Position numbers and translations under genes: made by a program | In this document: positions 1 through 64,000 of the stretch, in pieces | How positions within the stretch are numbered: position 1 is the first letter of the stretch | How the letters are laid out: every line of letters starts with the position of its first letter | The notes under the pieces: model-generated | Told to the model about the DNA's origin: nothing | What the model saw: the letters and a program-made list of their open reading frames with translations, nothing else | Databases searched by the model: none | Assembly (NCBI RefSeq): GCF_001194135.2 | Contig: NC_069000.1 | Location: 28,172,917 to 28,236,916 of the forward strand | Origin: Octopus bimaculoides | Taxonomy: Eukaryota | DNA length: 64,000 nt | Direction of reading: 5' to 3'

Positions 1-470
1 GGAAGGGAATAATTATTCATTAAGATATAAGATAATAAGTAATGGACGAACGATAGCATGTAAAAGATTGAGATGCTGTGATACTTTATTTGAATTTCAA
101 TATAATAGCTTGTAAACCGAATCGCTTCCTACATCTGAAACGTATTGTGTAAATTTATCATGTTAAAATTGAAGTGCCTATGATTATTTGCGGAGAAACT
201 TTATTTGAGAGAAAGTAACTCGTCTGAAAATATATTCACATCGCACTAACGTGTAAATTAATATTCGCAATAAATATTTCGATATATTTTCTCTGCGCTT
301 CATATATATAGAATGAAATCGTGGTGAAACAATAAAGCGAATCATGCAATGGGAAATCGGTGGGTTAAAATCTTTGCAATTGCAAAAGACGATTGATATG
401 TTGGTAGAGATTAGTGATGTGTTCATCAGTTATCAGCATGAAGTTCACATTTCATTTAATTATTTCACAG

Positions 471-500
471 ATGTTGTGCAACAGGACGAGCGTCCTAAAG
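471..500 (+). CDS. Microexon A, unit 1 (DVVQQDERPK)
   Basis: tttcacag|30 nt|gtgaga. Confidence 0.9.
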
Positions 501-895
501 GTGAGAGAACTTCAGTTTACGAACTTATCTCGATAGATCTAGCTTTCTATTTAACTACCTCACTATAACTTGTTTGGAAATACGTAACGTATTAATCGAA
601 ATGAATCTTGTTTAGTTGAGATATGCTTGTAATATACAAAATTTGACGTCGCTTTTACCAAAAGTTACTGTTTGTTGCCCCTGTGTAAATGATGGAAGTG
701 AACATATATTGTCACATCGAAGTCAAGATAATGTATTGCCCTGCATTTTATTGCAAACTTTATGAAATATATCTTTAAAATAGGTATATGTATTTTTGTG
801 AATGAATGTTTGGTTATCTTCCTAACTCTATGTAAATATATTATATCCGTATGTGGTGTAAAAGCTGATGATATTGTCTTTCCTTCCATATTCAG

Positions 896-925
896 AACAA
901 CCATCTGAGGCCGATGCCACAGTTG
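896..925 (+). CDS. Microexon B, unit 1 (EQPSEADATV)
   Basis: tattcag|30 nt|gtaagt. Confidence 0.9.
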
Positions 926-1264
926 GTAAGTGTCTCCTAAATTGGTACCGTTTTAATGTAACAAATCTCTATGATTACCAGTTATAGTACATCATTATTA
1001 ATTATATTGTGGGAGTTGTACTAGAAAAATAATCGCTCATTTAATAACTTATTGTTGCGGATTTCTTTTATATAGAAATTGCCGAATTTCTACATAACAT
1101 TTTCAAGTTAAACTATATTAACAAAATTGATAGAAATATTTCTCTACGCATTTTCGTCCGTCACGTCCTTGCTAATATTTAATTGTATCAAACGTCATTA
1201 AAAATCTTGACTGTTGCGAAATGGCCGACGACATAGTTAACGATTTACGTTTTGAATTTCACAG

Positions 1265-1294
1265 AAATTATCAGAGAAACCGAAACTCGCATAG
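1265..1294 (+). CDS. Microexon C, unit 1 (EIIRETETRI)
   Basis: tttcacag|30 nt|gtaaga. Confidence 0.9.
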   Translation, partial: KLSEKPKLA

Positions 1295-1655
1295 GTAAGA
1301 AGATTTGATATTATGGCATAGAGTTACTTAAAATTCAATATATACTGTCCGCATATTTTCCTGTATAAATGTTTTCTCTTAAATTCGCGAATTAATTCTG
1401 AATTTGTTTAGTGAACGTCGGAGCTTTATCAAATAATCATAAATCTGTATTGAATACATAATGATGCTCCATTCAACTACAGACCGAATATGTAACGTTA
1501 ACGTATGAGTGTATCAGTGTAATAAAAGCATTTTACAGAGATCATATGTGGTCTGTTACTTAAGAAGACATATGAACAAACATTTACACATTATATATTT
1601 TCCTATCGAATAATTGAACAACATGCCTATTGTACTTTATTTTGATTTCGTTCAG

Positions 1656-1685
1656 AAAAACCATCTGAAGTTGAATCTACCGTTG
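1656..1685 (+). CDS. Microexon D, unit 1 (EKPSEVESTV)
   Basis: ttcgttcag|30 nt|gtgagt. Confidence 0.9.
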
Positions 1686-3134
1686 GTGAGTCTAATATGC
1701 AATAATTTCATTCGCTTTCAACGTTTAGGCTTACCGTCAATTGTCAGGTATATTAGAAATTGCTAGCTAAAGAAAGTCACGCAAAAATATATTTCATTAC
1801 ACTTAACACAGCCTACTTACACACATACATTCATATGATCACACTGCATGCTATTACGAAAGAAATCAAACAGAGGCACTGATTCCTGGTCCGGATTTAC
1901 ATGAAAAATTTCCATATACTACGCTGCAGAATTGGCGAGCTATCGAGCCATATATGCTATATTAAGAAGGAACACTATATAATACGCAACCCCATTTCCA
2001 ATTCTTTCCATGTCGCACCATATCGTCTTCAGTGTGGTTGTATATTAGACCATTAATGCCCAATTTCTTTTGTTTAATTTATTACCAACAATTCTTATTT
2101 ATACGACTTTATCTCATTCTAAATATATAAAATATATCTTTATTACAATATTTGAATTACATTCCGATGTAGATGACGAACTAAAGTTATCTAAAAGGAA
2201 TACAGGTTTTGCAGAAATATGTTAGATTATCGTTCTGGTCGTTAAAAAAGGACCATGGGGCTAATAGTTTAAGATTGTTGAAAATGCAGAACACTCAGAA
2301 ATATATCCGTGATTTTTTCCACATTGCATTGCGCTTTCTCCACACTCGTGTTTGCTTTGCGAATTTCAAACGTGCTACTTAGCAGTTGCTGGTGTCAAAT
2401 GTTTCGTCGCTTCGTTGTGACAGTTTATTTGTTCCATTTCTTTCATCGTCGTTCAAACGTCTGAATTTCAAAATAGCTGGTAGTATTAGAGAACAGTGAG
2501 CAAACGGAAATACGAGAAATTTTCGAGAATATATTAGACTCGTGTAAAGTTTTTGAAGAATGAACTTGTTTGTAATGTGAAGAAAACGTACTTTTATATC
2601 AATTAAACGCGTGACATATTGCTTCCGTTCAACACATGTATTCTTTGCAGGTTGTATAGCAAAGTGGCAGTTAAACACATTAGTAGCTGCAAAAGAAAAC
2701 AGAAACTAATATGTACATTAAACACACAGACAGACACAACTGCATGTTGGCTTACATACTGACATTTGACATGAGACAATTTCATTCTCGTATGGAAGGT
2801 GGCTATTCCATTTAATATCCTGACTTACACACCGAATTATATATATTAGTAATTACATAATTACCAAAACTTACGAATTTGTCGTATTTGTTACGTAAAT
2901 TAACATTATTTAAAATATAAAAATCATGCGGAAAAGTCCGAGGAGATCGCGATTATATATAGCTGAAATGATTTTTCGCATGGATGATGCAGCAAACTCA
3001 TATTGTCTACACATGTGATTAGAAGGAAGACGTGTAAACGTGAAAAGTGCAACAATGTACAAAATAAACTGCATATATATATATGTGTGTTTGTGTGTGT
3101 TTGTGTGTGTGTGTCTGTGTGGGTGTGCTTATGG

Positions 3135-3189
<55 letters not shown>

Positions 3190-3349
3190 CATTCCTACAT
3201 GTATATATTACTGAAAATATGAGGTGATTTTGAGAAAATTTCAGATCTACAAGACGTAGTTAGCTAATATTCTTCCCTATGTAATTGCCACATAAGTATG
3301 CATTCTTCTTCAAAGCAGCTTTCCAAATATTTAATTACATATTTCATAG

Positions 3350-3379
3350 AAGTTGTAACAGAAAATGTAACGCGCACAG
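3350..3379 (+). CDS. Microexon E, unit 1 (EVVTENVTRT)
   Basis: tttcatag|30 nt|gtaagc. Confidence 0.85.
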
Positions 3380-3711
3380 GTAAGCTGCCGAAGAATCTTT
3401 TCTCGTGATGTGTACCAATAAGCTAGATATGTAACATATATTTCGACGTTAATTCTGTAGTAAAATGAAAGCAAAATTCCTCCGACTAATCAATTTATAT
3501 TTCTTTCATGTAAGCTTTTTCGATTCTGTTAAAATATGACGATAGGTTTGTAAAATGTTTCCTTGAATTGGGGTAACTGGATTAGTGTCGTAAATTTATT
3601 ATTTGAAAACCACTTATTCTATACGAGTTCAATATATTTAATAGTTGTCTGTCATAATAAATAGTGTGATGTAAGTGTTGAGGATTTATATTTACGTTTG
3701 CCTTTCTCTAG

Positions 3712-3741
3712 AAACTCGTTCTCAAGTGGAGTCTACAGTTG
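3712..3741 (+). CDS. Microexon F, unit 1 (ETRSQVESTV)
   Basis: tttctctag|30 nt|gtgagt. Confidence 0.9.
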
Positions 3742-4291
3742 GTGAGTGAGAGATTATTTTCGTGATTTCCTGCTTACGCTTGTTGCTGAGTTACCTTAGA
3801 GAAGTCTTCAAAAATCTTGTTGAAAGGGTATAATTATTCATGAAGAAATAAGTTAATAATTAATGGACGAACGATAGCATGTAAAATATTGAGACGCTGT
3901 GATACTTTATTTGCATTTCAATATAATAGCTTGTAAACCGAGTCGCATTCTACATCTCAAACATATTGTGTAAATTTATCATGTTAGAATTGAATTGCCC
4001 ATGATTATTTGCAGAGAAACTTTATTTGAAAGAAAGTAACTCGTCTGAAAATATATTCACATCGCACTAACGTGTAAATTAATAATAGCAATAAATATTT
4101 CGATATATTTTCTCTGCGCTTCATATATATAGAATGAATTCGTACTGAAAGAATAAAGCGAATCATGCAATGGGAAATCGGTGGCTGAAAATCTGTGCAA
4201 TTGCAAAACAAGATTGATATATTGGTAGAGATTAGTGATGTGTTCATCAGTTCTCAGCATGAAATTCACATTTCATTTAATTATTTCACAG

Positions 4292-4321
4292 ATGTTGTGC
4301 AACAGGACGAGCGTCCTAAAG
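4292..4321 (+). CDS. Microexon A, unit 2 (DVVQQDERPK)
   Basis: tttcacag|30 nt|gtgaga. Confidence 0.9.
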
Positions 4322-4717
4322 GTGAGAGAACTTCAGTTTACGAACTTATCTCGATAGATCTAGCTTTCTATTTATCTCCCTAACTATTACTTCATTGGAA
4401 ATGCGTAACGTTTTAATCGAAATGAATCTAGTATAGTTGATATATGCTTGTAATATATGAAATTTGACGTCGCTTTTACCAAATGTTACTCTTTGTTGTC
4501 TCCCTTCTATATGATGGAAGTGAACATATATTGTCGCATTGAATTTAAGATAATATATTTCTTGCATTTTATTGTAAATCCTTATGAGATATATCTTTAA
4601 AATAAGTATGTGTATTTTTGTGAATGAATGTTTGGTTATCTTCCTAACTCTGTCTATGTATATTATATCTGTATGTGGTGTAATAGCTGATGATATTGTC
4701 TTTCATTCACTATTCAG

Positions 4718-4747
4718 AACAACCATCTGAGGCCGAAGCCACAGTTG
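4718..4747 (+). CDS. Microexon B, unit 2 (EQPSEAEATV)
   Basis: tattcag|30 nt|gtaagt. Confidence 0.9.
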
Positions 4748-5229
4748 GTAAGTGTCTCCTAATTTGGCTACGTTTTAATGTAACAAATCTCTATGATTAC
4801 TAGTTATAGTACATCATTATTAACTTTGAATTTACTATATATTGTGGGACGTGTACTAGAAACATCATCGCTCAGTTAATAACTTAATGTTGCGGTTTTC
4901 TTTTATATAGAAATTATACTCTCCGCGTATTCTCCTGTACAAATGTTTTCTCGTAAATTCGTGAATCAATTCTGAATTCGTTTAGTGAACTCTGGAGTTT
5001 TATCAAATAACTATAGATCTATATTGAAAACACAAACATGCTCCATTCAACTACAGATTGAATATGTGATGTTAACTAATGAGCGCATCATTGTTAGGAA
5101 TGCATTTTGCAGAGATCATATGTCGTCTATTACTTAAGAATAAATTTGAACAAATATTCACACTTTATATCATTTTCTGTCAAATAATTTAGCAGCATGC
5201 TTATCGTAGTTTATTTTGATTTCGTTCAG

Positions 5230-5259
5230 AAAAACCTTCTGCTGTTGAATCTACTGTTG
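5230..5259 (+). CDS. Microexon D, unit 2 (EKPSAVESTV)
   Basis: ttcgttcag|30 nt|gtgagt; exon C of this unit is deleted. Confidence 0.88.
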
Positions 5260-5551
5260 GTGAGTCTAATATGCAATAATTTCATTCGCTTTCAACGCTT
5301 AGGCTTACTGTCAATTGTCAGGTGTATATCAGATATTGCTAGCTAAAAAACGTCACGCAAAAATATATTTCATTACACCTAACACAGCCTACTTACACAT
5401 ATACATTGATATCATCACACTGCATACTATTACAAAGACAATCAAATAGAGGCATTGATTCCTGCTCCGCATTGACTTATAAAGTTTGTACGTATATCAT
5501 TTCTGTATGTGTTGTAAAATCTGATGATATTGTCTTTCATTCCATATTCAG

Positions 5552-5581
5552 AACAACCATCTGAGGCCGAAGCCACAGTTG
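5552..5581 (+). CDS. Microexon B, unit 3 (EQPSEAEATV)
   Basis: catattcag|30 nt|gtaagt. Confidence 0.88.
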
Positions 5582-5914
5582 GTAAGTGTCTCCTGATTTG
5601 ATTTCGTGTCAATTTAAGGAATCTTTTATGATTAGTAGTCGTAGTATATCACTATTAACTATGAAATTATTATGCATACTAAGATGTGTATGAGAACAAT
5701 AATCACCCAGTTTATATGTTGTTCTTTTTCATATGGTAATTACTGAATGACTATGAGTAATTTCATATTCAATTATATTAACAAATTTGATAGAAATTTT
5801 ACCGATATATTTGCGTGTCCTTGGTAACATTGACTGTATAAAGCCTCATTAAGAAGTGTTTCCTTTATAATATGGCCGAAGAGATAGTTAACATTTACGT
5901 TTTCAATTTCACAG

Positions 5915-5944
5915 GAATTATTAGAGAAAACGAATCTCGCATAG
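5915..5944 (+). pseudogene. Inactivated microexon C, unit 3 (donor lost)
   Basis: Followed by GAAAGC where the other C copies have GTAAGC/GTAAGA. Confidence 0.8.
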
Positions 5945-6300
5945 GAAAGCACTTTTGATATAACGGCGCAGTATTACGTAAAATACAATAAATATTTTGC
6001 ACATATATTTATGTATATAATTCTCTGGTAAATTCGTGATAACGTCCTTCGAAAGACTTAGTGAGCATCCGATTTTGTCCAAATATTCGTAAAGTCATTA
6101 TTACAGTCATAAATATGTTCCATTCAACTACAGCTAGAATATGTATTGTTAATATATGTCAGCGTCATTGTAAGAATTGCTTTTAGCAAAAGGTCTTAGG
6201 TGTTCTGTTACATAAGAAGAAAATTGAACATTTACACATACCATTTCCCGTCGAATGATTTATCAATGTGATCATTGTAGTTTATTTTAATTTCGTCCAG

Positions 6301-6330
6301 AAAAACCGTCTGAAGTTGAACCTACTGTTG
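6301..6330 (+). CDS. Microexon D, unit 3 (EKPSEVEPTV)
   Basis: ttcgtccag|30 nt|gtgagt. Confidence 0.88.
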
Positions 6331-7504
6331 GTGAGTGTAATTTTTAAGGATTTCATTCGCTTTCAATGTTTGGCTTTTCAGTCAATTGTCAGGTATATTA
6401 GATGTATATTATTGCAAGCTAAGCCAAGTCACGCAAAAATACATTTGACTATGCCTAATTCTCCCTACTTACACATGCATCGATATGCAGCGTCCTGCAT
6501 GCAATCATACACAACATCAAATAAAGAGCCTGCTATGTAGTCGTGATTTATATGACAAATCTCCATATGCTACCCTCCAGATGTTATGCACTGTCAAGCC
6601 GTAACCGCTGTACTTAGGCCTGTCCCGATATAACATAGAACCCCAGTCCAAATTATTTACATATTGTACCATATCATGTTGAAAGTGTCTTGTATATTAA
6701 AAGTTCTGAAAATGCAGAATACTCAAGAATATGTTACTTTCACATTGTATCGCGCTTTCTTTACACTCGTCTTCGTTTTGCGAATTTTCAATCTGATTAT
6801 CGGTTGTTGGTGTCATATGTTTCTTTGCTTCGTTGTGACAGTTGATTTGCTTCTTTTGCTTTACCGTTGTCTCCACGTCTCTATTTCAAATTATCCGGTA
6901 ATATTACAGATGGATGTGTGTAGTATAATAAGAAAATAATGCGAGTCTAAAGTGCACAACTATAAAGTGCTTGGGGAATTTATTTGTCTGCAAGACGAGG
7001 ATGATTGACATTTGCACGACGTAGAGCAAAGTGATATTTGCACACAATAGCAGCTGGAAGAGAAATACTATAACTCAATATTGAAAACACAAATGTACAA
7101 ATGCAGATTTTTTTAAACAGTAACAATTCTCATTAGGCTATTTCTTACTACAATTAACTGTAAAGTTTCCATTTAATATACTGATTTACATGCCGAATTT
7201 TTTATAACTGTATCCGTATACTATGTTAATAAATATGACTTGATATATAGAAATCATGTAGAAAATTCCTAGGAAATTGCGATTATAGATATGCAGAATC
7301 ATATAGTGTAAACATCTGAATAGATGTCTTGTAATTGCTCACATATATCTCATATTGGCCAGAGTATAAAACGACAATTAACCAAGATGGTGAATATCTA
7401 GAAATGTTTGCCCCTTTGCTTTGACATATGCTAATAATTGCGTCAATGATTGTGTCCAGCTTCGCTATGTAAATGGAAATTTAGGATTACTAAATTAATT
7501 AATG

Positions 7505-7530
7505 CTTCGTGGAAGTAGAATCTATAGTTG
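7505..7530 (+). pseudogene. Truncated microexon F remnant (acceptor and exon E deleted)
   Basis: ...ggaagtagaatctatagttg|gtgagtgaga matches the 3' part of F; the upstream sequence is D-E intron with no in-frame acceptor. Confidence 0.75.
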
Positions 7531-8043
7531 GTGAGTGAGAGATTATTTTCCTGATTTCCTGCTTATGCTTGTCGCTGAGTTTCCTTAGAGACGTCTTCCT
7601 ATATATTTGCGGAAAGAGAATAATATTTCATTATGAAATAAGCTTGTGAGTAATAGAAGAACGATAGCGTGTAAATGTTTGAGATGTTTTGCTTTATCGC
7701 ATTTCAATAATATTTTTTGTAAAATTTCTCGTTTCCTTAATCTCAATTACACTGTTTAAATTTATAGTTTAACTAAAATTTAAGTGTGTATGATTGATTA
7801 GATAGACATATTAACTGAGACAAAGAAACTTGTTTCGAAATATATTCACTTGACATTATTTTGTCAAATAGTGATCGCCATATATATTTCGATATATTTT
7901 CTCTCACTTCATATATATGAAATGAAAGTGAACTGAAGGAATAAGGCGAATCATACAATGTGAATTCAGTAGGTAAACAGTATTGAAATTGCAAAGTTTG
8001 ATTGGTTGGCATAAAATTGACATTTCATTCAATAATTTCAACA

Positions 8044-8073
8044 ATGTTGTGCAACAAGACTAGCGTCCTAATT
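8044..8073 (+). pseudogene. Inactivated microexon A, unit 4 (acceptor lost, in-frame TAG)
   Basis: Preceded by tttcaaca instead of tttcacag; GAC GAG changed to GAC TAG at 8061-8063. Confidence 0.85.
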
Positions 8074-8421
8074 GTAAGAGTGCTTCTGTTTACGAGTATA
8101 GATCGATATGCTTAAATTTCTATTTAACTACATAATGGTCTTGCGAAATTAATGTAGTATAGTTGATAATTTGTAATTGTATAAAGTTCTAGATCACTTT
8201 TACCAACCGCTCCTATTTAAAACCACCTATTCAGATGATGGAACTGATTCATAATAATAAATTTTGCGGAATTTTATTGCGTATCTTTATAAAACATCTT
8301 CCAAAAGAGGAAAGTGTAGTTTTGAGAATGAATCTTTGGTCACTTGCTGACATCTGTCTACGTATATGTTATCTGATTACGGCATAAAATCTGATGACAT
8401 TGTCTTTCATTCCATATTCAG

Positions 8422-8451
8422 AACAACCTACTGAGGCCGAAGCAACAGTCG
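8422..8451 (+). CDS. Microexon B, unit 4 (EQPTEAEATV)
   Basis: catattcag|30 nt|gtaagt. Confidence 0.88.
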
Positions 8452-8798
8452 GTAAGTGTGTCCTCAATCGATTCCGTATAAATTTAAGTAATCTCATATA
8501 ATTAGTCGTAGTATATAGTTATGAATTTTGAAATTATCATACATGCTAGGAGGTGTATAAGAGCAATAAACGCCCAGTTTCTAAGTTGCTTTTATGTTTT
8601 TCTTTCATATAGTAATTACCGAATTCTTATGTAATTTTTTCATATTCAGTTACATTGACAAAATCGATAGAAAAGTTTATCCATCTATTTGCGTGTCACC
8701 TCCTTGGTAACATTTAAGTATGTAAAGCCTGATTAAGAAATGCTCCCTTTACAATATGGTCGAAGAAATAGTTAACGTTTACGTTTTCAATTTTACAG

Positions 8799-8828
8799 AA
8801 ATTGTTAGAGAGACCGTAACTTGCATAG
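8799..8828 (+). CDS. Microexon C, unit 4 (EIVRETVTCI)
   Basis: ttttacag|30 nt|gtaagc. Confidence 0.85.
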
Positions 8829-9199
8829 GTAAGCACTTTTGATATAACAGCATAATATTACTTAATATACAATACATACTCTCCGCATATTGTCATGCTT
8901 AAAAATCTCTCGTAAATTCGTGATAATGTCCTTCAAATGCCTTCTAATTGGCTTCAGTGAGCAGCCGATTCTCTCCAAATATTCGTAAAATCTATATTGT
9001 AGTCATAAACATGTCCCATTCAACTATAGATAGAACATGTATTAACATATGTGAGTGTCATTGCCAGAAATGCATTTAACAAAAGATCATAGGTGTTCTG
9101 TCACATAAGAAGAAATTTGAACAAATATTTACACATTATATCATTTTCCGTCGAATGATTTAGCAACGTGTTTATTGTAGTTTATTTATTTTCGTTCAG

Positions 9200-9229
9200 A
9201 AAAACCATCTGAAGTTGAATCTACTGTTG
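9200..9229 (+). CDS. Microexon D, unit 4 (EKPSEVESTV)
   Basis: ttcgttcag|30 nt|gtgagt. Confidence 0.9.
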
Positions 9230-10387
9230 GTGAGTCTAATTTGCAAGGATTTCATTCGCTTTCAATGTTCGGCTTTTCTGTCAATTGTCAGGATTATTAG
9301 AGGTATATTATTGCAAGCTAAACCATGCCACGCAAAAATACATTTGATTAAACCTAATTCTCCCTTGTTACACATGCATCGATATGCAGTGTCCTGCATG
9401 CAATCATACACAACATCAAATAGAGACACTGTTATGTAGTCCTAATTTATATGAGAAATCTCCACATGCTACCACCCAGAAGTGATGCACAATCAAGCCG
9501 TAAATCCTATACTGAGTCCTGTCTCAATATAACAAGCAAACCCAGTCCAAATTATTTACATATCGTACCATATCATGTTGAATGTGGCTATTATATTAAA
9601 ACTCCTTAAAATTCAGAATACGCCAAAATATTTTCATGTTATCTTCACGCTTTCTTTTCACTCGCCTTTGTTTGGTGAATTTTCAACGTTCTGATTATCA
9701 GTCGTTGGTGTCAAATGTTTCTTTGCTTCGGTGTGACAGATAATTTGAGCTTTTACTTTTACTTTTACACTCATCTCAACGATTCTATTTCGAATTATTT
9801 CCGGTAATATTAAGGATGGTTTCCTGTAATATAAAAGGAAAATAATATGAATATAAAGTAAATACTTATAAATTTTTTGAGAAATTAATAATTTGTTTGT
9901 AAGACAAAGATGATTGACTTTTGCACGATATAGAGCAAAGAGATATTTACTCACATATTAGGAGCTGGAAAAGAAATACTATTGCACACAATATTGAAAA
10001 CACCAAAATATACATATGCAGACTTGTTTCAACAATTACATTGGCCATGTAGCTTTTTGTGACCCCAAATAACAGTAAAGTTTCCATTTCATATACTGAT
10101 TTACATGCCGAAAGTTATATATCGATATTTGCATAATTTCATAAATTTGTAATGTTGTCGTATTTGTGATGCTAATAAATATGATTAGAAATATAGAAAT
10201 CATACAGAAAAGTCAACGGTAATTGCGATTATAGATAGATAAAACATTCTTTAGTATGTATGGTGTAGCAAAGTTATATTGTGTAAACATCTGATTAGAT
10301 GTTTTGTAATTGCCCACATTTTTATTATATTGGTCAGGGAATGAAACGTTTATTAATGACGAAGGTGATGATGAATGTATATATATA

Positions 10388-11117
10388 TATATGCTCGACT
10401 ACTAGTCGATCTCATGTACAACTCCACCTACTATTTTTGTCCCAAAAATTGGAAATTTTCCATAGACCCCATATAAAAGTCGACCCTAGTATTTCACGAG
10501 CAACAGGACAATATTTGTGGGTTAAAGTACCATATTATCTTCTATGTAGAAATAACATTTTTACAAAATTTTGTGACTACTTTGCCGTAGCCTGGTCTAT
10601 AGTTGGAATGCCTTTTGCTTATAATGTAATGTTCGGTGCTTACCGTGAAACACCATTTAATAGCGACCACTACACATCTGTTGATATGTGCTACATTACC
10701 ATTTCTAAAATGCATGCACAGGATATACTGCGAGCTTGCATACAAATTTAAGCACACTAAACTCGTTCATCATACACTCGTTGTTTACATGGTGAGAAAC
10801 GTGTTTCGCAAACTGCACTATTGTCCAATATTGGCAAATGCCATAGTCTGAATTCGTACAAATGCATGACTTTGGTAAGCATAAAACTATTCAATTAATC
10901 GTTATATTTTACTAGGATGTGTGTTTCAATGCGTAGAATTGATACTATAAGTGTAATTCATTGTGTTATTCCTTTTATTCGCTTAGTGAACAATTGGACA
11001 TCTGTGCTCATGCGGCAATTCGGATCTGGCTTGATTTTCAGCTCCTCAAAAGTAGTATTCTTATAATAGTGGACCCTATAAATTTGACCTAAAAAAATGG
11101 CCTAAAGATTGACATAA
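10388..11117. mobile_element. Non-autonomous pogo/Tc2-like DNA element, copy 1 (right end truncated), in the D-E intron of unit 4
   Basis: Homologous to 14575-15241; contains gtcgaccc subterminal motifs; starts in a (TA)n tract. Confidence 0.6.
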
Positions 11118-11320
11118 GTTTATGAGTAATAGAAGAATGATAGCATGTAAATATTTGAGATATTTTGCTTTATTGCATTTCAATAATATTCTTTATAAAT
11201 TTTGTTACTTAGAAACCGTAGTTAGCTAATGTGATTCTCCGTATAATCGCCACTTAAGTATGCATTCTGTTGTAAAGCATCTTTCGAAATATTTAGCTAC
11301 ATATTTCGTTAATTTCACAG

Positions 11321-11350
11321 ACGTCGTAATAGAAAAAGTAACTCGTGCAG
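11321..11350 (+). CDS. Microexon E, unit 4 (DVVIEKVTRA)
   Basis: tttcacag|30 nt|gtaagc. Confidence 0.87.
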
Positions 11351-11728
11351 GTAAGCTACTGAAGAATTTATGCCTGATGCGTATCTTCAAACTCAATATA
11401 TAATAAATATTTCTGTGATAATTGTTTATTAATCTGAAAGCGAAATTCTACCGATTGATATTTTTTTCAAATAAACATTTTCCATTCTAGTAAATTGCAC
11501 TGATTAATAATTTCTTCATATAAACATTTTCCATTCTAATGAAGTGTGATGATGGGTTTCTATGCGTTTTATGATGGTTTGGCTATCGGATTAGATTTTG
11601 TATATTTATTCTACGAAAAGCTCTCACAGCTATTCTATAAGAGTTGAATATATTTTTATTGCCTGATACTCATATATTCTGTGTGATGTAAATTTTGAAG
11701 GAATATATTTACGTTTGCCTTTCTCTAG

Positions 11729-11758
11729 AAGCACTTTCTGCAGTGGAATCTACAGTTG
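11729..11758 (+). CDS. Microexon F, unit 4 (EALSAVESTV)
   Basis: tttctctag|30 nt|gtgagt. Confidence 0.87.
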
Positions 11759-12298
11759 GTGAGTGAGAGATTATTTTCGTGATTTCTTGCTTATGCTTGT
11801 CGTTGAGTTTCCTCAGAGAAGTCTTCTAATGTGCTTGCGGAAAGAAAATAATGGTTCATTATGTAATAGGTTTATGAGTAATAGAAGAACGATAGCGTGT
11901 AAATGTTTGAGATGTTTTGCTTTGTCGCATTTCAATAATATTTTTTGCAAATTTTGTCGACTACTGAATCTGAATTACACCGTTTATATATATATATATA
12001 TATATGGTTTAATTAAAGTTTAAGTGTGTAGGATTGATTAGATGGAGATATTAATTGAGAGACAGAAACACATTTCGAAATATATTCATAATACAGTTCT
12101 GTGTAAAATAGTAATCGTAATAAACATTTCGATATATTTCCTTTGCACTTGATACATACAATATGAAATCGAACTGAAGGAATAAGGGGAATCATACAAT
12201 CTGAATTCAGTGGGTAAACAGTATTGAAATTTTAAAGTTTGATTGGTATATTTTCGCGATAAGATTTTAGTTATCAATTAAGTATTGGTATAGAATTG

Positions 12299-12328
12299 AT
12301 GTTGTGCAACAGGACGAGCGTCCTAAAG
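12299..12328 (+). pseudogene. Probably inactivated microexon A, unit 5 (acceptor deleted)
   Basis: Exon sequence is intact but preceded by tagaattg rather than tttcacag; the nearest upstream AGs give 35 or 58 nt (out of frame); donor is GTGGGA. Confidence 0.75.
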
Positions 12329-12669
12329 GTGGGAGAGCTTCTGTTTTCGGATACATGTCGATAAGCCTAAATTTATATTTACCTACATATATATCATGTT
12401 TCTGCGAGTGCGACATCACATTTGTCAAATGTTACTGCTTGAAGGCACCAATTGAAATAATGAAACCTAATGTGGATTGCCGCAATGAAAGCACTTTGAA
12501 TTCATAATATATTTTGCGGAATTTTATTGCAAATCTTTATAAAACCTCTCTGAAAAGAAGAAAGTGTAGTGTTGAGAATGAATCTTTAGTTATTTGCTTA
12601 CGTCTGTCTACGTATATGATATCTGTATACGGTAAAGTCTGACGATATTGTGTTTCTTTCCATATTCAG

Positions 12670-12699
12670 AACAACCATCTGGCGTCGAAGCCACAGTTG
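12670..12699 (+). CDS. Microexon B, unit 5 (EQPSGVEATV)
   Basis: catattcag|30 nt|gtaagt. Confidence 0.9.
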
Positions 12700-13048
12700 G
12701 TAAGTGTTTCCTCATTCGATTCCGAGTAAATTTAAGTAATCTCTTATAATTCTTAGTTGTAGTATATCGTTATTAATTTCAATAATATTGTACATCTTAG
12801 GAGGTGTATGAGAATAATAATCATCCAGGTTCTGAGTAGTTTTTATGGTTTTCTTTCATATAATAATTACTGAATTTCTATCTAATATTTTCATATTCAA
12901 TTATATTAACTAAATCGATAGAAATTTTACCGATGTATTTGCCTGTCACCTCCTCGGTAACATTTAATTGTGTAAAGCCTGATTAAGAAACGCTCCCTTT
13001 ACATTATGGCCGACAAGGTAGTTAACGTTTACGTTTTCAATTTCACAG

Positions 13049-13078
13049 AAATTATTAGAGAAACCGAAACTCGAATAG
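13049..13078 (+). CDS. Microexon C, unit 5 (EIIRETETRI)
   Basis: tttcacag|30 nt|gtaagc. Confidence 0.9.
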   Translation, partial: KLLEKPKLE

Positions 13079-13428
13079 GTAAGCACTTTTGATATGATAG
13101 CATAGTATTACTTGAAATAAAATACATACTCTGCACATATTGTCATACATAAAATTTTGTCGTAAATTCGTGATAATGTCCTTCAGTGAGCATCCGATTC
13201 TCCCAAATATTCGTAAAGTCTATATTGCAGTCATAAATATGTCTCATTCAACTATAGATAGAATCTAAATTGTTAACGTATGTGAGTGTCATTGCAAGAA
13301 ATACTTTTTCCAATAAGTCATAGGCGTTGTGTTACATAAGAAGAAATGTGAACAAATATTTACACATATCATTTTCCATCGAATGATTTAGCAATGTACT
13401 TATTGTAGTTTATTTTAATTTCGTTCAG

Positions 13429-13458
13429 AAAAACCATCTGAAGTTGAATCTACTGTTG
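13429..13458 (+). CDS. Microexon D, unit 5 (EKPSEVESTV)
   Basis: ttcgttcag|30 nt|gtgagt. Confidence 0.9.
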
Positions 13459-14517
13459 GTGAGTGTAATTTGCAATGATTCCATTCGCTTTCAATGTTTG
13501 GCTTTTCTGTCAATTTTCAGGATTATTAGATATATATTATTCCAAGCTAAACCAAGTCACGCAAAAATACCATTTGATTATATCTAATTCCCCCTATTTA
13601 CACATGCATCGATATGCAGCGTCCTGCATGCAATCATACACAACATAAAATAGAGACACTGTTATGTAGTCCTGATTTTTATGAGAAATTTCCACATGCT
13701 ACACTCTAGAAATGATGCGCTCTCGAGCCGTAAATGCTATACTGAATCCTGTCTCAATATAACACGCAACCCCAGTCCAAATTATTTGCATATCGTACCA
13801 TATCATGTTGAATGTTGCTAGTATATCAAAAGTCCGGAAAAGGAAGAATATGCAAAAATATATTCATGTTACTGTCACATTGTTTCGCGCTTTCTTTACA
13901 CACGTCTTTGTTTGGCGAAGTTTCATTTTTCTGATTATCGGTCGTTGGTGTCAAATGTTTCTTTCCTTCATTGTGACAATGAATTTGCTTTCTGTCTTTT
14001 ACCGTGTTCTCAACGTCCCTATTTCAAAGTATCCGACAATATTAGTGATGTCTGCATGTAGTGTAGTCAGAAAATAATACGAATGCAAAGTAAACGTTCT
14101 TAAAATGTTTGAGAAATCAATTTGTCTGTAAGACGAATACCACTGACTTTCGCACGATGTAGAGCAATGTGATATTTACACACATTAATAACTGGAAACG
14201 AAATACTATTAAACACAACATTAAAAACACAAACATATACATATGCAGACTTGTTTAAACATTAACATTAGTCATGTAGCTATTTCTGACACGAAATGAC
14301 AGTAAATCCATTCCGTATACTTATTTACATGCCGAAAATTTAATATCAATATTTGCATAATTTCATAAATCTGTAATGTTGTCGTGATTATTGTGTCCTG
14401 CTTCACTACGTAAATATAAATTTAGGATTTCGAAATGAATTAAAGCATCATTATATAATTTGGAAATGTGTAGATAGTTTCCTGTATACATACATACAAC
14501 AAGTAGATTTCAGTATA

Positions 14518-14574
<57 letters not shown>

Positions 14575-14576
<2 letters not shown>

Positions 14577-15241
14577 TATATACTCCGAGTAGTAGTCGAT
14601 CCTAGTATTTCATGGACAACAGGACAACATTTGTGGATCAACGGAACATATTACTCTCCACGTAGGAATATAATTGTGACAAAATTTTGTGGCTACCATA
14701 CTGTAGCCTGCTCTATAGTTGGAATGCCTTTTGCTTATAATGTAATGCTAGGTGTTCATTGTTAAACACTATTTAATAGCGAACACTATACATCTGTTGA
14801 TGGTTGCTACATCACCATTTCTAAAATATATGCACAGGATATGTTGCACGCCTGCATATAAATTCAAGCATAAAACACATGCATGAAACATGGTGAGGAA
14901 CGTGTTTCGCAGACTACACTATTCGCGAACAGTGGCAAACGCCATAGTCTTAATTCGTACAAAGGCATGACTATGGTAAGCAGAAAATCATTCAATTAAT
15001 AGACGTTAATATTTTACTAGGATGTGTATTTCGATTCATAGAATTGGTGCTATAAGTGTAATTCATTGTGTTATTCTTTTTATTCGCTTAGCGATCAGTT
15101 AGACTTCTGCTGCTGGTACAACACTTCGGATTCTAGCTTGAATTTCAGCCCTTCGGAAGTAGTATCCATGTAAAAGTCGACCCTATAAATCTGACCTTAA
15201 AAAATGGTCTAAACATTTCGACATTTACACGAGTATATACG
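14575..15241. mobile_element. Non-autonomous pogo/Tc2-like DNA element, copy 2, in the D-E intron of unit 5
   Basis: Imperfect TIRs cgtatatactccgagtagtagtcga / tcgacatttacacgagtatatacg, embedded in (TA)n; absent from units 1, 6 and 7. Confidence 0.7.
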
Positions 15242-15428
15242 TTATATATATATATATATATATATGCATGTATGTATATGTATGTACAATAATATCGTAG
15301 TGCGTTTGAAAAATATTGGCAACTAAACGCCGTGGTTAGCTAATGCGATTCTGTGTATAATTGCCACATAACTATACATTCTGTTGTAAAGCAACAATAT
15401 TTAACTGCATATTTCGTTAATTTCACAG

Positions 15429-15458
15429 AAGTCGTAACAGAAAAAGTAACTCGTACAG
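15429..15458 (+). CDS. Microexon E, unit 5 (EVVTEKVTRT)
   Basis: tttcacag|30 nt|gtaagc. Confidence 0.9.
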
Positions 15459-15785
15459 GTAAGCTACTGAAGAATTTATTCCTCATGCGTATCTTCAAAC
15501 TGATTATGTAACAAATATTTCTGTGATAATTATTTATTAAAATGAAAGCGAAATTGCACTGATTAATAATTTCTTAATAATATTTTCCATTCTAATGAAG
15601 TGTGATGATAAACTTTTAATGCGTTTTATGATGGTGGGGCTATCGGATTAGATTTTGTAATTTTATCATTTGAAAAGCTTTCATGAATATTCTATACGAG
15701 TTGAATATATTTTTATTGCTTGATACTCATATATTCTGTGTGATGTGACTGTTGCGGGAATATATTTACGTTTGCCTTTCTCTAG

Positions 15786-15815
15786 AAACACGTTCTGAAG
15801 TGGAATCTACAGTTG
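15786..15815 (+). CDS. Microexon F, unit 5 (ETRSEVESTV)
   Basis: tttctctag|30 nt|gtgagt. Confidence 0.9.
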
Positions 15816-16372
15816 GTGAGTGAGAGATTGTTTTCGTGATTTCTTGCTTATGCTTGTCGCTGAGTTTCCTTAGAGAAGTCTTCCAATGTGCTAGTGGAAA
15901 GAGAATAATGGTTCATTATGAAATATGTTTATGTGTAATAGAAGAAAGATAGCATGTAAATGTTTGAGATGTTTTGCTTTATCGCATTTCAATAATATTT
16001 TTTGTAAATTTTGTCGGCTCCTAAATCTGAATTGCAACATTTACATTTATAGTTCAATTAAAATTTAAGTGTGTGTGATTGATTAGATAGAGATATTAAC
16101 TGAGAGAAAGAATATCGTTTCGAAATATATTCACATGAAATTTCTGTGTAAAATAGTAATCGTAATAAATATTTCGATATATTTTTCTTTACACTTCATA
16201 TATATACAATGAAATCAAACTGAAGGAATAAGGCGAATCATACAATGTGAATTCAGTAGGTAAACAGTATTGAAATTGCAAAGTTTGATTGGTATATTTT
16301 AGTGATAAGATTTTAGTTATATATTTATTGATTATTGGCATAAAATTGACATTTCCTTCAATAATTTCACAG

Positions 16373-16402
16373 ATGTTGTGCAACAGGACGAGCGTCCTAA
16401 AG
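16373..16402 (+). CDS. Microexon A, unit 6 (DVVQQDERPK)
   Basis: tttcacag|30 nt|gtgaga. Confidence 0.9.
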
Positions 16403-16807
16403 GTGAGAGTGCTTCTGTTTACGAACATATGCCGATAAGTCTAAATTTCTATATACTTACATATATATGTTTTTGCGAGTGCGCAATGTATAATGCGAAA
16501 TTAATGTAGTAAAGTTGATATATGCTTGTAATTGTATCAAGTTCGGCACCAAATTTGTCAAATGCTACTCCTTGAAGCCACCCATTTAAATGATGGAACT
16601 GAACGTAGATTCTCACAATGAAAGCACTTTGAATTCATAATAATATACTTTGCGGAATTTTATGGCAAATCTTTATAAAACCTCTCTGAAAAGAAGAAAG
16701 TGTAGTGTTCAAAATGAATCTTTGGTTATTTGCTTACCTCTGTCTACGTATATGATATCTGTATACAGTGCAAAGTCTGATGATATTGTCTTTCATTCCA
16801 TATTCAG

Positions 16808-16837
16808 AACAACCTTCTGAGGCCGAAGCCACAGTTG
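16808..16837 (+). CDS. Microexon B, unit 6 (EQPSEAEATV)
   Basis: catattcag|30 nt|gtaagt. Confidence 0.9.
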
Positions 16838-17187
16838 GTAAGTGTGTCCTCATTCGATTCCGTGTAAATCTAAGTAATCTCTTATAATTATTAGTCGTAA
16901 TTCATCATTATGAATTTTGAAATTATTATACATACTAGGAGGTGTATAAGAACAATAAATGCCCAGTTTCGAAGTTGTCTTTGTGGTTTTCTTTCATATA
17001 TTAATTACTAAATTTCTATGTAATATTTTCATATTCAATTATATTAACAAAGTCGATAGAAAAGTTTACCCATGTACTTGCATGCCACCTCCTTGGTAAC
17101 ATTTAATTGTGTAAAGTCTCATTAAAAAATGCTCCTTTTACAATATGGCCGAAGAGTTACTTAACGATCACGCTTTCAATTTCACAG

Positions 17188-17217
17188 AAATCATTAAAGA
17201 AACGGAAACTCGCATAG
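17188..17217 (+). CDS. Microexon C, unit 6 (EIIKETETRI)
   Basis: tttcacag|30 nt|gtaagc. Confidence 0.9.
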   Translation, partial: KSLKKRKLA

Positions 17218-17553
17218 GTAAGCACTTTTGATATAACGCCATAGTATTACATAATATACAATACATACTCAACGTATATTGTCATACATAAAATTACTTC
17301 GTAAATTCGTGATAATGTCCTTCGAAAGACTTCTAATTGACTTCAGTGAGCATCCAATTCTCCCAAATATTCGTAAAGTCTATATTGCAGTTATAAATAT
17401 GTTCTATTCAACTACAGAAAGAATATGTATCGTTAACATATGTAAGTGTCATTGCAAGAAATGCTTTTTGAAATAGGTCATAGGCGTTGTGTTACATTAG
17501 AAGAAATTTGAACAAATATTTACACATTATATCATTTCACGTCGAATGATTTA

Positions 17554-18785
17554 TTGGGTTCCTGCCCTTTTTTAAAATTTAAAATAATAAAAAATAACAA
17601 CTAATTAATCAATAATGTATTCACCCTTGTTGTTTACAACTTCTTCCCAACGTTCAACAAGATTTTCAATAACTCGTTGGTAGAAATCACCCGATTTCGA
17701 CTCAGTTCTGCATCAGTATTGAACGAAATTCCGCGCATAGCATTTGAAAGAGATCGAAAGAGGTGGAAATCCGTTGGTGCCAAATCAGAAGAGTACGATA
17801 GGTGTGGCAGCACTTCCCAGCCATGCGTTTGAATGGCTTCCTTGATCATATTGGCGATATGAGGGCGGGCGTTGTCGTTCAGTAGAAGAACTCCATGCTG
17901 CCGATTAGGTCTTTTCTCTTGAATAGCCATGTTGAGTCGTTCCATCTGTTGAACATAGAGTTCCGCGTTGACCGTTTGGTTCCGTTCAAGCAATTTGTAA
18001 TGGATAATTCCTTCCCAGTCCCACCATACGCACAACATCGTTTAACGCGGATGAAGATCTTGTTTCACGCGTGGTGTCACTTGCTTACCGTGGCTAAGCT
18101 ATTCCTTACGCTGCTTCATATTGATTACAGGCACCATTTTTCGTCGCCAGTAACGGTTCGGTAAAGAAATCGTTGCTTGTGTCCATGAGCTGAGCGGTGA
18201 CGAGCAAGCAAACTAGCGGAGATTATAGCTCGTTGATTTTTGTTGTTGTCACTTAAAGCATGCGGAACCCAAGCTCCATACTTCTGAATCTTTCCCATCG
18301 ATTGAAAATGTTTCTCAATAGCAGTGTGGGAGCATTCCATTTCTGCCAGTTCCCTTGTCATTTGACGAGAATTTTCGTACAAAAGTTGGTTCGCTCTTCA
18401 TCGAACGCAACTGGACGGTCAGAACCAGGTGCGGCTTTGAGGTCAAAATTTCCATTTTTGAACTTGGCATACCAATCACGAGCGGTTCTTTCAGCTATGG
18501 CACCCTCTCCATACACAGCACAAATGTTGCGAGCAGCTTTTGCGACCTTAGAACCTTGATTAAAAGCAAAAAGAAGGAGGTGTCGAAAATGCTTGCTTTT
18601 CTTAACTTGACATTCCATTTTAATGATCTGAAAATAAACAAAAATTAACTAAAATTAACTAAAAAAAAAAATAGATTCCAAAACAATTCAAAAATAGAAT
18701 TCTCGAAAAAAATAAATTCCAAAATTTAAAAACGCAATAAATTCCAAAATTTAAAAAAAGTTGGGAACTTTGTTGCCAACCCAAA
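17554..18785 (-). mobile_element. Mariner (DD34D) transposon with frameshifted transposase
   Basis: ORF fragments carry the mariner HTH N-terminus, WVPHAL, TGDEKW, MLCVWWD, DNARPH and DLAPTDFHLF; TA duplicated at 17552-53 and 18786-87; paralogous units show the empty site gaatgatttagcaa. Confidence 0.95.
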
Positions 18786-18825
18786 TAGCAATGTGCTTAT
18801 TGTAGTTTATTTTAATTTCGTTCAG

Positions 18826-18855
18826 AAAAACCAGTTGAAGTTGAATCTACTGTTG
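18826..18855 (+). CDS. Microexon D, unit 6 (EKPVEVESTV)
   Basis: ttcgttcag|30 nt|gtgagt. Confidence 0.88.
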
Positions 18856-20417
18856 GTGAGTGTAATTTACAATGATTCCATTCGCTTTCAATGTTTGTCT
18901 TTTCTGTCAATTTTAAGGTACATTATTGGATGTATATTATTGCAAGCTAAACCAACTCACGCAAAAAATACATTTGATTAAATCTAATTCCCCCTACATA
19001 CACATGCATCGATATTCAGCATCCTGCATGCAATCAGACACAGCATCAAATAGAGACACTGTTATGTAGTCCTGATTTACATGAGAAATCTCCACATGCT
19101 ACCACCCAGAAGTGATGCATTATCGAGCCGTAAATGCTATACTGAGTCCTGTCTCAATATAACACGCAACCCCAGTCCAATTTATTTACATGTCGTACCA
19201 TATCATGTTGAAAGTGGCTTATACATTAAAAGTCCTGAAAATGCAGAATACACAAAAATATATTCATGTTACTGTCACGTTGTATTGCGCTTTCTTTACA
19301 CACGTCTTCCTTTGGCGAATTTTCAATGTTCTGATTATCGGTTGTAGCTTCTTTGCCTCGTTGTGACAGTTAATTTGCTTCTTTACCTTTATCGTCGTCT
19401 CAACGTTACTATTTCAAAATATCTGGTAATATTAGGGATGGTTGCTTGTAGCATAATACGAAAATAATGCGAGTGTAAACTAGACACTTTTAAAAAGTTT
19501 GTGGAACTAATTTGTTAGTAATATTAAGATGATGCTTTTTATATAAATTTAACGTGTCACATATTTTCCATTCAACACGTGTTGTATGCACGATGTATAA
19601 CAAATTTGTCGTTTAATGGATAAGTTGCAGAAAGAGAAATACTAACATACATGGCATGAAAAATCAAGCAGACATAAATGCGCACTTCCTTAAATACTAA
19701 TATTGAACAGGTGGCTATTGCTGACTCCAAATAACCGTAAAGATTCCGTTTAATATACTGATTTATATGCCGAATTTTATATATCAATATTTGCTCAATT
19801 TCATAAATTTATGATTTAGTTGAATTTGTTATATCAATAAACATTGTTTAATCATACGAAAAAGTCCGATGAGATTGCGATTAATGATAGCTGAAATATA
19901 CTTTAATATCTATGTTGCAGTAAATGTATATGGTGTAAACATCTGACAAGACATCTTGTAATTGCTCATATATTTCTGATGCTGGCGAGAGTACATATCG
20001 CCAATTAATAATGAATGTCAAGAAAGTTTTCTCCCTTTTCTTTCTCATATGCAAATAATTGCGGCAATGATTGTGTCTTGCTACGTAAATGGAAATTTAG
20101 GATTTCTAAATGAATTATCGCATCATTATATATTTTCGAAATGTGTAGTTTCCTGTATAGATGCATACACAAGATACAGATGGGTTTTTATGTGTGTGTG
20201 TGTGTGTGTGTGTGCGTGTGCGTGCGTGCGTGCGTGCGTGCGTGCGTGTATCTGTACATATATATGTAAGATTATACATATATGTATATATATTATAGAA
20301 GTTGGGAGATAAGCCCAAGTAGGTATGTTTGTATGTATATCGTTTCCGTTCAACACGTGTGTCCTTTGCACGATGTTCCTTGTATATAAGTATACACAAG
20401 GTAAAGATGCGTTTATA

Positions 20418-20453
<36 letters not shown>

Positions 20454-20888
20454 TGTATGTATGTATGTATGTATGTATGTATGTAGAGGGTTGGTCAAAA
20501 GTCACCTGACAGTAAATCAAAATTTAATTCCAAGATTTATTCACATTTAACAATTGAATGAATTTAATAAAAGCATCTAAATATGAAAAATCATGATGAT
20601 TATTCAAACTGAATTTTTTCTTTTGCGACACATATTTCTATTCGAGTGAATACAAAATTATCGATAATATTTATGGAATTTTGTGTTACTGTCGGATGAC
20701 AGTTGGCCAACACGATATGTTTGTAGGTATGTGTGTATATATTTTATACAGTAACATATTAGTGTTTTTGAAAAGAATTGACGACTAGTTAGCTAATATG
20801 ATTCTCCGTATAATCTCTAACAATATTATGCACTCTGCTGTAAAGCATCTTTCGAAATATCTAACTACATATTTCGTTAATTTCACAG

Positions 20889-20918
20889 AAGTTGTAACGG
20901 AGAAAGTAACTCGTACAG
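20889..20918 (+). CDS. Microexon E, unit 6 (EVVTEKVTRT)
   Basis: tttcacag|30 nt|gtaagc. Confidence 0.9.
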
Positions 20919-21242
20919 GTAAGCTACTGAAGAATTTTTTTCGTGATGAGTATCAACAAGCTTGATATATAGAAATTTTTTCTGTGATAATTGTTTAGTA
21001 AAATGAAAGCGAAATTCCTACGATAATTCACTTATTATTTTCTTCATGTAAACATCTTCTATTGTAACAAAGTGTGACGAAAGGTTTTTCAAAGTGTTTT
21101 CTGATGGTGGGGCAATCGGATTAGTTTTCGTAAATTCTACCATTTGGAAACCACTCACGAGTTGAATATATTTAATGCTTGTCACTCATATATTCTGTGA
21201 TGTAACAGTTGAGGGAATATATTTACATTTACATTTCTCTAG

Positions 21243-21272
21243 AAACACGTTCTGAAGTGGAATCTACAGTTG
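21243..21272 (+). CDS. Microexon F, unit 6 (ETRSEVESTV)
   Basis: tttctctag|30 nt|gtgagt. Confidence 0.9.
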
Positions 21273-21832
21273 GTGAGTGAGAGATTATTTTCGTGATTTT
21301 TTGCTTATGCTTGTCACTGAGTTCTTTTAGAGAAGTCTTTCAATGTGCTTGCCGAAAAAGTGTAATATTTCATTACGAAATACGATAATGCATAATAAAA
21401 GAACGATAGCATGTGAAAGAATGAGATTTTGCTTTCCTTTACCACATTTCTATTATATACGTTGGAAATTTTGTCGGCTCCTAAATCTCAGTAATATCAT
21501 TCAAATTTATCTTTCAATTAAAATTTAAGCGCATATGATTTATTAGAGAGAGATAATTGTTGAAAGAAAGAAACTCGTTTCGAAATATATTCACATGGTA
21601 TTACTGTGTAAAATGATAATTGAAATAAATATTTCGATATATTTTCTATGCGCTTGAAATATATGTAATAAAATCGATCTGAAAGAACAAGACAAATCAT
21701 ACAACGTGAATTCAGTGGGTAAACAGTATTGAAATTGCAAAGGTAGATTGATATATCAGTCGTGATGAAAGGCTAGTTACATATTCATCAATTCTCTGCA
21801 TCAAATTGAGAATTCCTTCAATTATTTCACAG

Positions 21833-21862
21833 ATGTTGTGCAACAGGACGAGCGTCCTAAAG
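21833..21862 (+). CDS. Microexon A, unit 7 (DVVQQDERPK)
   Basis: tttcacag|30 nt|gtgaga. Confidence 0.9.
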
Positions 21863-22286
21863 GTGAGAGAGTTTCTGTTTACAAATACAGCTCGATAGAC
21901 CTAAGTTTCTATATACATATGTTTCTATATACCTACATATATATAATTGTTTTTGCTAGTGCGCAAAGTATAATGCGAAATTAATGTAGTATAGTTGATA
22001 TATGCTTGTATTTGTATCACGTTGAACATCACTTTTGCCAAATGTTGCTGTTTGTATCACCCTATTAACTGATGGAACTGAACGTATATTTTCAAACTGG
22101 AAGTCCTTTGAATTCATAATTATATATTCTGTTGAATATTATTGCAAAACGTTATAAAGTATCTCTTAAAATTAGAAAGTGTAGTTTTGAGAATGAATCT
22201 TTGATTATTTTCTTACCTCTGTCTATGTATATCATATCTGTATTCCGTGTAATATCTGATGATATTGTCTTTCATTCCATACTCAG

Positions 22287-22316
22287 AACAACCATCTGAG
22301 GCCGAAGCCACAGTTG
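22287..22316 (+). CDS. Microexon B, unit 7 (EQPSEAEATV)
   Basis: catactcag|30 nt|gtaagt. Confidence 0.9.
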
Positions 22317-22666
22317 GTAAGTGTCTCCTGTTCTTATTCCGTGTAAATTTAACAAATCTGTTATGATTGTTAATATACCATTATTAATTTTGAAATTATT
22401 ATACATATTAGGTGTATTAGAACAATAATCACCCAGTTTATAATCTATTCTTGTAGTTTTCTTTTATATAGTAATTTTTGAATTTCTACGTAATATTTTC
22501 ATATTCAATTATATTAATAAAATTGATAGAAAAGTTTACCGAAGTGTATTGCGTGTCACTTTCTTGGTAACATTTAATTGTATAAGGCATCATTAAGAAT
22601 CCGGTTTTTATTTATTTACGAAACGGCTGAAGAGTTAGTTAACGATTTACGTTTTCAATTTCACAG

Positions 22667-22696
22667 AAATTGTTAGAGAAACCGAAACTCGCATAG
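22667..22696 (+). CDS. Microexon C, unit 7 (EIVRETETRI)
   Basis: tttcacag|30 nt|gtaagc. Confidence 0.9.
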   Translation, partial: KLLEKPKLA

Positions 22697-23064
22697 GTAA
22701 GCACTTTTGATATAACGGCATAATATTACTTAAAATACAATATATGCTCAGCGCATAATTTCATGTGTAGTAATTTTCTCGTAAATTCGTGATTACTTCC
22801 TTCGAAAGAATTCTTAATTACTTCAGTGATCGTCCAATTCTTTTCACATATTTTAAAATCTATATTGTAATCATAAACATTTTCAATTCAACTATACATA
22901 CAATATGTATTGTTAACGTATGAGTGTCCTTGTAAGAAATGCTTTTGCAAAAGATCATTGGTGTTCTATTACATAAGAAGAAATCTGAAAATTTACGCAG
23001 TATATAATTTCATGTCGTATAATTTAGCAACGAGCTTATTGTAGTGTATTTTAATTTCGTTCAG

Positions 23065-23094
23065 AAAAACCAACTGAAGTTGAATCTACTGTTG
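23065..23094 (+). CDS. Microexon D, unit 7 (EKPTEVESTV)
   Basis: ttcgttcag|30 nt|gtgagt. Confidence 0.9.
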
Positions 23095-24378
23095 GTGAGT
23101 GTAATTTGCAATGATTTCATTCGCTTTCAATGTTTGTCATTACTGTCAATTGTCAGGTATATTAGATGTATATTGTTGCAAGCTAAACCAAGTCACGCAA
23201 AAATACGTTTGATTAAACCTAACTCTCCCTATTTACACACATGCATCGATATGCAGCATCCTGCATGCAATCACACACAGCACCAGATAAAGACACTGCT
23301 ATGTAGTCCTGATTTACATGAGAAATCTCCGTATGCTACACTCCAAAAATACGAGCTATCGAGCCGTAAATCCCGTACTGAGAAGTGTCCCAATATAACA
23401 TGCAGCGCCAGTCCGAATTATACACATATCGTACCGTAACATGTGGAAAATGGCCTGCATAGTAAGTCTCTTGAGAATACAGAGTGCTGAGAAATATGAT
23501 CGCGTTATTTTCACGTTGCATTACGCTTTCGCTGTCCTTGTGTTGGTTTGGCGAATTTTAAATTTCTTAATTAGTTGTTTTTAGTGTTAGATTTTTTTTT
23601 ACTGTGTGACAGTTAATCTGGTTGTTTTCCCTTCTCGTTGACTCCACGTCTGAATTTTTTAAATATCTGCTAATATTAAATATCTTTCCATGGAGGATAA
23701 TACGAAATTAAATGGGAAATTAAGGTGCAAAGTTATTTTAGGATTTACTTTGTCTTTAATGTAAGTATGATTTGGTTTGATACAAATGTCACATCTCATA
23801 TATCATTTCCATCAGACACAGGTTTACTTTGCATGATGCATAGGAAAATTATTATCGCACACACCTGTAGCTTAAAGTGAAATACCAACACACACAACAT
23901 TCAAAATACTAAGTGATAAAATGCATACATGCTTAAATACTAACAATGGACATGAGTGGATTGTATTCGTCAAATAATTGTAAATTGTCTCTTTAATACA
24001 CCGATTTATATGCCTAAATTTCTATTGAAGATGTTGAATTTTGTCACATTTACTACGTTCGTGAACAAGATTGTAATATGCAAGTCGTATGGAAAAGTCC
24101 GATTGCTATGTCGGATGGCTTAAATATTCTTTTTATGTGTACTGCAGCAACGTATATCTCAGTTCTTTTCTTGTAATTGCTGAATTATTTCTCATGTTAC
24201 CCATTTTATTGACTTCAATTGTAGAAGGCCTTAATCATTAATTTGTAAATATTCTTTTCTCTTTGTTTTGTCATACAATAATGATTGCTGCAATGACTGT
24301 GTCCTGATTCACTAATTCACTATATATTTTTGAAATTTGTAGATAGTTTTATGCAGACATGCATATATCCCTTAGAGG

Positions 24379-24428
<50 letters not shown>

Positions 24429-24638
24429 TGTATTACAAAAATATTTCTTTATTGCCCACAAAGGGCTAAACATAGAGGGGATAAACAAGGACAGACAAGG
24501 GGATTAATTCGATTAAAATATTAAACGAATACATGTAATTATGCTAGCATAAGTTTCTATATAATCGCCACATAACTATGCATTCTGTTGTAAAACATAA
24601 TTCGAGATATTTAACTACATATTTCGTTAATTTCACAG

Positions 24639-24668
24639 AAGTCGTAACGGAAAAAGTAACTCGTACAG
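24639..24668 (+). CDS. Microexon E, unit 7 (EVVTEKVTRT)
   Basis: tttcacag|30 nt|gtaagc. Confidence 0.9.
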
Positions 24669-25001
24669 GTAAGCTATTGCAAAATGCTTTTTGCGATATC
24701 TATCAATCTAAATATATCACAATCTACACTGCGATAAGTTTTTGATAAATTGTAAGCTAAATTGCTGCAAAAATTAGTTTATCTTTTCTTCGTGTAAACA
24801 CTCGCCGTTCTAGTAAAGTGTCACTATATGTTTTCAAACTGATTTCTGATGGTGAAATAATTGGATTAGTTTTCGTAAATTTATCATTTCAAAATGACTC
24901 TTAAATATTCAATTCTAGCTGAATATATTTGATGCTTCTTACTTATATATGGTGTGTAATGTAACTGTTGAGGGTTTATATTTACGTTTGCCTTTCTCTA
25001 G

Positions 25002-25031
25002 AAACACGTTCTGAAGTGGAATCCACAGTTG
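25002..25031 (+). CDS. Microexon F, unit 7 (ETRSEVESTV)
   Basis: tttctctag|30 nt|gtgagt. Confidence 0.9.
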
Positions 25032-25583
25032 GTGAGTGAGAGCTTATTTTCGCAATTTCTTGCTTCTGCTTTTCGCTGAGTTTCCTTAGAGATGTCTTCC
25101 ATTGTAATTCTGGAAAGACAATATTGACTTATTACGAAATATAGTAATAATTAATGAAAGAACGACAGCATTATATCACGTTTGTGCGGTTTATTTTATC
25201 ACATTTCAATAATATACCTCATCAATTAGCTGGTGTCTTCACTCTAAATTTATATTGCTGAAACTTGTAGTTGATTGAAATCTTGACGTGCGTGTGATTG
25301 GTTAGAAAGACATAGTACTTGAAACATCGTTACTCATTTCAAGATACATGCGACCAAGCATTTTATGCAAAAATAATTGCATGGAATTTTTAAAAATTTA
25401 TTTTCTCCGTGCGATGAAATTTATAATCAAAATCTGTTTGAAATCTTAAAACTATTCAAATAAGGCAAATTTTACAGTTTGGTAATTAAAAAAGTATATT
25501 GTTATAGGAGTAGAGATAACGTGTTATATGCATATTTCTGATCTCTCGATAGTGAATGTTAATAATGTTAAATTATTTAACAG

Positions 25584-25613
25584 ATATTGTAACACAGGAG
25601 GAGCGCCCAAAAG
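25584..25613 (+). CDS. Microexon A, unit 8 (DIVTQEERPK)
   Basis: tttaacag|30 nt|gtgaga; diverged but still in frame. Confidence 0.9.
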
Positions 25614-25670
25614 GTGAGATAGCATCTGTTTCATTAGTCTTAATTTGCTCCTAAATACATTAAAATCTTA

Positions 25671-25713
<43 letters not shown>

Positions 25714-26089
25714 AAAGTAAGAAGAAAAAAGCGAAAATATACAGATAGATAGATATAATTTCCTCTGCATATATGTAAAAAATAATACACAATTAATGCT
25801 GTTTTCATGATAGATACTGGTAATTTTATGAAGTTTCACATATCGTTTCCCAAGTATTAGAGTTTATCGCCTTCCTTCCAAAATTATGGAACTGAATATA
25901 CATAGACACATTCAAACCACTTTGAATTTGTGACAGTATATAATTTGGAATGTTTTTCCAAAAATTTCAAAAGTACTCCTTAATGATAGGAATGCTAAGA
26001 ATTCTCGATTATTTGCCTCTATATTCTATTTATATTATATCTGTACTTGGTGTAAAAGCTGATAATATTGACTTTCATTCCATATTCAG

Positions 26090-26119
26090 AACAACCATCT
26101 GGGGTCGAAGCCACAGTTG
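26090..26119 (+). CDS. Microexon B, unit 8 (EQPSGVEATV)
   Basis: catattcag|30 nt|gtaagt. Confidence 0.9.
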
Positions 26120-26470
26120 GTAAGTGTCTTCTCACTTGATTCCGTGTCAATTTCAATTTAGCAAATGTTTTATGAATATTAGTCGTAGTATACCATTATT
26201 AATTTTGAGATTGATACACATATTTGGAGGTATATTAAAGCCATAGTCGCACAATATATGAATTATTTATATAGGAATTATTGAATTTTCACGTAATATT
26301 TGTATATTAAATTATAGTAAGTGATTGATAGAACTGTTTAGTGATCTTTGGTAACATGTAATTGAATCACCTACTTGGTAATATGTAATTGAATGAAGAC
26401 TCTTTATGAATTGTTTCTTTTACGAAATGGCGGAAGAGATAGTTAACGATTTACGTTTTAAATTTCACAG

Positions 26471-26500
26471 AAATTATTAGAGAAACCGAAACTCGCATAG
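26471..26500 (+). CDS. Microexon C, unit 8 (EIIRETETRI)
   Basis: tttcacag|30 nt|gtaagc. Confidence 0.9.
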   Translation, partial: KLLEKPKLA

Positions 26501-26874
26501 GTAAGCACTTTTGCTATGGTAGCACAGTATTATTTTAAATATAATATATACTCTGCGTATATTTTCATGTATAAAACTTCTCGTAAATTCGCGATAAAGT
26601 CCTTCGAAACATTTCTAACTTGCTTCAGTGTGTGTCCATTTTTGATCAATTATTTGTAAAGCTTATATCGAATCGATAAATATGATCCGTTAAAATAGAG
26701 ACTGAACATGTATGGTTACGAAATTAGAATAACATTGTAAGAAATGCCTTATGAAAAAGTTCATAGCTTTTCTGTTATATTGGAAGAAATTTAAACAAAC
26801 ATTTACACTTTAAGTGTTTTCATATTGCGTAATTTAGCAAAGTGCTTATTATGGTTTATTTTAATTACGTTTAG

Positions 26875-26904
26875 AAAAACCGTCTGATGTTGAATCTACT
26901 GTTG
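26875..26904 (+). CDS. Microexon D, unit 8 (EKPSDVESTV)
   Basis: tacgtttag|30 nt|gtgagt. Confidence 0.87.
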
Positions 26905-28319
26905 GTGAGTCTATTTTGCAATAATTTCACTCGCTTTTAATGACTAGCTTCACTGTCAATTATTAGGTATAGCAGATGTATATTATTGCTAGCTAAACCA
27001 ATTCATACAAAATACGTATGTATATCATTACACCTCTTATTTACCCACATGCTTTCATCAGTATAATCCCGCATAGAATCAGACACAGAAACATATAAAT
27101 GTATTGCCCTCTAGTCCTGATTTACAAGAGAAATATTCATATGCTATCTTCCAGAAGCGACGAGCTGTCGAATCATAAATGCTAACCTGAGAATTATCCC
27201 AATATAACACGCATCTCTGATCTTAATTATTCATATTTTATGCAGTATCAAGTGGATATTGACTTGTATATCAGGACACCGCATAATGCAGATCTTGCAG
27301 AAATAGTTTTGTTTATTTCCATGCGGTTTTACGCTTTGTCTTCATTCCTTTTATATTTGGATAATTTAAAATTTGATAATTAATGGTTGTTGGTGTGAAA
27401 TTTTTCTTTGTTTGGGTGTAACAGTTAATTATTTTCTTTTCTTTTGACGTCGTCTCAATGTCTGAATCTCATGACAGAGAGTATTATATAACAGCAAGTT
27501 AATGCTGAATACGAAAGTATTACGGTGGTAAAATGGACGCATAAAAAGTATATTGAATATTACATTGTCTTTAATGAGAGGATTATTTACTATGACATAA
27601 ATGTTGCGTCTCAACGTTTCCATAACATACGTCTGATATATATCATAATTTGGAGGAAAACGCCTGGTACACACACCATTATCCCAAAGTTAAATATTAC
27701 TATAACCAACATGAAATACACCGGCACAAACTCACGTGCACCTATATTCTAACACTACACAACACATTTCTTTCTGTATCTAACAACGAATTTTCCGTTT
27801 AATATACTGATTTACATGCTGAATTTTCTTTATGAAGAGTTACATAATTTCAAACTCATTACGAAATAGAATAACAAGTGATATAAGAAGAGCACTGTGC
27901 AATAGACGTTTTAAATGTTGTGTTGTTTTATCGCATTTGAATATATTGCGCGTAATTTTTTTCAATTACTGGATGTAAAATTTATATTGTTTTATCTTGT
28001 GTTTCAATTAATGCCTGAAGTCCGTGTAATCGATTAGCGAGAGCTATGTTATGAAACGTAGTAACTCTTTTCACAACATTTGTACACGTCTTTTCCTGCT
28101 AAAATAGTAATTGCAAGAAAGATTTTTTCATTTTTATCTCCACGCTTCTAATATATTTCAAATAGAGTGAAAATGTAAGACGATTCATAAAATGGGAGTC
28201 TTACTAGTTAAACAGCTTTGCAATTAAGTGTTTGTTAATATGTTTGCTGATATGATGTGTAAGTTATATATTGATCAATTCTTGGCATTGAATTTTTATT
28301 CCATTCAATTATTTCACAG

Positions 28320-28349
28320 ATATTGTGGCACAGACCGAGCGTCCAAAGG
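28320..28349 (+). CDS. Microexon A, unit 9, last copy (DIVAQTERPK)
   Basis: tttcacag|30 nt|gtgaga. Confidence 0.88.
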
Positions 28350-28379
28350 GTGAGAGAGCTTTGCATATATGCACACATA

Positions 28380-28505
28380 TATTCATGCACACATACACAC
28401 AGATATGTATATATATATATATATAAAATTAAATTAAATAATATTAAATTAAATTGAGTTTTTACCTGTAAATTTGGATTTTTATCTCTAATATTATTAT
28501 CATAA

Positions 28506-28564
<59 letters not shown>

Positions 28565-28986
28565 TATGATTGTATGTATATAGATAGTTATAGATCTCGA
28601 TTTATGCATATACATATGTATACATTTATATATGTACATATATATATGCATAAATACATTCATATATTTCGTTTTGGGATTTGGTTTGCAAGATTTTTTG
28701 TGATTTCGTGTGTTGAAGCATATTCTGTTGTGTCTGGGGAGAGTCATTCTCTTTTAGTGCCATTACACACTCACCGGTAAAATTTCCACTTGTTTCTTTT
28801 TTATTTTTCTAAAGCTTTCATTGTGTCTTGCAACCTTTTCAATAGTTTTGACTGTCCGTTATTCATACTGTGTTCTTTTTGTTTGTTTGTGCGCATGTGT
28901 GTGGGTTAGTGTGTGTGTGTGTGTGCATACACATCCATGTATGTATGTATACATGTGTGCATGCATGTATGTATGTATGTGTGTGC

Positions 28987-29017
<31 letters not shown>

Positions 29018-29225
29018 CATTTGAATGTATGTTATGTGTTCTGCATATTCATGTGTTTGCGTGTCCGTGTTTGTGTGTTTTTATGTATGTGTGTGTGTGT
29101 GCGCGTGCGTGTGTGTGTGTGCATGTGTGTACCTCTGTCTCCTTGTGTGTGCATGTCTGAGTGTGTGTGTTTTGCAACTATGTACTGTGTTTGTATGTAT
29201 GGATGTGTATCTCCATATGTGTGAA
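28380..29225. repeat. Compound (TA)n/(TG)n/(TATG)n microsatellite region
   Basis: Directly visible; similar tracts occur at 3070-3183, 14518-14574, 20188-20485, 24380-24425 and 33590-33680. Confidence 0.9.
28758..28780 (+). CDS. Candidate terminal coding exon of the microexon gene (VPLHTHR-stop)
   Basis: cattctcttttag acceptor; a phase-1 join gives GTG CCA TTA CAC ACT CAC CGG TAA; no other support. Confidence 0.3.
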
Positions 29226-29589
29226 CATGTGTCTCCATATACAGCAACTGAAGATGGCATTGTATTTAAATTGATGTAATGATTGCATTGTTCAATTAAA
29301 TGGAGCTGCTTGAAACGGTCGTATTGCACTAATACTTGACATCCTGTTACTTATTTTGATTTTATTCACCTTACTTCGAGCTGTGCGGATAATACCAGAT
29401 TGACTTGGTGCTTCAACTTAAGTACCTAATTTAATTGAATCTTAATTATTTCTTATATATATAGTCAATCTGAGAATATAGTGTCCTCTTTAGGGATTAT
29501 AAAATCCAGAGATCAACTGGTGTTATCGATGATATATTGGGAGAATTCTCTCAATATAAAGGGATAAACAGTCTAATTTACATTTATTA

Positions 29590-29850
29590 ATATAAGGAAA
29601 TGGAGAAAAAATATTGTGGATACTTATTTTATTTGTATTACAAGAAGAATATAGCAAATAGTTTAATACAAATAAAATTTAAATAAACATACATAAACAT
29701 AAAATAAGCATAAGAAGTGCCTATTCTTATGCTTATTTTATGTTAAAGTATGTTCATTTAAATTTTATTTGTATTAAACTATTTGCAGAGTTCTTATTGT
29801 GATACAAATAAAATAAGTATCCACAATATTTTTTCTTCATTTTCTTATAT
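29590..29850. repeat. Long AT-rich inverted repeat (127-bp arms, 7-nt loop), foldback/MITE-like
   Basis: 29590-29716 is the near-perfect reverse complement of 29724-29850. Confidence 0.9.
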
Positions 29851-29899
29851 CGATATATATATATATATATATATCATGAACACATATGGTAAAATAAAC

Positions 29900-31055
29900 A
29901 CAAATTTTTACATTGTAACGTTTTTGACACTTCGCTGATTATTTTATATCATAGTGGTTAAATCTGAATAGATTTTTACCTTTTAAAATGAGTTTGATCA
30001 GACCCATATCAAACACTGCATGCTGTATGAATTTAAGAGGGACTCTTAAGCAATGGAAGCAGCAAGAAATATTTGTTCTATCTATGAAAATGAACATTTA
30101 AGTTTCCAGATGCCCCAATGATGGTTTGGCCAACTTCACTTGGGAAATTTTGCTCTTGCAGTTTACCCTCAATCTGGATGAAAAAGTTCTGTCAATATTG
30201 AGATCCTGAAAACTGGTTGAGGAAAATCCAAAGCAACCTGCACAAGAATGAGCAAAACGGTTCAATTTAAGTTGCATGTCAATCATAAAATTCCTTCATG
30301 TGTCTAAACTTGGTCAGTGGGTCCCTCATCATCTGACTACTCAGCTTAATCAAAGAATTGCCCTTCTCATTGAAGCATAGACTTTCTACCAAACCTTTGC
30401 AAAGTAGAATCATCACAAGTGATGAAAAGTGGGTTCTCTATAATCATATGCAATAGAAATGACAATGGTTAACCTGCAATGGAAAAGGAGAATCCATCCC
30501 CAAACCAGGACTACACTTGAAAAAAAGTTATGCTGTGTTTAGTGGGATATGAAGGGGGTTGATTATCATGAACTGTAAAACTAAAATGAAAGAGCAGTAT
30601 TGCTGTCCATTAGAAGCATTGCACAAAAATTTTCAGAAAATGCACCCATCATTGGTTGGTTGTAAAGAGGCATTGCTCTTATACAATAAAGTAAGATCAC
30701 ATATTGTCCAAGTCACTGAGGAAAATATTATGGCACTGAATATGGAAGTTTTGCTTCATCCTCCTGACTCCCCTGACCTTCCTCCATCTGACAATCTTCT
30801 TTTCAAATCATTGCAACATTATTTCGGAAAAAAGCAATTTATTAATTGTGAAGAGGTTAAAAATGATATTCTGACTTTCTTTGCTTCAAAACTTGAAGAA
30901 TTTTATGCCCAAGGGATCCATAATTTGCCCAAATTGATGCGATTAAGTTATCAATAATGAGGGAAAATATCTTGATTAAGTATATCAAGGATGACCAAAG
31001 AAGCATTTGTTTCTTTCCCAGCTTGAAATGTGATAGGATTTTCTTTCTGATCTAA
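29900..31055 (+). mobile_element. Degenerate mariner transposon
   Basis: WVPHHL, DEKWVL, KKVMLC and HPPDSPDLPPSDNLLF motifs spread across broken frames; TIR-like right end ttctttctgatctaa-TA; left boundary approximate. Confidence 0.88.
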
Positions 31056-31469
31056 TATATATGTATGTATGTGTGTGTGAGTGGGTGGATGTATGTATGT
31101 ACATATGTATGTGTATGCATGTGTGTATGTATTTATTTTTCTTTGAGTTTTATTAAATTCTTAAGAGAGTTAACTCTTTAGTGGCCATATCTAGCCAAAA
31201 TATTCTACCTGCTTTATGTTCAAACTGGCCAGATTTTACCTCTCACACTTATCCTACAATGTCAACCTAAAAATAAGCTACTCCAGCATCAAAATCTTGA
31301 AACTACAAGACTATGCATGATTAATTCAAAACAATGTGAATAAATAAGCATTACTTTTGACAGAGTATCCTGAATGCTAAAGGGTTAAGGCTGGTCACTA
31401 ATGAAGCAAGACTTTTTTTTAGCTAAGAAAGTTCCTGGTGCTTGTAAAATATGCGGTTTGTTGGTTCAG

Positions 31470-32250
31470 CTGTTGATGCTCACACCCAAGTATGTGCATC
31501 TATCCACCTAAGAAATTTCTGATGGAGAATTTTTGTGTGAATACATGTTGGTTCTGGTATGCTTTTGATGTATACATCAGAACAGTCCTTTCTGCAGATA
31601 GCATTGTAAATAGCCTTTGAAACTATACCATGCCTCAAGGGCAGGTAGTATCTCATAGATATTTTGGGGTAGCTGCTGATGAGGTGGGTGATATCCTCCA
31701 CACTGGTATTGCAGAGCTGGCATTTTTTATCACAATGTGGAGGTTTGGTGGTATCTTTATCCCTATTGTTTATCAGGTATTTAGCAGCTATCTTCTGTTC
31801 CTGGACAACAAAGGCATATCCTTCTAAGTGGAATGTAATGTAACGATTATAAGTCCAGGAGAGGCTACTCTTCCTGTCAATGTTGTCCTGTAGCTCATGT
31901 TTTTGTATAGATTTATTGGTACATAGCTTAATGCACCTATGATAGTTACTAATGAGAATTCATAGTCAGGGTACAAGAGCTGTAAGCTCTGCATTAACTC
32001 ATCATAAATGTTTTCTTGTTCCTGGACTTTTGATTGTACATTCACATCCGCGGGGCAGCTGACCTCTACAACAGTGCATGACTTTTATTCCCTGTCCCAT
32101 TGAACATCAGGTCTATTATGTTTGCACCGAATTGCTGTTTTTATTGGAGTGTTCCATCTGTATTCCTTGTTTTAAAGGAGTGAATACCTACAGGTTCTGA
32201 CATGCTTTTGATGTATAGGTCAGCGCAAACTTGCAGATAACGTTGTAAAT
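31470..32250 (-). mobile_element. Fragments of a non-LTR retrotransposon with restriction-like endonuclease (R4/NeSL-type 3' region)
   Basis: EDITHLISS...LRHGIVSKAIYNA (post-RT Cys-His region) and WNTPIKTAIRCKHNRPD...VVEVSCP...IIGALSYV (PD..E nuclease motif), with stops. Confidence 0.7.
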
Positions 32251-32329
32251 AGTCTTTGTAAATGTACGTACGTATGTACAGACAGACAGATAGATAGATA
32301 GATATACAGACAAACAGAAACAGATGCAG

Positions 32330-32423
32330 ATCAAGAAAGAGGCACGGAGGTGAGGGAGAATAGTAGAATTGCCATTGAGAGTTGTAAAGAATAGTGTTGA
32401 AATACTTAACGAAGAACAACAAG
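32330..32423 (+). other. Candidate non-coding first exon of the SNX21-like gene (5' boundary unknown)
   Basis: caag|gtaaga donor at 32424; pyrimidine-rich intron ending tttatttag at 32939; CpG-rich neighbourhood. Confidence 0.45.
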
Positions 32424-33036
32424 GTAAGACAACCTCGTATAATGTTTATTACTGACACTTCCGCTTTCTATTAACAGCTGTCTTACTATCTCTCATTCTC
32501 CCTTTTCATACTCTCTCTTTGTTTACTATTTACTCTTCTGTCACTCTCTTCCTTATTTTAAAATTTTATCTTTAGAAAAGTCTCTCAATCGTTTTCCCTT
32601 TCTCACACTCATTCCCCACATTTTCTTACTCCGTTTTTACCTTCTCTTTTTTCCTCTAACTCTTTTACATTTTATACTACCCACTTTATACTCATTATCT
32701 TTCATCAATTTTTCCCGTGTTCTGCTACTCTACTTCTCTCAATATCTCCCACGCACTCTGTTGCTCCACCCATCTTCATCAGTACCACCATCACTCCCTT
32801 CATCTTTATTTTCTCTATATTGATTTGCTATCCTCAATTTCCCTTCGCCTAATCGTTGCTGTCATTGCATAATCTCTCTCTCTCTCCTATTGTTCGTCGT
32901 CGTCTTTTCTCATTCAGCAATTCTTTTGACTTTATTTAGGCGTTCGTTCAGCCAGTCGGGATGAAGTCGGAAATCTTCATTTTACGGTGATGCGTATTAT
33001 TACTACAATTATTATTCGTCGTCTTCACATGCACAG

Positions 33037-33457
33037 ATGGCTTCTCTTTTAAGGAAATCATTTATCAACCAGTATCTAGATAAGGAAACTAATAAATCCG
33101 ATTCAGAGAGGAGCAACAGCTTCATTGCGGCTACAGATGCTGATAGTGCTACAGGAAGATGTTTACCGCAACACTCGCCGTTTCGCTCTCATCTTGCGCC
33201 AACAATATCAATACCAACTTCATCACCGACTCAAACATCGCCAGTGCTGACCCCAAATGACAACCATCAAATGCGTTGGCATTGGTCACCCAACAGCCCC
33301 TGTCAAACAGTGAATGAACCATTATTCATGTCCGACCAAGAGGAACTAGCGTCCCTTGCAGACGAAATGGATGATGATAACTTCGCGAACCTGGGGACTT
33401 TGTCATTTTCAGAAGATGAAGAAGCTCGAAATTCTGCCACTGATATCGTCAAGACAG
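33037..33457 (+). CDS. SNX21: Sorting nexin 21/20 family, first coding exon
   Basis: ATG with an in-frame stop upstream; MASLLRK... and acidic LGTLSFSEDEE resemble the SNX21 N-terminus; phase-1 donor ACAG|gtgctt. Confidence 0.8.
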
Positions 33458-33592
33458 GTGCTTATCCATGCATATATACATATATGTACGTACGTAGACA
33501 AATGATACACATAGATTCGAACAAACCCACCCATCCACATATGCATGTGTTATCTGTCTACCTATGTGTTAGCGGGTGTGTGTATGTATGTG

Positions 33593-33641
<49 letters not shown>

Positions 33642-34252
33642 CATACGTACATACACACACACACACAGATATACACACGTGCAGGTATATAAGTGTTTAA
33701 GCGAACATACCTGTATATTTTTATATTTGCGTATGTGCATTATGTAGGCATGCATGTAAATTATACAAAAGGATTTTCAAGTATAAAGTGAAAAAGCTCT
33801 CAATACTATACAGAATGTAAAATTGATAGTGCTATATGTAATACCTGTGTGTGTATGTGTATATACGCTTGAACGTGTATATACGCTTGAATGTGTATAT
33901 ATACAAAATGTTTCTTTTACGCCCGTAATAAGTTTTTCATTATATCTTTAGACATTTTGTTTAGAAATAGATTATTTTATGCACATATGTATTTATTTAC
34001 ATCTCTCTCTCTCTCTCTCTCCCTCACATATATACCTGTGTAGATAAATGCACAAAAATAACTTATATATCCTAAAAGAAATTTCTATACCTAATTGAGA
34101 AGTATCACTTCCGTAAAAGTATATTTCATACAATGTATGTATGCATGTACGTATGTATTAATGTGTGTGTGTGTGTGCGCGCGCACAAATAACGCATGCA
34201 CAAATGTGTATTGATAAATGTATGTTTATATAAACATATATATATGTTTATA

Positions 34253-34408
34253 TCTTTACGTTCTGAGTTCAAATTCCGCCGATGTCGACTTTGCCTTTCA
34301 TCCTTTCGGGGTCGATAAATTAAGTACCAGTTGCGTATTGGGGTCGATCTAATCGACTGACCCCTGCTCCCCCCAAAATTTCGGGCCTTGTACCTCGAGT
34401 AGAAAAGG
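34253..34408 (+). mobile_element. SINE fragment (core gcctttcatcctttcggggtcgataaattaagtacc)
   Basis: Decayed copies also occur at ~36300-36660, 38690-38745, 49945-50070 and 50105-50240. Confidence 0.75.
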
Positions 34409-34949
34409 AGAAATGTATCTTTATATATGTCTGGTGTATGTGTGTTGTTCTATAAAAAGCTCTATATAGAATGTACGTTTACGTACACATACGTGCATAC
34501 ATAAAAAAAATCATACATACATATATACATGCATTTAACCTTGTTAACTTTTCTATCAACTTGTTTTTATTATAGTATTGCTAGTTCAATGTATGTAGTC
34601 AAGACAGGAATGTATAAGTGCGTGTTCATTCTTTTGCCGAGATACTTTAGTGTTGATATCTTTCAATGTATTTCAAATCGGTAGTTTTTGCTTGGTTCTT
34701 GAAGAAATACATAACACCCTCAACGTCCACCTCTGTAAAACAAGCTAATGGAAAACATGCCACCAAAGAATCAAAATCAATACTATCGTCTAATATTGAT
34801 ACCATAACCATAGTTATCATTTTCTACCAGCATAATAACAGTAACTTCATTTGCTTCCAGGATGATGGATGAGGGGGAAAAGTTACACACGTCTAAATTG
34901 GGGTTTTACTTTGAAAAATCCAAATGAGAAAAAAAATCATGAAATATAA

Positions 34950-35900
34950 GTATGGATGGTATACAAATAATGAAAGATAATGATGCAACCTGATGCAGGA
35001 GGACTTCCATCTTGAGCCATTCAAAGGCCTCCACAGATATAAACTCACATTGAATGCCAAGGGCAAGATCCCTTTGCAAATGCTGTTGTTAAACTTAGAG
35101 CAGTGTCATCTACTCTTGCCATGATTCACCACTTACACTAACTCTTCAAAGTATTTATTCTAAGAGAGCACCTCCTTTCTCTGTCCTTATTCTCCTTTTC
35201 ACGTGAAACCAGAAGGCTCTACCAAAGAGCAAAGTCTCTGTCCTGAGACCTTTCAACCTTGTCCACCACTCAACTTCTTTCACTATAGTCACCAGACAAA
35301 AGAAAATTGGCTTCCCTGCCCAGTTAAAGGAATCATCACAATGGACTCTGCTCATAGCCTGATCCACCCAACATGCAACAGCATCTGTTCAGTACAATTC
35401 CAAAAGTCATCAATGACCAGACATTGCGTGCAGAATGGTTTTGTTGCTCTGTGTGAAAACAGGTCTGCCTATAGAGTTGATCTTGAACTGATATAGCCTC
35501 TTGCCAGCACTGGCAAGCTAAGGACTTCTAGAAGTTATCCATGAGCCCTTGAACCAATTCATTTTTATCAATACTCAGAGCTTCTTCAAGAGTGTTTTTA
35601 CTCTTCCCCACTACTAATTCTCTATAAATTGCTGGAGTGGAACATCCACCAATCCTGTTGCCCAGGTGACAGAGGGCTGAGTGCCCGACTTCATTATAAA
35701 CGTCAGGTGCCCAGATTCACCTTTGGCTACAGCTCCATATGGAAAGATATGCCTCATGGACTGTGACCATATCTATTCATTATCTAGGAACCCATGTTGG
35801 TGGCGCAACCTCAGTGTCTACAAATCAGCAGCCATTGCATGCCTAGCCTGCCAGATTGAGGGTGCTGACGAGTGGAATACATCCTTTCTAGAAGTTGAAT
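34950..35900 (-). mobile_element. Highly degenerate retroelement pol-like relic (possibly Gypsy RT)
   Basis: Only weak motifs on the minus strand (LYQFK, VIDDF, EAFEWLK), with many stops. Confidence 0.3.
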
Positions 35901-38220
35901 AGCAGATGTTCCAATCGAATCACATAATAATTGGAGCAAGGCTTAATAGTCAGGTAAACAATACTGGAGGCGCTAATAATTTCTTATATAGGCACAAGGC
36001 TAGAAATTTAAGGGGAGGGTGTAATTGACTTGGATAAGGTTAACACATTTCACACAATTCTACCATTGATACTCAATGCAAGGTAGGCTTTGCTGTTGGT
36101 CTGAAAACTGAGCTATATCAAATGTTATACTTTGGAAATTTCTGCACCCTAACAGATAACAAGGCCACTCAACTATCATTACCATTTATCATCCATTTTT
36201 CCATTTTATCTGATGCTTGAACAAAGTTTACCAAATAACATTTCTTAGTAACTTCTTACTTAGACTCAAGACCAGAAATTTGGTGGGAATGTATCGTTGA
36301 TTACATTAATCCCAGTAATTAACTGGTACTTTAATTTATCAATCATGGAAGATCAAAAGCCACAGGTTAACCTCAACAGGATTTGAACTCTGAAAGGACC
36401 ATAACTAAAACCCTCTTGGTTGTACGTCCAATGGTCTAAAAATCTAAAAGTACTGACAATTCATTAAATAATCATGTAGATTGATGGAAAGAATCAAAGG
36501 GTTTAGATTATCTGCATTTGATATCTCTGTTTTGAGTTCATATTCTGCTTTAGTTATCTATGTTTTATGTCTCCCACCTACCTATGAGGGTATTGATGAA
36601 ATATGTACCAGTAATATATTAGTACCCAATTCAATAGATCATACCCGTCTCCTTCCAAGATTGGCAATGTGCCAAATCAAAGGAAACTTTTATTAAATTG
36701 CAGCAACAACCATACAGTATCAGTGTCCCAGGCCCTTTCTGTTCCTGAGTATAGAGCCACAAACACTTTTTATTGGTTTTTATCTAGAGGAAGGGGTCTT
36801 ATTTATTACTTTTGGTAAATCATGAACCTCACATTTTATTTCCCCACCTCCAGTACCTCCAATAAAAATTAGAATAAGAAAAGCAAACAAAACAAAACAT
36901 AACCTACCTATCTATCTACATACATGTATGCATATATACTTACTAACTTATACTGTACTGGAGTTGATTCCTTCATCTCTGTTGTTCTTCAGCTGTGATA
37001 AATCAAAGGCATTCCAGCCATGATCAACTTGTCAAAAACAAGGGATAGTCTGTGCAACTTCGGCAATCTCACACAATTTTTTGAATAGTTATTTTTAGTT
37101 TTGTTATTGATATTTACACCTTTTATGATATAAATAAGCAAAAGATATACACACAATAGTAAGGAAAACACTTGCCTTATCAGCCTCAATACATTACTGG
37201 TACATACTGAATCTACAACACAGTCACTTGAATAGCTATAAAGAGCAACCAGATCTTTCTTGAATCATACTCCACTGACTTAAAAAAAAAAAAAAACAAG
37301 GATACATTAAAGATAACGTGGTACTATATACTCCTAAAAAGGCTGGTCATGACAGGAATGTATTTGATCATAGATCTGTCAAACAGAGTCGTCCTAGAGC
37401 TACACAACAACTGTGGCATCATTTGACAGAACATAGAATGAAACTAAATACAGCAGGGCATTTGCTTTCACATTTTCCACACATTGGTTATAAGATTAAT
37501 TGTTGATATTTGTGGGCTGCCAGTCAAGAATTGAAGTTTCAATTGACTAAACACTCACCCAACAAACATTTCAAACTTTTTGTCTGTATTGCACATCAAT
37601 ATTTTTTGCTTGGCAGAATTTTTTTAAACATCAGATAAACTAATTTGCTGTATTTAGTTACAGTAATTAATAATTTTGCTATGGTTGATTTTGTCTTTCA
37701 TATTTCTGGAGTTGATTGGCATGAATTTGGTAAATACACCACATATGTGCTGTCCTGTCACTTTGCCTTCTCATTAGTGGTCTTTAGATTCCCAAAGTTA
37801 ACTTTTCTCATGCTTATTACTTCTATTCATGCCTTCTTGACTCACTCGTTTTTCTTCCTTTCATCCATTATATAGTGCCCACCCCCATTCAAGACTCACA
37901 TTAATCACTTTTTTGCAGTCCCTCTTCCCTAAAAGATTTTCTCTTAGGAATTTCTGCCTGGCTTATGTTTTCCCAGTAGTTGTTAAACAGGTTCAATTGC
38001 ATCAATCTCACTGGTTGGCTCTGTAAACACTATGGTCACCAGCCACTTCATCCACATCTAACCATTTAAAAGAAGTCCCAGCTCGACATAGGGTCGGGGC
38101 TGGGGATCTTTATCCTCCCTTAAACTTTGTGATTGGTTAAATCAGTAAAGTCAGATTTGATAATATAAGAATCAGTAATGTACTAGATCAGTGCAATTGA
38201 GTTCAAAATGCCTTGTACTC

Positions 38221-38637
38221 TACTCTCTTTTATTCTTTTACTTGTTTCAGTTATTTGACTGCGGCCATGTTGGAGCACCGCCTTTAGTCGAACAAATCGA
38301 CCCCAGGACTTATTCTTTGTAAGCCTAGTACTTATTCTATCGGTCTCTTTTGCTGAACTGCTAAGTTAGGGGACGTAAACACACCAGTATCAGTTGTCAA
38401 GCAATGTTGGGGGGGGGGGGGCAAACAAAGACACACAAACATATACACACACGTATATATATATACATATATATGATGGGCTTCTTTCAGTTTCCGTCTA
38501 CCAAATCCACTCACAAGGCTTTGGTCGGCCCAAGGCTATAGTAGAAGACACTTGCCCAAGGTGCCACGCAGTGGGACTGAACCCGGAACCAGGTGGTTGG
38601 TAAGCAAGCTACTTACCACACAGCCACTCCTGCACCT
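38221..38637 (-). mobile_element. Full-length tRNA-derived SINE with an internal microsatellite
   Basis: tRNA-like head at the right end (reverse complement ggagtggctgtgtggtaag...ccgggttcagtcc); same family at 50470-50842 (-), 59030-59235 (+, tail) and 39940-40045 (+, partial). Confidence 0.85.
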
Positions 38638-39022
38638 AGTAGACATTTAGTTACAAACTTTTATGTTCTTAGTTCAAATTCAATTGAGGTCAACTTTGCC
38701 TTTCACCCTCCTAGAGTTGATAAAATTCAATACCACTCAAGAACTGGATCAAAAAGATCTTAGAAGGGAATGAACTCTTTGCAAAAAAAGCACCCATGAT
38801 CAATTTTAGTTCCTCCTAAACTTGGTAGATAGAAGTGAGGGAATTATCTCTGAAAGCTGTTTCTGTCTCTTAACTATAAAAGAATATACAGTGGTTATGT
38901 GGTTAAGGCAGAGGTCTACTAAAAACACTACTTGTCATTGTTGCTTAGCCCTATAATCAAAGGTACTCATTATGACCATCCTACCACTTTCCCATGCATA
39001 GTGTATCTTTAATATTATATAA

Positions 39023-39471
39023 ATTATTTACAGTTGACAGATATTTGTCCTCATCTTGTTTGTTATTAACACAACATTTCGGCTGATATACTCTCCAGCC
39101 TTCATCAGGTGTCTTGGAGAAATTTCGAACCTGGGTTCTCATTCCTTAGGTATTTCTCGATGTTATTATTATTATTATTCAGGTCACTGCCTGGAAATTA
39201 AACTCAGAATTTTGGGGTTAGTAGCCTGCGCTCTTAACCACTATGCCATGTGGTATGGTGGTTAAGAGCGCTGGCTACTAACCCCAAGATTCTGAGTTTG
39301 ATTCCAGGCAGTGACCTGAATAATAACAACAACATCGAAAAATACCTTAGGAATGAGAATCCAGGTTCGAAATTTCCCCAAGACACCTGATGAAGGCTGG
39401 AGGGTATATCAGCGAAATGTTGTGTTAACAATAAACAAGATGAGGACAAATATCCGTCAATTGTAAATAAT
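39023..39471. repeat. Palindrome of two head-to-head SINE-like copies (~225-bp arms, essentially no spacer)
   Basis: 39023-39249 is the reverse complement of 39250-39471; tRNA-like A/B-box head next to the centre. Confidence 0.92.
39382..39426 (+). ncRNA. Minimal type I hammerhead-ribozyme-like motif (mirror copy at 39068-39113, minus strand)
   Basis: GACAC-CTGATGA-aGGCTG(loop)CAGC(C)-GAAA-tgt-t-GTGTT: core, stem II and stem I pair up; stem III looks like a CpG-decayed ACGT palindrome. Confidence 0.55.
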
Positions 39472-40639
39472 GTACATAATTCCTCCTCTCTTAAATATAG
39501 AACTGTATTATTTAAATTGTCTTTACATTTTTAAGACAAAAGAGCATAGTTTGAAGATTTGAATAAAATCAAGTCACCATGTAGATACTTCCTTGTCATT
39601 TTCAAATCTTTTTAGCTATTACTGTTTACCGTTGGGCAAGACACATCTTTCTGTTCCTAGTTTGCCTGATTGATAAAAACAAGTTGGAAGGGCATGCAGC
39701 TTAATTACTAACCCAACTCATGCAAGTAAAGAAAAATGAGGGCAAATATAAAAAATGGAGTGGGCAAGTGTTAACAATAATAGTTATAAAAGAAAAATTA
39801 ACTGAGCACATGGGTGCAAGGGGAATAAGAAGTTTGTTTCTTGGCAAACATAATTCCGGATACACTCCCACTTCATGGCTCCTTGCACAATTGCCTTCTA
39901 CCAAAGTCTCATGAATAGAATTTGGTACATGCAAACTGTGGTTCTGGGTTTCATCCTACAGCATGGCACTTTAAGCAAGTGTCTTCTCCTAGAGATTCAA
40001 GTTGCCCTCTGAGTGAAATTTGGTCAATGGAAACTACAAATGCTTGTTAGGTATATATTTGTTTTACATATTTTCCCATGCCAGTAAGATTTGGATGATT
40101 ATTTATTACTGGGGCATTATTACAGCCATTTCCCTTTCCTGTCAGTCACCTATATCTGTTTTCCAAGTAAAGAATTTTTCATTTCTCAAAAGTAGAGCTG
40201 CAGGATGATTTATGTCAATATAATTTCAATTTTGTTGGAGTGAATATAAGTGAAATAATACCAAGGATTGGACTGTGTGAGTGGGCAGGGGAAAATTCCA
40301 TAAGATTATGAGGGGAAATGGTTAGATGGGATTGAGGTAATGGAAGGTGAGAGGTATAAGAGTGGTTCAAGAGGAGGGTTGTTGAATATGCGAGGATATT
40401 GGGAGTGAGAGGAGATGAAAGAGGTGTTAAGGATGGAATATAGCAGAGAAGAGTGAAAATGGCTGGAGGAATATATAATGAGGCAAGGAAGTGGCTCTGG
40501 GGTGGGAGGAAAGAGGAAGGTAATGAAAGGGAGGGGGAATGTCTATAGTATGTGCCTATTTTTCTCTCTAGATGGCTGCCGGATAATATCAGAGATAAAG
40601 AGGTGATAAGTGTTAGGGAATGAGATGTGAAGGAAGATT

Positions 40640-42935
40640 GACAAGGCTGTGGGGCACAACTTCACATGTACACACATTTACCAAGGTGGTTTTATGATAT
40701 TGATTTGTGTTGTGATGGACAGGTTTTCTCAAGTGCAGCAAGGTGCCAGATATCTCATTCCTTAGTCATTTCCGCCTTAAGGCTCAGCATCTTGAGATCA
40801 GCTCTCAATACTTTTCCCATGTCTTCATGGATTTCCGTCTTCCACAAGTTCCATCCACTTTAAGTGACTTTATGCAACTATCCTTGTCCATATGCATCAC
40901 AAGACCAAATCAATGCAGTTTTCTTTCTTGCATTTAATTCCTCTTATACCTGACTTTTCTCTCAATATACTAGCACTGTCATACATGTACACTGACATTG
41001 CACGTCTAAAGGAGCATACTAGTTTCATCTCTCTCTAGTCTTCACATATCTAGTGCACTCAGGGCCCACATCTCAATACCATATAACATAATTCGTACAC
41101 AAGCATCATACAATCATTCTTTCACTTGGAGAGTGAGAGACCCTTAGTTGCCAACAGCACTAAAAGTTCTCTGAATTTTTTTCCATCCTATTCTTAATCT
41201 AGTAATTACACTTTTGGAACATCCTTCTCCACTGTTACTTAGACCACCTAGGTAATAAAAATTATCTACACCCTCTAAAGATCTTCTGGGGCATATGAGG
41301 AAATCATGCATTTTCTACACACAAACACTTTCTCTCAAAGTTCATGTGGTTCTACAGCACCTCTTTTATCCATAGGCCCTTTGATTTCAAGTTTTGCTTC
41401 CATACCTATAATTTCTTTTCTAGTCAGTTTCAGATTCTTCTATGAGAGCAAGATCATCAGCATATAGTAGTTCTCATGGGAATCCAGACTTAAATTCCTC
41501 TGTTATGGCCTGGAGGACAATGGTGAAGAGGGAGGGGCTGAGAACTGAGCCTTGGTGAACTCCTACCTGTACACTAAATTCATCACTACAAATGTCTAAC
41601 TCTTAACTTATTCCTGTACAACTTTCACAATCCTAACATCCTCAGAGACCACCATATCACTGAGTAAGGTACTCTCTTGAAGTTTTTTTTTGCAGATCAA
41701 CAAATGACAAGTATAACAGGTTATTCTTAGCTAAATTCTTCTCTTGCAGTTGCTTGACTATGAAGATAGTGTCAGAAGTCCTTCTCTCCTGCACAAAGCC
41801 AAACTCATTTAATCTAGCACAACTTTCATCACCTGGTCCAGCAATTTGATATCTCTACTTCTATCTAAGGCATCTCCCTTACTCTTGTAGCAGATGACAA
41901 TGATGCTGCTATTTCAGTCATTGGTGGGTAGTCATGCCTTCCTGAATAACTTTATTAACTATACAGGTGACTAGACTGTATCCTACACCACCAGATATTT
42001 TAAGCAGTAACTCCTGATGGACCAGGGGCTTTCTGTCTTCATATCTTTAATTGCCTTACTTATCACACTGCTGTCAATTAGGGTATCTGGTGCTTCTGTT
42101 GATTTCACATAGAGGAGACACCCTTTCTTTCTCCACATTTAATAGGCTTTCATTTCTGAATCACTAAGTGCAAGCATATCATTATCCATTCATACACACT
42201 GTCAGTAGTCCTGAACACCTCAAGTCGCTGATCTTCATACTGTAAGACAATGGCAAACCCTTTCTTTCTGCTCCTGCCCTAGCCAGATAAACCTGTTACC
42301 AAGTTTCCCTTTTAGCTACCTGATATGGTTTTTTTTGCTACCTCCAACTTTCCACTTTTTCCAGACCCATTTCTTCTTTTTTGTGGCCCTATCAACCTCA
42401 CTATTCCACCACCGTGCCACCCTTAGTCTGGCAGCAGATTTGCTGCAGCCACAGATTGTCATCCATATTAGGTTATTCTATAAGAACTTCCAAGTTGTCT
42501 TCTCTGTTATGTCTTTATCTCTTCCTCTTTTTCATCAAATGTTTCATTTAGAACATCACTAAAACTCTAGCTTGAAAGATCCTTCAGCTTCCAGAACCTT
42601 TTCCATATTGGTTTATCTCTCTAGGCCCTTCTAGCCATAAGTCACTAACCACTAACCTATGAAGAGTTGTACATTCTTCTCCCGAGAAGGACTTTGCATC
42701 TGTTTCTGGTGAGAATGTAGTCAATCTCGCTTGTGTACTCACCAGATTGATAGGTGATCAGATGGCTGGCAGGTTTCCTGAAATCAGTATTGCAAATCAA
42801 GCAAGTCATTTGCATCAGAAAACTCCAGCAGCCTTGTTCCCTCATTTCTAGAACCAAGGCTGTAACTGCCATGAAATCTATCAAAGAGCTTCCCAACATG
42901 ACCACTGAAGTGAATGATAATGTTGTCTTTTGTTG
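40640..42935 (-). mobile_element. Degenerate RTE-clade LINE (APE endonuclease plus RT)
   Basis: NTDFRKPASHLITYQSG..SEIDYILTR (APE); GVHQGSVLSP and LLYADDLAL (RT); multiple stops. Confidence 0.88.
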
Positions 42936-43344
42936 AAGAACAAAACCAGTTATCTGAGGTTTTAAGGAATAGTTCTATTAATCTCCTGTTTGAGTGTTTA
43001 AGTTACTGGATTTCTGGATCAGTAGTAGCTGAGCCCTAAGTTAACCCTGGTTGAACAGGCATACAAAATGATCAAGGGAGTTACAGCTAATATCATTGTC
43101 ATTTTGTAATCTTCCCTTTTCAAGGTAGTAGAGTGTGATTTGAGGAAATTTGGTTCCTAGTAAGTCAAATGACTATGCAAATTCCCTCATGGCTTAGTTT
43201 GAGTACTGTATGTTTTCTAATTACATCTAACTTTGCTTGCCCTTCTTACCAAATATTACTTTGCAGTACTACTCTATTTTAGCCAATACTATAGATATGA
43301 TGTTTTGTAGGGAATTACACTCCAAATACCACCTTCCTTTACAG

Positions 43345-43460
43345 AACCAGCATCTTATCCAGATCGAGTACCATTTGATGGGCAATATTATGGAAATGAG
43401 CGAGTCAATTTTGAAGTGACTTCAGCTGATAAAGTCAAACAGGGACGTTCCTCATTTGTG
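43345..43460 (+). CDS. SNX21: SNX21-like coding exon 2 (EPASYPDRVP...VNFEVTSADKVKQGRSSFV)
   Basis: ccttcctttacag acceptor in phase 1 matches exon 1; FEVTSA...V is the start of the PX domain; phase-0 donor gtaagt. Confidence 0.88.
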
Positions 43461-44049
43461 GTAAGTTAGCCCTTTTTTGTCATTGATATTTCTCAACTTT
43501 TGACGTTTTATCTCCCTTTGGTTTTATTACTGGAGAATCCCTTGTAGTCAAGGAAGAATCCATCTGTTAGCAGAAGTATGTGATCTATGAGCTGGAATAG
43601 TATGTTGTCCATTAACGGTAACATACAGCTCTTATCCAAAGCTAAAGATGAATCTAACTTCGAGGTAAGAAAGACAACTGGTGGTGTCTTTTCTGACATT
43701 CACCAGCAACAATTGTGGTAATGTAGAATAAAAAGCTAATAATTGATTTTCTCATGATCAAATGCACCAATATAAAAACATCTGCATGTTCACTCAACAT
43801 ACTAAAAATAGCAGCTAAATTTCCTTTTGTTTCCTAGGTGGGATAGTGTAATTTGAAGGAAATTTGGCTGCTACTTCTAGCAGCCAAATTTCCTTCAAAT
43901 TACAGTCTAGCAGGTCAGGTAACCTCCTAAAATTTTCCTTGTTAAAGCTTTGTAAGGTTGGTTATGTACAAGAACATAAAATGATTTGGTCAATGAAAAT
44001 TGTGCAATTTCAGTCTATCAGCATCAGTGCTAACAGTATTATTGGGAAT

Positions 44050-44280
44050 CCAAACTACTTAGAGACAACTTATCTAGGATAACTAGTACTGGAAGCTCAA
44101 CTATTACCATGTACACACTTATCTCTATTTTCTGATACAATCATAGCAACTCTGAAGAACTTTTCTCCATTTCTGAAATATATTCAGAAGAATTTGCTAA
44201 TTTTTTCCACTTAAAAGAAGTCCAGACTGCCAGTAGTCTAATAAAGATCATAAATACTCTTGAACAATTCATGATGGAAA
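44050..44280 (+). pseudogene. Degenerate intronic duplicate of part of the SNX21 last exon
   Basis: 44161-44280 aligns with ~45795-45920 (atttctgaaata..tattcagaagaatttgctaatttttt...cataaatactct...gatggaaa), with indels. Confidence 0.8.
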
Positions 44281-44367
44281 TTCAGTAGAATTAAAGAGCC
44301 CTGCTTAATGCTATACAATATAGTCTCATCCCTCTACATTTTAAATTCAAAATGTATCAAGGTTCAA

Positions 44368-44875
44368 CATCATTTAATGTCTGTTTTCCATGCTGGCATG
44401 GGTTGATGGTTTGACTGAAAACTGGTAAACCAGGGAGCTGCACCAAGTTCTGATCTGATTTGGCAAAGTTTCTATGGCTGGATGCCCTTCCTAATGCCAA
44501 CCACTCCAAGAGAGTAGTAGGTGTTTTTTCATGTGCTACTGGCACAGGTACCATTGACCTGACACCAGCATCAGCCACAACTACAGTCTCACTTGGCTTG
44601 ACGGGTCTACACAAGCATGGTATATTGCCAAAGGTCTTGGTCACCTGTCACTGCTTCCATGAGGCCCAAAGCTCCAGCAGTGCTTTTTACATGCCAGTTA
44701 GATAGCACTGGCATCAGCCACAGCAACGGTCTCACTTGGTTTGACAGGTCTTCTCAAGCATGGTATATCTCCAAAGCTCTCGGTCACTTATCATTGCCTC
44801 TATGAGGCCCAACATTTGAAGATCGTGCTTCACCACCTTGTCCTATGATGTCCTGGGTCTACCTCATCTACAGGT
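44368..44875 (-). mobile_element. RTE 3'-end repeat
   Basis: catttaatgtc...ggatgcccttcctaatgccaacc signature, shared with 50846-51015 and 53927-54349. Confidence 0.75.
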
Positions 44876-45573
44876 TATAAGGTTGATAATACTTTTTAAT
44901 GGTTCAATGCAGAGGAAGGACAACTCATGACCCCTTGTACAACTTGAGACTAATTGGAATAAGAAAGCCTCAGACTGAACTAGGCTCAAGCCACCCAAAG
45001 ACCAGGTGGTAGGTCAAGTCAACTATCCCAAAACAGATACAGTCCTTGACAGGAGCTTTCACATTTCCTTTCAACCAAAGTAACTGGCACTCCATCAGTG
45101 AGGGTTCTAGTTGAGCCTGCTTGTGAAATTAACATGCAAGTGGCTGAGCATAGTTCTTAGGGAGATTCAGCATAACTCAGAATGTGACAAGGCTGGCCCT
45201 TTGAATTACAGGTACAACTCATTTTTGCCAGCTGAATTGGTTGGAGCAACATGAAATAAAGTGTCTTCCACAAGGACACAAAATGTCACCAGGAATTGAA
45301 CTCTTGACCTTATAATCAAGAGCCAAGTACCCTAACCACTAACTCACATTCCTTCACTACTAAAGTATATACACAGTATTCACTAAGGTACCATGCAATG
45401 AGATTAAACTCAAAACTATATGATTGTATATATCTAATTGAGTAAGATAGACAATACCCCTCCCCTACAAAAACTGGCCTTGAGACTTAAGTAAGAACCT
45501 AATATTTTGCAAGGATGGCAGCAATGATTCAGATATTTGATAATTTAACTGCTTCTTTTTGTTTCAATTATAG

Positions 45574-46257
45574 ATGTACACAGTGCTAATCAGCAAGAAC
45601 TCTGGGATTGATAAAATGCCAACCATGATAGAGAAACGTTACTCTGATTTTGCAAAGCTTCACCACAGGTTGAAAAAGAAGATTCCCCATAAGATGGAAG
45701 ACATTTTCTTCCCTAAAAAACTTCTAACAGGTAACTTCACTAGTGAGACAATTGCTCGTCGTAGCAGAGCATTCGAACAGTATCTCACTCACATTTTCTC
45801 TATTTCTGAAATACGATATTCAGAAGAATTTGCTAATTTTTTCTACCTAAAAGAACTGCAGACTGCCTATAGCCTAATAAATGACCATAAATACTCTCAA
45901 GCAATTCCTTTGATGGAAAAGTATCTTCCCATCCAAGAGAAGGTACATTCAGATGTTCACCCAGATGTCATGCTGACCTTATGTGCAATAGCTGCTTGTT
46001 ACCATCAACTGGACCGACCTTATATGGCTCATCGGTATGCAGAGACAGCACTCAACTGCATGCAAAACTTTGACATTGTAGACAATACCATCTATGTTGC
46101 TCTTCTACAGCTCTCCATTCGGGTGTGCTGGACTTTAGGTAAAGACAAAAGGAATATGGAAGCACAACTTCAGAATCTCCACAAACAGGGTGTTGTTACA
46201 GAAAACACTTGCTCTTTAATGGACATAGTCAAATCACGAATTAGGAAAAGCTACTAG
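45574..46257 (+). CDS. SNX21: SNX21-like last coding exon: PX domain plus helical TPR-like PXB domain
   Basis: RYSDFAKLH...FPKK..GNFTSETIARRSRAFEQYL is typical of SNX20/21; phase-0 acceptor ttatag; the joined CDS is 1221 nt (406 aa). Confidence 0.95.
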   Translation: MYTVLISKNSGIDKMPTMIEKRYSDFAKLHHRLKKKIPHKMEDIFFPKKLLTGNFTSETIARRSRAFEQYLTHIFSISEIRYSEEFANFFYLKELQTAYSLINDHKYSQAIPLMEKYLPIQEKVHSDVHPDVMLTLCAIAACYHQLDRPYMAHRYAETALNCMQNFDIVDNTIYVALLQLSIRVCWTLGKDKRNMEAQLQNLHKQGVVTENTCSLMDIVKSRIRKSY

Positions 46258-48264
46258 AAAAGAAAAATATCAAATTAAGTATAGATTAATTAAATTTCCC
46301 CTTTAAAATTTTATGCAGGAAAATGATTTGATTTTAAATTTAATTTAGCTTTGCTTTTTAAGCATTGAAGCCCCAAATGAAAAGATCTAACCAGCTTGCT
46401 CTATACAAGTATGTTCACTTATAAAAAAGAAACATTAAAATATAGAATGCAACTGAGTCATTCAAAACACCTGAAGAAAAATGTGAACAATAATACACAA
46501 ATAAAAAAAAATAAAGTAAGTAAATAATACTGTTTGAATTTTGTTTCCTTAGCTGAGCTGGTTGTGCAAGTTGTCTATAGAGGAAGGAGCAGCAGATCCC
46601 TTCTACTGACTTAGCTGTGACTCAATGAATTACTTACTAGACTTACACAAATACAAACCCTACTGCTGCCAATGTATTGTGAACATTAGTGTACACAGTA
46701 CTTTCCATGCCTTAAAAAAAAATTCATGCAAAAACCAAGTTTTTGTAAATAAATAAAAAACAGCACTCCATTTCAGAATTTTTTTGTTTATAATCTAGCC
46801 AGAGAAACTGGTGGTGATGGTGGTGGGGAGGGTGTCTTCTGATCAGAGACCTGATCAAATGTTTTCAACAGACTAGACTCCAGGTCGTTTACCAAATTTA
46901 ATTAAAAAAGCATTAGTTGACCCAAAGCTATGATAGAAGACATTTGCTCAAGGTACTGTGCAGCGGGATTGCATTGAAACCATACAACTGCAGAGTGACT
47001 ATAATCACACAATCATATCTACTTCCTATATAGTGAAATGTAAGAGATTTGTTTGGCTAGTTGATTGGAGTTTTATTTATTATTTTCTTTTTACCAGCAA
47101 TGTTGAAACATGCAAATTTGAAGATGGTGAAGGTGAAAAATTGTTAGCCTGCTCACTGAAGGGTCAATAATTAATACCCTGTCACTGTACTGTGTATGTG
47201 TTGCTTGTAGACTCAGTAATAAGTCACTGTAGATAAAGAAAGTTCAGCACACCACAGGTATGAGGATAGTCTTGTAGTGATGGGTTAATAAAAAAAAAGT
47301 TAAAATTAAAATTTAAAAAAAAAATGTGGGAAAACCTGCCTGTCTAGCTAAAGCGAAATGTGTCTCAACTGCTTAATATTTGCCTGGGAGAAAAAGGAGA
47401 TGCAAAAAAGGAGGAAAATCCAAATAAATCTGGGATAAACAGCAGTATGTTGCAAATATTCTGGTAAATGGTGTAAAATTAAATAAAAGGTCTCATGTAA
47501 GATGTGTTACAATTTTCTTTTTGTATGAAAAAAAAAAAAAAATCAATTTTCGACACTATAAAAAATACAAACACACCAACAAATTTGGCATTTCAAAAGA
47601 GTTAAGGCTTGTCTAGAAAACTGAATGTTGAGCCCAACCAGCCAAAGAATCAATAGTTCAAGACAACGAGAAAGTCACTACATGCTTCCTTGACCGGCTA
47701 GAAATAGTAGCCAAATCTGAAATTACATTAAGATCTGCACGTTTCCCATTCAAACTGACTAGAATCAGCCTCTCACACCTACCATACAATGTTATTCTAA
47801 AAATATACAATCATGTTATTGAAATCTCAAAACTACAAGATAATGCATGATAAATTCAAACCATTTGAATAAATAAGCATATGTCTGACAGAGTAATCTG
47901 AATTAAAAAGAATTTTTTAAAAAGACAGAAGAAAATACATCTAGACCTGAATAAACAAACATGAGAAAAAGACTATTAGTAGTTCATATTCCATTATTAG
48001 CACTGTTGTGTTTATAATCAAAATCTTATGCCAAACTTCAATTATGTTGTTCACTACGTAATGTTTGGACCCAATTAAAAAGATAAAAATCAAACACTAA
48101 TTGGTTTGCAAAATAAATGAAATTACTATATTGAAAGAAATTTATTCCAAGTTATTATTTTTTTGCTGTATATACATACACTAGAAGTAAAATTAGAAAA
48201 TAAAAATAATTTTTAGAAAAATTGTTATTAAAGCAATTGATATGCATGCCAAGTAGGTTGTACA

Positions 48265-48302
<38 letters not shown>

Positions 48303-49774
48303 CACACACATACATATATATATATGTAGCACTTTAATTCCTTCATAATCCAAGTCCAGTGTCTACTTCACTTCCATTTATGTATACATACATTAAAAAA
48401 GAAAAAAATACACCATGCAGCTGAGTAATACTGAAAGTATGTACATTTTGTCCTCAATATTGGTTTGAATTAAGAACTTAAAGAACAAGAAACACTAAAT
48501 TAGAAGTGCCATTATTACAAGATTGCATAAATAGCTTACAGCTATAAAACAAAATTCTCTCTCACTCACGCAAGTGAACTTCAGGTTAGTTAAAATATGG
48601 TCTGTGACATAATTTGACTTCTAAAGATAAATTCATTGCATTTACTAGAGATAAAAATTCTTCTTTATGGGATAAAATGTTCAAAAACACCATATCTGCT
48701 CAGTGTCTCTCTAACAGATGTTTCTGACTTTTTAACCTTCTTTAGTAGGAGGTACTGAAGAAAGGCAATCCTAAAACCATAGCTTTATCTTAGAGCAGAC
48801 AATATTAGTGACTGGTTGTGCTCGCAGATTGCCTGGTCAAAATATACAAGTACCAATGCAATGCAGTGATGAGGAATACACAAAGTGAAAGGAAGTCCAT
48901 TAGAGAGAGAGAGAGAGAGAGAGAAAGAGAGCGAAAAGATATGGTGTTTTTACACCCTTTGCCATAAGCGAGAATTTTTTCCTCATGGTAACTGCAGTGA
49001 ATTTGCTCTTAGACGTATGTCACAAATATATTTTCACTAACCTAAAGTTAATTTATTTATCATCACTGATACTATTACATATTTGTGTGTGTGTGTGTGT
49101 GTGTCTATTCCTGAAACAAACAAGCTTTATTCATAACATAGCTAAATTAGAAACTAACGAAATAAATGTAGAAGGACCTTACTTTTTGACAGAACTGTCA
49201 TGGATAAAATAATCTAATAGGAAAAATAATTTTTATTTTAAACTACAATTTAGAAAAGAAAAAAAAAAAGGAAAACGAAACTGGCATGCAGTTATTTGCT
49301 TAAATACTTGGATTCATGGAGGTGACCATTTTAATTGGTATTTGTTAGACTAGGTACTGAAGGCTGATACTCAAAGTTCATGATTATCATCCACAACATA
49401 AAACCCAACACAATCATTATAAGGAGCTTTGTAATCCAAGACATGCCAGCTTTAGCAGGAACAGCAGATGAGGAGACTCCTGGTTCACGCAAACTATGGA
49501 GAAAATGTAAATAAATATATACAAATTAATGAACAAAGTTAAGCAGGAAACAACAAATATGTAGTAAATATATTTTATAAAACATTTTAAATGAGTAGTT
49601 AAAATACTAAATCATTCCACCTGCTAGTAATGACAGCTAAATCCCCTTCAAATGAAGCCTCACCATCTTAAAGAGAGATATAGTAAAAAGGATTTTGCTC
49701 AGAGGTTTGATCAATCAGGGAAATGTTGGGCTAAAAACTATGTTGGGAGGAATTATTCTCATTAAACCCAATCA

Positions 49775-49904
49775 TTATGCTGCAAAGCATATTAAGTACA
49801 AAAAGATCAACAATTGTTGCGCTCTGACTGAATCCATTTTCTGGTTATCGTTGAAATTAACAACACAATCTAATGAAGGCACCTTTATATAGTCACTCAA
49901 CTTT
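49775..49904 (-). CDS. Terminal coding exon of the unidentified minus-strand gene (KLSDYIKVPSLDC...QQLLIFLYLICFAA-stop)
   Basis: tgcttctag acceptor; phase 2 matches the upstream exon; 43 codons to TAA; hydrophobic tail. Confidence 0.7.
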
Positions 49905-50469
49905 CTAGAAGCAGCAACTAATGTTTAAATCATATCCTGCAGTTGAGATAGACTTTGCCTTTCATCCTTTCAGGGTTGATAAATTAAGTACTAGCCAAGC
50001 ACTAGGGTCAATATAATCAACTTACTCCTTCTCATGAAAATTCAGTCTCTGTTCCTATTGCAGAAAGGATTATAATTATTTTGAAAACCTAGCAGCATTT
50101 TGTGTCTTAACATTCTGAGTTCAAACTGCTGCTGAGGTTGACTTTACCTTTCATGGTTGATAAAATAAGTACCAGTTAAGTACTGGGATTGATGTAATTG
50201 ACTTACCCCTTCCCCTGAAATTGCTGGCCTTGTGCCAAAATTTATTATTGTTGACCCACATGACTTGCTTCACTCACCCCACTCCTCCTCCCCTCCTCCT
50301 TTTTTGTTATTGCAGCATGGAGAAGGGTAGGGCAGTAGTATGGCTGTCACAACAGACAATATCTGTATCTCACTCACATGCACACACAAACTCCAAACCC
50401 CTATTTTTTGGCTACCCACCTCCCTTTTTCATTATATCATAGCTCTTCCTTTAAACATATTCCTTTATT

Positions 50470-50842
50470 TTTTTTTTATTTGTTTCAGTCATTTGACTGC
50501 GGGCATGCTGGGGCATCACCTTTAGTTGAGCAAATCGACCCCAGGACTTTGTAAGCCTAGTACTTATTCTATCGGTCTCTCTTGCTGAACCGCTAAGTTA
50601 CAGGGACATAAACACACCAGCATCGGTTGTCAAGCGATGTTGGGGGGACAAACACAGACACACAAACATACATACATATNNNNNNNNNNATACATATATA
50701 TATATGATGTGCTTCTTTCAGTTTCCATCTACTAAATCCATTTACAAGACTTTGGTAGAAGACACTTGCCCAAGGTGCCACGCAGTGGGACTGAACCCGG
50801 AACCATGTGGTTGGTAAGCAAGCTACTTACCACATAGCCACT
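50470..50842 (-). mobile_element. tRNA-derived SINE (same family as 38221-38637), containing a 10-N gap
   Basis: Colinear with the 38221-38637 copy. Confidence 0.85.
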
Positions 50843-51614
50843 GCAATCATTATCATCATTTAATGTCTGCTTCCTATGCTGTCACAGGTTGGACAGTTTG
50901 GCCAGAGCTGGGAAGCAGCACCAAGTTCACATCATCTGTTTTGGCATCATTTTTACAGTTGGATGCCCTTTCTAATGCCAACCACGTGACAGCATGTACT
51001 TTTTATGTTGCATCAGCATAGGTGCTAAGTAAATATAAACAAAGATTAAACTTTTGCGATAAAACTTATAAATAACCCTGATACTTTGGTTAAAAAAACC
51101 CTAGTCATCGGTATAAAGAGCAGGAAAGAGGTTTTGCTTTGTCAGAATTCCTAACTCTTGTGCGTGTGTCTGTGCGTGCAAGTGCACGCACACACATATA
51201 CTTGCTCACATATACATTTTAAATATTTTGAAGCACTGAGAAATTTTAAAATGTACAGCATATGATTTAAATAAAAATATCCTTTCATGGAAAAGAGTTG
51301 ACAATGTTAATGTTTTTTTTTCCTGTGTAAAGGGCTTTTACTTCATATTGGGCACTATTTGTAGCCACATTCACAATTGAACATCAGCATAAAAAGACAT
51401 TCACATGTATAGGTTCACCTTATAGTGTATGTAAATGTTTACATTCTGCACCTTGCAATGTAAAGTTTGAGCAAGAAAAAAATATTTTTAATTGGTAATG
51501 TTGGCTGATATTCCCCATTGAAGAAATTTTTCACTAGTTCTTTAGTTCTGTTGTCATGATATTCATAATATCATGACAACAAAAGTGGAAGATAAATTTG
51601 TAAAGATAATTTAC

Positions 51615-51713
51615 CTTGTGTAGCTGCTTTTGTCTTGATCAGCTCCGCTGTTCAATGGTCTGCGGCGTAAACTGCTACTGAGATGACTACTGCTAATTTG
51701 AGGGTTTGAAGAG
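51615..51713 (-). CDS. 99-nt symmetric (phase 2-2) internal exon (SSNPQISSSHLSSSLRRRPLNSGADQDKSSYT)
   Basis: tttctttttcag acceptor and gtaaat donor; open in the frame required by both neighbouring exons. Confidence 0.82.
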
Positions 51714-52425
51714 CTGAAAAAGAAATATAGCACAGGAGGTTAATGACATTAAATTTATTAACCTACACAAAAATTATTAAATCTAACCAAATTTGCACCA
51801 AGATGTATATCAGAACTGATACGAAGTGTTGGCAAAAAAATTATGAGTGTGTATGAGAGTGAATATGCAAATGAGGGGGAAATAAATTCCCCGTTAGAAG
51901 TAGGTAAAGTTCATTCAAAGCTGAGTTTGAATTTCAGTGTAACAAATAGAAATGAGAAAACTGAAAATTCAGAGTGAAGACGCGACTTCAAATAATTGTA
52001 AAGATAATATCCACAAGACATAAAAACATATGTGGGTATCCCAAATACCAGCCACATCAGTCGATCATCAACAAAAGTAAAGGTTGCTTATACAAGATAG
52101 CTACATATCTTCAATATTTAGTTAATTTGAAGCTATTTAAAAGAAATGCCATAAACTTAATTAAAGGACAGAATGAACTATGATAACAAGCATTTTCATC
52201 CGATACTGCTTGAAACCAGATATGTATGTATGTATGTACATACATATACATGTATATATATATATACACACACAGTTGAGAGGAACATACATCTTCTTCC
52301 ACGAAAAGATAGCTTAAACTGTGCTCTAAATGGAGGTGTAGTCAAATCCTATTTTATGGACTCAACCATGTTCTGAAATAAGTCGAAAGGTAAGCTACTA
52401 TAAATCAGCACGAACTTTCCGGACA

Positions 52426-52461
<36 letters not shown>

Positions 52462-52462
<1 letters not shown>

Positions 52463-53130
52463 CTCCTATAATAATAACTACTGAGTTTCTTAACTCTTTG
52501 GATCGTCCTGGAATACCTTCTCACAAACTGATATTGAAGAAAGGATTTCCTATCGTGCTCTTGAGAAATCTGGATCCCCCAAAGCAGTGCAATGGAACAA
52601 GACTAATTGTCAGGCCAATGCATCCACATCTTTTGGAACTAACAATCCTCAATGGACAAGAAAAGGGAGAAAATGTATTTATTTCAAGTATTCTACTGAT
52701 TCCAGCAGACAGGCCCTTTGAATTCAAGAGACTTCAATTTCCAGAAAGAGTTAGTCTTGCAATGTCAATTAACAAGAGTCAAGGACAATCACTCAAAATT
52801 GTTAGACTTCACCTCATGCAGCACTGTTTTTCCCATGCTCAGGTCTATGTTGGTTGATCCAGAGTTAGAAATGGTAGCAATCTCTTCATACTCACACCAA
52901 ATGGTAAAAACCAAGAATATTGTTTAACCTGCTGCTTTACAATGATCTCCAAATGTCACAATGATACAAAATTCTTCAAATATATAAATCTATGATATAA
53001 ATCTGAGATGGTAAGATACCAATAAATGGTTTATTATTATTTCTCTCTTTAGTTTTGGGCTATAGGCCCAATTAGCCCACCACAGGAGCCAGCTTTAAAA
53101 AATTTGCATGGAGTGCAGCTTTTAAGCTAG
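52462..53130 (+). mobile_element. Internally deleted Helitron carrying a PIF1 helicase C-terminal fragment
   Basis: LLRNLDP...CNGTRLIV...FKRLQFP..LAMSINKSQGQSL...FSHAQVYVG; A|TC start; CTAG|T end preceded by a short GC hairpin. Confidence 0.9.
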
Positions 53131-53764
53131 TGTATAATAATATTCTTAACGTAATTAAACACATGTAACAAGAAATTAAAATTATGCCAAACTTTCCAGT
53201 CTTTGTTTTAACAGACACACACACACACACACACGCACAGAGAGAGGGCTTGTAGTAAAATGCACCCAGTTCAGTGTTAAGGGATTGTTGATAAGAGACA
53301 AGGGACTGTAGTGGACAGCAAATAAGCGCAAGGTCCAGCTAGCCCATGCCAAAGGATTGTGATATATATGTTTGTGCATGACTGGTATTCGCTTTAATCA
53401 ATCTTGGAAGGATATCAGGCAAATGTAATCCTCAACTTGAAGCTTTACCATTTGTTGAATAAGAGAGAGAGAAAATAAAGATTAGAGAGATTTAAAGAAA
53501 AATATAAATTGAAAATAAAAGTTAATGGAAACTAAAAACCTGAATAGGAGAGAGATGGAGAGATGATGACGATAATGAGAAGTACTTACTATGATGTAAA
53601 CTGGGCACTGTAATCTGAAAATTGACTTCTCGAGGAAACATTTGTTTCTCTAAAAGAAGAAAAAAAAAAGAAAAACATTTTTTTAAAATTAAATTTTATA
53701 ACTTTAGTGTAATAATATACAATTAATGTTCGTTTGCTAAACACAAAAATGTATTTAACATATA

Positions 53765-55265
53765 CAGGGGTTGCACAAAATAATGGAGATACCTTACAAT
53801 TTCCAACAAATCTATTTTAATATGGAGTAGGACTGCCTTTGGCAGTAATTACAGCTTGAATTGTTTCCAATAGGAACTTTTGTCCATTCTTCAGCTAAAA
53901 CAGTCTCTAGTTCTTGTAGTGATGATCATCATCATCATCATCATCATCGTTTAACGTCCGCTTTCCATGCTAGCATGGGTTGGACGATTTGACTGAGGAC
54001 TGGTGAAACCGGATGGCAACACCAGGCTCCAGTCTGATTTGGCAGAGTTTCTACAGCTGGATGCCCTTCCTAACGCCAACCACTCAGAGAGTGTAGTGGG
54101 TGCTTTTACGTGTCACCCGCACGAAAACGGCCACGCTCGAAATGGTGTCTTTTATGTGCCACCCGCACAAGCCAGTCCAGGGGCACTGGCAACGATCTCG
54201 CTCGAAAATCCTACAGGAGCCAGTCAGGCGGTACTGGCAACGGCCACGCTCAAAATGGTGCATCTCATGTGCCACCCGCACAAGAACCAGTCCAGGGGCA
54301 CTGGCAACGATCTTACTTGGCTTGCCGGGTCTTCTCACGCACAGCCCATGAGGATATCGACTCCTTACTTGTTTTTCTAAAATGCACCATAAATGTTCAG
54401 TAATATTGAAATCTAGGGACTGTGGTGGCCAGATAAGATGTTCAACTTCACTAGAATGTTCCTTGTAACAACATTAACAGTAACAACTTTAGCAGTGTGA
54501 GTTGGTGCATTATCAATCAATCCTGAAAGATTGCCTTTCCCTCCAGAAACAGTTCTGCAACCATAGGATGAATTTGATCAGATAAAATGCTTATGAAGGG
54601 ATATCATTGGGCCAGCAGATTTCCAAGATATAGCCCCCCCACCCAAGACCATCACAGATCCTCCTCCATGTTTAACAGTTGGAAGAAGGCAGTCTGGGTC
54701 AAATGCTTCTTTTGGCTATCTCCATAAATATACTCAGCTGGTGGTCAGAAATAAGGTAAAGGATGATTCGACCAAACATTCTTCCACTCCTCTAGGGATC
54801 AATTCTGTAGGTTTTTACACCATTCTAAACACTTTGCAATGTTTGTTTTTGAAAGTAGTGGTTTTCTGATTGCAGCTTTGTGCAGCTCCAGGCAAACAGC
54901 TTTTGTGAAAACTGGGTTCTCGAGGTGGTCATTAAGCTCTGCAGTAATTTTGGAAGCTGTATTTTTGTGATGCTTTCTAACAATTCACGTAAGAGTCCAA
55001 CTGTCCCTATCTGAAAGTTTTTGTTTTCTTCCGGAGTTTTGTTTCGACGAGGTGGTTTTTCCCTCTTTTTCAAAGGCTGTCATTACTTTCAAGACAGTCC
55101 TTCTTGATACACCAAACATTTCAGCTGTTTTCATTACGCTAGTGCCTGCCATACGAGCACCAACAATTTCACCTCTTTGAAAGTCCGATAGATCTGTCAT
55201 TTTAATGAATTTTTATTACCTTTTTCTGATGATATCTTTGTTTCCATTATTTTGTCCAACTCCTG
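53765..55265 (-). mobile_element. Tc1 (DD34E) transposon with both TIRs, degenerate, interrupted by an RTE 3' fragment
   Basis: TIRs TA-caggggttgcacaaaataatgga and tccattattttgtccaactcctg-TA; N-terminus MTDLSDFQRGEIVGAR... Confidence 0.9.
53927..54349 (-). mobile_element. RTE 3'-end insertion nested in the Tc1 copy
   Basis: (CAT)n tail and ggatgcccttcctaacgccaacc; Tc1 homology resumes at ~54350; CpGs are retained, suggesting a younger insertion. Confidence 0.8.
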
Positions 55266-55344
55266 TACTTGTTTTCTTTGATCAGATACCTTTCACATCA
55301 ACAACCCTCTTTTCTTATGTTCATTAGAAATTAGTTACTTCTTA

Positions 55345-56242
55345 GGGACTGTCAGACTCTTACGCGAATTATTAGAAAGGATCACCAAAGTACAGCTCCC
55401 AAAATTACTGCAGAGCTTAATGACCACCTGGATAACTCAGTTTCCACAAAGATTGTTCACCGGAAGCTGCACAAAACCGGATTTCACAGGGGGACTGCAA
55501 TCAGAAAACCACTACTTTCAAAAACAAACATTGCAAAGCATTTAGAGTGGAGTAAAAACCTACAGAATTGGTCCCTAGAGCAGTGGAAGAATGTTATTTT
55601 CTCGAACAAGTCATCCGTTACCTTATTTCTGACCACTGGCCAAGTATATGTGTGGAGTTAGGCAAAAGAAACATTTGACCCAGACTGCCTTCTTCCAACT
55701 GTTAAACATGGAGGAGGATCTGTGATGATCGGGGGGGGGGGGGGCTATATCTTGGAAATCTGCTGGCCTAATGGTTTCCCTTCATGGCAGAATTAATAGT
55801 CAAAACTATTTAAGCATTTTATATGATCAAATTCATCCTATAGTTGCAAAACTGTTTCCAGAGGGAAAGGCAATCTTTCAGGATGGTAATGCACCAATTC
55901 ACACTGTTAAAGTTGTTACTGAATGGCACGAGGAACATTCTAGTGAAGTTGAACATCTTATTTGGCCACCACAGTCTTCAGATTTCAATATTACTGAACA
56001 TTTATGGTGCATTTTAGGAAAACAAGTAAGGAGTCGATATCCTCCACTATCATCACTACAAGAACTAGAGACTGTTTTAGCTGAAGAATGGACAAAAATT
56101 CCTTTGGAATCAATTCACACTTTGTACAAGTCCATACCTTGTAGAATTCAAACTGTAATTACTGCTAAAGGCAGTCCTACACCATATCAAAATAAATTTG
56201 TTTGGAATTGTAAGGTGCTTCCATTATTTTGTGCAACCCCTG
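55345..56242 (+). mobile_element. 5'-truncated Tc1 copy of the same family, in opposite orientation
   Basis: FQDGNAPIH...WPPQSSDFNITEHLW catalytic region; right TIR ...ttattttgtgcaacccctg-TA. Confidence 0.92.
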
Positions 56243-56855
56243 TACAACTGATATGGAATGGAATTAGACTGGTTACTCATAGGTTGAAAGTTCAAACCCA
56301 CAACAGGTGTTTCTAACATTGCCTCAGCTCAAATAGGGGTCAGGTATTAGATACCTGATTATTCAAGTGATTATTATTTTCTTTACATGATAGTCAATAG
56401 AGAAAGGGCAATATTTATAACACTTTTCAATGACTCCAAAAGTGGTAGGAAGACGTTATCTTCCACATGTTTAAAGGAGTAGATTCCACTAAGGGCATTC
56501 AAGGTCAAGGTGGTGATGATAAACTGCTGACAAGAATGGCCCTTCTGACAGACTACCAAATTTTGACCCAAGGCTATGGTTGATGGAATCTGCCCAAGAT
56601 ATGATGCAATGGGACTAAAACCAAAATCATGTGGTTACAAAGTGGACTTCTTAATCACAGGGTTGTGGAAATAGATTTATTTCTTATTCACTTCATGACA
56701 AGAAATCAAAGTTAAACATCATGGTACAGAATTATAGGCATCATTCTAGAGTGATCTGAAATATGTTATAAGTTTTCCAAATATGATGCCTTTGCCAAAT
56801 CTTTAGAATATTGCAAGCCTCAGTTACTTCATTGGTACTATCTCAGAACAATGAA

Positions 56856-56988
56856 AGAAATAAATAAAGCTAAATCTGTATGACTGCCCTCTGCTCTTTT
56901 AAGACTTTAGCTGAAAGATAGTCTAAATGAATTCAGAAGTCTTAAAAGATCAGAGGGCAGTCATATAGATTTAGCTTTGTTTATTTCT
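56856..56988. repeat. MITE-like inverted repeat (~50-bp arms, 29-nt loop)
   Basis: aaagctaaatctgtatgactgccctctgctcttttaagactt versus aagtcttaaaagatcagagggcagtcatatagatttagcttt. Confidence 0.8.
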
Positions 56989-58254
56989 AGAAGATAAAAG
57001 CAGTACCAAAGACCTTCCTTGTTTTAGGGCATCATGGGGGAAAAAGGAAGAAGATATTACAAATCATGAATTATCTCCCAATGCTTGCAGCAAAGTCTAT
57101 TCCACTAAAAGCACTGAAGTAACAGGTGGCAGTATTAAACCAACCAAGAGAGTAGGTCTATACAAGCAACAGGTACAGTCAGATAGGACTATGCTGTTTC
57201 ACTCAGTTGAAACTGAGGACATGTCTAACATTTGCATATCTAAGATGTGCCGTGCAAGCAAGCCATTCACTTGCCGTCACCTGCTCAAAACTAACTGGGG
57301 ACAGTCAACAACAAATAAATTTCATCATAAAAAAGAAAGATACTTCAAGAAATTGAAACAAAATGTTTAAACATTTTTCTTTTTATGTCAAAGAAACTTT
57401 GACTTAATAGCATCATAAAATTCACATTAATTGAAAACCATTTAAAAACGTGAACAGTTTAGAAAACTCATTAGGAAAATATGCTTTATTAGATTAATGC
57501 ACAAATTAAATATTAGTAGCATGCTTTTTAATTTCCAGAGTTAAGAGTTAATAAATTATTATATTATCTTACATATTAAAACTGAAAATTTCTTTGTGTG
57601 TATCGGTATGTCCTCGTTTTCTGCCAAAACGGCTTGACCGATTTTTCTTAAACTTCACACGCACATCACTTATGTGTCTGGGGAAGTTTTAAGTATAAAT
57701 TGATTTCGAAAAAAATGTTCAGATAAACGGCGGGAGGAATAACATTTGGGCGCAAGTGAACGGCAAGAGTAATTATCTTAAGCTTCCAAGAGAAATAACC
57801 TATTCATTTTCAGTATGCTTATTTCTTAGTATTTAAACTATTTTAGTTATTTCTCAATTTATCCAGTACAATGCTTAAACAAGTAAATAGTATTCTCCTA
57901 AACAATACATCCACTTATTTCGGTAGGTGACTTATTCACGAATATACCAACACTAGCGCTGCTGAGGGTAATATTCTCTGGGAATGCACAAAAGCCCTTT
58001 TCAGAGTTATTTACTTTGAATTGTTATTATCTCATATCTAATTAGCCTGTTATTACATAACATGTTTCATGATTTTAGGAAACACCTTATTATTATTTTC
58101 TCCTAAAATCTATATACTCTGGGAACGTATTAAAGCCCTTTTCGGGGCTACTTTATTTGAATTCTTTCTGTAGGGTAATTAATTTCATGATATTACATAA
58201 CTGACTTCACAATTTGGGTATTCATAACTTATTGGGAATTCCTAAAAACAAGAT

Positions 58255-58620
58255 TGCGGAGGCGCAATGGCCCAGTGGCTAGGGTAGTGGACTCATGGTC
58301 GGAGGATCGTGGTTTTGATTCCCAGACCGGGCGTTGTGTGTGCTTATTGAGCGAAAACACCTAAAGCTCCACAAGGCTCTGGCAACCCCTGTTGTACTCT
58401 TTTGCCCCAACTTTCTCTCACTCTTCCTGTTTCTTGAGTAACACTGCGATGGACTGGCGTCCCGTCCAGCTGNNNNNNNNNNNNNNNNNNNNNNNNNNNN
58501 NNNNNNNNNNNNNNNNNNNNNNNNGGGGGGGGGGGGGTGACACGCCATAGAAACCAGGAAACCGGGCCCATGAGCCTGGCTAGGCTTTAAAAGGGCACAT
58601 AATAAAATAAAATAAAATAA
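58255..58620 (+). mobile_element. tRNA-derived SINE with a Deu/Nin-like central domain and a 12-bp target-site duplication
   Basis: A/B-box head; ctgcgatggactggcgtcccgtccag core; taaaaacaagat repeated at 58243-54 and 58621-32; domain name is from memory. Confidence 0.8.
58473..58523. other. Assembly gap (51 N); a second 10-N gap is at 50680-50689
   Basis: N runs in the sequence. Confidence 1.
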
Positions 58621-58699
58621 TAAAAACAAGATCCTGTGTAAGACAGTTTGGTATTCTCTGTAAATGCACAAAAACCGTTTTAACGGCTACATACTTTGC

Positions 58700-58975
58700 A
58701 TTGTTGTTACTTGATTAGTGAAACAATTGTGAGAATGAACAAAGGGATAAGCCCACTTTTCCGGGAACTGACTGGGAGAACAATGCCTGTCATCGCCACA
58801 GATGGAGGAAGCAGGTTAAGGAGGTGGGGTCGACACTTTTGAGAGAGCACGTATCCAGCACGGCTGGTGTAGTGAATGGGGAAAGCTTGATCTGCAATGT
58901 TTGTAGTCATGTATGCTTGTCAAGAGCAGGGCTCATTAGCCACCAACGGAGCCACAAATGCAAAATATTAGTCCT
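58700..58975 (+). mobile_element. LINE 3'-end fragment with a C2H2-like zinc finger
   Basis: ICNVCSHVCLSRAGLISHQRSH, typical of RTE-type ORF C-termini. Confidence 0.65.
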
Positions 58976-60655
58976 AGAGTGCACAATGTTCTTGAAGGTC
59001 AGCAATATTTGTGTAGAAAGAAGACTGTCATACATATGTGTATATTTTTGTGTGTGTCTGTGTTTGTACCCCCACCATTGCTTGACAATTGATGTTACTG
59101 TGCTTACGTTCCCATAAATTAGCAGTTTGGCAATAGACACTGATAGAATAAGTACTAGGCTTACAAAGAATAAATCACATGGTCAATCTGTTTGGCTAAA
59201 GGCAGTGCTCCAGCATGGCCGCAGTCACATGACTGAAACAAGTAAAACAAAAAAACAAAAAAACTATGCTATTTTAATCCTGAGCAAGACCAGGTATATC
59301 TGCTAGTTTATATTTAATGGGAAAGAGGCTTTGTAAAAGAGAAATTGGCACATAAGCTAATCAGATAAGTTACCAAAACCAGATACACACCTACAAAGGA
59401 AGACAGTCTTCAGTGAAACAGCAGCAACCCCAAAATAATAGGTTATAGTGCTTACCACTGATCTGTCTAAAAAAAAGTGCAAAATAGAGCTTTCCAGTAA
59501 TATTAATTGGATACCTTTTTTATTAGTTCATCAGCAGAGAAGGGACAATACCCATGACATTTTACAGTCTCTTCTGCCCAGCTTTCCATTGGTTAGAGTA
59601 CTCCACAGACATGTATATCCTCAAAGTAGTTCTCTGAGCGATTCAGCATGACACAGAATGCTCAGTAGACTGGAGCAACAAAAAAAGTATCTAACTCAAG
59701 GACACAACATGCTACCAGGAATCGAACTCATGATCTTACAATAATGAGCCAATTACCTTGGCCATTAAGCCAGATGCCTTCTCACAGTCTCTGCACAACC
59801 GGTAAGATAGATGCAGTGGATATTTAACCTAAACATTAGCAGATAAATGTATCTAGAAAAAAATGTGCCCAAAGAGTATTTCCAATAGTGACCTCCATTA
59901 AATACATCTTAGGTCATTGTGGTAGGGCAAGGTTAAATCTGTCAGGTTTACCACTCAATTAGTGAAAAGCACAGACAAGAATTGACATGGGTTCTTACCA
60001 GTGGTACAATTTTCTGAGAAAAATGGATTGGCATTAATCATTAGGAAATCAGAAAAAATAGCTTGAGTAATTGCTCAGACTCTTTGTAATCAAAGTTCAA
60101 ATCATTGATTAAAAAGGATCTTTTCTCTCATCTTTCTGGCAGCAATAACATACAGTACAAGTCAAGTACAGGAGTCAATGTCATTTGTTAATTCCACCTT
60201 CCAAATTTTTGGCCTATAATAATATTGAATTCTTTCTTTTTTTTTCCTTTTTTAATGAAATAAGGAGGAACCAAGGTGTTATAACATGAGATTTTACAGC
60301 TTGTATCCCCATACAAAAGGATACTAACAGTAAAAGACACAAAAAAAAAAGTGTAGCCATTATAGAACATTAAAAGTCAATGGTTTAGAAAAAAAAACTG
60401 ATTTTAATAGAATGACTGCCAGGCTTTCATTTAAATACAGCTAAAAAATTTAAAAAACTTACAAGATTTTGTAGATACAAGTATATAAATTATAGGAAAT
60501 GAGAAAACTTTACAGATATGCATATTTAATATATTTGCAAGATGAAAGGATAAATATAAAAAATGTGAGTTTGAATAATTTGTTATATGTTATACAATAC
60601 AGAGTAGAAATTGTCAGTTGTAACTCTTTGAAAGAGACTAGAAATTGAAACTTAC

Positions 60656-61522
60656 TTGTTTTGCTGGAAAACACCTGTATTAGTGGTGGAGTGTTGCCTC
60701 ATTTCACGAGTATTTTCAGCTGATATTACAGCAGCATCTACACCCCGATTATAATACTGAGGCAACATTTTCCTAACAGGATTACAATTTTTGTCTAATG
60801 AAGAAACAGTTTGATACGGCAAGTTGGTGTGCATGGGTTTGTCAAGTGATTTCCATGCAATCCGAGGTACTGCAAAACTATACCTGCCAGAAACATTTTC
60901 TGGTATTGGTGATATACCATAAACGAAATCACTGCCTTTTACAGTTGTTACTGGTTGCTGCAAGGCAGAATAGTCGAAATGTTTTTGGCTCGAAATGTTT
61001 TCTTCAGTGATATAGTCTTTATTTAAATTCTTCAAATTATTTTTAACATCTGAATTTGATTTAACATTCCAGCTCAATTTTTCATACTGACATTTGGTTT
61101 TAGGTTTGTCTGCCTGCAAAACCTTTTCAGAACACTTTTTGTCAGGCCTTTTAAAAGTTAACCTTAAGATATTCCCAAAATCTATATTTTTATTTTCCAT
61201 GTTAGAAATCCACTCTTTTTGTGAAGTGGTATCATTAGCAGTAAATTGCCTATCTTTGGACACAGAACTTTCTTCAGTGGATTGGCTGTCTTCAGATACA
61301 GGATTCACATCAGTGGAACAGTCATTCATATGGGCATCGCATGGAACTTCTAATTGGCTATATTGACAATTTGAGTAGCCTAACAAATTATTTGCCTTGC
61401 TGATAGTAGAAGACATTTTTCTATGCAAAACTCTGGGACGCTTTCTTTCAGAATGTTTATTTACATGAGCATATCCTTTCATATTCTTCATTGTAGATGT
61501 ACTAAATGCTGATGATTGACAC
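60656..61522 (-). CDS. Large 867-nt symmetric (phase 2-2) exon encoding a low-complexity S/K/N-rich region of the unidentified gene
   Basis: ttttgtaatgacttcacag acceptor; open for 289 codons; AACAA|gtaagt donor; joins 51713 in frame. Confidence 0.82.
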
Positions 61523-63493
61523 CTGTGAAGTCATTACAAAACCAAAATGCAACAATGAAAATATTTTCAGTGAAATGCTTAAATCATATACAGGGAAATT
61601 ATAGTCTTATTCCAGTGAATAAAAACTAATTTTGAAATACAAAATGAATAGAAAATTTAAATAACTACAAGAAAAAAAAAAATCTGTTTCCTATTCCATT
61701 TTGTTAAGAGAAAGCATTTTTTTTTTAATTAGTTAATCTGAGCTAGTATGCCTCCTCAGAATTCTGATGTCAATGTGATTAATGCTCAGTTTGAATTAAC
61801 TTAAAAGAAAAGAACCCTAGAGGTATACAGTTCTGGATAGAAATAAACAAGCAAAAGTGTTTAGTAAGGGGTATAGGGGATGAAAAATATTTGGAAGAAA
61901 GACAGGTAAATTCAGTGAACATGGGTAGTAGACAACATACTCGTTTAGAAAAGCAGAAACTATTAAAGTAACATTCAAAGAGACATAAAGAGAATATAAT
62001 ACATCAATGCTTGTGCAGTGTGTTAGTGAATGAAAAGTTGCCTATCAATCAAGTGGCTTTTTTCTGGTTCTGAGGAGGAAGTCCAGCTTCTGAGATGCAA
62101 TCATCATAGATGACCAAACCTAGTAGCTGTTGAGTTTGGAAGATGAGTTTAGTTGTGTTGTTCATGAACATATGAGTATAACATGAATATGTTTCCATGA
62201 CACGTTTACTATAGTCTTAATCTATAGTATCAAGACAAAGTTCCCATGGCAGAATGTTTCAAGGTTCCTGTTCATAGATGTAAATTCATGCTTACCAAAA
62301 TTTGTCTAGGCTACATGTGAAGAATGTGATTGTGTGCAAACAGTGAAAAGTGAATGGTAGTGGAACATGTTTTTAGTATATAGAATGGTTTAAAATATTG
62401 CATTCTTCCCTTTATTACATAAAAAATCCAGAATCAAAAAAAGCTTGGTGTGGATTATATCAACGAAAATCTACTATAATAATACTTGTGTTTTTCTGTC
62501 ACAACATATGAATGAGAGAGAAAGGGGTGATAGATGAATAAGGACAGAAGAGGGGATGGCAGACTGGTAGTGGGATAATGTAAATTCTACAGTGGAAAAA
62601 AAGTCAGTGTTTCAACTCTGTGTGAGTATATGTAAGTAAAAGGGAGGTATGTGAATGTTTGTGTGTGTGTGTGTGTGTGTGTAATGGAAGTAGGATGGTG
62701 AACATTCAACACTGAAAAGAAAAATCAAACAGCGTTTCAACTCCATGTAAGTATATGCTTGTGTGTACAAAAGAAGTATGTGAATGTTTGTATGTGTGAT
62801 CATTATGTCCCTTATTTTGTACCTTATGTATACATAAAATACTACAATTAGCCATCATTTTTGATGGCACGAGGCCAGCTAGTCATGTAATAAAGTTCAT
62901 AAGTCTAGATAAGTTTGTATGCTGTAGAGATGAAAGTAGTCATATTATGAGCAAAATCCTTCATTGGAGAGATTCACTTTTTAATACAGCATCAAGATAA
63001 AAAAACATCTCTCTCCCTGCAAGGGATAGACTTATCCCAATTTACCTTCTTATATTATCTGTCTTTTTTGATACTATCAAATGATATCAACTACTTAATC
63101 AAAACTAGATAGCTTTGAAGTAATTTCAACTGATGTAAATATCATCGAAGAGATATCATTTTAAATCAGTAACATGAATGAGCCTGTGGACAATAATTTG
63201 TGAGTGAAAACATACGTTAAATAAATAGTTTAAGCCTCAATACCAAAACTGTAATTGAATAGAAGTTGCCTATTTATAAATTTGTTAAATGCAAGGATGT
63301 TTTTATTGATAAGAGACTATTATTATTAACTGTCAGACCTGGGCCTTTATGTCTAACTTTACACTCTAACTTGGCTCTTGAGGGGGGTAAAAAAAGTTGC
63401 ATACACAGCTTAAGTGTAATGATTGCAAGCAACCTAATGGATAGAATCACAAAAAAAAAAAATCAGGAGAATAACAGACCTATCTCTCAACTA

Positions 63494-63590
63494 TCATATT
63501 TTTTCATCCAAATCACTATTTTCTTCATTAATTTGACCAGTTTCATTATCTGGGTCACTTTCATTGTCTGCATATGGGTAAACTTTGTAT
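63494..63590 (-). CDS. Terminal coding exon (YKVYPYADNESDPDNETGQINEENSDLDEKI-stop), either an alternative last exon of the minus-strand gene or the end of an upstream gene
   Basis: ttttgttcttcag acceptor, phase 2, 32 codons to TGA. Confidence 0.65.
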
Positions 63591-64000
63591 CTGAAGAACA
63601 AAATATCACCAATAATTTTCTCAATTGAAAAGAACCTAGGCCTTTCTTGTTTACTAGACAAAGTGTTGGGATCATCACATGCTCATTTCATTGCAAAAAT
63701 CTATTTCTTTATTTTTTTCCTGATTAACAGCAAAATTAAACTATAGCAATGGGGGACATCATTAACAAGGAGTCATAAACATACTTGACTACAATGCTGC
63801 CATGTGATTAGTTGTCTATTTTTAGTATTTTATCTTCCTTTTTCTATGTGTGTTGTTCATTACTGCTTTAACAGGAATCCTGTAGAGATAATATTTTGGC
63901 TATTCCCACTATACTGGAAACACAGTGCAATAGGGTTAATGTAGTGAGTGGGCAGAATTATTAGTGCAGACAAAACACTAAACAGCATTTCTTCTGGCTC

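Follow-up and report, generated by a model that had tools for sequence, protein, structure and literature searches.

A cephalopod array of 30-nt, same-phase cassette exons with a predicted acidic, PEVK/PEVT-like product

The window analysed here, a stretch of 64,000 nucleotides, raises the question of whether the 30-nt segments scattered over its first 28 kb are the exons of a real gene and, if so, what kind of protein they would encode. The initial annotation had read them as same-phase coding microexons of a single length. With a probability of roughly 80%, we consider the region to be a real array of protein-coding exons, forming the 3' part of a cephalopod gene's array on the + strand, a figure that covers the whole reading including a PEVK/PEVT-like spacer or spring as the product.

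Array exons were sought with the pattern AG-(A N28 G)-GT combined with an open phase-1 frame, which matched 47 times on the + strand. Thirty-eight of these matches belong to six recurring sequence classes (A to F) with pyrimidine-rich acceptors, and all 38 fall within 471-28349; the other nine lie isolated, have poor acceptor tracts and were set aside as chance matches. A stricter splice filter (YAG acceptor, at least 12 of 20 pyrimidines, GTRAG donor, open frame) gave 37 matches within the array but not one in 28401-64000 or on the minus strand, and no canonical splice sites for the array were present on the reverse strand. When exon lengths from 9 to 120 nt were tested, only 30 was enriched, with 37 matches versus at most 6 at any other length. 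The 38 intact exons, all from the splice-motif scan, are as follows.

471..500, +, class A exon, DVVQQDERPK
896..925, +, class B exon, EQPSEADATV
1265..1294, +, class C exon, EIIRETETRI
1656..1685, +, class D exon, EKPSEVESTV
3350..3379, +, class E exon, EVVTENVTRT
3712..3741, +, class F exon, ETRSQVESTV
4292..4321, +, class A exon, DVVQQDERPK
4718..4747, +, class B exon, EQPSEAEATV
5230..5259, +, class D exon, EKPSAVESTV
5552..5581, +, class B exon, EQPSEAEATV
6301..6330, +, class D exon, EKPSEVEPTV
8422..8451, +, class B exon, EQPTEAEATV
8799..8828, +, class C exon, EIVRETVTCI
9200..9229, +, class D exon, EKPSEVESTV
11321..11350, +, class E exon, DVVIEKVTRA
11729..11758, +, class F exon, EALSAVESTV
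12670..12699, +, class B exon, EQPSGVEATV
13049..13078, +, class C exon, EIIRETETRI
13429..13458, +, class D exon, EKPSEVESTV
15429..15458, +, class E exon, EVVTEKVTRT
15786..15815, +, class F exon, ETRSEVESTV
16373..16402, +, class A exon, DVVQQDERPK
16808..16837, +, class B exon, EQPSEAEATV
17188..17217, +, class C exon, EIIKETETRI
18826..18855, +, class D exon, EKPVEVESTV
20889..20918, +, class E exon, EVVTEKVTRT
21243..21272, +, class F exon, ETRSEVESTV
21833..21862, +, class A exon, DVVQQDERPK
22287..22316, +, class B exon, EQPSEAEATV
22667..22696, +, class C exon, EIVRETETRI
23065..23094, +, class D exon, EKPTEVESTV
24639..24668, +, class E exon, EVVTEKVTRT
25002..25031, +, class F exon, ETRSEVESTV
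25584..25613, +, class A exon (diverged), DIVTQEERPK
26090..26119, +, class B exon, EQPSGVEATV
26471..26500, +, class C exon, EIIRETETRI
26875..26904, +, class D exon, EKPSDVESTV
28320..28349, +, final exon in the window, class A (diverged), DIVAQTERPK, donor GTGAGA

The exons begin with AA (31 exons), AT (six) or AC (one) and their last base is always G; the junction codons are thus G|AA, G|AT or G|AC, which encode Glu or Asp. The exon ends thus show an array composed entirely of phase 1-1 cassettes, any of which could be joined to any later one without a frameshift and with Glu or Asp at the junction, which bears out the earlier claim that any subset would splice in frame. The acceptors are CAG (31) or TAG (7), preceded by tracts that are 73% pyrimidine; the donor set comprises GTGAGT, GTAAGC, GTAAGT, GTGAGA and GTAAGA, and the median intron is about 400 nt.

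Apart from these exons, the array region contains traces of further copies and one transposon remnant.

3..67, +, F-class downstream intron flank, its exon lying upstream of the window (nhmmer, F-class model 264-328, E=2.7e-9)
4900..5004, +, class C downstream-flank remnant, exon deleted (nhmmer, C model 211-327 only)
5915..5944, +, class C pseudo-exon, base 1 A to G, donor GT to GA
7512..7530, +, class F pseudo-exon, 3' 19 nt and GTGAGT donor left, 5' half and acceptor replaced
8044..8073, +, class A pseudo-exon, acceptor AG gone, in-frame TAG, final two bases altered
12299..12328, +, class A pseudo-exon, 30 nt equal to the consensus, acceptor TG for AG, upstream flank replaced, donor GTGGGA
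17553..18686, -, mariner-type transposon remnant in a C-to-D intron (D-model split and minus-strand ORFs with mariner transposase motifs)

The F-class flank at the window's start indicates that the array continues past the 5' edge, as had been proposed. At the other end, the last exon has a donor with no recognisable downstream partner, nothing recognisable as array follows it, and the rest of the window contains neither Ig nor FN3 exons. The mariner-type remnant, which splits the upstream flank of an exon D and interrupts the nhmmer D model (17444-17553 / 18686-19007), is outside the gene product. Counting the listed copies, 38 of 43 are intact, four are broken and one is deleted, which agrees with the initial annotation's wording that every intact exon has the 30-nt length, A...G ends and AG/GT sites. 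The five lost copies cluster at 4.9-12.3 kb, and the frame stays open despite them, so the array tolerates evolutionary copy loss. The four broken copies also represent some decay of the array.

The six classes together form a block of 60 aa and about 3.75 kb that is repeated approximately seven times. Within it two exon types alternate, with A, C and E sharing 14-20 of 30 nt and B, D and F sharing 21-25 of 30 nt. This arrangement shows an ancestral pair of 30-nt exons, X ([E/D]-V-V-x-E-x-x-T-R-x) and Y (E-x-P-S-E-V-E-S-T-V), a 20-aa unit that was tripled into the six-exon block, after which tandem duplication amplified the block about sevenfold. Copies of the long D-to-E intron are homologous but no more than 67-83% identical; the duplications are therefore old, and an assembly artefact is excluded.

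The comparison of copies shows purifying selection that preserved the array exons' 30-nt length as well as their splice sites and peptide sequence. Substitution-only divergence between copies is 0.101 in exons and 0.074 in splice-proximal sequence versus 0.279 in distal introns, and gap columns number 0/180 in exons versus 387/1818 in introns (Fisher p=3e-18). Identity in the class alignments is 0.86-0.92 in exons, 0.81-0.94 over the 20 nt before the acceptor, about 1.0 at donor positions +1 to +6 and 0.42-0.77 in distal introns; when four complete blocks were aligned in an unbiased way, windows with 85% identity or more were almost confined to the six exons. Variable sites at codon positions 1, 2 and 3 number 11, 11 and 28, and pN/pS is 0.41. 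The selection signal, being measured among paralogues, reflects the time since duplication and is compatible with recent gene death. By neutral expectation 35% of intronic 34-nt windows keep the four boundary bases without an indel, versus the 38 of 43 exon copies that are intact (p=7e-13). Synonymous divergence in the exons (pS 0.18) is itself lower than distal-intron divergence (0.28), and four class-A exons are 100% identical, with introns about 70-75% identical. The conservation confined to exons and splice sites, the absence of indels and the codon-position bias, together with pN/pS below 1, strongly support the original reading of same-phase coding microexons.

Spliced together, the 38 exons form a single open frame, the other two frames being full of stops, and the acidic 380-aa product described at the outset is recovered (E 89, V 65, T 54, S 30, R 25, P 23). 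Its charged-residue fraction is 0.38 and its net charge per residue -0.15; F, H, M, W and Y do not occur in the 380 aa, leaving it without aromatic residues, and a Uversky plot places it on the disordered side, a call made from composition. P+E+V+T account for 61% of residues and P+E+V+K for 52%. Searches of 5.8 billion protein clusters, extended to E<=10, and of PDB and Pfam found no homologue, which leaves the array without cross-species support; the window's species is apparently absent from these databases. The searched protein databases include cuttlefish transcriptome contigs. Most likely, the product (at least 380 residues) is a V/T/E-rich, very acidic segment that would act as an extended disordered spacer or entropic spring of PEVK/PEVT type within a larger protein, each exon contributing 10 residues and about 3.6 nm of contour length. 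Such a segment could change length in 10-residue steps if exons were skipped. That ORF-based annotation would miss these exons, as was suggested, is plausible since PEVK exons, being short and repetitive, escape standard tools (PMC6469411).

Other readings of the locus have to be weighed against this one. The region is tandem, with several-kb units and interspersed transposon fragments, and short-exon arrays occur in known host genes, all of which could suit a non-coding tandem repeat (a satellite, a transposon-derived repeat or an intronic small-RNA host gene) or a copy number inflated by misassembly. However, conservation peaks at the 30-mers and splice sites rather than in introns, there is one open frame with third-position bias, Rfam and tRNA scans of the region were empty, and the reverse strand lacks canonical splice sites; the copies, whose introns differ by 17-33%, are therefore not collapsed or duplicated reads. 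A non-coding or chance origin is strongly disfavoured and, to us, hardly credible. A formerly coding array that is dead or dying, e.g., a truncated 3' duplicate without a terminal exon whose conservation records past selection, is unlikely. In its favour, the array breaks off at a class A exon that lacks a partner exon downstream, nothing but microsatellites, a 141-nt inverted repeat and a mariner remnant precedes SNX21, the deletion and the four pseudo-exons lie close together, and database searches returned no homologous protein. Against this, 38 of 43 copies remain intact despite intron divergence of about 28%, the codon-position bias and low pN/pS persist among copies, and the window holds the 3' part of the gene only, such that a distant terminal exon, or SNX21 nested in an intron of the host gene, is possible. 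SNX21 itself, an unrelated gene on the same strand whose exon 1 lies 4.7 kb downstream of the array's end, offers a further reading in which the array supplies alternative upstream coding exons to a long isoform, fusing an acidic repeat N-terminus to the PX domain. In exon 2 of SNX21 (start 43345) the acceptor is phase 1 and the first two bases are AA, so any array donor could be spliced to it in frame, once more creating Glu, but a phase match alone has a chance of about 1/3. Exon 1, which has an ATG of its own in phase 0, would not fit the frame as an internal exon, transcript contigs of cuttlefish SNX21 extend only about 130-160 nt 5' of the ATG and are free of repeats, the 10 kb upstream of cuttlefish SNX21 are without such exons, and other mollusc SNX21 homologues are 230-380 aa long without an acidic repeat, all of which makes this fusion very improbable.

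Returning to the spacer reading, splicing would probably proceed by intron definition, given very short exons and median introns of about 400 nt, in which case the strong consensus sites and reduced synonymous divergence would reflect dense splicing signals. The architecture permits exon skipping, and regulated combinatorial skipping that sets spacer length and charge in 10-aa steps between tissues or stages is a tentative proposal that we hold somewhat less probable than not. The phase 1-1 exons have interchangeable ends, and the frame survives the evolutionary loss of five copies, which makes individual units dispensable; the low pS relative to distal introns and the identical class-A exons fit an extra RNA-level constraint of the kind frequent in regulated exons. 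There are also precedents (PMC6469411, PMC3575840, bioRxiv 10.1101/2024.09.30.615857). RBM20 regulates exon skipping of this kind in vertebrate titin PEVK, and Drosophila sls omits PEVK exons in flight muscle. Nevertheless, the uniformly strong sites (CAG/TAG, pyrimidine-rich tracts, GTRAG) suit constitutive inclusion equally, low synonymous divergence is also explicable by short-tract gene conversion or by the dense enhancers on which every 30-nt exon depends, and the few conserved intronic blocks are unremarkable, with no conserved regulatory motif found among them.

Tropoelastin and fibrillar collagen are structural or elastic proteins likewise encoded by numerous short cassette exons that share one phase, and tandem duplication of exons gave rise to their arrays. 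Elastin exons interrupt a codon behind its first base, just as the array exons do, and the collagen unit exon is 54 nt. In contrast, the array exons are 30 nt and the product's composition is wholly unlike theirs, with just 2 Gly among 380 aa and neither a Gly-X-Y pattern nor Lys-Ala cross-link exons; the product bears no apparent sign of secretion. Schistosome MEGs are genes of small secreted proteins with exons of differing size and non-repetitive sequence and are, to our knowledge, restricted to flatworms. Their coding sequence consists mostly of very small symmetrical exons, like that of the array, and alternative splicing gives in-frame variants (PMC4350168). Unlike MEGs, the array repeats exons of one size over a long tandem stretch; neither a signal peptide nor the ends of the gene are in view, and the sequences are not similar.

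Titin PEVK of vertebrates (TTN) resembles the array in its tandem, short, repetitive, frame-compatible exons (over 100 in TTN), in its blocks of several exons duplicated or triplicated, and in encoding an E/V-rich, low-complexity, disordered elastic segment. TTN exon lengths vary, whereas those of the array are all exactly 30 nt, and P+E+V+K reach about 70% in titin PEVK versus 52% here, where Thr, Ser and Arg are abundant and Pro (6%) and Lys (5%) scarce. Protein searches found no sequence similarity to titin PEVK, and Ig or FN3 exons were not seen nearby; the likeness to titin PEVK and MEGs claimed initially thus holds for gene architecture and not for sequence homology, none having been found in the protein databases. 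PEVT/PEVK-like I-band titin regions of C. elegans TTN-1, Drosophila Sallimus and mollusc titins are, like the array product (61%), rich in P, E, V and T, the likeness to the TTN-1 PEVT region being a presumed one of composition. In Drosophila, unlike in this microexon array, PEVK sequence lies in few very large exons, e.g., about 4 kb of exon 32; these I-band regions are proposed springs, their presence or absence being controlled by splicing in insects, and molluscs carry two titin genes (bioRxiv 10.1101/2024.09.30.615857). In vertebrate titin, according to PMC6469411 and PMC3575840, standard annotation tools often miss PEVK exons and exon skipping sets spring length. A PEVK/PEVT-like spacer or spring encoded by a real cassette-exon array is the reading that we consider best.

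Within the window, which is AT-rich (GC 0.29-0.42) and carries numerous TA and TG microsatellites, the plus strand contains 47 matches to the pattern AG-(A N28 G)-GT with an open phase-1 frame, and the array accounts for 38 of them. These 38 exons are all of phase 1-1 and all lie within 471-28349; their acceptors are rich in pyrimidines, and their sequences recur as six classes, which we refer to as A to F. A strict splice filter returned 37 matches in the array and 0 in the other 35.6 kb, and among exon lengths of 9-120 nt an enrichment was seen at 30 nt only. The acceptors are CAG (31) or TAG (7), with 73% pyrimidines at positions -20 to -4, and the donors are GTGAGT, GTAAGC, GTAAGT, GTGAGA or GTAAGA. 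When spliced in order, the exons give 380 codons with a single frame open and stops throughout the other two. Because every exon begins with AA, AT or AC and ends with G, the codon at each junction specifies Glu or Asp; TETRSEVESTVDVVQQDERPK is an example of a junction-spanning peptide from the predicted product. The initial annotation had described 38 same-phase 30-nt exons with canonical splice sites, in-frame joining of any subset and an acidic residue at every junction, and these features all hold. It had also stated that the array continues beyond the window's 5' edge, which is borne out by an F-class downstream flank at 3-67.

Exon classes of the array and their peptides
Class A: DVVQQDERPK
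Class B: EQPSEAEATV
Class C: EIIRETETRI
Class D: EKPSEVESTV
Class E: EVVTEKVTRT
Class F: ETRSEVESTV

The classes are arranged in six-exon blocks in the order A-B-C-D-(long intron)-E-F, present about seven times with a period of ~3.75 kb that is longer where transposons or microsatellites have inserted. The introns measure 292-2091 nt (median 396). Conservation is unusually high over the first ~120 nt of the long D-to-E intron, and ~60 nt into it a pyrimidine tract is followed by AG|GT(A), at ~23146-23156 and at equivalent sites elsewhere. This juxtaposed acceptor and donor is similar to a recursive splice site and is retained in three of four aligned blocks.

To compare the exons with their surroundings, the copies of each class were aligned together with their 150-nt flanks. 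The exons showed identities of 0.86-0.92, the 20 nt preceding the acceptor 0.81-0.94 and donor positions +1 to +6 ~1.0, and the value fell to 0.42-0.77 deeper in the introns. Counting substitutions only, divergence was 0.101 in exons, 0.074 in splice-proximal sequence and 0.279 in distal intron, and gapped columns numbered 0 of 180 in exons versus 387 of 1818 in introns (Fisher p=3e-18). Four class A exons are identical, although their introns are only ~70-75% identical. Within classes, pS was 0.18 and pN 0.075 (pN/pS 0.41), with 11, 11 and 28 variable sites at codon positions 1, 2 and 3, respectively; the lowered synonymous divergence may reflect dense splicing signals within the exons. When four whole blocks were aligned without reference to the exons, almost every window reaching 85% identity coincided with one of the six exons, and the few remaining conserved blocks were not exon-like. 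The array is thus a tandem series of exons uniform in length and phase, and purifying selection has acted on their length, splice sites and peptide. The coding reading of the initial annotation is well supported by this selection, and we place the probability of a real coding array at about 0.8.

We weighed several other explanations against this reading. A dead array, in which the exons persist only as relics, would find its material in the decayed copies listed below; as a neutral yardstick, only 35% of intronic 34-nt windows retain their four boundary bases and carry no indel, whereas 38 of 43 exon copies are intact (binomial p=7e-13). We consider a dead array unlikely. That the array is a non-coding repeat or an artefact is extremely improbable. 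An assembly duplication in particular was rejected, as the D-to-E introns are homologous between blocks at an identity of just 67-83%, which indicates that the duplications are old and that the copies are not products of assembly. A minus-strand gene was likewise rejected, the strict splice filter giving 0 matches on that strand, as was a host gene for small RNAs, since Rfam and tRNA scans gave no match and the conservation falls on the exons, where its pattern is that of coding sequence.

The copies also record how the array may have grown. Classes A, C and E have 14-20 of 30 nt in common and classes B, D and F 21-25 of 30, which makes two alternating types whose flanks have largely diverged. 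We infer that a two-exon, 20-aa unit was tripled to give the six-exon block, which was then amplified about seven times. Several copies have since been damaged, and the frame stays intact despite these losses because every array exon is symmetric.

Decayed copies and insertion within the array
near 4900, plus strand: class C exon, deleted
5915-5944, plus strand: class C pseudo-exon with first base G and donor GA
7512-7530, plus strand: 3' half of a class F exon, a remnant
8044-8073, plus strand: class A pseudo-exon lacking AG and carrying an in-frame TAG
12299-12328, plus strand: class A pseudo-exon with its acceptor lost
17553-18686, minus strand: mariner remnant in an array intron

Growth from two exons to six to about forty would make this a clean case of protein lengthening by tandem exon-block duplication under selection.

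The predicted product consists of E 23%, V 17%, T 14%, S 8%, R 7% and P 6% and contains no F, H, M, W or Y. Its fraction of charged residues is 0.38, its net charge per residue is -0.15, and its mean hydropathy of 0.41 is below the Uversky boundary of 0.47, which puts it on the disordered side. It is most likely an acidic, extended and disordered spacer or spring inside a larger protein. Searches of 5.8 billion clusters retrieved no homologues at E<=1e-3 (380 aa) or E<=10 (190 aa), a PDB search returned nothing meaningful and a Pfam search gave only sub-threshold noise. No description of the array was found in the literature on cephalopod microexons, octopus or mollusc PEVK, tandem symmetric exon arrays or the peptides. 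A metagenome scan with a 21-mer of exon D matched only a gut-bacterial protein of 14-aa tandem repeats, (EVESTVEAPSELPT)n, encoded on human-gut and other metagenome contigs (loci L008-L031, e.g., L009 124-354). This protein matches exon classes D and F exactly over 21 nt and has the heptapeptide EVESTVE in common with them. We rejected it as a homologue, since it lacks introns and has a 42-nt period, and regard the match as a low-complexity coincidence.

Downstream, no array copies were found after 28495 on either strand, and the final array exon (28320-28349) retains its donor. Between it and SNX21, a separate same-strand gene 4.7 kb 3' of the array, come in turn microsatellites, an inverted repeat and a mariner fragment. 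The best match to this SNX21 in the databases searched is that of the cuttlefish Acanthosepion pharaonis, at 75% identity, which places the source of the window among the cephalopods. Plus-strand open segments and ORFs downstream held no Ig, FN3 or other domains except transposase pieces.

Other elements in the window
17553-18686, minus strand; ~30000-30957, plus strand; 55335-56316, plus strand: mariner/Tc1-type transposase remnants, with HTH_Tnp_Tc3_2 and DDE_3 Pfam matches or mariner-like motifs
29576-29864: near-perfect inverted repeat of 141 nt, 89% complementary with a 7-nt loop, in the interval that separates the array from SNX21; resembles a MITE or foldback element
33037-33457, 43345-43460 and 45574-46257, plus strand: exons of SNX21 (sorting nexin, PX and TPR)
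50680-50689 (10 N) and 58473-58524 (52 N): assembly gaps, both located in the downstream half
52498-52857, plus strand: ORF fragment matching the Pif1 helicase 2B domain, probably a Helitron remnant
60652-61491, minus strand: 279-aa Ser/Asn/Lys-rich ORF with no Pfam match, possibly a large exon belonging to an unrelated gene

A retained donor facing a same-strand gene raises the question of a fusion in which array exons are spliced to SNX21 exon 2. The exon 1 donor (33456-33459) and exon 2 acceptor (43343-43346) of SNX21 are both phase 1, and as exon 2 starts with AA, an array donor would be accepted in frame with a G|AA (Glu) junction. However, SNX21 transcripts of the cuttlefish are free of repeats, and no 30-nt exon array occurs in the 10 kb upstream of its SNX21 gene; the junction match is probably a coincidence, and we judge the fusion very unlikely. 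SNX21 intron 2 also holds a degraded short copy of part of exon 3 (LFSISEI-YSEEFANFFHLKEVQTASSLI) at 44160-44243 on the plus strand, ~1.4 kb upstream of the genuine exon 3.

Returning to the array as a coding unit of its own, its introns would be removed by intron definition. The initial annotation had called the array a candidate splice-tunable repeat, a use that its architecture, as read from the sequence, permits; that exon skipping is actually regulated is possible, but we hold this only tentatively. A more specific and rather doubtful reading is that of an undescribed cephalopod protein, possibly of the cytoskeleton of muscular hydrostats or obliquely striated muscle, with an acidic spring adjusted in 10-residue increments (~3.6 nm each) as different combinations of the 38 or more interchangeable 30-nt exons are skipped. 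If true, no splice-tunable length ruler known would be more regular, and the array would offer a natural test of how the spliceosome recognizes exons that are too short for exon definition and follow one another in long runs. More generally, 30 nt is below the size usually held to permit simultaneous recognition of both splice sites, and with its strict period below that size the array, if expressed, would be a useful natural system in which to study how microexons are recognized and how introns are removed in order. The array also marks a gene class that would be overlooked or repeat-masked by ORF-based and many evidence-based pipelines, and cephalopod proteomes may consequently lack such proteins.

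Several systems of small exons are available for comparison. Neuronal microexons dependent on the Srrm3/4 eMIC are at most 27 nt long and carry a UGC motif shortly before the acceptor; we rejected this programme for the array, where exons are 30 nt and TGC occurs in the -30 to -1 consensus of class F only. Elastin and collagen are also known to contain mini-exon-built segments, collagen from Gly-X-Y triplets and elastin from alternating hydrophobic G/V/P/A exons and Lys-Ala cross-link exons. An array of either type was rejected as well, Gly making up just 2 of 380 residues in a product dominated by E, V and T.

Segments built from interchangeable mini-exons are already known in titin PEVK (PMC6469411) and schistosome micro-exon genes (PMC4350168), the two systems to which the initial annotation had likened the array; if expressed, the array would add an independent, non-vertebrate and unusually regular example. 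The likeness stands for architecture and fails for PEVK composition and for sequence homology. According to PMC6469411 and PMC3575840, the titin PEVK region comprises >100 short, repetitive exons, has undergone block triplication and is subject to exon skipping, and annotators often overlook its exons. The array is alike in having tandem short, repetitive, frame-compatible exons in duplicated multi-exon blocks. In composition, ~70% of titin PEVK residues are Pro, Glu, Val or Lys (PMC6469411), and the array product falls short of this at 51.6% (60.8% for P+E+V+T). Titin PEVK also belongs to a gene that includes Ig and FN3 domain exons, and its tissue-specific exon skipping alters spring length; for the array, the window covers the downstream side, whose plus-strand segments and ORFs gave no Ig or FN3 match. 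In the schistosome genes, small symmetrical exons make up most of the coding region (PMC4350168), a feature shared by the array, whose 38 exons all measure 30 nt with phase 1-1. Schistosome MEGs are further characterized as small genes for secreted proteins, with an exon for the signal peptide. Across the 5.8 billion clusters, PDB and Pfam, the array had no sequence relationship to titin PEVK or other proteins, nor was there similarity to MEG sequence families or any database protein, and its membership in either family is not established. Molluscs have two titin genes, and Drosophila Sallimus encodes its PEVK sequence in large exons (bioRxiv 10.1101/2024.09.30.615857), so that encoding by microexons is not general among invertebrate titins. 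Beside these systems, the array stands out by its strict 30-nt regularity and its orphan sequence.
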